Below are positions 1 through 34,124 of a stretch of DNA of 34,124 nucleotides, in pieces. The stretch is from contig LT635952.1 of NCBI GenBank assembly GCA_900128565.1, positions 1-34,124 on the forward strand, given 5' to 3'. The DNA is from Stramenopiles sp. TOSAG23-6. Taxonomy: Eukaryota. The position numbers and the translations under genes were made by a program. A model generated the notes under the pieces. It searched no databases. It had not been told where the DNA came from and was given only the letters and a program-made list of their open reading frames with translations. Within the stretch, counting starts at the first letter, position 1; every line of letters starts with the position of its first letter.

Positions 1-53
1 ATTTCGTACGAAAAAAAATCGATTTTTTTGTTTAAAAAAAAAATAAAACATAC
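1..53 (-). other. Truncated copy of the repeat-family intron (5' half); mirror 34072..34124
   Basis: T|GTATGTTTTATTTT...AAAAAAATCGATTTTTTTTCGTACGAAAT; the window ends inside the CGTACG palindromic core. Confidence 0.85.
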
Positions 54-821
54 ATTCGTTTGTTCTTTTGTATTCCTATGTCTACGATTTTGTTTTTTTT
101 CATTTTTTTCATCTTCCCATCGATTGAATAATTTGATACAACGAACATCATTTTCAGATAAATTATTTCCATTATATTTATCAACCATGGAATCATTTTG
201 ATGATGATGATGGCGATGATGATTTTTACGATTTTTATCAGTTTTATCCACTTTAGTAGATTTTCTTGGACTCGTAATAAAATGTTTAAACGAATTCCAC
301 AATCCAATTACTTGTTTCTCCTCCTTTATGAGGAATTGTTTTGCTTTGGACTCCAAAATATTTGCGTCTTTTGTTACTTCGTCTTCAATTGCTTGAACCT
401 CGTCTACAATTGCATGCTCTATTTTTTGAAGGGCAGACATAGAACCAATAGAATTGGGTGTTAATTGGTGCTGGTTATGTTGATGATGGTGTTTCGAATG
501 ATGATGATGTTGATGATGGTGTTCCGGTTGATCAACTGAATGTTTTCGATGATGATGATGATGATGAGATTTCTTTTCTTTTTCTTCTTGAAGGCTTTTG
601 GGCTTTTTCTTCTTTTTCTTGCTTCTTCTTGTGAATGACATTGTCTTTGTGGCTCGTTTCCAAATTGAAGGATTTCCCGTGGTCGCAAAACCTCGTATTG
701 TTCCGCCACCAGCGCTTACTTTTGTGTCAACCTGTGGGTATTTTTTCCCGTTGTAACTACGCGTCTCACTGACTGTTGTTGTTGTAGTATATTCTGTTGT
801 CTTTCCCTCTTCTTCTTGCAT
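54..821 (-). CDS. First exon (256 codons) of an unknown low-complexity, His/Lys-rich protein; continues beyond window
   Basis: Manual translation from ATG at 821: MQEEEGKTTEYTTTTTVSE...KSHHHHHHRKH...RHHHHQND...KEQTN, with no stop before a family-intron donor GTATGTTTT at 53. Absent from the ORF track, probably because it has no stop inside the window. Confidence 0.7.
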
Positions 822-905
822 TCTATCTCTGTTTTTTATTTCTTTTTTTATAATTGGGATATATCCTCAGTAAATCTCTCAATTGAAATATATTAGTCGG
901 ATGCT

Positions 906-957
906 GGTGTACTAATATTCTTAGTATATGCGGTGTACTAATATTCTTAGTATATGC
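906..957. repeat. Perfect 26-nt tandem duplication in divergent intergenic region
   Basis: GGTGTACTAATATTCTTAGTATATGC x2; each unit contains TACTAA/TTAGTA inverted arms. Confidence 0.9.
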
Positions 958-1329
958 GATAAGAAGATACGATAAAATGAGTACTGTATATTGTAACGTC
1001 TATCCAAAAACCTCCGGAAAGAACTGAAGAAAAGCGAAAGGATAACGGAAGAAACGACGGAGATATTTGTAATCTAATAACGACAAACCTGTTCCAAATT
1101 TAAATTTTCTCTTTTCTCCAACCTTTGAAACGCATTTCAATTTGTTCAAAATTTGAATTTCGAAAATCGAATAAGTGAAAATTTAATCAAGAGAATAAAA
1201 AATTTGAATGGAATCAAAAAATTCTCTTTCTATTAGGGAAAAATAATCATCAGGAATAGCAGCGTATTTTTACAATAAATTGGTGAATTATACTCTAGAA
1301 GCTTTACAAGTGTGCAAGTCTGAGTCTCA

Positions 1330-2695
1330 ATGAGCTCACTAGATTTCTTTGTCGTCATGATGTGTCTACGATTGACGATTCCATCTTCATCAAAACATAG
1401 CGTATTCAAAGACCTACATGCCCAATCTCTTGCATGCGCTAGTTATGAAACAGATAACATTGTATGGAATCAAATGATAATGGAAGCTGGTCCAACAGCT
1501 CTTGAATTGCCAATTAAGATAGCACACCCTTCAAACTCTAGTAACTCACAAAAATGGGACAAAGCCGGTATTTTGATAGAGCCACGCAGCCATCCTTGTA
1601 TAGGAATTGTTGTTCGCTCGGTGATGTTTTATCTTGGACCTAATTGGGGTTTACAAATATTCCACGGGCCAGATAATCTACAATTTATAAGAGATAATTT
1701 GTCCCTAAATTGTTCTGTGACTACTAATAGTTGCACTTATAACAAAGCTATACTCAAAAGGATTAAATTTACAAATTTATATAATGTATATAAAAGTATG
1801 CAATCAAATACTTGGCCTTTATGGCTTCAGAATAAATGGGCCTCTTGGGTATCGCTACAGGAAAAAGAGAATGAAAGCAGCGGGCATTGGAATCTTCATC
1901 GTAGGGTGTATGTTTTCATCATGAATTTCAAATTTTTGTTTCGTACGAAATTTTGTACCTAAGAAAAATTTAAATTTGATATATTTTTTCACAATACATA
2001 TATAGTCAAATTCTTCTTGATATGAAGTTTTGGGAGAAAGTTAGTGCTGATACAGTTTTAATATTCCAAACTGATTCCTTCCTTTGCCGTTTTGGAATTG
2101 AAAAATATAAAGATTTTGACTATGTAGTACGTTCTTCACTTTATTTCATATTTTTTTTGTTGTATACCCAGCTAACGAAATTAGAATTTAAAATATTTTT
2201 TTTTGTATATACCTAACGGATTTATAATTTAAAATATATTTTTTCAGATTTCATGGCTCTCCCTGGAAATTATGTTTCAACAACCCTAGCAGCTATCTCT
2301 GTGTTGGAGGAAACGGGGGTCTTTCTCTTCGAAAGACTTCAGCAATGAAGCATTTAATTACAAATGGAGTAAGAACACTAGAAATGGAAGACTGTATGTT
2401 TTATTTTTTTTCAAATTCTAATTTTTTTTTCGTACGAAATTTTGTACACCAATTTGCTGATTGGTTGCATAGGTCAAAAAAACAAAAATTTACTTTGTTA
2501 CCATTTGAAACTGCACAAAATGTTTTTGTTGAAGAAATTGTACCAAAAAATACTAATAAATTACCAATTCTGGGTATACATAAAGTCTTCAAATATATAA
2601 ATAGTAATAGTATGAGTATGTTACTCCAGTCATGTATGTCAGAACTTAGAAAACCTCAAAACTTTAAAAAGGATGGAGAATTATCAGAATTATAA
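1330..2695 (+). CDS. DUF5672-like (putative glycosyltransferase-fold) protein, 4 exons: 1330-1907, 2000-2126, 2255-2393, 2448-2695
   Basis: Joined exons give LIEPR..., W.LQIFHG.DN, YSQILL..KFW, VLIFQTDS, DFDYVGSPW, GGNGGLSLRK, MEDY, GIHK, motifs I recognise from DUF5672 proteins. Start codon uncertain. Confidence 0.7.
1908..1999 (+). other. Repeat-family non-canonical intron (GT...AT, 92 nt); mirror 32126..32217
   Basis: agg gt|GTATGTTTTC...TTTCGTACGAAATTTTGTACCTAAG...TTTTTCACAATACAT|a tat agt gives R-V-Y-S-Q. An in-frame TAG acceptor 6 nt downstream would delete YS. Confidence 0.75.
2127..2254 (+). other. Repeat-family non-canonical intron (GT...AT, 128 nt); mirror 31871..31998
   Basis: tat gta|GTACGTT...ATACCTAACG...TTTTCAGATTTCAT|ggc tct ccc tgg restores DYVGSPW. 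The nearby CAG (7 nt upstream) is out of frame. Confidence 0.8.
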
Positions 2696-2900
2696 ATGAA
2701 AATATTTAATATTTTTAATTAAGTTTACCATATGTTTGTGAATTTCAAATTTATTTAGCCGTGGTCAAATTTTTTTTTTGACTTTCGTCCCAGTCAGGAC
2801 TCCGGAGGTCAAAAAAAATATCAAACACGAACACGAGAGATAAAAAAGCAATGCAATTATTTCTTTTCAATAAAATGCAGTAGCTAATTTCACGACAATA

Positions 2901-4734
2901 ATGCCAGTCTTGAATAATGCTACCTCACCAATTGTTGGAAAGCAAAAGCGTTCTATTCTTTTTGTATGTGACTTTTTTTACCCTAGATTAGGTGGGGTAG
3001 AAATGCACGTCTTTAGTCTTGCTCAGTGCCTTTTAAAACGAGGACATAAAGTCGTGATTTTGACACATAATTACGAAAATCGTGTAGGTGTGCGTTACAT
3101 GGTCAACGGTCTCAAAGTGTATTATGCTCCCCTTGCAGTAATGGCAGATCAATGTACTTTCCCCACACTGTATGGATTTTTCCCTTTGTTTCGTCAGATT
3201 CTTATTCGGGAAAAAATAGACATTGTGCATGGTCACCAGGCAACATCTCAGTTAACTCATGAGTGCATACTTCATGCTCAAACTATGTCATACAAAGTTG
3301 TGTATACGGATCATTCGCTTTTTGGTTTTGCGGATCTCGCAAGCATTCACGCAAATAAAGTCCTTTCCTTTACTCTATGTAATATTGATCACGCAATATG
3401 TGTTTCACACACCTGTCGGGAAAATTTAGTATTACGGGCATCACTTGCGCCTGAAATAGTATCCGCAATTCCTAATGCTGTAGATTCATCAAAATTCACC
3501 CCTGATTTTGAAAAGCCACACTTTACGAAGTTTCCTACTGAATCAGATGTAATTAATGTTGTCGTAATTAGCAGAATGGCATTTAGGAAAGGTATTGATT
3601 TACTTGTGCAAATGATACCTCTTGTATGTCGTGATTGTCCTAATGTTCATTTTATTATTGGAGGCGATGGTCCGAAACGATTGCTTCTCGAGGAAATGAG
3701 AGAAAAAGAATGTTTGTTTTCATCATTCATTTCAAAAAAACAAATTCGTACCAAATTCCGTACCTAACGAAATTCGAATTTGAAATATTTTTCATCAAAA
3801 TATGTCTACAAGATAGAATAGAAATATTAGGCTCAGTGCCACACCGAAATGTTCGAGATGTTTTAGTGAGAGGTCATATATTTCTAAATTGTAGTCTGAC
3901 AGAATCTTTTTGTATCGCAATTCTTGAAGCTGCTTCTTGTACGTTTTCACCAATACGAATTTCAAATTCTGTTTTTTTTTCGTACTAAATTTTGTACCTA
4001 AGGGTTTTTTTGGGGTTTTATTGTAGTAATATACTTAACAAAAAAATCGAATCTATTGTATACATATTCTTTCACAATATATGTGGTCTTTATGTAGTTT
4101 CAACAAAAGTAGGAGGAGTACCAGAAGTCTTACCACCAGAAATGATCAGTTTTTCTTCACCAAACGCTGCCGATTTATCTCAAACATTGCAACGATCTTT
4201 CAAAAATCTTGCTTTCGTCGATGTACATTTTCAAAATTAAATTTTCAAAATTTCAAAATTTTTTTTTTGTAAGTAGAAACTTTCATACCTAACAAAATAT
4301 TTTTACTGAAAAAAATATTTTTTCACAACATATCGCGCTCATTTTCATGAATCTTTAACTACAATGTATAATTGGGAAAATGTTGCGGAACGTACTGAAA
4401 TTGTATATGATCGAGTGGTACCTTTTTTATTTCAAATTTCAATTTTTTTTTTTTTATACGAAATTTCGTACGTAACATTTTTTTTTTTTCGAAATATTTT
4501 TTCACAATACGTATAAATCTTCCGACTACATCGGTATTGAAAAGATTTCAAACATATAGTCAAATTGGAACTATTTTTGGTCCACTTTGTTGCATTATTA
4601 TTGTAATTGATTATCTATTTTTGAAAATTTTAGAGATTTTAATGCCAACAGAACTTGTTGAAATTGCACCAAATTTGACAATATCGATGTTAGGGTATAA
4701 ACAAAACATGGAAAGCAAAGAAAAGTATAAATAG
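2901..4734 (+). CDS. PIGA: Phosphatidylinositol N-acetylglucosaminyltransferase subunit A (GPI anchor biosynthesis), 5 exons: 2901-3711, 3804-3938, 4083-4222, 4334-4417, 4513-4734
   Basis: [115 protein letters not shown], and a C-terminal hydrophobic segment. Confidence 0.97.
3712..3803 (+). other. Repeat-family non-canonical intron (GT...AT, 92 nt); mirror 30284..30375
   Basis: gaa t|GTTTGTTTTC...TTCGTACCAAATTCCGTACCTAACG...TGAAATATTTTTCATCAAAATAT|gt cta caa gat gives EKECLQDRIE. No AG in the insert; a downstream in-frame AAG would delete 3 codons. Confidence 0.75.
3939..4082 (+). other. Repeat-family non-canonical intron (GT...AT, 144 nt); mirror 30005..30148
   Basis: tct t|GTACGTTTTC...TTTCGTACTAAATTTTGTACCTAAG...TTTCACAATATAT|gt ggt ctt restores [12 protein letters not shown]. 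Contains an in-frame TAA, and the internal AGs are out of frame. Confidence 0.85.
4223..4333 (+). other. Repeat-family non-canonical intron (GT...AT, 111 nt); mirror 29754..29864
   Basis: gtc gat|GTACATTTTC...CATACCTAAC...AAATATTTTTTCACAACATAT|cgc gct cat ttt cat. There is no AG between CCTAAC and the last codon of the conserved next exon, and the upstream AGs (4273, 4276) run into stops. Confidence 0.85.
4418..4512 (+). other. Repeat-family non-canonical intron (GT...GT, 95 nt); mirror 29575..29669
   Basis: cga gtg|GTACCTTTT...TACGAAATTTCGTACGTAAC...GAAATATTTTTTCACAATACGT|ata aat. No AG in the insert and the next two AGs are out of frame. Confidence 0.8.
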
Positions 4735-4863
4735 GACAATTTCTAATTTCAATTGTGAGCTTTTGGTAAGCTAAGGTGTTCTACATGCAATACTTAAATA
4801 TACTTAAATATAAATAATACAAATGAAGAATGTTTTTACTTGAAAATTATTTTTTTAAACATT

Positions 4864-7024
4864 TTACTGTTGGTATGCATTTATCACCATTTGTAGTAAT
4901 TCCGCTATTCTAGAGTCATTCCTTGCAATCTTTGCCTTTACTGTATTAATCTTTGTCATTTGATCTTTTATTGATTTTTCTTGCGCTTCCAATTCAGCAT
5001 ACAAACCTTTTATTTCATCTTCTTGTGATCGTTCAATGTCTTCGAATTCAGCCGTATATTTTTCATACTCACAACGCCATTGTATTAATTCTTTTTTCAT
5101 CATTTCCATATCTTCATGAACAAAATCCATGTACTGTTAAAAAATATATATTTTTTAAATTTGTTAGGTACAAAATTGAGTACGAAAAAAAAAACATAAA
5201 TTCAAAATTGAAAAACAAAACATACATGCACTTACCTAAAGGATTAGTACTTTTGCACAATTTCTGTATACCTATACGTAATTCTTTGACATTCACTGTG
5301 GTTTTTTTTCTACCTGATTTTTGTTTTTTTCCGACTCTTCCCATACGAATTCCTTTTTTCTGTGATGTTTTCTTTGATTCAGAATTTTCTGCACGTTTAG
5401 CTTCATCTGCCCTATTGGTTTCAGCGGCCTCAATTTCTCTTACAAGCTTAGATTTATTACCACCGTAATCATCAGCTTGGGAATCTAAACGAAAGTCATC
5501 ATTTTTAGACTCTTTTTGTTCATCATCAGAATCATCCTCTGAATCTTTGGCATCTTCAGTAATCACATTACCCACTTCAGCATCTGGATCAATATTTTTG
5601 AGATCAGATACTTTGCGCACATTCTCTCTTACTGTAGGAGGTCTCCTACGGGCAGTTGTAGGTCTTGCAAGACGTTGTGTCCTTGGTCTTTCAGATGGTG
5701 CTTCGAATTCTGTAGCACTACTCTTCTTTTTCGATTTCGAAGGTCGCCTTGGCTTGGAAGGCACATCTTGTTTTGTATCCATATCTACATCAGATATTCG
5801 CGAATTTTGTGATTCCTTTTCTTCCCGTGTTGATGAATGTGCCATTGCCGACAATGATGAATCTGTATTTTGAATACGAGAAGTACTCGAGTTAGTGTTT
5901 GACGAAATATCAGTACTACCAGTAGCAGCTACAACTAAATATTCTAGAAAACGTCGAGTTTTTTCAGTCTCTTTACCCGCGACTACTTTTGATAAATTAA
6001 TATCACAAATTACACCTAAATCTGCATTCACTGCATCTACGATTTTTTGTAAATATCCTATTTTCATTTCTTTCCCTTTAATAGCCTTTGAATTTTTCTC
6101 ATCGTCACCATAAAGTTCTGTTTGATAATTTCGCGCATTGCATATATTAGTAATCACATCAAATAAGAAACGAAATGGAGGTTTTCCGAGTAATTTATCA
6201 CTTAATCTTGGTTTTGATATGATTGCGGATATTCTTTCCCTACATTCTTCAAGATCCCCAGTCAAAACACTTAGGTCCAATTGTTCATCACTGTGTTTTG
6301 AACTTTGATGTTTTGGTGTAGAGTCTGCTTCAGAAAATTTTGACATTTCGGGAGATTGGGGGCGACGTGACTCAATTTGATGTTTCCCTTCATCTTTACT
6401 TTCTCGTTCACGGGAACCTGTTTCTACAGTATTCTTAAGATCAAAATCTGATTGCTCTTGTGATGGTGGAGCATCCTCTGGCTCTTGTATACGTTCACGA
6501 CNTTTTTTAGGCTTTTTTGGTTCAGATTCTAGTGTCGATTTACTTTCTTCTAGAGATATTTTTCCTTCTGTTGATCCTTTCTTACTAGAAGACTGTTTCA
6601 TTATGCGCCCGCCGCCACTCCCAGGAGTTTCCCCATTCAGTACCCGTTCGACTAATGGATCGTTATCTGAGGCAGATTCTTTGGCACAAATGGCGAGTTG
6701 CTGAAGGAATCCGTTTGTTCTCTCAGGTTCTTTGCCTGCAACAACTTTATTTGGATTCACATCTACTGGTGTGCCTTGGGCAAGACCTACTAAAGCTATT
6801 ATTTTGTTAAGATACGCAATTTTTGGACCTTTCCCTCGAATTGCTTTACCATTTAACTCTTCACCTTCATATAAACCTTCACCGAACCCCGTTTCCTTAT
6901 TTACATTCGAAATGATATCGTGTAGGAACCTAAATGGGGGTTTTCCAAGTAGTTTATCCGACATTTTTGGCTTGAAAATGAGCCCATCAAAGTGTTGCCT
7001 TGTTTCGTTGATGATATCTTCCAT
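4864..7024 (-). CDS. IFT54: Intraflagellar transport protein 54 / TRAF3-interacting protein 1 (MIP-T3), 2 exons: 7024-5226, 5128-4864
   Basis: KPKMSDKLLGKPPFRFLHDII, KVVAGKEPERTN.FLQ, RPTTARRRPP, IQKLCKSTNPLGKCMDFVHEDME.MKKEL, and a C-terminal coiled coil. Confidence 0.93.
5129..5225 (-). other. Repeat-family non-canonical intron (GT...AT, 97 nt); mirror 28862..28958
   Basis: tgc at|GTATGTTTT...TTTCGTACTCAATTTTGTACCTAAC...TTTTAACAGTACAT|g gat ttt restores PLGKCMDFV. The CAG 5 nt upstream of the end is out of frame. Confidence 0.85.
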
Positions 7025-7190
7025 GGTGTAATGTATCGGAAATGAAGTACGTAATTTGTGGGTAAAAGAAAAACACACAAGTTTTGTCGTATCTCAAAAC
7101 ACAGAAGGGATAAACGTTAAAAAAAACGATTTGTAAAAGTAACCGTCGACAAAAAAAAAAAAAAGAAAAATACACGAAATATCAAAGCAT

Positions 7191-9891
7191 TTATAAAAAT
7201 TTTACTTTTGCACTACCGGCGGCGTGCTTGTTTGCAGCTGTACTACTGCCATAACACCAAACATTAGATTGTTTAGCAATTCTTGTACCAAATTGAATAG
7301 CTCGTTTTGGTAGGCTAGCAGCTGTATCTAATCCTAAAATTCGAGCAACATCTCGAATAATCAATTTATCGCCCATGCCACGTGGCAATGAAAAATCTAC
7401 AATAATATCCAATGGAAGAGATCGAAGTAAACAAGTCACATTTTCATCTAAAAAAGGAAATCTTGCCTCTCTGCCATGAACAGAAAGTATGCGATCATCT
7501 CTTCCGAAATTTCTTTGCCACATGTATTGTGAAAAATATTTCAAAAAAAATCGTTAGGTACAAAATGTCGTATGAAAAAAAAATTGAAATTCAGGATGAA
7601 AACGTACATTCGACACTGATCAAGATTTAATTCTCTCGCCAATCCCATTCTGCCATTTTGTGTATATGCAAATTTGTGCCTTCCGTACCCACCTGCGTAT
7701 TCATCAGCACCAGTACCAGTAAGTAAAACACGCGCACAACTTTGATACGAAACGTCATTTTTTGTTTCAATATTTTGTTTTTTTGATGTGTCAATTTTCA
7801 TATTTTCAACATTTTTTGTTTCAAGTTTTTGTTTTTTTGATGTGTCAATTTTCATATTTTTATTATTTGGATTTGTTGTCTTTTTCTTATTTTTTCTTTT
7901 TTTCATCTTTTTTACAAGTTGTTTTGCATGACTTCGACAGAAAATGACTTCGTTTTTAAGAATACCACTGTTTATACCTTGATCTGCTGCATTTGAGTAT
8001 GCAGAAATATCAATATCCAAGTGTTCTAAATTTGTTTTTGCAGAAAATTCCAAAAACTTAGTATTGTGTTTTTCATTGTTATTATTTGTTTTCATTTCTG
8101 AAAGAAATACTTGACGAAGTAAAGTATGTGTACGATGACAACACGAAATGCAACATAAGAACTCACAATCAGCATGTGGATTTTTTTTGCAATTCTTCCC
8201 TTTGATAAAACGACCATGGCATTGAGCTGAATATTGTTTCGATGTCATTGTATTTTTTGTATGACTATTTTCTTTATCATTAGAATGATCATCACTCAGT
8301 CCTGTAGCATTAGATATTTGATTGCATTGTCTCATTTTGTTTCTCCTATTTATTCTGTTTTGTCTACTTTTCTCATCAACTAGAACTAACTCACGTATTT
8401 TTGTTTCTGTATGAATATTATTTACATCATTTATAGCATCCAAGTATTTTGGAAAAATATTTCAAAAAACAATTCGTTAGGTACAAAATTTCGTACGCAA
8501 AATAAATTCGATTTTTTTGTTAAAAAAAAAAATAAAACATACAAGTGACGGTTTAATTCAGATATATTTGTAATTATTCCTCCAGTTGCTAAACCTTTTG
8601 ATGCAAACCATAAAGCAGCACCAATATTAAAATCCATATTTGACGTTTTAGGATGAATAAGTTGTTCTATAGTTTTCGATTCTTTTCGGACATTTTCAAA
8701 AGTTTCATTGCATAAGAGAAGTCTAAGTGTTGTTGTTGTTCTTGTTGTATTGTTTTGGTTTTTATCTTTGATATGTTTTTGATGCCATAGTCCAAGTAAT
8801 TTGCTAAATCCGAATAGTGCACTTTTTCGATCAGGGGAAAGAAACATTGATTCCGAGTCAAAACAAACATTAATTAAATCTAAGGGTTCATTGCTTGGCA
8901 TTAGATCTATGCATAATGCAGCTATAATCATTGAATCTAAGCCACCGGAAAATAAAATCCCGATACGTGCAGGTGAAAAATGAGAATCTGATTCAGAAGA
9001 AGAACGACAATCTATAGGAAATTTATGTGAAGCTAAATTAGAAATTCGTTTTGCCACTGAAGATTTCAAGGCCTCTAATAGTAAATCTGCTGCAGTTGTA
9101 CGTGGGAGTAGTCTATTACGAATTGGCAGTTGGCTAAAAGTAAGGTTTTGTGTCCACTTGTGAAGTTTTACCTCAAGAGGAACAATTAAACAACCTTGAT
9201 CATTTAGTGAGAGATGAACACTAAAAATTCCAAGTGGTGGAATTTCTAACCATTTTCTTGTTGTCGTTGGTGAATTAACAATATCTGTTGGACTAACAGA
9301 TGCTATGAATAAGTCGTTCATCATACCAGCCCGAAAAACAGTAGAGTCAACATCATTATCAGTTGAGAGAACATCATTATCAGTTGAATTTAAGGATTTT
9401 GTTGATTGCTCTTGAAATATACCAGGAGATGCCATTAGACTACGCCGACCTCTAGGATCGCGACCAAAATATAAAGTTCCTGCAGGGTTTGAATTAGTAC
9501 CAACAATATGTTTTTCAGGCTTCCAATAAACAAACGACCAAGGGCCGTATATACTTCCCATTATTGCGACTATTTCCTCTGGTGTGTTGCTGGCACTGAG
9601 CTGCTCTAAGACGCATATGGTATCGTTTTTGTTCGGCCCAACATGTAAGCCACCAAATACTTCCCCATTCCAGAGGAGAGCATTGCCTCTATTATCTACT
9701 AGTGGTTGTTTAGTAGGACCAGTGGAACCCCTGAGATGTAAAACACAAGCAGCTAACTGTAAAGCTCCACCGAGTTCATTGCACCTGCCAGTAGAGTCTG
9801 GACCACGGGGTTCTATCACACGTAATGACTTTGTTATTGAAGCAGTGACTGTTTCAGGATTTTCTGAAATAGCTGCAGCAATGCCACACAT
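7191..9891 (-). CDS. ASNSD1: Asparagine synthetase domain-containing protein 1-like (Ntn glutamine amidotransferase plus synthetase domain), 3 exons: 9891-8543, 8441-7608, 7521-7191
   Basis: MCGI start, [111 protein letters not shown]. Confidence 0.93.
7522..7607 (-). other. Repeat-family non-canonical intron (GT...AT, 86 nt); mirror 26480..26565
   Basis: cga at|GTACGTTTTC...CATACGACATTTTGTACCTAACG...TGAAATATTTTTCACAATACAT|g tgg caa aga gives [12 protein letters not shown]. No AG in the insert. Confidence 0.85.
7756..7860 (-). repeat. 54-nt in-frame tandem duplication within ASNSD1 insert
   Basis: [18 protein letters not shown] / [17 protein letters not shown]. Confidence 0.9.
8442..8542 (-). 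other. Repeat-family non-canonical intron (GT...TT, 101 nt); mirror 25545..25645
   Basis: cac tt|GTATGTTTT...AAAAAAATCGAATTT...CGTACGAAATTTTGTACCTAACG...TGAAATATTTTTCCAAAATACTT|g gat gct joins the two long ORFs in frame. No AG in the insert. Confidence 0.8.
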
Positions 9892-10182
9892 AATAAAAAA
9901 TAATTCCCTTCTCTGGAACAAGTCGAACCAAATTGAGATTATCTTGTACAGTACTACGAGAATCTAGGAAGTAATTAAAAATTGATCTGACTCGACTGTT
10001 TTTTTTTTTTTCTCAAAAATCTAATTGAAGCAGGTTTGCGCTTTTTTTTTCGTGGTTTTCGTGTTATCATTTCAGCACAAAGACGAGCTTGAAAAAATGC
10101 TCTTCTTGCGTGTCGCTTTTTCCCTTGTGGTGCGGTTTGTCTTGCTGTTGTTTATCCAGGCCCAAACAAACATTTAAAGAAG

Positions 10183-10680
10183 ATGCCACATACCAAAGGT
10201 TACCGCGCAGCTACGCGTGACTTGTTCTGTAACAAGTTCCGCCAGGATGGTTTGATCAACATGACCACGTATAACACCGTATACAAGGTTGGAGATTACG
10301 TTGACATTAAGTGTAACGCTAAGGTCCAAAAAGGTATGCCACACAAGTTCTACCACGGCCGTACTGGTGTCATCTACAATGTCACCAAGGCTGCTGTTGG
10401 TGTTGTTGTCAACAAGAACGTTAATGGTCGCATCCTTAAGAAGCGCGTCAACCTCCGTGTTGAACACGTTCACCACTCTAAGTGCCGGGATGAACTTATC
10501 AGCCGTGTTAAGTCTAATGAACTCATCAAGAACACTCGCAAAGCTAAAGGAGTATCTCCAAAGGATGCTCCAGTATGCTTGAAACGTACACCTGTACTCC
10601 CACAAGCTGGTAAAATCATCAAGATGAAAGGAAAGAAGGCTAAAATCCTTTATCCTGTTCGTTACGAATTTGTCGTCTAA
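10183..10680 (+). CDS. RPL21: 60S ribosomal protein L21 (eL21)
   Basis: GYR..TRDLF, YKVGDYVDIK.N..VQKGMPHKFYHGRTG, VNK.V.GRI..KR.N.RVEHV.HSKCR. Confidence 0.98.
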   Translation: MPHTKGYRAATRDLFCNKFRQDGLINMTTYNTVYKVGDYVDIKCNAKVQKGMPHKFYHGRTGVIYNVTKAAVGVVVNKNVNGRILKKRVNLRVEHVHHSKCRDELISRVKSNELIKNTRKAKGVSPKDAPVCLKRTPVLPQAGKIIKMKGKKAKILYPVRYEFVV

Positions 10681-11182
10681 ATGTTGTTATCGTGAGATGA
10701 CTCTAGTCTTCTCTAAGTGTTTGCGACGTTTACCAACGTCGTTGGAGATTTTTTGTCTTTTTACTTAATGAATACATGCGTAGACACTAAATGAATACAC
10801 GTAAAGTGTTTAATTTGGTGATAATCTGCACTGCGAAATACCGAAAAGTCAAATAAAAATACACACCTGGAAAAAAGTTTTTTTTATTGCGTATATTTTT
10901 GTTAATTTTTCATCTTTTGATAGTCGTCGTGACTCTTTCACTTTTATGCATACTTTCCGAAATATCAACTTGTGACGTAAGATAATGTTTTATCGTGTGT
11001 TGTTGTAATGTTTCGTTTCCTTTAGTAGTATAGATTAATTGTATCAAATTTGGGATTTTGGGATTTTTTTTATGCAAAAAATATTTCAACTTCCTAAATT
11101 TTTTTGTGCTACATTTTCAATAACTACAACACATACATATAAATATAGTAGTTGTTTATTGTATAAAGCAATTAATATAATG

Positions 11183-11791
11183 TTAGTGTCGTGTTTGCGA
11201 ATAATGGATAAAATCGGAGCCTCTCAATAATGCAATATTGCTATTATTATACCGCTGAGTTTCACGTTTTATACCGTGGATGTCTTTCATCCCTATCCAC
11301 TGTAATAATAACCGAATTTCATCATCATCCATTGGCTTATCAACAATTTCAGCTGCTTCTTTAACTTCCTGACTATCAACATATCCAGTACCTTCTGGAT
11401 CAAATGAAAACTTAAATGCTGCAAACATATTCGTTTCCGTAGCGTTTTTTGTCGAAAAAGACTTGGCTGAATCCAGCAGCTCTTCAAAATCAACTTCTCT
11501 ATTTCCAATTTTTCTTAATTCTTCATTCAACTCCTGCTGCGATGGCACTAGCCCTGCACTTCTTACTATCATTGGGAAGAACTTCGCGTGGACTTTTGAT
11601 GTTTGTGCTGTATCAAATAAACAAAAAGCGTCTCTCAATTTCGTAACTTGGACTGACGTTAAGTCTCTCTGTTCACAAATGAAAGCTTTCCCTTTGTTTG
11701 GTCGATTTTTCCAATGTCGAGCTAATTGTTTAGCATATTTGGTCTGTAAGCGATTCCTTTTATTTTGCTTTAAAACTAATGCAGTACTCAT
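11183..11791 (-). CDS. Calmodulin/centrin-like EF-hand protein with degenerate loops
   Basis: LTSVQV.KLRDAF.LFD, VRSAGLVPSQQEL, VDFEELL, AF..FDPEGTGYV, MDDDEI follow the calmodulin-family pattern. Confidence 0.8.
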   Translation of the reverse strand: MSTALVLKQNKRNRLQTKYAKQLARHWKNRPNKGKAFICEQRDLTSVQVTKLRDAFCLFDTAQTSKVHAKFFPMIVRSAGLVPSQQELNEELRKIGNREVDFEELLDSAKSFSTKNATETNMFAAFKFSFDPEGTGYVDSQEVKEAAEIVDKPMDDDEIRLLLQWIGMKDIHGIKRETQRYNNSNIALLRGSDFIHYSQTRH

Positions 11792-12094
11792 ATTCTTTCA
11801 ATTTGGAAGAAGAAGTTCGAGATGTCTGACGTATCTAGTTTTGGATACTACTGAACACTCCTTTAGTAGTCTGTATAGAAGAAGTCGAAGTAACGAAGTT
11901 CTTTTTTTGTACCAAAAATTTGTACTTAACGGGGATACGTTAACTTCGAGGATCTTACACTGTATATGGATCTATATACAATATATGATATCATTTCACA
12001 ATTTTCCAACTCAAATGTCAAGCATTCACCATAAAATGCCAGGTATTCGAACAATATAGTATACAGCGGTTAGAAAAAAAGCACAACGAATAGT

Positions 12095-12748
12095 ATGTCG
12101 AGAGAAACGACTTGTTTTGTTCTTGACTGTTCGTGTCCCGCTCGAACAGAATACATTCAAATAGGTGCAAATTCTTCGGTTGATATTCAAATAGGTACAA
12201 ATTCTTCGGTTGACATTGAGGATGAATCCTTCACAATGAAACAGGGATACAGAAGAGTAGTTGAAGAAACGCATAAACCAGTAATTCGGCTATGTACTAA
12301 ACACATTATAGACTCTGTTACAAAAAGGATTGCCTGTCAAGATCCATTAGAAATATTTTCCTGTGATAGATCTGAGGAAAAAGAACCCGATGTAGATGCC
12401 GTAGTTGATTTAGAAATAGCAAATTACAGACCTTCCTGGCAACCAGATGAAAGTGCATCTTTATGTACCAATTGTAGCACGGAATTCACAGTGTCTAATA
12501 GACGTCATCATTGTAGAGTATGTGGTAGCATATTTTGTGGAGATTGTTCTCCTTTTGAATTAGGCCGTCAGAATGCACGTTGTTGCATTTTATGTCATAC
12601 TGGTATTAAAGAAGAAATTAGGCGCTTACATAAACATTCAGAAAGTGAAAAAACAAATGAAGTTATACCATGGTATTGTATAAACCAAAAATATCTGTTA
12701 GATAACCCAAATGCCTCTTTTTTTACACAACTCACTGATTGCTTATAG
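12095..12748 (+). CDS. FYVE zinc-finger protein
   Basis: WQPDE...[27 protein letters not shown]...RCC..C (WxxD and RRHHCR signature). Confidence 0.9.
12155..12217 (+). repeat. 30-nt in-frame tandem duplication in FYVE gene
   Basis: [10 protein letters not shown] / [10 protein letters not shown]. Confidence 0.9.
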
Positions 12749-13091
12749 AGTTCTGAACTTCGATTAGCTTTTTCACCCCATAAAAACTTTTATACCTGCA
12801 CTTTTGGAATGAATGGTAAATAAATGAAATTTGAATAATATATATCATTTTGTTTGCATATCGTCATAATATGATTATGAAGAACTCACCTGTCCTTCTC
12901 GAACGTTCACAAAAGCACAAAATTGTCACGAAATCGGGGCCCAGTACCGGGTAACATACTAGTCACATTTTTTTCTTTTCTGCTGACTACAAAGAGGTTG
13001 CTTCTGTTGTGTGCTTTCGTCCTTTCGCCCTTTGGTTCCCTTTTCTGCGTCCGCGTGTTTTCTTTTCTACCGTATCTACCAGCTTCAAAAA

Positions 13092-13329
13092 GTAAGTTAC
13101 ATTAATACCATTAAATTAAATGTATAGAATGTGTCCAGCTTATCTATGATGGCGTTTATTTTCCCGGTGTTTCTCAAATACAGTACCTGCGCGTACCATT
13201 GATACAAAAACCTGTTTTTTATCACTCGCAATTGGCAATATTTTCATGTGTACATTTATATTCTATCCCACACTAGAACCACCAGTGACTAACTAAAATA
13301 ACCTTGTTTTCATAATTATTATATAACAG
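13092..13329 (+). other. Probable canonical GT-AG intron in RPL28 5' UTR; mirror 20758..20995
   Basis: GTAAGT donor at 13092, GACTAAC branch site at 13287-13293, TAACAG acceptor ending 1 nt before the ATG, and a pyrimidine-rich leader upstream. Confidence 0.7.
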
Positions 13330-13330
13330 A

Positions 13331-13762
13331 ATGTCGAACTCTATCGTCTGGAACATTGTCAAAGCCAACTCTTGCTTTCTTAAGAAGCAGAAACATGCTC
13401 AATTCACAAGTGAACCAAGAAACCTTACTGCTATGAACTGCAAGAAGTATTCTGGACTCGCAAATGAAAAAACTGTTGGAATTGATTTCAACGCTGAACT
13501 CTTAGCTGAATCAAAAGCTATGCGTAAGGCACAGATTACCAAATCTGCTCCAAAGAATCTCGCTCGCCCTAACAAAGCAGTTTCAACTTACAAGTTGGCT
13601 CGTGGGTTTCGTGGAAACGTCAAAGCTCTCCGCAACCACACTCGCCGCTTCCGCCCAGACCTTGAAAAGGCTGCTCTTGCTCGTTGGACTAAGATGAACA
13701 CTTCTCTCCGCGTATGCAGAAACAGAAAACGTAGTCGCACTGGCTACAAAGCTACCAAGTAA
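13331..13762 (+). CDS. RPL28: 60S ribosomal protein L28 (eL28)
   Basis: IVWNIVK.NSCFL.K, F.SEP.NL...N..KYSGLAN.KTVGI, FRPDL.KAALAR. Confidence 0.96.
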   Translation: MSNSIVWNIVKANSCFLKKQKHAQFTSEPRNLTAMNCKKYSGLANEKTVGIDFNAELLAESKAMRKAQITKSAPKNLARPNKAVSTYKLARGFRGNVKALRNHTRRFRPDLEKAALARWTKMNTSLRVCRNRKRSRTGYKATK

Positions 13763-13956
13763 GTAATTCATTTTGACTTATATAATTTGGTTAGTGGGAA
13801 GATGATAACGGGGGAAATATTTGGAGATTTGTTTCACTTATTTTAATCACATTCTAATGTAAACTGTTGGTAACGGCATATGTTTTATGATTATTTTATT
13901 CTTTGTTTTTCTTTTTTTAGCCTAGAATATAGGCTTAGACTACTCTATTTTATTTT

Positions 13957-14457
13957 TTACCCTGGTGGCCATGATAGCTGACGTCCTCCAATTAAATGTA
14001 GATGCAAATGGTATACTGATTGACAACCCATAACTCCATCATTTACTACAATACGAAAACCATCTTTATCTAATCCCTCTTGTTTAGCAACTTCAGCTGC
14101 TGAAACCATAAGTCGTCCTAAAATATTCACATGATCATCAGTCGCTTTAGACAATTGAGTCAAACCTTGTCGAAGCTTTGGTATAAGAAGAATATGAGTC
14201 GGTGCAACTGGAGCTATATCCCGAAATGCAAGAACCTCCTCGGTTTCGTAGACTATTTCAGCAGGTATTTCTTTTGAAATTATTTTATCAAATATGGTAA
14301 AATCAGAATAAGGAACTGCTTTAGCTGCTTTTAGTTGTTCACCAGATGGACACTGAGAATTCATTTGTCTAATAGGAAACTTCTGGATAGCCGATGTGTT
14401 AAGTATTCTTTGAGGAAATACACCAGATATTACACAAAGATTTCGTAATATTCGCAT
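13957..14457 (-). CDS. HINT: Histidine triad nucleotide-binding protein (HINT family), with possible mitochondrial presequence
   Basis: TIFDKIISKEIPA.IVYE, LAFRDIAPVAPTHIL.IPK, GFRIVVNDG..GCQSVYHLHLHLIGGRQLSWPPG; the N-terminal extension is basic and lacks acidic residues. Confidence 0.96.
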   Translation of the reverse strand: MRILRNLCVISGVFPQRILNTSAIQKFPIRQMNSQCPSGEQLKAAKAVPYSDFTIFDKIISKEIPAEIVYETEEVLAFRDIAPVAPTHILLIPKLRQGLTQLSKATDDHVNILGRLMVSAAEVAKQEGLDKDGFRIVVNDGVMGCQSVYHLHLHLIGGRQLSWPPG

Positions 14458-14580
14458 GTAGTGTATCTGAAAAATAAAACTGGAATGAAGAGCAGGAAGA
14501 ATTCTATCTGGTTGTAGTCACTAAAGTGATGTTGTAACATTGTTGTTTTTCGATTTGATACCTCGACATATAGCTAGCCT

Positions 14581-14622
14581 ACTAGGGTTAGGGTTATAAT
14601 TGCTACCACTAGGGTTAGGGTT
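14581..14622. promoter_or_regulatory. Two telo-box-like ACTAGGGTTAGGGTT motifs between divergent HINT and MO25 genes
   Basis: 15-mer at 14581-14595 and 14608-14622; regulatory role inferred from position only. Confidence 0.45.
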
Positions 14623-14865
14623 TTGACTCGTGTGACTATCATTATTTACTTTTTAGTCTGGAAATCCAGCTGAAACCAAGCTTCTTTTTGTTTTTTCTAT
14701 AGACAAATATACTATATTCTCTTAAAAGGAGTGATATATATACTAAATAGATTAGTGTTTTCCTTGTATTCTCTCTCTCTGCTTTAGATTTCCCGGTCTT
14801 GAAGTACGTAATTTATCGATTGTTAAAGTTTTCTTTGTTCATTGTTTAATTGTTCCAGTGAAAAC

Positions 14866-15420
14866 ATGGCGTTTTTGAAAAATATGTTTGGTGGAGGTGT
14901 TGACCCAAAGCGACTGTGTAAAAAGATTGATGACGATCTTACAATCATCAATGCAAATGTTATGGATTCTACACCTGATTCTGAAGAGTTTCCCGCTGAA
15001 GTGAAAGAAGCTATGACTCATCTCGACAAACAATTGAAGAAGATGCGCGACGTTTTTTTCGGAACCCCTCCACAGAGCTCTGTGGACACGGCCGTTTGCG
15101 AAAAAATTGGCGATGAGGTCGTTCAACGCGATTTATTTAAACGTCTTATTATAGCCTTTCCAAACCTTGATTTTGAGACACGTAAATTAGTTGAAATGAA
15201 CTTTATTGCGCTTCACCACAATGACTATGGGCGATTTGGAAGTGTTTATTTGACGAATATGAAAAATCGGCCTCTATTAGACCGTCTTGTCCGAGGATAT
15301 GAAGGTAGTGGTGATATTGCATTAATATGTGGTCGCATGCTACGTGAATGTCTTTCTAATAAGGAATTGGCAAAAACACTCATCACACGTCAAACATTTG
15401 ACCTGTTTATGAAAGAATAT
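14866..15420 (+). CDS. CAB39: MO25/CAB39-family protein, N-terminal exon only (C-terminal half absent)
   Basis: MRDVFFG, LDFETRK, L.RGYE..DIALICGRMLRECL...LAK.LI...F..F..Y match MO25; ends at a family-intron donor. Confidence 0.85.
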
Positions 15421-15533
15421 GTATGTTTTATTATTTTTTTTTACCGAAAAAAAAAATCGATTTTTTTTTCGTACGAAATTTTGTACCTAACAAATTTTTT
15501 AAGAAAATTTTGAAATATTTTTCCAAAATACAT
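15421..15533 (+). other. Repeat-family element joining MO25 5' part to SF3B2 3' part (probably chimeric); mirror 18554..18666
   Basis: Full consensus GTATGTTTT...TTTCGTACGAAATTTTGTACCTAAC...TGAAATATTTTTCCAAAATACAT; flanking exons belong to different genes and different phases. Confidence 0.85.
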
Positions 15534-16361
15534 TGACTGAAAAGGCGGGGGAAAAAACGATCAGGCAAAAGGCGAGGGACCGAATGCAAGTTAAGATGAA
15601 CAAAATTAGTATCGATTATCAAGTTTTGTATAATGCGTTTTTTAAATTCCAAAAAAAACCAAAATTATTAGGGCATAATAATTGTTATTATGAGGGGAAA
15701 GAATTTGAGGTATTGGGTACAACACGAAAACCCGGAAATCTTAGCCCGGCTCTAAAATTAGCTCTTGGGATGCCAGCAAACGGAACGTCTCCACCTCCAT
15801 GGCTGATCAATATGCAACGATATGGTCCACCACCTGCGTATACTAAGCTGAAGATACCAGGTTTAAATTCACCGATTCCACCAGGGGCTTGTACATTATC
15901 TTCATTCAAATCTTTGATCACATTGTACCCCTAACCCTAATTTTTTTCAAAAAAAATTACAAAAATATGTTTTGTTTTTGTCTCTTTGGCTCACATATTT
16001 TTTAATTTTTTTTTTCACAATACATCTTTTGGATACCATACAGGAGGATGGGGGAAGCCTCCTGTAGATATCAATGGTAAAGCTTTATATGGTAATGTTT
16101 TTGGACGCTCTGGCTTCGATGATGATGAAAAAAATATTTCAAAATCTCGTTGGGGCGAAATTTTAGACGATGATGACGATGATGATGAGGAAGAGGATAA
16201 TGTCGAAGAAGCATTTGCGACCCAGATTCCTTCAACTGGTACCGACACAAGTGATGGAATTTCGTCTGTTATGACGGGTATTGAAACGCCAATGTCAGGA
16301 TTTGATGGAACTGTATTTTATGTTTATTACAAAAATTTGTACCAAAAATTTGTACCTAACG

Positions 16362-16399
<38 letters not shown>

Positions 16400-16934
16400 T
16401 CTAACAAAATTAATTCTAACAAAATTGTAGACTACGAAAAAATATTTCTTCACAATACATACATCTGTCAATTTGCAAAAGAAAATTATGTCTGAAACTC
16501 CAACACCTCAATTATATAAAGTTCTCGCTCAGAACCAAAGAAATGTGTATGTTTTACATTTCATTTTTTTTTTTTTTCATACGAAATTTTGTACCTAACA
16601 AAAAATTAAATTTTTTTTTTTGAATTTTTTTAAATTTTTAAAATTTTCTTTGATGTACACAGTACTATTTTTTTTTTTATATATAAAAGTATAAAAATAT
16701 AAAAGTATAACCCTACACCCTAACTTTACTCTAATCTTTACAAACAAAAACAAATTAAAAAATATTTTTTTACCATACATCAGCGATACAGATGCATTTG
16801 GTTCATCTTACAATTATGTTTTACCAGGTGCACAACAAAACACTGGTGTTGAACATGATGGTTTTGCAAGTTTAGCAAAAAAAGGTGTTCAAGGTCAAAA
16901 CAAACCAGTGAAAGAAATATCTTTAGGTGGAACA
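15534..16934 (+). CDS. SF3B2: Splicing factor 3B subunit 2 (SAP145/Cus1), partial: exons 15534-15890, 16026-16312, 16461-16546, 16781-16934
   Basis: IDYQVL..AFFKFQ.KP, YYEGKEFE, KPG.LS..LK.ALGM, PPPWLINMQRYGPPP.Y..LKIPGLNSPIPPGASFGYH.GGWGKPPVD..GK.LYG.VFG, WGE, G.ETP, PQLY.VL. N-terminus and extreme C-terminus are missing. Confidence 0.95.
15891..16025 (+). other. Repeat-family non-canonical intron (GT...AT, 135 nt); mirror 18062..18196
   Basis: gct t|GTACATT...TTGTACCCCTAAC...TTTTCACAATACAT|ct ttt gga restores PPGASFGYH. No AG in the insert, and using either of the next two AGs creates TGA. Confidence 0.88.
16313..16460 (+). other. Repeat-family intron (GT...AT, 148 nt; alternative in-frame AG at 16430); mirror 17627..17774
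   Basis: gga act|GTATTTT...TTTGTACCAAAAATTTGTACCTAACG-polyA...AAATATTTCTTCACAATACAT|aca tct gtc aat ttg. Confidence 0.7.
16547..16780 (+). other. Repeat-family intron (GT...AT, 234 nt; alternative in-frame CAG 3 nt downstream); mirror 17307..17540
   Basis: aat gt|GTATGTTTT...CATACGAAATTTTGTACCTAAC...AAATATTTTTTTACCATACAT|c agc gat aca gat gca ttt ggt. Confidence 0.7.
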
Positions 16935-17014
16935 GTGCGTTTTCAGTATCATTTTTTTAAATTTTTGACAATTGTATAAGAAAATTTCATACCTAACATT
17001 TTTTTTTTTTACCG

Positions 17015-17043
<29 letters not shown>
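16935..17043 (+). other. Truncated repeat-family intron cut by the palindrome axis
   Basis: aca|GTGCGTTTTC...AAATTTCATACCTAAC-T run-ACCG-polyA, then the sequence folds back. Confidence 0.75.
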
Positions 17044-17072
<29 letters not shown>

Positions 17073-17152
17073 CGGTAAAAAAAAAAAATGTTAGGTATGA
17101 AATTTTCTTATACAATTGTCAAAAATTTAAAAAAATGATACTGAAAACGCAC

Positions 17153-17687
17153 TGTTCCACCTAAAGATATTTCTTTCACTGGTTTGTTTTGACCTTGAAC
17201 ACCTTTTTTTGCTAAACTTGCAAAACCATCATGTTCAACACCAGTGTTTTGTTGTGCACCTGGTAAAACATAATTGTAAGATGAACCAAATGCATCTGTA
17301 TCGCTGATGTATGGTAAAAAAATATTTTTTAATTTGTTTTTGTTTGTAAAGATTAGAGTAAAGTTAGGGTGTAGGGTTATACTTTTATATTTTTATACTT
17401 TTATATATAAAAAAAAAAATAGTACTGTGTACATCAAAGAAAATTTTAAAAATTTAAAAAAATTCAAAAAAAAAAATTTAATTTTTTGTTAGGTACAAAA
17501 TTTCGTATGAAAAAAAAAAAAAATGAAATGTAAAACATACACATTTCTTTGGTTCTGAGCGAGAACTTTATATAATTGAGGTGTTGGAGTTTCAGACATA
17601 ATTTTCTTTTGCAAATTGACAGATGTATGTATTGTGAAGAAATATTTTTTCGTAGTCTACAATTTTGTTAGAATTAATTTTGTTAGA

Positions 17688-17725
<38 letters not shown>

Positions 17726-18553
17726 CGTTAGGTACAAATTTTTGGTACAAATTTTTGTAATAAACATAAAATACAGTTCCATCAAATCCTGACATTGGCG
17801 TTTCAATACCCGTCATAACAGACGAAATTCCATCACTTGTGTCGGTACCAGTTGAAGGAATCTGGGTCGCAAATGCTTCTTCGACATTATCCTCTTCCTC
17901 ATCATCATCGTCATCATCGTCTAAAATTTCGCCCCAACGAGATTTTGAAATATTTTTTTCATCATCATCGAAGCCAGAGCGTCCAAAAACATTACCATAT
18001 AAAGCTTTACCATTGATATCTACAGGAGGCTTCCCCCATCCTCCTGTATGGTATCCAAAAGATGTATTGTGAAAAAAAAAATTAAAAAATATGTGAGCCA
18101 AAGAGACAAAAACAAAACATATTTTTGTAATTTTTTTTGAAAAAAATTAGGGTTAGGGGTACAATGTGATCAAAGATTTGAATGAAGATAATGTACAAGC
18201 CCCTGGTGGAATCGGTGAATTTAAACCTGGTATCTTCAGCTTAGTATACGCAGGTGGTGGACCATATCGTTGCATATTGATCAGCCATGGAGGTGGAGAC
18301 GTTCCGTTTGCTGGCATCCCAAGAGCTAATTTTAGAGCCGGGCTAAGATTTCCGGGTTTTCGTGTTGTACCCAATACCTCAAATTCTTTCCCCTCATAAT
18401 AACAATTATTATGCCCTAATAATTTTGGTTTTTTTTGGAATTTAAAAAACGCATTATACAAAACTTGATAATCGATACTAATTTTGTTCATCTTAACTTG
18501 CATTCGGTCCCTCGCCTTTTGCCTGATCGTTTTTTCCCCCGCCTTTTCAGTCA
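17153..18553 (-). CDS. SF3B2: SF3B2 partial, mirror copy
   Basis: Reverse complement of 15534..16934. Confidence 0.9.
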
Positions 18554-18666
18554 ATGTATTTTGGAAAAATATTTCAAAATTTTCTTAAAAAATTTGTTAG
18601 GTACAAAATTTCGTACGAAAAAAAAATCGATTTTTTTTTTCGGTAAAAAAAAATAATAAAACATAC

Positions 18667-19221
18667 ATATTCTTTCATAAACAGGTCAAATGTTTGACGT
18701 GTGATGAGTGTTTTTGCCAATTCCTTATTAGAAAGACATTCACGTAGCATGCGACCACATATTAATGCAATATCACCACTACCTTCATATCCTCGGACAA
18801 GACGGTCTAATAGAGGCCGATTTTTCATATTCGTCAAATAAACACTTCCAAATCGCCCATAGTCATTGTGGTGAAGCGCAATAAAGTTCATTTCAACTAA
18901 TTTACGTGTCTCAAAATCAAGGTTTGGAAAGGCTATAATAAGACGTTTAAATAAATCGCGTTGAACGACCTCATCGCCAATTTTTTCGCAAACGGCCGTG
19001 TCCACAGAGCTCTGTGGAGGGGTTCCGAAAAAAACGTCGCGCATCTTCTTCAATTGTTTGTCGAGATGAGTCATAGCTTCTTTCACTTCAGCGGGAAACT
19101 CTTCAGAATCAGGTGTAGAATCCATAACATTTGCATTGATGATTGTAAGATCGTCATCAATCTTTTTACACAGTCGCTTTGGGTCAACACCTCCACCAAA
19201 CATATTTTTCAAAAACGCCAT
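18667..19221 (-). CDS. CAB39: MO25/CAB39 N-terminal exon, mirror copy
   Basis: Reverse complement of 14866..15420. Confidence 0.82.
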
Positions 19222-19629
19222 GTTTTCACTGGAACAATTAAACAATGAACAAAGAAAACTTTAACAATCGATAAATTACGTACTTCAAGACCGGGAAATC
19301 TAAAGCAGAGAGAGAGAATACAAGGAAAACACTAATCTATTTAGTATATATATCACTCCTTTTAAGAGAATATAGTATATTTGTCTATAGAAAAAACAAA
19401 AAGAAGCTTGGTTTCAGCTGGATTTCCAGACTAAAAAGTAAATAATGATAGTCACACGAGTCAAAACCCTAACCCTAGTGGTAGCAATTATAACCCTAAC
19501 CCTAGTAGGCTAGCTATATGTCGAGGTATCAAATCGAAAAACAACAATGTTACAACATCACTTTAGTGACTACAACCAGATAGAATTCTTCCTGCTCTTC
19601 ATTCCAGTTTTATTTTTCAGATACACTAC

Positions 19630-20130
19630 ATGCGAATATTACGAAATCTTTGTGTAATATCTGGTGTATTTCCTCAAAGAATACTTAACACATCGGCTAT
19701 CCAGAAGTTTCCTATTAGACAAATGAATTCTCAGTGTCCATCTGGTGAACAACTAAAAGCAGCTAAAGCAGTTCCTTATTCTGATTTTACCATATTTGAT
19801 AAAATAATTTCAAAAGAAATACCTGCTGAAATAGTCTACGAAACCGAGGAGGTTCTTGCATTTCGGGATATAGCTCCAGTTGCACCGACTCATATTCTTC
19901 TTATACCAAAGCTTCGACAAGGTTTGACTCAATTGTCTAAAGCGACTGATGATCATGTGAATATTTTAGGACGACTTATGGTTTCAGCAGCTGAAGTTGC
20001 TAAACAAGAGGGATTAGATAAAGATGGTTTTCGTATTGTAGTAAATGATGGAGTTATGGGTTGTCAATCAGTATACCATTTGCATCTACATTTAATTGGA
20101 GGACGTCAGCTATCATGGCCACCAGGGTAA
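19630..20130 (+). CDS. HINT: HINT family hydrolase, mirror copy
   Basis: Identical translation to 13957..14457. Confidence 0.95.
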   Translation: MRILRNLCVISGVFPQRILNTSAIQKFPIRQMNSQCPSGEQLKAAKAVPYSDFTIFDKIISKEIPAEIVYETEEVLAFRDIAPVAPTHILLIPKLRQGLTQLSKATDDHVNILGRLMVSAAEVAKQEGLDKDGFRIVVNDGVMGCQSVYHLHLHLIGGRQLSWPPG

Positions 20131-20324
20131 AAAATAAAATAGAGTAGTCTAAGCCTATATTCTAGGCTAAAAAAAGAAAAACAAAGAATAAAATAATCAT
20201 AAAACATATGCCGTTACCAACAGTTTACATTAGAATGTGATTAAAATAAGTGAAACAAATCTCCAAATATTTCCCCCGTTATCATCTTCCCACTAACCAA
20301 ATTATATAAGTCAAAATGAATTAC

Positions 20325-20756
20325 TTACTTGGTAGCTTTGTAGCCAGTGCGACTACGTTTTCTGTTTCTGCATACGCGGAGAGAAGTGTTCATCTTAGTC
20401 CAACGAGCAAGAGCAGCCTTTTCAAGGTCTGGGCGGAAGCGGCGAGTGTGGTTGCGGAGAGCTTTGACGTTTCCACGAAACCCACGAGCCAACTTGTAAG
20501 TTGAAACTGCTTTGTTAGGGCGAGCGAGATTCTTTGGAGCAGATTTGGTAATCTGTGCCTTACGCATAGCTTTTGATTCAGCTAAGAGTTCAGCGTTGAA
20601 ATCAATTCCAACAGTTTTTTCATTTGCGAGTCCAGAATACTTCTTGCAGTTCATAGCAGTAAGGTTTCTTGGTTCACTTGTGAATTGAGCATGTTTCTGC
20701 TTCTTAAGAAAGCAAGAGTTGGCTTTGACAATGTTCCAGACGATAGAGTTCGACAT
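20325..20756 (-). CDS. RPL28: 60S ribosomal protein L28, mirror copy
   Basis: Identical translation to 13331..13762. Confidence 0.95.
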   Translation of the reverse strand: MSNSIVWNIVKANSCFLKKQKHAQFTSEPRNLTAMNCKKYSGLANEKTVGIDFNAELLAESKAMRKAQITKSAPKNLARPNKAVSTYKLARGFRGNVKALRNHTRRFRPDLEKAALARWTKMNTSLRVCRNRKRSRTGYKATK

Positions 20757-21338
20757 TCTGTTATATAATAATTATGAAAACAAGGTTATTTTAGTTAGTC
20801 ACTGGTGGTTCTAGTGTGGGATAGAATATAAATGTACACATGAAAATATTGCCAATTGCGAGTGATAAAAAACAGGTTTTTGTATCAATGGTACGCGCAG
20901 GTACTGTATTTGAGAAACACCGGGAAAATAAACGCCATCATAGATAAGCTGGACACATTCTATACATTTAATTTAATGGTATTAATGTAACTTACTTTTT
21001 GAAGCTGGTAGATACGGTAGAAAAGAAAACACGCGGACGCAGAAAAGGGAACCAAAGGGCGAAAGGACGAAAGCACACAACAGAAGCAACCTCTTTGTAG
21101 TCAGCAGAAAAGAAAAAAATGTGACTAGTATGTTACCCGGTACTGGGCCCCGATTTCGTGACAATTTTGTGCTTTTGTGAACGTTCGAGAAGGACAGGTG
21201 AGTTCTTCATAATCATATTATGACGATATGCAAACAAAATGATATATATTATTCAAATTTCATTTATTTACCATTCATTCCAAAAGTGCAGGTATAAAAG
21301 TTTTTATGGGGTGAAAAAGCTAATCGAAGTTCAGAACT

Positions 21339-21992
21339 CTATAAGCAATCAGTGAGTTGTGTAAAAAAAGAGGCATTTGGGTTATCTAACAGATATTTTT
21401 GGTTTATACAATACCATGGTATAACTTCATTTGTTTTTTCACTTTCTGAATGTTTATGTAAGCGCCTAATTTCTTCTTTAATACCAGTATGACATAAAAT
21501 GCAACAACGTGCATTCTGACGGCCTAATTCAAAAGGAGAACAATCTCCACAAAATATGCTACCACATACTCTACAATGATGACGTCTATTAGACACTGTG
21601 AATTCCGTGCTACAATTGGTACATAAAGATGCACTTTCATCTGGTTGCCAGGAAGGTCTGTAATTTGCTATTTCTAAATCAACTACGGCATCTACATCGG
21701 GTTCTTTTTCCTCAGATCTATCACAGGAAAATATTTCTAATGGATCTTGACAGGCAATCCTTTTTGTAACAGAGTCTATAATGTGTTTAGTACATAGCCG
21801 AATTACTGGTTTATGCGTTTCTTCAACTACTCTTCTGTATCCCTGTTTCATTGTGAAGGATTCATCCTCAATGTCAACCGAAGAATTTGTACCTATTTGA
21901 ATATCAACCGAAGAATTTGCACCTATTTGAATGTATTCTGTTCGAGCGGGACACGAACAGTCAAGAACAAAACAAGTCGTTTCTCTCGACAT
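21339..21992 (-). CDS. FYVE zinc-finger protein, mirror copy
   Basis: Identical translation to 12095..12748. Confidence 0.88.
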
Positions 21993-22295
21993 ACTATTCG
22001 TTGTGCTTTTTTTCTAACCGCTGTATACTATATTGTTCGAATACCTGGCATTTTATGGTGAATGCTTGACATTTGAGTTGGAAAATTGTGAAATGATATC
22101 ATATATTGTATATAGATCCATATACAGTGTAAGATCCTCGAAGTTAACGTATCCCCGTTAAGTACAAATTTTTGGTACAAAAAAAGAACTTCGTTACTTC
22201 GACTTCTTCTATACAGACTACTAAAGGAGTGTTCAGTAGTATCCAAAACTAGATACGTCAGACATCTCGAACTTCTTCTTCCAAATTGAAAGAAT

Positions 22296-22904
22296 ATGAG
22301 TACTGCATTAGTTTTAAAGCAAAATAAAAGGAATCGCTTACAGACCAAATATGCTAAACAATTAGCTCGACATTGGAAAAATCGACCAAACAAAGGGAAA
22401 GCTTTCATTTGTGAACAGAGAGACTTAACGTCAGTCCAAGTTACGAAATTGAGAGACGCTTTTTGTTTATTTGATACAGCACAAACATCAAAAGTCCACG
22501 CGAAGTTCTTCCCAATGATAGTAAGAAGTGCAGGGCTAGTGCCATCGCAGCAGGAGTTGAATGAAGAATTAAGAAAAATTGGAAATAGAGAAGTTGATTT
22601 TGAAGAGCTGCTGGATTCAGCCAAGTCTTTTTCGACAAAAAACGCTACGGAAACGAATATGTTTGCAGCATTTAAGTTTTCATTTGATCCAGAAGGTACT
22701 GGATATGTTGATAGTCAGGAAGTTAAAGAAGCAGCTGAAATTGTTGATAAGCCAATGGATGATGATGAAATTCGGTTATTATTACAGTGGATAGGGATGA
22801 AAGACATCCACGGTATAAAACGTGAAACTCAGCGGTATAATAATAGCAATATTGCATTATTGAGAGGCTCCGATTTTATCCATTATTCGCAAACACGACA
22901 CTAA
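22296..22904 (+). CDS. Calmodulin/centrin-like EF-hand protein, mirror copy
   Basis: Identical translation to 11183..11791. Confidence 0.8.
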   Translation: MSTALVLKQNKRNRLQTKYAKQLARHWKNRPNKGKAFICEQRDLTSVQVTKLRDAFCLFDTAQTSKVHAKFFPMIVRSAGLVPSQQELNEELRKIGNREVDFEELLDSAKSFSTKNATETNMFAAFKFSFDPEGTGYVDSQEVKEAAEIVDKPMDDDEIRLLLQWIGMKDIHGIKRETQRYNNSNIALLRGSDFIHYSQTRH

Positions 22905-23406
22905 CATTATATTAATTGCTTTATACAATAAACAACTACTATATTTATATGTATGTGTTGTAGTTATTGAAAATGTAGCACAAAAAAATTTAGGAAGTTG
23001 AAATATTTTTTGCATAAAAAAAATCCCAAAATCCCAAATTTGATACAATTAATCTATACTACTAAAGGAAACGAAACATTACAACAACACACGATAAAAC
23101 ATTATCTTACGTCACAAGTTGATATTTCGGAAAGTATGCATAAAAGTGAAAGAGTCACGACGACTATCAAAAGATGAAAAATTAACAAAAATATACGCAA
23201 TAAAAAAAACTTTTTTCCAGGTGTGTATTTTTATTTGACTTTTCGGTATTTCGCAGTGCAGATTATCACCAAATTAAACACTTTACGTGTATTCATTTAG
23301 TGTCTACGCATGTATTCATTAAGTAAAAAGACAAAAAATCTCCAACGACGTTGGTAAACGTCGCAAACACTTAGAGAAGACTAGAGTCATCTCACGATAA
23401 CAACAT

Positions 23407-23904
23407 TTAGACGACAAATTCGTAACGAACAGGATAAAGGATTTTAGCCTTCTTTCCTTTCATCTTGATGATTTTACCAGCTTGTGGGAGTACAGGTGTA
23501 CGTTTCAAGCATACTGGAGCATCCTTTGGAGATACTCCTTTAGCTTTGCGAGTGTTCTTGATGAGTTCATTAGACTTAACACGGCTGATAAGTTCATCCC
23601 GGCACTTAGAGTGGTGAACGTGTTCAACACGGAGGTTGACGCGCTTCTTAAGGATGCGACCATTAACGTTCTTGTTGACAACAACACCAACAGCAGCCTT
23701 GGTGACATTGTAGATGACACCAGTACGGCCGTGGTAGAACTTGTGTGGCATACCTTTTTGGACCTTAGCGTTACACTTAATGTCAACGTAATCTCCAACC
23801 TTGTATACGGTGTTATACGTGGTCATGTTGATCAAACCATCCTGGCGGAACTTGTTACAGAACAAGTCACGCGTAGCTGCGCGGTAACCTTTGGTATGTG
23901 GCAT
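23407..23904 (-). CDS. RPL21: 60S ribosomal protein L21, mirror copy
   Basis: Identical translation to 10183..10680. Confidence 0.97.
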   Translation of the reverse strand: MPHTKGYRAATRDLFCNKFRQDGLINMTTYNTVYKVGDYVDIKCNAKVQKGMPHKFYHGRTGVIYNVTKAAVGVVVNKNVNGRILKKRVNLRVEHVHHSKCRDELISRVKSNELIKNTRKAKGVSPKDAPVCLKRTPVLPQAGKIIKMKGKKAKILYPVRYEFVV

Positions 23905-24195
23905 CTTCTTTAAATGTTTGTTTGGGCCTGGATAAACAACAGCAAGACAAACCGCACCACAAGGGAAAAAGCGACACGCAAGAAGAGCATTTTTTCAAGC
24001 TCGTCTTTGTGCTGAAATGATAACACGAAAACCACGAAAAAAAAAGCGCAAACCTGCTTCAATTAGATTTTTGAGAAAAAAAAAAAAACAGTCGAGTCAG
24101 ATCAATTTTTAATTACTTCCTAGATTCTCGTAGTACTGTACAAGATAATCTCAATTTGGTTCGACTTGTTCCAGAGAAGGGAATTATTTTTTATT

Positions 24196-26896
24196 ATGTG
24201 TGGCATTGCTGCAGCTATTTCAGAAAATCCTGAAACAGTCACTGCTTCAATAACAAAGTCATTACGTGTGATAGAACCCCGTGGTCCAGACTCTACTGGC
24301 AGGTGCAATGAACTCGGTGGAGCTTTACAGTTAGCTGCTTGTGTTTTACATCTCAGGGGTTCCACTGGTCCTACTAAACAACCACTAGTAGATAATAGAG
24401 GCAATGCTCTCCTCTGGAATGGGGAAGTATTTGGTGGCTTACATGTTGGGCCGAACAAAAACGATACCATATGCGTCTTAGAGCAGCTCAGTGCCAGCAA
24501 CACACCAGAGGAAATAGTCGCAATAATGGGAAGTATATACGGCCCTTGGTCGTTTGTTTATTGGAAGCCTGAAAAACATATTGTTGGTACTAATTCAAAC
24601 CCTGCAGGAACTTTATATTTTGGTCGCGATCCTAGAGGTCGGCGTAGTCTAATGGCATCTCCTGGTATATTTCAAGAGCAATCAACAAAATCCTTAAATT
24701 CAACTGATAATGATGTTCTCTCAACTGATAATGATGTTGACTCTACTGTTTTTCGGGCTGGTATGATGAACGACTTATTCATAGCATCTGTTAGTCCAAC
24801 AGATATTGTTAATTCACCAACGACAACAAGAAAATGGTTAGAAATTCCACCACTTGGAATTTTTAGTGTTCATCTCTCACTAAATGATCAAGGTTGTTTA
24901 ATTGTTCCTCTTGAGGTAAAACTTCACAAGTGGACACAAAACCTTACTTTTAGCCAACTGCCAATTCGTAATAGACTACTCCCACGTACAACTGCAGCAG
25001 ATTTACTATTAGAGGCCTTGAAATCTTCAGTGGCAAAACGAATTTCTAATTTAGCTTCACATAAATTTCCTATAGATTGTCGTTCTTCTTCTGAATCAGA
25101 TTCTCATTTTTCACCTGCACGTATCGGGATTTTATTTTCCGGTGGCTTAGATTCAATGATTATAGCTGCATTATGCATAGATCTAATGCCAAGCAATGAA
25201 CCCTTAGATTTAATTAATGTTTGTTTTGACTCGGAATCAATGTTTCTTTCCCCTGATCGAAAAAGTGCACTATTCGGATTTAGCAAATTACTTGGACTAT
25301 GGCATCAAAAACATATCAAAGATAAAAACCAAAACAATACAACAAGAACAACAACAACACTTAGACTTCTCTTATGCAATGAAACTTTTGAAAATGTCCG
25401 AAAAGAATCGAAAACTATAGAACAACTTATTCATCCTAAAACGTCAAATATGGATTTTAATATTGGTGCTGCTTTATGGTTTGCATCAAAAGGTTTAGCA
25501 ACTGGAGGAATAATTACAAATATATCTGAATTAAACCGTCACTTGTATGTTTTATTTTTTTTTTTAACAAAAAAATCGAATTTATTTTGCGTACGAAATT
25601 TTGTACCTAACGAATTGTTTTTTGAAATATTTTTCCAAAATACTTGGATGCTATAAATGATGTAAATAATATTCATACAGAAACAAAAATACGTGAGTTA
25701 GTTCTAGTTGATGAGAAAAGTAGACAAAACAGAATAAATAGGAGAAACAAAATGAGACAATGCAATCAAATATCTAATGCTACAGGACTGAGTGATGATC
25801 ATTCTAATGATAAAGAAAATAGTCATACAAAAAATACAATGACATCGAAACAATATTCAGCTCAATGCCATGGTCGTTTTATCAAAGGGAAGAATTGCAA
25901 AAAAAATCCACATGCTGATTGTGAGTTCTTATGTTGCATTTCGTGTTGTCATCGTACACATACTTTACTTCGTCAAGTATTTCTTTCAGAAATGAAAACA
26001 AATAATAACAATGAAAAACACAATACTAAGTTTTTGGAATTTTCTGCAAAAACAAATTTAGAACACTTGGATATTGATATTTCTGCATACTCAAATGCAG
26101 CAGATCAAGGTATAAACAGTGGTATTCTTAAAAACGAAGTCATTTTCTGTCGAAGTCATGCAAAACAACTTGTAAAAAAGATGAAAAAAAGAAAAAATAA
26201 GAAAAAGACAACAAATCCAAATAATAAAAATATGAAAATTGACACATCAAAAAAACAAAAACTTGAAACAAAAAATGTTGAAAATATGAAAATTGACACA
26301 TCAAAAAAACAAAATATTGAAACAAAAAATGACGTTTCGTATCAAAGTTGTGCGCGTGTTTTACTTACTGGTACTGGTGCTGATGAATACGCAGGTGGGT
26401 ACGGAAGGCACAAATTTGCATATACACAAAATGGCAGAATGGGATTGGCGAGAGAATTAAATCTTGATCAGTGTCGAATGTACGTTTTCATCCTGAATTT
26501 CAATTTTTTTTTCATACGACATTTTGTACCTAACGATTTTTTTTGAAATATTTTTCACAATACATGTGGCAAAGAAATTTCGGAAGAGATGATCGCATAC
26601 TTTCTGTTCATGGCAGAGAGGCAAGATTTCCTTTTTTAGATGAAAATGTGACTTGTTTACTTCGATCTCTTCCATTGGATATTATTGTAGATTTTTCATT
26701 GCCACGTGGCATGGGCGATAAATTGATTATTCGAGATGTTGCTCGAATTTTAGGATTAGATACAGCTGCTAGCCTACCAAAACGAGCTATTCAATTTGGT
26801 ACAAGAATTGCTAAACAATCTAATGTTTGGTGTTATGGCAGTAGTACAGCTGCAAACAAGCACGCCGCCGGTAGTGCAAAAGTAAAATTTTTATAA
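24196..26896 (+). CDS. ASNSD1: ASNSD1-like protein, mirror copy (introns 25545-25645, 26480-26565)
   Basis: Reverse complement of 7191..9891. Confidence 0.92.
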
Positions 26897-27062
26897 ATGC
26901 TTTGATATTTCGTGTATTTTTCTTTTTTTTTTTTTTGTCGACGGTTACTTTTACAAATCGTTTTTTTTAACGTTTATCCCTTCTGTGTTTTGAGATACGA
27001 CAAAACTTGTGTGTTTTTCTTTTACCCACAAATTACGTACTTCATTTCCGATACATTACACC

Positions 27063-29223
27063 ATGGAAGATATCATCAACGAAACAAGGCAACACTTTGA
27101 TGGGCTCATTTTCAAGCCAAAAATGTCGGATAAACTACTTGGAAAACCCCCATTTAGGTTCCTACACGATATCATTTCGAATGTAAATAAGGAAACGGGG
27201 TTCGGTGAAGGTTTATATGAAGGTGAAGAGTTAAATGGTAAAGCAATTCGAGGGAAAGGTCCAAAAATTGCGTATCTTAACAAAATAATAGCTTTAGTAG
27301 GTCTTGCCCAAGGCACACCAGTAGATGTGAATCCAAATAAAGTTGTTGCAGGCAAAGAACCTGAGAGAACAAACGGATTCCTTCAGCAACTCGCCATTTG
27401 TGCCAAAGAATCTGCCTCAGATAACGATCCATTAGTCGAACGGGTACTGAATGGGGAAACTCCTGGGAGTGGCGGCGGGCGCATAATGAAACAGTCTTCT
27501 AGTAAGAAAGGATCAACAGAAGGAAAAATATCTCTAGAAGAAAGTAAATCGACACTAGAATCTGAACCAAAAAAGCCTAAAAAANGTCGTGAACGTATAC
27601 AAGAGCCAGAGGATGCTCCACCATCACAAGAGCAATCAGATTTTGATCTTAAGAATACTGTAGAAACAGGTTCCCGTGAACGAGAAAGTAAAGATGAAGG
27701 GAAACATCAAATTGAGTCACGTCGCCCCCAATCTCCCGAAATGTCAAAATTTTCTGAAGCAGACTCTACACCAAAACATCAAAGTTCAAAACACAGTGAT
27801 GAACAATTGGACCTAAGTGTTTTGACTGGGGATCTTGAAGAATGTAGGGAAAGAATATCCGCAATCATATCAAAACCAAGATTAAGTGATAAATTACTCG
27901 GAAAACCTCCATTTCGTTTCTTATTTGATGTGATTACTAATATATGCAATGCGCGAAATTATCAAACAGAACTTTATGGTGACGATGAGAAAAATTCAAA
28001 GGCTATTAAAGGGAAAGAAATGAAAATAGGATATTTACAAAAAATCGTAGATGCAGTGAATGCAGATTTAGGTGTAATTTGTGATATTAATTTATCAAAA
28101 GTAGTCGCGGGTAAAGAGACTGAAAAAACTCGACGTTTTCTAGAATATTTAGTTGTAGCTGCTACTGGTAGTACTGATATTTCGTCAAACACTAACTCGA
28201 GTACTTCTCGTATTCAAAATACAGATTCATCATTGTCGGCAATGGCACATTCATCAACACGGGAAGAAAAGGAATCACAAAATTCGCGAATATCTGATGT
28301 AGATATGGATACAAAACAAGATGTGCCTTCCAAGCCAAGGCGACCTTCGAAATCGAAAAAGAAGAGTAGTGCTACAGAATTCGAAGCACCATCTGAAAGA
28401 CCAAGGACACAACGTCTTGCAAGACCTACAACTGCCCGTAGGAGACCTCCTACAGTAAGAGAGAATGTGCGCAAAGTATCTGATCTCAAAAATATTGATC
28501 CAGATGCTGAAGTGGGTAATGTGATTACTGAAGATGCCAAAGATTCAGAGGATGATTCTGATGATGAACAAAAAGAGTCTAAAAATGATGACTTTCGTTT
28601 AGATTCCCAAGCTGATGATTACGGTGGTAATAAATCTAAGCTTGTAAGAGAAATTGAGGCCGCTGAAACCAATAGGGCAGATGAAGCTAAACGTGCAGAA
28701 AATTCTGAATCAAAGAAAACATCACAGAAAAAAGGAATTCGTATGGGAAGAGTCGGAAAAAAACAAAAATCAGGTAGAAAAAAAACCACAGTGAATGTCA
28801 AAGAATTACGTATAGGTATACAGAAATTGTGCAAAAGTACTAATCCTTTAGGTAAGTGCATGTATGTTTTGTTTTTCAATTTTGAATTTATGTTTTTTTT
28901 TTCGTACTCAATTTTGTACCTAACAAATTTAAAAAATATATATTTTTTAACAGTACATGGATTTTGTTCATGAAGATATGGAAATGATGAAAAAAGAATT
29001 AATACAATGGCGTTGTGAGTATGAAAAATATACGGCTGAATTCGAAGACATTGAACGATCACAAGAAGATGAAATAAAAGGTTTGTATGCTGAATTGGAA
29101 GCGCAAGAAAAATCAATAAAAGATCAAATGACAAAGATTAATACAGTAAAGGCAAAGATTGCAAGGAATGACTCTAGAATAGCGGAATTACTACAAATGG
29201 TGATAAATGCATACCAACAGTAA
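27063..29223 (+). CDS. IFT54: IFT54/TRAF3IP1, mirror copy (intron 28862-28958)
   Basis: Reverse complement of 4864..7024. Confidence 0.92.
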
Positions 29224-29352
29224 AATGTTTAAAAAAATAATTTTCAAGTAAAAACATTCTTCATTTGTATTATTTATATTTAAGTATATTTAAGTATTGC
29301 ATGTAGAACACCTTAGCTTACCAAAAGCTCACAATTGAAATTAGAAATTGTC

Positions 29353-31186
29353 CTATTTATACTTTTCTTTGCTTTCCATGTTTTGTTTATACCCTAACAT
29401 CGATATTGTCAAATTTGGTGCAATTTCAACAAGTTCTGTTGGCATTAAAATCTCTAAAATTTTCAAAAATAGATAATCAATTACAATAATAATGCAACAA
29501 AGTGGACCAAAAATAGTTCCAATTTGACTATATGTTTGAAATCTTTTCAATACCGATGTAGTCGGAAGATTTATACGTATTGTGAAAAAATATTTCGAAA
29601 AAAAAAAAATGTTACGTACGAAATTTCGTATAAAAAAAAAAAAATTGAAATTTGAAATAAAAAAGGTACCACTCGATCATATACAATTTCAGTACGTTCC
29701 GCAACATTTTCCCAATTATACATTGTAGTTAAAGATTCATGAAAATGAGCGCGATATGTTGTGAAAAAATATTTTTTTCAGTAAAAATATTTTGTTAGGT
29801 ATGAAAGTTTCTACTTACAAAAAAAAAATTTTGAAATTTTGAAAATTTAATTTTGAAAATGTACATCGACGAAAGCAAGATTTTTGAAAGATCGTTGCAA
29901 TGTTTGAGATAAATCGGCAGCGTTTGGTGAAGAAAAACTGATCATTTCTGGTGGTAAGACTTCTGGTACTCCTCCTACTTTTGTTGAAACTACATAAAGA
30001 CCACATATATTGTGAAAGAATATGTATACAATAGATTCGATTTTTTTGTTAAGTATATTACTACAATAAAACCCCAAAAAAACCCTTAGGTACAAAATTT
30101 AGTACGAAAAAAAAACAGAATTTGAAATTCGTATTGGTGAAAACGTACAAGAAGCAGCTTCAAGAATTGCGATACAAAAAGATTCTGTCAGACTACAATT
30201 TAGAAATATATGACCTCTCACTAAAACATCTCGAACATTTCGGTGTGGCACTGAGCCTAATATTTCTATTCTATCTTGTAGACATATTTTGATGAAAAAT
30301 ATTTCAAATTCGAATTTCGTTAGGTACGGAATTTGGTACGAATTTGTTTTTTTGAAATGAATGATGAAAACAAACATTCTTTTTCTCTCATTTCCTCGAG
30401 AAGCAATCGTTTCGGACCATCGCCTCCAATAATAAAATGAACATTAGGACAATCACGACATACAAGAGGTATCATTTGCACAAGTAAATCAATACCTTTC
30501 CTAAATGCCATTCTGCTAATTACGACAACATTAATTACATCTGATTCAGTAGGAAACTTCGTAAAGTGTGGCTTTTCAAAATCAGGGGTGAATTTTGATG
30601 AATCTACAGCATTAGGAATTGCGGATACTATTTCAGGCGCAAGTGATGCCCGTAATACTAAATTTTCCCGACAGGTGTGTGAAACACATATTGCGTGATC
30701 AATATTACATAGAGTAAAGGAAAGGACTTTATTTGCGTGAATGCTTGCGAGATCCGCAAAACCAAAAAGCGAATGATCCGTATACACAACTTTGTATGAC
30801 ATAGTTTGAGCATGAAGTATGCACTCATGAGTTAACTGAGATGTTGCCTGGTGACCATGCACAATGTCTATTTTTTCCCGAATAAGAATCTGACGAAACA
30901 AAGGGAAAAATCCATACAGTGTGGGGAAAGTACATTGATCTGCCATTACTGCAAGGGGAGCATAATACACTTTGAGACCGTTGACCATGTAACGCACACC
31001 TACACGATTTTCGTAATTATGTGTCAAAATCACGACTTTATGTCCTCGTTTTAAAAGGCACTGAGCAAGACTAAAGACGTGCATTTCTACCCCACCTAAT
31101 CTAGGGTAAAAAAAGTCACATACAAAAAGAATAGAACGCTTTTGCTTTCCAACAATTGGTGAGGTAGCATTATTCAAGACTGGCAT
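29353..31186 (-). CDS. PIGA: PIGA, mirror copy (4 introns)
   Basis: Reverse complement of 2901..4734. Confidence 0.95.
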
Positions 31187-31391
31187 TATTGTCGTGAAAT
31201 TAGCTACTGCATTTTATTGAAAAGAAATAATTGCATTGCTTTTTTATCTCTCGTGTTCGTGTTTGATATTTTTTTTGACCTCCGGAGTCCTGACTGGGAC
31301 GAAAGTCAAAAAAAAAATTTGACCACGGCTAAATAAATTTGAAATTCACAAACATATGGTAAACTTAATTAAAAATATTAAATATTTTCAT

Positions 31392-32795
31392 TTATAATTC
31401 TGATAATTCTCCATCCTTTTTAAAGTTTTGAGGTTTTCTAAGTTCTGACATACATGACTGGAGTAACATACTCATACTATTACTATTTATATATTTGAAG
31501 ACTTTATGTATACCCAGAATTGGTAATTTATTAGTATTTTTTGGTACAATTTCTTCAACAAAAACATTTTGTGCAGTTTCAAATGGTAACAAAGTAAATT
31601 TTTGTTTTTTTGACCTATGCAACCAATCAGCAAATTGGTAGGTATTTTGGAAAAATATTTCAAAAAAAAATCGTTAGGTACAAAATTTCGTACGAAAAAA
31701 AAATTAGAATTTGAAAAAAAATAAAACATACAGTCTTCCATTTCTAGTGTTCTTACTCCATTTGTAATTAAATGCTTCATTGCTGAAGTCTTTCGAAGAG
31801 AAAGACCCCCGTTTCCTCCAACACAGAGATAGCTGCTAGGGTTGTTGAAACATAATTTCCAGGGAGAGCCATGAAATCTGAAAAAATATATTTTAAATTA
31901 TAAATCCGTTAGGTATATACAAAAAAAAATATTTTAAATTCTAATTTCGTTAGCTGGGTATACAACAAAAAAAATATGAAATAAAGTGAAGAACGTACTA
32001 CATAGTCAAAATCTTTATATTTTTCAATTCCAAAACGGCAAAGGAAGGAATCAGTTTGGAATATTAAAACTGTATCAGCACTAACTTTCTCCCAAAACTT
32101 CATATCAAGAAGAATTTGACTATATATGTATTGTGAAAAAATATATCAAATTTAAATTTTTCTTAGGTACAAAATTTCGTACGAAACAAAAATTTGAAAT
32201 TCATGATGAAAACATACACCCTACGATGAAGATTCCAATGCCCGCTGCTTTCATTCTCTTTTTCCTGTAGCGATACCCAAGAGGCCCATTTATTCTGAAG
32301 CCATAAAGGCCAAGTATTTGATTGCATACTTTTATATACATTATATAAATTTGTAAATTTAATCCTTTTGAGTATAGCTTTGTTATAAGTGCAACTATTA
32401 GTAGTCACAGAACAATTTAGGGACAAATTATCTCTTATAAATTGTAGATTATCTGGCCCGTGGAATATTTGTAAACCCCAATTAGGTCCAAGATAAAACA
32501 TCACCGAGCGAACAACAATTCCTATACAAGGATGGCTGCGTGGCTCTATCAAAATACCGGCTTTGTCCCATTTTTGTGAGTTACTAGAGTTTGAAGGGTG
32601 TGCTATCTTAATTGGCAATTCAAGAGCTGTTGGACCAGCTTCCATTATCATTTGATTCCATACAATGTTATCTGTTTCATAACTAGCGCATGCAAGAGAT
32701 TGGGCATGTAGGTCTTTGAATACGCTATGTTTTGATGAAGATGGAATCGTCAATCGTAGACACATCATGACGACAAAGAAATCTAGTGAGCTCAT
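31392..32795 (-). CDS. DUF5672-like protein, mirror copy with intact third intron
   Basis: Reverse complement of 1330..2695 plus 38 nt at 31640..31677. Confidence 0.7.
31640..31731 (-). other. Repeat-family non-canonical intron (GT...CT, 92 nt), complete only in right arm; left-arm remnant 2394..2447
   Basis: gac t|GTATGTTTT...CGTACGAAATTTTGTACCTAACG...TTCCAAAATACCT|ac caa ttt gives E-D-Y-Q-F. No AG in the insert and the first downstream AG is out of frame. Confidence 0.8.
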
Positions 32796-33303
32796 TGAGA
32801 CTCAGACTTGCACACTTGTAAAGCTTCTAGAGTATAATTCACCAATTTATTGTAAAAATACGCTGCTATTCCTGATGATTATTTTTCCCTAATAGAAAGA
32901 GAATTTTTTGATTCCATTCAAATTTTTTATTCTCTTGATTAAATTTTCACTTATTCGATTTTCGAAATTCAAATTTTGAACAAATTGAAATGCGTTTCAA
33001 AGGTTGGAGAAAAGAGAAAATTTAAATTTGGAACAGGTTTGTCGTTATTAGATTACAAATATCTCCGTCGTTTCTTCCGTTATCCTTTCGCTTTTCTTCA
33101 GTTCTTTCCGGAGGTTTTTGGATAGACGTTACAATATACAGTACTCATTTTATCGTATCTTCTTATCGCATATACTAAGAATATTAGTACACCGCATATA
33201 CTAAGAATATTAGTACACCAGCATCCGACTAATATATTTCAATTGAGAGATTTACTGAGGATATATCCCAATTATAAAAAAAGAAATAAAAAACAGAGAT
33301 AGA

Positions 33304-34071
33304 ATGCAAGAAGAAGAGGGAAAGACAACAGAATATACTACAACAACAACAGTCAGTGAGACGCGTAGTTACAACGGGAAAAAATACCCACAGGTTGACA
33401 CAAAAGTAAGCGCTGGTGGCGGAACAATACGAGGTTTTGCGACCACGGGAAATCCTTCAATTTGGAAACGAGCCACAAAGACAATGTCATTCACAAGAAG
33501 AAGCAAGAAAAAGAAGAAAAAGCCCAAAAGCCTTCAAGAAGAAAAAGAAAAGAAATCTCATCATCATCATCATCATCGAAAACATTCAGTTGATCAACCG
33601 GAACACCATCATCAACATCATCATCATTCGAAACACCATCATCAACATAACCAGCACCAATTAACACCCAATTCTATTGGTTCTATGTCTGCCCTTCAAA
33701 AAATAGAGCATGCAATTGTAGACGAGGTTCAAGCAATTGAAGACGAAGTAACAAAAGACGCAAATATTTTGGAGTCCAAAGCAAAACAATTCCTCATAAA
33801 GGAGGAGAAACAAGTAATTGGATTGTGGAATTCGTTTAAACATTTTATTACGAGTCCAAGAAAATCTACTAAAGTGGATAAAACTGATAAAAATCGTAAA
33901 AATCATCATCGCCATCATCATCATCAAAATGATTCCATGGTTGATAAATATAATGGAAATAATTTATCTGAAAATGATGTTCGTTGTATCAAATTATTCA
34001 ATCGATGGGAAGATGAAAAAAATGAAAAAAAACAAAATCGTAGACATAGGAATACAAAAGAACAAACGAAT
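33304..34071 (+). CDS. His-rich unknown protein exon 1, mirror copy
   Basis: Open frame from ATG 33304 to the GT donor at 34072. Confidence 0.7.
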
Positions 34072-34124
34072 GTATGTTTTATTTTTTTTTTAAACAAAAA
34101 AATCGATTTTTTTTCGTACGAAAT

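What the first reader, a model, noticed from the sequence alone, without database searches (positions are those of the whole stretch)
1..17043. The introns are one introner/MITE-like repeat family with terminal inverted repeats and a palindromic core
Seen: 16 copies in ~17 kb share an ordered architecture of GTAYGTTTT, a T/A tract (sometimes A7-TCGA-T7), the TTTCGTACGAAA palindrome, TTTTGTACCTAAC, a variable spacer, GAAATATTTTT(T/C)C and A(C/A)AATAC. The ends GTAT...ATAC are inverted repeats. Three copies are exactly 92 nt and most are 86-113 nt. The upstream exon ends in T in 13 of 16 copies. In 6 of 13 testable copies the last two intron bases duplicate the last two exon bases, including the non-AT cases TT/TT and CT/CT, as a short target-site duplication would. 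All copies are sense to the host gene on both strands. Inference: a non-autonomous DNA transposon spread as self-removing introns, with the TSD supplying the non-AG acceptor. The strict sense orientation favours RNA-level removal over ciliate-style IES excision. No transposase is present in the window.
Basis: partly seen in the sequence, partly recalled or inferred. Interest (0 to 1): 0.85.

Follow-up and report, generated by a model that had tools for sequence, protein, structure and literature searches.

The report
Repeated short introns lacking AG ends
Nearly every intron in this stretch of a marine protist genome is a copy of one roughly 90-base repeat that begins like an ordinary intron but does not end in the usual AG, which points to an intron-spreading element, an unusual splicing rule, and gene models that have missed both.

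Summary
One arm of the window, which is a 17-kb foldback, holds 17 related short introns. All lie in the sense of their host gene. They share an ordered layout: GTAYGTTTT, a T/A tract, TTTCGTACGAAA, TTTTGTACCTAAC, a spacer, then GAAATATTTTTYCACAATAC plus 2 nt. Nine short copies average 64% pairwise identity, against 31% for shuffled versions. Subsets in unrelated genes share derived insertions or duplications, so the copies are homologous and not merely alike in their signals.

Removing GT...ATAC-NT restores complete reading frames in five genes (13 junctions). The resulting PIG-A and SF3B2 proteins align to their homologues without gaps. The 3' end is therefore not AG. It is YAT in 9 of 13 copies; the rest end CCT, CTT, CGT or AGA.

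Copy-specific direct repeats of 1-4 nt sit at the borders (permutation P=0.03 and 0.001). The inverted ends are only 4-5 nt, and no transposase or antisense copy was seen.

The host is most likely a MAST-3 stramenopile. Its public gene models for these genes are mis-spliced.

My best reading is an introner-like family removed by the spliceosome, with the 3' cut positioned by a conserved box. No RNA junction reads were obtained.

The parts
1..53 (-). i01: the 5' part of a family copy (GTATGTTTT..A7TCGAT8..TTTCGTACGAAAT), cut by the window start. It lies at the 3' side of the His-rich ORF 54-866(-).
   Evidence: nhmmer 53-2, HMM positions 1-50
1908..1999 (+). i02: 92 nt, GTATGT...CAATACAT, phase 2, in the DUF5672 gene.
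   Evidence: 55 bits
2127..2248 (+). i03: a diverged copy of 122 nt, GTACGT...TTTCAGA, in which the branch-to-3' part is tandemly duplicated. The in-frame end lies 1 nt past a CAG.
   Evidence: TRF 43-nt x2.3 at 2148-2244; downstream exon matches DUF5672
2394..2447 (+). i04 in arm a, lacking its last 38 nt. The whole 92-nt copy is in the other arm at 31640-31731(-), GTATGT...AAATACCT.
3712..3803 (+). i05: 92 nt, GTTTGT...CAAAATAT, phase 1, in PIG-A.
   Evidence: no gap against P0122, P0125, P0126
3939..4082 (+). i06: 144 nt, GTACGT...CAATATAT, in PIG-A. Its 3' half holds a fragment of the A7TCGA subfamily.
4223..4333 (+). i07: 111 nt, GTACAT...CAACATAT, phase 0, in PIG-A.
4418..4512 (+). i08: 95 nt, GTACCT...CAATACGT, phase 0, in PIG-A. 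It is the only copy with no border repeat.
5129..5225 (-). i09: 97 nt, GTATGT...CAGTACAT, in the MIP-T3/IFT54-like gene. A CAG lies 5 nt before the end and is out of frame.
7522..7607 (-). i10: 86 nt, GTACGT...CAATACAT, in the long ORF 7191-9900(-), which I name ASNSD1-like from recall.
8442..8542 (-). i11: 101 nt, GTATGT...AAATACTT, in the same gene as i10. It belongs to the A7TCGA subfamily and has a 4-nt border repeat, ACTT.
11873..12006 (+). i12: a diverged copy upstream of the FYVE gene ATG (12095), presumably a 5'UTR intron. It carries the duplicated GTACC box also seen in i15. The ends are approximate.
   Evidence: nhmmer 11887-11931 +
15421..15533 (+). i13: 113 nt, full family layout, A10TCGAT9 subfamily. 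It joins half of a Mo25 gene to the middle of SF3B2 in a frame that breaks the family rule, so it is a mis-join of two copies.
15891..16025 (+). i14: 135 nt, GTACAT...CAATACAT, in SF3B2. The interior has diverged and contains CCCTAA units. The junction gives ...PGA|SFGYH....
   Evidence: P0244 reads ...PEGASFGYHPGGWG...
16313..16460 (+). i15: 148 nt, GTATTT...CAATACAT, in SF3B2. It has a duplicated GTACC box, an A33 run and a 15-nt x2.4 repeat.
16547..16780 (+). i16: 234 nt, GTATGT...CCATACAT, in SF3B2, with a long A/T-rich insert.
16935..17062 (+). i17: the 5' part of a copy (GTGCGTTTT...TTTCATACCTAAC), cut by the centre of the foldback.
17063..34124 (.). The mirror arm. It holds the same copies as reverse complements. 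Arm-a position p maps to 34087-p for p>2447 and to 34125-p for p<=2447.
   Evidence: 100% identity over 14577 and 2447 nt

Best explanation
These are members of one lineage-specific, very abundant family of short introns, that is, introner-like elements, in a marine stramenopile that is most likely MAST-3.

Shown:
- The copies are homologous along their whole length.
- They fall into subfamilies that cut across unrelated genes.
- All lie in the sense of their gene.
- Removing the unit GTAYGT...CAATAC+NT restores every reading frame.

Inferred:
- Spread. The element spread by insertion at the DNA level. This left a short direct repeat, and the intron-side copy of that repeat became the last 1-2 bases of the intron.
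- Removal. The element is removed from the transcript by the major spliceosome. It uses a yeast-like GUAUGU donor and a UACCUAAC branch box.
- The 3' cut. This is set not by an AG but at a fixed place: 2 nt past the conserved CACAAUAC box and 32-44 nt after the branch A in most copies. The terminal dinucleotide can therefore vary (AT, CT, TT, GT).

The enzyme that moved the copies is unknown.
For: Family:
- The ordered motifs occur far above chance.
- An alignment of 13 copies gives a 96-nt consensus.
- Nine short copies average 64% pairwise identity (range 51-83%), against 31+/-3% (maximum 37.5%) for 30 dinucleotide shuffles.

Shared derived features in unrelated genes:
- An A7-10 TCGA T-run in i01, i11 and i13, with a fragment of it inside i06.
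- A duplicated GTACC box in i12 and i15.

Boundaries:
- With anchors on TGTAYG and ATAC, 11 of 14 copies need the same offset modulo 3. i05 joins them once its 3' box is aligned without a gap. The other two are i03, which ends TTTCAGA, and the chimera i13.
- Splicing out GT...NT gives open frames of 463 aa (PIG-A), 365 aa (DUF5672), 688 aa (MIP-T3) and 840 aa, plus 296 aa of SF3B2. That covers 13 junctions.
- PIG-A aligns without gaps across all four junctions to P0122, P0125 and P0126.
- SF3B2 reads ...PGASFGYHTGGWG..., like P0244.
- An upstream CAG in i09 is out of frame.

Splice signals:
- GT is invariant.
- TACCTAAC is exact in 7 of 14 copies and one mismatch away in 3 more (i02, i06, i08).
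- The branch A lies 32-44 nt from the end in 12 of 14 copies.
- The tail has no AG in 10 of 14 copies.

Direct repeats:
- 12 of 13 copies have a repeat of at least 1 nt and 6 of 13 of at least 2 nt. Re-pairing the flanks gives 3.3 of 13 (P=0.034). For mean repeat length, P=0.001.

Phases are 4/4/5 for phases 0/1/2.

Abundance and independence from the amplified source:
- In a 2024 seawater DNA run, 6487 contig pieces were laid on the arm.
- Summed depth at two intron-core places is about 29,000-31,000, against 5-9 for unique pieces.
- Two RNA runs gave 1040 and 1021 pieces.
- The tool warns that summed depth is not a copy number.
Against: - No exon-exon junction was seen in RNA. None of the 15 joints listed, out of 272, is an exon-exon join. 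Some RNA-run contigs run from intron into exon, for example 4039-4223 and 5200-5457, so those molecules were unspliced or were DNA.
- Copies are only 51-83% alike, and the best-kept blocks coincide with presumed splice signals. This also fits constraint without recent movement.
- The inverted termini are 4-5 nt and show no covariation.
- The direct repeats vary from 0 to 4 nt, and the sample is 13 copies.
- No antisense copy, intergenic copy or autonomous copy was found, and no empty site. The whole genome could not be searched.
- A spliceosome that accepts a non-AG, variable 3' end next to a fully canonical donor has no precedent that I could cite.
Confidence: 0.5

Rival explanations
1. The copies spread through RNA. 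Excised introns reverse-spliced into other transcripts, were copied into DNA and recombined into the genome. No transposase or target duplication is involved.
For: All 17 copies are sense to their gene, with no antisense or intergenic copy. The repeated unit equals the excised unit. No transposase was found among the ORFs examined. The inverted ends are too short for a typical DNA transposon.
Against: Copy-specific direct repeats at the borders exceed the re-paired control (P=0.034 and 0.001), which reverse splicing does not predict. Purging of antisense copies from a compact genome would also leave only sense copies. No reverse transcriptase was seen, but only 17 kb could be searched.
Confidence: 0.15
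2. The introns are not mobile. They are ordinary inherited introns of a lineage whose splicing machinery demands long, fixed signals, so they have converged or been held to one pattern.
For: The conserved blocks are the donor, a doubled branch box and a 3' box, while the spacers are A/T runs. Mean identity is only 64%. Every intron in the arm follows the pattern, as a general splicing code would require.
Against: Subfamily-specific insertions and duplications that are not splice signals recur in unrelated genes: A7TCGAT7 in i01, i11 and i13 with a fragment of it nested in i06, and the doubled GTACC box in i12 and i15. Border repeats are copy-specific. Phases are even at 4/4/5.
Confidence: 0.17
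3. The elements are removed by something other than the spliceosome. Either RNA excision is guided by pairing of the intron ends, as in euglenid nonconventional introns, or DNA is eliminated as with ciliate IES.
For: The ends are not AG and carry short direct repeats across the borders. The GUAU/AUAC ends can pair in 89% of cells.
Against: There is a conserved GUAUGU donor and a UACCUAAC branch box at a steady distance from the 3' end. The end helix is 4 bp and shows no covariation: 80 of 500 shuffles pair as well. Fold z-scores run from +0.07 to -2.3. All copies are sense. The elements are present in amplified DNA and in seawater DNA contigs. RPL21 does not look euglenozoan, and the PIG-A neighbours are stramenopiles.
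Confidence: 0.06
4. The repeats are an artefact of whole-genome amplification or assembly.
For: The window is a perfect foldback. One copy is truncated in one arm only. One copy joins two unrelated genes.
Against: The family is present at very high depth in independent seawater DNA and RNA runs. Removing the copies restores five conserved genes exactly.
Confidence: 0.02

Closest known systems
Introners of Micromonas pusilla and Aureococcus anophagefferens (Huff, Zilberman and Roy 2016). I saw these only as described in passages of PMC11282704 and PMC7789003.
   Same: A short non-autonomous repeat makes up many introns in unrelated genes. One splice site is carried by the element, and the other end is formed with the duplicated target. 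The hosts are marine picoplankton, one of them a stramenopile.
   Different: Those elements have canonical GT/GC-AG sites, inverted repeats and duplications of constant length. Here the 3' end is not AG, the inverted ends are 4-5 nt and the border repeats vary from 0 to 4 nt.
Non-canonical introner elements of Amoebophrya (PMC7789003; abstract and passages read)
   Same: Repeated introns with non-GT-AG borders and 3-5-nt direct repeats overlapping the borders, in a marine protist and with no transposase at hand.
   Different: Amoebophrya elements have 8-20-nt inverted repeats that form a hairpin joining the ends, no fixed terminal dinucleotides at either end, and many families. Here the donor GTAYGT and the branch box are fixed, only the acceptor is odd, and there is no strong hairpin.
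Non-canonical introns of Fritillaria borealis (Henriet et al. 2019). I saw these only as described in passages of PMC11282704.
   Same: Many MITE-like, species-specific introns with non-canonical ends, thought to be processed by an adapted U2 spliceosome.
   Different: Those are mostly AG-AC or AG-AT, so the donor is non-canonical, and the host is an animal. Here the pattern is GT...(A)T, with the donor canonical.
Euglenid and diplonemid nonconventional introns (PMC12621601 abstract and passages; PMC11282704 passages)
   Same: Non-AG ends and short direct repeats at the borders, with a suspected MITE origin.
   Different: Those lack a U1-type donor and a pyrimidine tract and depend on stable pairing of the ends. 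Here GUAUGU, a branch box and a T-rich tail are conserved and end pairing is minimal.
Fungal introner-like elements (van der Burgt et al. 2012; only cited in PMC11282704, otherwise recalled)
   Same: Families of homologous spliceosomal introns with no clear transposon hallmarks.
   Different: Those have canonical GT-AG ends and predicted stable structure. The host group is different.

Membership tests
Introners / introner-like elements | Many homologous introns in unrelated genes of one genome | tested here: met
   There are 17 copies in 8 genes of one 17-kb arm. Pairwise identity is 64% against 31% for shuffles. The core is at very high depth in a seawater DNA run.
Introners / introner-like elements | Removed from the transcript as an intron | tested here: inconclusive
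   Removal restores 5 ORFs and gives gap-free alignments to homologues. No RNA junction read was obtained.
Introners / introner-like elements | Evidence of recent movement (near-identical copies, presence/absence) | not testable with these tools
   No genome is held. The best pair of copies is 83% alike.
Introners / introner-like elements | Canonical splice sites (GT/GC-AG), as in the classic cases | tested here: not met
   The donor GT is met in 14 of 14 copies. The acceptor is AG in 0 of 13 junctions under the GT reading. i03 can be read as AG...CAG.
MITE (non-autonomous DNA transposon) | Terminal inverted repeats of about 10 nt or more | tested here: not met
   Only GTAT/ATAC, or TGTAT/ATACA with the flanking T. 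There is no covariation.
MITE (non-autonomous DNA transposon) | Target-site duplication of fixed length | tested here: inconclusive
   Border repeats are 0-4 nt: at least 1 nt in 12 of 13 copies and at least 2 nt in 6 of 13. This is above the re-paired control (P=0.034 and 0.001).
MITE (non-autonomous DNA transposon) | Copies in both orientations and outside genes; an autonomous partner with the same ends | tested here: not met
   None of the 17 copies is antisense or intergenic in the window. No transposase domain appears in the 10 ORFs scanned. The rest of the genome could not be searched.
Euglenid-type nonconventional introns | No U1-type donor, and stable pairing that brings the ends together | tested here: not met
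   GTAYGT is conserved. The end helix is 4 bp. Fold z-scores run from +0.07 to -2.3.
U12-type AT-AC / GT-AG introns | Donor RTATCCTT, and branch TCCTTAAC 10-15 nt from the 3' end (features recalled) | tested here: not met
   The donor is GTAYGTTTT. The branch box lies 32-44 nt from the end.
Ciliate-type IES | Removed from somatic DNA; either orientation; TA-bounded in many ciliates (recalled) | tested here: not met
   All copies are sense. The flanks are not TA. The elements are present in all DNA contigs that reach them. DNA elimination itself was not testable.
Canonical U2-type introns | GT donor, branch site, pyrimidine tract, AG acceptor | tested here: not met
   The first three features are met. 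AG is absent at the in-frame 3' end.

The most novel reading that the evidence does not exclude
This MAST-3 lineage carries thousands of introns derived from a single element. Its spliceosome cuts their 3' end by position, a fixed step past a conserved CACAAUAC box and about 35 nt after the branch, and not by recognising AG. The last intron bases are then whatever the insertion duplicated from the target. That would be a new acceptor rule sitting beside a fully canonical donor and branch site. It would also mean that published gene sets, and claims of gene loss for these uncultured protists, need to be redone.
Probability: 0.4. Interest if true: 0.85.

Novelty: new variant of a known kind. Interest (0 to 1): 0.72.

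Why it matters
Introners are the best current explanation for bursts of intron gain. Cases with non-canonical ends show how far the spliceosome can be bent.

This case has a textbook donor and branch box but a non-AG, partly variable acceptor. That isolates the 3' splice-site rule as the part that changed, and it makes the change testable with RNA reads and with a comparison of spliceosomal proteins.

There is also a practical side. The two public models of this window's genes that I could fetch (P0121, P0241) are forced through false GT-AG sites or read through introns. Protein sets, completeness scores and inferences of pseudogenes for this group of abundant uncultured ocean grazers may therefore be distorted. 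That last point is my inference.

Tried and rejected
RNA junctions:
- Read laying on three RNA runs and one DNA run listed 15 of 272 joints. All 15 link one intron copy to another, and none is an exon-exon joint.
- So splicing is neither shown nor excluded.
- Contig ends near exon borders (1904, 4223) proved uninformative once I rechecked the coordinates.

Other copies in public collections:
- An exact 22-mer of the core gave 0 hits in viral contigs and 0 in metagenome contigs.
- A gapped motif gave 35 loci, all chance matches with none of the other family motifs.

Spliced transcripts in the protein database:
- The SF3B2 exon search at 'near' lengths found nothing above 69% identity.
- The 'longer' search and the PIG-A search found only the mis-spliced EukProt models of the same DNA.

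Other negative results:
- Rfam gave no match in 1-17100.
- RNA structure gave only a 4-6-bp GUAC hairpin and a 4-bp end helix, neither with covariation.

Readings considered and dropped:
- A diplonemid origin. I rejected it on the RPL21 and PIG-A neighbours.
- GT...ATAC as the exact unit. It is out of frame.
- TA...AC as the unit. It puts stop codons into i06 and i14.
- Canonical GT-AG alternatives. They delete conserved residues or break the frame.

Tools and papers not available:
- The whole genome is not held.
- The marine diplonemid single-cell paper is not held.
- Supplements are closed, so intron statistics that may sit in the supplements of PMC5778133 or PMC8163842 were not seen.

Full report
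**What the window is.**
- The 34,124-nt window is a foldback. Positions 1-17024 are the exact reverse complement of 17063-34124, and the centre is an A28/T28 run.
- The only difference between the arms is 38 nt of one intron, missing at 2447/2448 in the first arm.
- I therefore worked on one arm. The finding's range, 1-17043, is that arm.
- The arm is AT-rich (26-39% G+C) and compact. On both strands it holds:
  - a His-rich ORF;
  - a DUF5672 gene;
  - PIG-A;
  - a MIP-T3/IFT54-like gene;
  - a long ORF that I name ASNSD1-like from recall (no Pfam match);
  - RPL21e and an ORF at 13331-13762 that I take for RPL28e (name recalled);
  - an EF-hand gene, a FYVE gene and a HIT gene;
  - half of a Mo25 gene and part of SF3B2.

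**Whose genome it is.**
- No whole genome is held.
- The PIG-A exon's best hit, P0121, carries the EukProt name 'GSMAST32.ASY1.ANO1.2757.1'. It matches the window residue for residue wherever the two overlap. The SF3B2 exon's best hit, P0241, is '...2762.1'.
- The next PIG-A neighbours with names are brown algae and oomycetes.
- RPL21 matches kinetoplastid and alveolate ribosomal chains far less well than fungal, animal or plant ones.
- I read the prefix as a MAST-3 assembly. That is an inference from the name.
- Seawater DNA and RNA runs hold parts of the stretch.

- The two core motifs occur 37 and 28 times in the window. Shuffles give 4.1 and 3.4.
- The arm has 17 copies, all in the sense of the host gene. 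An HMM built from nine copies finds no further independent copy on either strand.
- Thirteen copies align to a 96-nt consensus with this order:
  - GTATGTTTT;
  - a variable T/A stretch, often containing AATTTCAAA;
  - a T run;
  - TCGTACNAAATTTTGTACCTAAC;
  - a spacer;
  - TTTGAAATATTTTTTCACAATACAT.

**The copies are homologous, not merely alike in their signals.**
- Mean pairwise identity of nine short copies is 64% (51-83%). Dinucleotide shuffles aligned the same way give 31+/-3%.
- Features with no obvious splicing role define subfamilies that cut across genes:
  - an A7-10 TCGA T-run in i01, i11 and i13;
  - a 24-nt piece of that same variant nested in the 3' half of i06;
  - a doubled GTACC box shared by i12 (FYVE 5'UTR) and i15 (SF3B2).
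- The 'palindromic core' is exact in 4 copies of the arm. I read TTTCGTACGAAA plus TTTTGTACCTAAC as a 12-13-nt tandem duplicate of the branch box. The palindrome follows from GTAC being its own complement.

**Where the introns begin and end.**
- With anchors on TGTAYG and ATAC, 11 of 14 copies need the same offset modulo 3.
- i05 fits once its 3' box is aligned without a gap.
- i13 does not fit. It joins Mo25 (profile positions 10-169 of 332) to the middle of SF3B2, so it is a mis-join of two copies.
- Removing GT...ATAC+NT gives complete open frames for PIG-A (463 aa), DUF5672 (365 aa), MIP-T3 (688 aa), the 840-aa ORF and 296 aa of SF3B2. That covers 13 junctions.
- PIG-A then aligns without any gap across its four junctions to three homologues from other organisms. 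The codon for the conserved Cys of ...AASCGL... straddles a junction.
- SF3B2 reads ...IPPGASFGYHTGGWGKPPVD..., as in P0244.
- Shifting the unit by a codon inserts stops in i06 and i14.
- The AG-ending alternatives used in the public models delete conserved residues (EYRIEILG in place of [21 protein letters not shown], which loses SFGYHTGGWGKPPVDINGKA) or read through introns.
- In i09 a CAG lies 5 nt upstream of the inferred end and is out of frame.
- The length of the excised unit is therefore firm.
- A T flanks both sides in 11 copies, and an A in i03. The unit can thus be written GT...NT after a T, or TGT...N before a T. I prefer the first form because GUAUGU is a standard donor.
- Under that reading the last three bases are CAT (6 copies), TAT (3), CCT, CTT, CGT and AGA (leaving out the chimera i13).

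**How removal probably works.**
- The donor is conserved. The UACCUAAC box is exact in 7 of 14 copies, and the branch A lies 32-44 nt from the end in 12 of 14.
- A T-rich tail is free of AG in 10 of 14 copies, and all copies are in sense orientation.
- These features point to the major spliceosome. The position of the 3' cut relative to the CACAATAC box is constant while its dinucleotide varies. This suggests the cut is placed by position or by the box. That part is inference.
- RNA structure gives little support to removal driven by pairing of the ends:
  - only a 4-6-bp GUAC hairpin beside the branch box and a 4-bp GUAU/AUAC helix;
  - both conserved, but without covariation (80 of 500 shuffles pair as well);
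  - fold z-scores from +0.07 to -2.3.
- Rfam has no match.

**How the copies probably spread.**
- The repeat between the end of the upstream exon and the end of the intron is at least 1 nt in 12 of 13 copies and at least 2 nt in 6 of 13. It reaches 4 nt in i11.
- Re-pairing 5' flanks with the 3' ends of other copies gives 3.3 of 13 (P=0.034). For mean repeat length, P=0.001.
- The non-consensus cases CT/CT and TT/TT carry most of the weight.
- This favours insertion at the DNA level, with a short duplication or microhomology, over reverse splicing. The sample is small and the repeat length is not fixed.
- Phases are even at 4/4/5.
- The inverted ends are too short to call the element a MITE. 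No transposase domain was found in the 10 ORFs scanned.

**Abundance.**
- In one 2024 seawater DNA run, 6487 contig pieces were laid on the arm at 93% likeness or more.
- Summed word depth at two core places was 31,071 and 29,032. Unique pieces of the same arm had 5.3-8.5.
- Two RNA runs gave 1040 and 1021 pieces, with 2362 and 3273 at the core against 2-7 on exon pieces.
- The tool states that summed depth is not a copy number. I take it only to show that the core is a very common repeat, in samples independent of the amplified DNA.
- DNA contigs stop at the introns, for example 6156-7550, 7831-8448 and 14582-15425, as assemblies do at repeats.

**What is missing.**
- No exon-exon read was obtained. 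Some contigs of RNA runs cross intron-exon borders unspliced.
- No other copy could be fetched from public contig collections.
- Intron positions in relatives, polymorphism and an autonomous partner could not be tested.

**Comparison with what is known.**
- The nearest kinds are the introners of Micromonas and Aureococcus, which have canonical sites and fixed TIR and TSD. Next are the non-canonical introner elements of Amoebophrya (8-20-nt inverted repeats, 3-5-nt direct repeats, no fixed ends) and the AG-AC/AG-AT introns of Fritillaria. Euglenid and diplonemid nonconventional introns are also related.
- For these I read passages of PMC11282704 and PMC7789003, and the abstract and passages of PMC12621601.
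- This family differs from all of them. It keeps a canonical donor and branch box while only the acceptor departs from the rule.
- I found no description of it:
  - Searches turned up none.
  - The MAST single-cell papers PMC5778133 and PMC8163842 mention 'intron' twice (methods only) and not at all.
  - The 2025 introner survey PMC12130899 has no 'MAST' or 'stramenopile' in its main text.
  - Supplements were closed, and subscription papers are not searched, so this is not proof of absence.

**Verdict.**
- This is a new variant of a known kind, of good interest, pending RNA junction reads.

Noticed in passing
window 1-34124 (centre 17025-17062): The whole window is a perfect foldback with an A28/T28 centre inside an intron copy. 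It is probably a chimera from single-cell amplification or assembly and not a real chromosome palindrome.
   Followed up: partly
window 2447/2448 versus 31640-31677: Arm a lacks 38 nt (branch box to 3' end) of intron i04 that arm b keeps. The truncated copy happens to stay in frame.
   Followed up: partly
window 14866-15533: The N-terminal half of Mo25 is joined through a family copy to the middle of SF3B2, with the frames out of step. Two loci seem to have been merged at the repeat, so the repeat confounds assembly.
   Followed up: yes
P0121 and P0241 (models of window 2901-4736 and 15533-16500): Public EukProt gene models of this DNA use false GT-AG sites or read through the introns. They lose conserved residues and gain junk tails.
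   Followed up: yes
window 14590-14625, 15927-15940, 16718-16735: Telomere-like TTAGGG/CCCTAA units occur twice in the HIT/Mo25 spacer and inside introns i14 and i16.
   Followed up: no
window 7756-7860 and 12153-12217: In-frame tandem duplications lie within coding DNA: 54 nt x1.9 and 30 nt x2.2. A 26-nt x2.2 repeat lies in the spacer at 901-958.
   Followed up: no
PMC5778133, passage on dynein heavy chains: The paper reports 'advanced pseudogenization' of dynein genes and low gene counts in MAST-3 assemblies. Unrecognised non-AG introns could mimic such decay. This is my speculation and is untested.
   Followed up: no
window 6502 and 27585: There is a single N in each arm, inside the MIP-T3-like ORF.
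   Followed up: no

What the first reader, a model, noticed from the sequence alone, without database searches (positions are those of the whole stretch)
1908..16780. AG-independent introns: all coding introns found read GT...AT (GT...NT) rather than GT...AG
Seen: 13 frame-testable inserts interrupt five genes (DUF5672-like x3, PIGA x4, IFT54, ASNSD1 x2, SF3B2 x3). Each starts with a donor-like GT (mostly GTAYGT) and carries a branch-like CCTAAC/CCTAAG (once CGTAAC). One rule, cut at GT and rejoin 2 nt after the terminal AATAC-like motif, restores the frame in all 13 across phases 0, 1 and 2. It rebuilds conserved motifs ([42 protein letters not shown]). Terminal dinucleotides are AT x10, TT, CT and GT. 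For 2127-2254, 31640-31731, 4223-4333, 4418-4512, 5129-5225 and 15891-16025 the nearest AGs give frameshifts, stops or loss of a conserved exon. For five others an in-frame AG lies close by and they are ambiguous. Established: spliceosomal acceptors are nearly always AG (or AC in U12 AT-AC introns), and mass non-canonical introns are known from euglenids, Amoebophrya and the larvacean Fritillaria, with different boundaries as far as I recall. Inference: this lineage has a spliceosome or auxiliary mechanism that keeps normal 5' splice site and branch recognition but picks the 3' site from a CA(C/A)AATAC-NT motif. A one-base-shifted boundary cannot be excluded by translation alone.
Basis: partly seen in the sequence, partly recalled or inferred. 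Interest (0 to 1): 0.95.

Follow-up and report, generated by a model that had tools for sequence, protein, structure and literature searches.

The report
Repeated introns that end without AG
Five genes of a marine single-celled eukaryote are interrupted by 13 copies of one repeated intron that starts normally (GT) but must end in AT or NT instead of the near-universal AG, which would be a rare natural change of the splicing rule and already spoils automatic gene prediction for this organism.

Summary
Thirteen inserts of 86-234 nt in five genes all begin GTAYGT-like, carry a CCTAAC-type branch box and end in the box TTCACAATAC+NT. Cutting at GT and 2 nt after ATAC restores the frame in 13 of 13. 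It gives gap-free colinearity with homologues or profiles at nine junctions: DUF5672 x3, PIGA x4, IFT54, SF3B2 intron 2. Three introns have no in-frame GY..AG alternative. Seven more have only alternatives that delete or add residues. Three remain ambiguous.

New points:
- The window is a 17-kb palindrome, an assembly foldback, so 31640-31731 is the mirror of the left arm.
- The inserts are one high-copy, introner-like family and all lie in sense orientation.
- The organism is a stramenopile; a database label points to MAST-3.
- The existing database gene model for PIGA forces GT-AG and is garbled.

I obtained no RNA junction evidence. Contigs of three RNA runs showed no spliced joint in the rows printed, and some run into introns. 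Splicing at GT...AT is therefore inferred, not shown.

The closest known cases are the 3'-AT introns of Fritillaria, the Amoebophrya introners and the GT-AT minor introns of Physarum. Verdict: real, probably a new variant of non-canonical introner introns.

The parts
1908..1999 (+). DUF5672-like gene, intron 1 (92 nt, phase 2): GTATGT...GTACCTAAG...CACAATACAT
   Evidence: The junction gives RRVYSQILL, and VYSQ is kept in P0124, P0125, P0127, P0130 and P0135. The AG 6 nt downstream would delete YS.
2127..2254 (+). DUF5672-like gene, intron 2 (128 nt, phase 0): GTACGT...ATACCTAAC...TTCAGATTTCAT
   Evidence: The junction gives DYV|GSPW. Pfam DUF5672 profile 18-62 ends on exon 2 and 63-101 starts on exon 3. 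Homologues read DYVGAPW. There is no in-frame GY..AG alternative. The CAG 7 nt from the end aligns in register with the CAC of the family box (family D4).
31640..31731 (-). DUF5672-like gene, intron 3 (92 nt, phase 1), complete copy in the right arm; ends ...AAAATACCT. The left-arm copy 2394-2447 lacks the last 38 nt.
   Evidence: The junction gives EDYQFA, colinear with P0124 and P0127.
3712..3803 (+). PIGA intron 1 (92 nt, phase 1): GTTTGT...GTACCTAAC...CATCAAAATAT
   Evidence: [14 protein letters not shown] is gap-free against 8 of 8 homologues. The AG at +9 deletes 3 residues, which is what database model P0003 does.
3939..4082 (+). PIGA intron 2 (144 nt, phase 1): GTACGT...CACAATATAT
   Evidence: [12 protein letters not shown] is gap-free. 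The AG at +15 deletes CGLYV.
4223..4333 (+). PIGA intron 3 (111 nt, phase 0): GTACAT...ATACCTAAC...CACAACATAT
   Evidence: no GY..AG alternative; gap-free.
4418..4512 (+). PIGA intron 4 (95 nt, phase 0): GTACCT...GTACGTAAC...CACAATACGT
   Evidence: no GY..AG alternative; VYDRV|INLP is colinear with VYKRIAKLP of P0004.
5129..5225 (-). IFT54/MIP-T3 intron (97 nt, phase 2): GTATGT...GTACCTAAC...AACAGTACAT
   Evidence: P0001 and P0002 read STNPLGKCMD[YF]V without a gap. The CAG 5 nt from the end would shift the frame, and the nearest in-frame alternative adds 3 residues.
7522..7607 (-). Asn_synthase-domain (ASNSD1-like) gene, downstream intron (86 nt, phase 2): GTACGT...CACAATACAT
   Evidence: An in-frame AG at +9 is not excluded, because I had no orthologues.
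8442..8542 (-). ASNSD1-like gene, upstream intron (101 nt, phase 2): GTATGT...CCAAAATACTT
   Evidence: The only in-frame GY..AG alternative removes 14 residues. The three exons hit successive parts of Pfam Asn_synthase, each below its cut-off.
15891..16025 (+). SF3B2 intron (135 nt, phase 1): GTACAT...CCCTAAC...CACAATACAT
   Evidence: The upstream exon matches human SF3B2 542-659 and the downstream exon starts at 663. G, A and the split Ser fill 660-662. The AG alternatives delete SFGYHTGGWGK.
16313..16460 (+). SF3B2 intron (148 nt, phase 0): GTATTT...CACAATACAT
   Evidence: In-frame AGs at +21 and -30 lie in a poorly conserved stretch, so this intron is ambiguous.
16547..16780 (+). SF3B2 intron (234 nt, phase 2): GTATGT...TACCATACAT
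   Evidence: CAG lies 3 nt downstream in frame, a one-residue difference, so this intron is ambiguous.
15421..15533 (+). Chimeric family member: 5' half behind a Mo25-like exon, 3' half in front of the SF3B2 DUF382 exon
   Evidence: the Mo25 frame runs into a stop. Mo25 profile 10-169 of 332, then DUF382 from profile position 73. DNA contig record 16 of X3 stops matching at 15425.
1..55 (-). 5' part of a further family member (GTATGTTTTATTTT...) at the cut end of the window
   Evidence: family D11.
16937..17043 (+). 5' part of a further SF3B2 intron (GTATCA...ATACCTAAC) that holds the A/T hairpin where the two arms of the palindrome meet
   Evidence: hairpin hit.

Best explanation
The inserts are spliceosomal introns of one high-copy, transposon-like ('introner') family in the nuclear genome of a marine stramenopile. 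The label of its database protein points to the MAST-3 group.

Each copy brings four parts:
- a U2-type 5' splice site (GTAYGTTTT);
- a yeast-like branch box (TACCTAAC, branch A mostly 32-44 nt from the end);
- a T run;
- a terminal box TTCACAATAC.

Exon ligation takes place after the T that lies 2 nt beyond ATAC. The intron therefore ends YAT (or CCT, CGT, CTT) and not YAG.

Shown: the anatomy, the repeat nature, the sense orientation, and that only this cut gives the conserved proteins.

Inferred: removal is from RNA, by the major spliceosome. The second-step site is set by the position or recognition of the element's 3' box with an invariant last U, not by AG. The 2-nt offset may equal the element's target-site duplication, so that splicing erases the insertion exactly.
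For: - One rule restores the frame in 13 of 13 introns across three phases.
- Junctions are gap-free against homologues or profiles at 9 junctions. PIGA: 4 of 4 against 8 of 8 homologues. DUF5672: 3 of 3. IFT54. SF3B2 intron 2.
- GY..AG alternatives: none for 3 introns, only residue-deleting or residue-adding ones for 7, unresolved for 3.
- Signals are canonical: G13 T13 A12 at +1..+3, T13 at +6, and a CCTAAC-type box in 13 of 13. The branch-like A lies 32-44 nt from the end in 11 of 13.
- It is a repeat family. The 19-nt 3' box occurs 9 times on the + strand and always ends on the predicted last base (D4). In the DNA metagenome X3, all 11 bins holding an intron piece have summed depth 43-13,510, against 3.7-11.8 in the 19 bins without one. 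A near-identical 5' part interrupts a DNA-polymerase-like exon in an unrelated contig, L001.
- All 13 complete and 4 partial copies lie in the sense orientation of the host gene.
- DNA contigs of an independent metagenome run from exons into the introns: X3 record 12 by 29 nt, record 13 by 7 nt. The inserts are therefore in the DNA of the natural population.
- The database model P0003 of the same locus, built with GT-AG sites, loses 19 conserved residues, 3 more at junction 1, gains 4 at junction 2, and loses homology after junction 3.
Against: - No spliced RNA junction was seen. In one search the printed joints are cross-matches between intron copies, and 348 joints were not shown.
- RNA-library contigs of X6 run 44, 26 and 99 nt into three introns (records 18, 19, 24). 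This is unspliced RNA or carried-over DNA.
- Searches for same-species transcript fragments found none.
- Excising a transposon plus one target duplication restores a frame by construction.
- The last 2 nt of the exon equal the last 2 nt of the intron in 6 of 13 (permutation P 0.051). Exon -1 is T in 11 of 13 (P 4e-5). The register is therefore not fixed: a shift of one base to the left gives the same mRNA in 11 of 13.
- AG is three-fold depleted inside the introns (13 seen, 38.6 expected). That is what one expects if AG were still read as an acceptor.
- The sample is only 17 kb of independent sequence from an assembly with foldback and chimeric joins.
Confidence: 0.68

Rival explanations
1. 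Same introns and same mRNA, but the chemical cut is one base to the left, so the intron reads TG...CA (N-GTATG...ATACA). The element is TGTAT...ATACA with perfect 5-nt inverted ends. The ends are still not AG.
For: Exon -1 is T in 11 of 13 and intron -1 is T in 13 of 13, so the mRNA is identical in 11. In the other two (2127-2254 and 4418-4512) the junction codon stays Val (GTA to GTT, GTG to GTT; read).
Against: It moves the invariant GT off the intron start. The 13 of 13 GTAYGT match to the U2-type consensus would then be a coincidence.
Confidence: 0.1
2. The introns are removed by a changed minor (U12-type) spliceosome, which is known to tolerate many 3' ends.
For: [quoted passage not shown] The box CCTAAC resembles the minor branch consensus TCCTTAAC. 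The 5' end shares GTAT and the T run with GTATCCTT.
Against: Positions +5 and +6 are GT, not CC. GTATGT plus TAC(C)TAAC is the classical U2-type pair. The branch box lies 32-44 nt from the end, not about 10-15 nt. No snRNA gene could be examined, because no genome is held and Rfam found none in the window.
Confidence: 0.08
3. The inserts are transposon insertions that are spliced at nearby AG sites with small in-frame changes. Where no such AG exists, they leave the gene broken.
For: Seven introns have an in-frame AG within 45 nt of the same donor. AG is depleted in the introns. Frame restoration follows by construction for a transposon plus its target duplication. RNA-library contigs keep intron sequence.
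Against: Three introns have no in-frame GY..AG option, and four of the seven AG options delete conserved residues. Downstream exons stay open and conserved in the frame the rule predicts, in essential genes (SF3B2, PIGA). All 17 copies or pieces are in sense orientation. The copies have diverged, which argues for long survival under selection.
Confidence: 0.07
4. Removal is not spliceosomal. It is either precise DNA elimination, as for ciliate IES, or structure-guided RNA excision, as for euglenid non-conventional introns.
For: The ends are weakly inverted (GTAT/ATAC). A subterminal TTTCAAA/TTTGAAA pair occurs in about 5 of 13. There is a short direct repeat at the borders.
Against: No stable common fold was found: z-scores run from -4.2 to +0.4, 2 of 13 are below -2, and there is no compensating change at the terminal pairs. 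The strong 5' site and branch box would be unexplained. Sense-only orientation is not expected for DNA excision. DNA contigs from seawater keep the inserts. The borders are not TA.
Confidence: 0.05

Closest known systems
Non-canonical introns of the larvacean Fritillaria (F. borealis, F. pellucida)
   Same: 3' AT is the commonest intron end there: 34% in F. borealis and 44% in F. pellucida. The last three bases are almost always YAY. A U-rich tract is kept. Removal is by the U2-type spliceosome, and an origin from introner transposons is discussed (PMC13326754, sections 4, 21 and 30 read). Here 10 of 13 introns end YAT.
   Different: There the 5' end is mostly AG and highly diverse, and a YAY triplet precedes the 5' site. 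Here the 5' end is GT in 13 of 13 with a full GTAYGT consensus, and YAY precedes it in only 1 of 13. That host is an animal and this one a stramenopile. The divergent U2AF paralogues described there could not be looked for here.
Introner elements with non-canonical borders in Amoebophrya
   Same: Both are repeated introns with inverted and short direct repeats at the borders that spread like MITEs and are mostly not GT-AG (PMC7789003, passages).
   Different: In Amoebophrya no dinucleotide pair dominates, the hairpins are 8-20 nt, and the authors propose a mechanism distinct from standard splicing. Here there is one dominant pair (GT...AT), canonical 5' and branch signals, and no stable hairpin.
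Introners of Micromonas, Aureococcus and other aquatic eukaryotes
   Same: A high-copy transposon-like family creates introns in unrelated genes and carries its own splice signals (PMC12130899, passages).
   Different: Those families were curated for GT/GC/AT...AG/AC ends. Families with unfamiliar ends were kept only with RNA support. No AT-ended family appears in the passages I saw.
U12-type introns with GT-AT ends (Physarum)
   Same: The same terminal pair occurs and is accepted as real on RNA and paralogue evidence.
   Different: Those have [AG]TATC[CT]TT 5' sites and a branch motif 9-12 nt from the end. They are a small minority of that genome's introns.
Non-conventional introns of euglenids and hemistasiid diplonemids
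   Same: Mass departure from GT-AG in a marine protist (PMC12621601, sections 3 and 5 read).
   Different: Those have no conserved borders, no U1 complementarity, and extensive pairing of the ends. The ribosomal protein eL21 of this window is closest to fungal, animal and plant proteins and far from those of Euglena and trypanosomes.

Membership tests
U2-type spliceosomal intron | 5' splice site GT with extended match to the U1/U6 consensus | tested here: met
   G13 T13 A12 Y13 G9 T13 at +1..+6.
U2-type spliceosomal intron | Branch box YTRAY/TACTAAC-like upstream of the 3' end, followed by a pyrimidine run | tested here: met
   A CCTAAC/CCTAAG/CGTAAC box is present in 13 of 13. The branch-like A lies 32-44 nt from the end in 11 of 13. 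A T run precedes the terminal box.
U2-type spliceosomal intron | 3' end YAG | tested here: not met
   0 of 13 end in AG under the only cut that keeps the proteins colinear.
U2-type spliceosomal intron | Removal from RNA through a lariat | tested here: inconclusive
   no spliced joint among the rows printed, and some RNA-library contigs keep intron sequence. Raw reads were not available.
U12-type (minor) intron | 5' site [AG]TATCCTT | tested here: not met
   +5 and +6 are G and T, not C and C.
U12-type (minor) intron | Branch motif TTCCTTRAC about 10-15 nt from the 3' end | tested here: not met
   The box is (T)ACCTAAC and lies 32-44 nt from the end.
Introner / MITE-like intron-generating element | Many similar copies as introns of unrelated genes | tested here: met
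   13 complete and 4 partial copies lie in 7 genes of the window. One copy lies in another gene on L001. Summed depth in X3 is 43-13,510 in intron bins against 3.7-11.8 elsewhere; other organisms may add to this sum.
Introner / MITE-like intron-generating element | Terminal inverted repeats | tested here: inconclusive
   GTAT...ATAC at the ends. A TTTCAAA/TTTGAAA pair occurs in about 5 of 13, and none is significant alone (P 0.06-0.2).
Introner / MITE-like intron-generating element | Target-site duplication | tested here: inconclusive
   The last 2 nt of the exon equal the last 2 nt of the intron in 6 of 13, including the CT and TT exceptions (permutation P 0.051).
Fritillaria-type non-canonical intron | YAY as the last three bases and YAY just before the 5' site; 5' end mostly AG | tested here: not met
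   YAY at the end in 10 of 13. YAY upstream in only 1 of 13. The 5' end is GT in 13 of 13.
Euglenid-type non-conventional intron | No conserved borders; stable pairing that brings the ends together | tested here: not met
   The borders are conserved. Fold z-scores are mostly near -1 and there is no common terminal helix.
Ciliate-type internal eliminated sequence | TA at both borders; absent from somatic DNA; either orientation | tested here: not met
   The borders are not TA. All copies are in sense orientation. Seawater DNA contigs keep them.

The most novel reading that the evidence does not exclude
A free-living stramenopile lineage has a major spliceosome that no longer needs AG. An invasive element exploits this by encoding its own exact erasure. 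The element supplies the 5' site, the branch box and a 3' box, and exon ligation is placed a fixed 2 nt beyond the element's last base. That offset equals its target-site duplication, whatever those two letters are (AT, CT, TT). Any insertion into coding sequence would then be removed from the mRNA without a scar. This would explain why all coding introns seen here belong to one family.
Probability: 0.25. Interest if true: 0.92.

Novelty: new variant of a known kind. Interest (0 to 1): 0.8.

Why it matters
- Splicing rule. [quoted passage not shown] It would allow a clean test of how the second-step site is chosen, and of the pairing between the first and last intron bases.
- Taxonomic range. 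It would add a third eukaryotic supergroup to the few lineages with mass non-canonical splicing, again tied to introner transposons.
- Gene prediction. GT-AG-bound gene finders fail on this organism. The database model of PIGA is garbled. The genome paper on MAST single-cell assemblies reports unusually few genes for the two MAST-3 assemblies (2,694 and 3,289, against 4,652-8,537 for MAST-4) and apparent pseudogenes (PMC5778133, passages). Whether unrecognised introns contribute to that is my speculation.

Tried and rejected
- RNA evidence. I laid contigs of one DNA run and three RNA runs on 1-17000. The printed joints are matches between intron copies. So there is no junction evidence either way.
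- Contig ends. Two RNA contigs end near exon ends (X6 record 18 at 4223, X7 record 26 at 1904). I gave these no weight.
- Whole genome and earlier notes.
- More copies. The 21-nt core found one metagenome contig (L001), which is chimeric and ends in adapter-like sequence. It found none in viral contigs.
- Same-species transcripts in the protein collection. There were none for two IFT54 pieces (only 43% and 33% relatives; nothing).
- Literature search for the motifs as words: only primers and unrelated hits.
- Diplonemid origin. Considered because of reports of non-canonical introns in marine diplonemid single cells. Rejected because eL21 and PIGA place the organism with stramenopiles and not Euglenozoa.
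- Larvacean origin. Considered after reading about 3'-AT introns. Rejected by the PIGA hits.
- Structure-guided excision: no common stable fold.
- Rfam: only the central hairpin matched, as weak microRNA-like hits below the gathering score.
- A two-base-left register (NN-GTATG...ATAC). Disfavoured because it turns the conserved Val of VYSQ, DYVG and YDRV into Ile, Asp and Gly.
- Prior print. In the library I found no report of these introns. Searches gave none. PMC5778133 has 'intron' twice and 'splice' and 'canonical' zero times. PMC12614181 and PMC8163842 have zero counts for 'introns' in the listings. Supplements were not open and may hold gene-structure notes.

Full report
**What the window is**

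The 34,124-base window is a palindrome. Positions 1-2447 and 2448-17036 are the exact reverse complement of 31678-34124 and 17051-31639. The right arm carries 38 extra bases. The arms meet in an A/T hairpin inside an intron, and an N at 6503 is mirrored at 27586. Only about 17 kb is therefore independent sequence.

Gene identities by Pfam:
- PIGA.
- MIP-T3 (IFT54).
- DUF382 plus PSP (SF3B2).
- Mo25.
- L28e.
- An EF-hand protein.
- DUF5672, on its exons 2 and 3.
- Weak, colinear Asn_synthase hits on the three ASNSD1-like exons, each below its cut-off.

eL21 lies at 10183-10680.

**The organism**

The best match to PIGA exon 1 is P0003. It is identical over the shared exons and carries a source label beginning GSMAST32. 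Next comes P0004 at 80% identity. After that come brown algae and oomycetes. eL21 is far from the Euglena and trypanosome proteins. The organism is a marine stramenopile, probably of the MAST-3 group.

The stretch is held by seawater DNA and RNA runs of 8 studies.

**The observation**

I re-derived all 13 introns.
- Cutting before GT and 2 nt after the ATAC-like end opens the frame in 13 of 13. Phases are 0 x4, 1 x5, 2 x4.
- The ends are AT x10, CT, GT, TT.
- The 5' consensus is G13 T13 A12 Y13 G9 T13 T13.
- The 3' consensus is TTCACAATACAT, with T at -1 in 13 of 13.
- A CCTAAC-type box is present in 13 of 13. The branch-like A lies 32-44 nt from the end in 11 of 13.
- Lengths are 86-234 nt.

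**Are the junctions right?**

- PIGA: the rule-spliced protein aligns without a gap at all four junctions to 8 of 8 homologues.
- DUF5672: the junctions give RRVYSQILL, DYV|GSPW and EDYQFA, colinear with P0124, P0125 and P0127. Exon 2 ends at Pfam profile position 62 and exon 3 starts at 63.
- IFT54: P0001 and P0002 read STNPLGKCMD[YF]V through the junction.
- SF3B2: the exons match human SF3B2 542-659 and 663-761. Three residues fill 660-662.

I listed every GT/GC donor within 30 nt and every AG acceptor within 45 nt that keeps an open frame.
- None exists for 2127-2254, 4223-4333 and 4418-4512.
- Only residue-deleting or residue-adding options exist for seven others. Examples: the AG at +6 of intron 1 deletes the YS of VYSQ, and the AG at +9 of PIGA intron 1 deletes three residues.
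- Three remain open: 7522-7607 (+9), 16313-16460 (+21 or -30) and 16547-16780 (+3).

The CAG 7 nt before the end of 2127-2254 aligns in register with the CAC of the family box (D4). It is a mutated box, not an acceptor.

**What the inserts are**

They are copies of one repeated element.
- The repeat finder puts the 19-nt 3' box in 9 copies on the + strand, each ending on the predicted last base. It also groups the CGTACGAAATTTTGTACCTAAC core.
- In the seawater DNA run X3, all 11 bins that hold an intron piece have summed depth 43-13,510. The 19 bins without one have 3.7-11.8. Other organisms and A/T runs may add to these sums.
- 1,755 of 7,837 laid contigs fit two places.
- A near-identical 5' part follows a DNA-polymerase-like exon on L001.
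- The assembly has joined a Mo25 exon to the middle of SF3B2 across one copy. That is what repeats do to assemblers.
- All 13 complete and 4 partial copies are in the sense orientation of their host gene.

**How they probably work**

A GTAYGT start, a TAC(C)TAAC box and a T run are the signals of the major spliceosome in intron-poor eukaryotes (general knowledge). Sense-only orientation fits removal from RNA. I therefore read them as spliceosomal introns whose second-step site is not AG.

The last base is always U, and -2 is A in 10 of 13. The end is thus YAU instead of YAG in most copies.

Two further features point to an origin by insertion with a short target duplication:
- The base before the intron is T in 11 of 13 (P 4e-5).
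- The last two exon bases equal the last two intron bases in 6 of 13, including the CT and TT exceptions (permutation P 0.051).

If so, ligation 2 nt past ATAC removes the element plus one duplicate copy exactly. This part is inference.

Structure-guided excision has no support. Folds are not consistently stable (z from -4.2 to +0.4), and the terminal GTAT/ATAC pairing shows no compensating change.

**What speaks against**

- I have no RNA junction. The single read-laying run used contigs, and its printed joints are cross-matches between copies. RNA-library contigs of X6 run 44, 26 and 99 nt into three introns. No same-species transcript fragment was found in the protein collection.
- Frame restoration follows by construction for a transposon plus its duplication. 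The weight therefore rests on three things: downstream exons that stay open and conserved in essential genes, diverged copies, and orientation.
- AG is depleted three-fold inside the introns (13 seen against 38.6 expected; GA 36 against 38.6). This hints that AG is still read, or it is inherited from the founder copy.
- A GTAAGT...ACTAAC...CAG candidate intron (13087-13329) lies in the L28e leader. RNA contig record 7 of X10 matches from 13330 onward, with 10 unmatched letters before it. AG acceptors may coexist.
- The register is open by one base in 11 of 13.

**Comparison with what is known**

- Fritillaria: 3' AT is the most frequent intron end (34% in F. borealis, 44% in F. pellucida). The last triplet is YAY. 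Splicing is U2-type, and divergent U2AF paralogues bind non-canonical 3' ends (PMC13326754, sections 4, 21 and 30 read). Its 5' ends, however, are mostly AG.
- Amoebophrya: introners lack any dominant border (PMC7789003, passages).
- Euglenids and hemistasiid diplonemids: no conserved borders (PMC12621601, sections 3 and 5 read).
- Introner surveys: families with unfamiliar ends were kept only with RNA support (PMC12130899, passages).

The present case differs in keeping canonical 5' and branch signals while changing only the 3' end, and in its host lineage.

I found no report of it. PMC5778133 has 'intron' twice and 'splice' and 'canonical' zero times. Searches gave none. Supplements were closed.

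The papers of Henriet 2019, Gawryluk 2016, Huff 2016 and Parker and Siliciano 1993 are recalled or seen only as citations.

**Verdict**

The inserts are most likely a new variant of introner-derived non-canonical introns. RNA reads would settle it.

Noticed in passing
window 1-34124, centre about 17037-17050: The whole window is an inverted duplication, with arms 100% identical apart from one 38-nt indel. The arms join at an A/T hairpin inside an intron, and an N is mirrored at 6503 and 27586. This looks like a foldback chimera of amplification or assembly, not biology.
   Followed up: yes
window 2447/2448 against 31640-31677: The left arm lacks exactly the 38 nt from the C of CTAAC to the last base of the third DUF5672 intron. 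There is no microhomology at the break. One end of the deletion coincides with the predicted 3' junction. Unexplained.
   Followed up: partly
window 14866-15890: A Mo25-like N-terminal half (Pfam profile 10-169 of 332) is joined across a family intron, out of frame, to the middle of SF3B2 (DUF382 from profile position 73). This is probably a misassembly at the repeated intron. DNA contig record 16 of X3 stops matching at 15425.
   Followed up: partly
protein P0003 (same locus as window 2901-4735): The database gene model of this PIGA gene uses GT-AG sites only. It removes 19 conserved residues through a false intron, mis-joins junctions 1 and 2, and reads intron sequence as protein after junction 3.
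   Followed up: yes
window 13087-13329: Candidate ordinary intron (GTAAGT...GACTAAC...AACAG) in the 5' leader of the L28e gene. An RNA contig (X10 record 7) matches from 13330 on, with 10 unmatched letters upstream.
   Followed up: partly
window 5226-7027 (-): The IFT54/MIP-T3 protein carries two copies of the N-terminal LLGKPPFRFL-type CH-like region in one long exon.
   Followed up: no
window 7756-7863: A tandem duplication of 54 nt (93% identical) lies inside the Lys-rich middle exon of the ASNSD1-like gene.
   Followed up: no
window 14580-14640; also 15925-15940 and 16700-16725: Short interstitial TTAGGG/CCCTAA telomere-like repeats lie in an intergenic stretch and inside two SF3B2 introns.
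   Followed up: no
window 11880-12010: A family-like piece (TTTGTACCAAAAATTTGTACTTAAC ... TTTCACAAT) lies between two divergent genes, upstream of the FYVE gene. It may be a leader intron or a dead copy.
   Followed up: no
L001 1-1076: The only metagenome contig with the intron core is itself chimeric. About 170 nt of exon plus intron from this lineage is followed by unrelated AT-rich sequence, and the contig ends in adapter-like sequence.
   Followed up: partly
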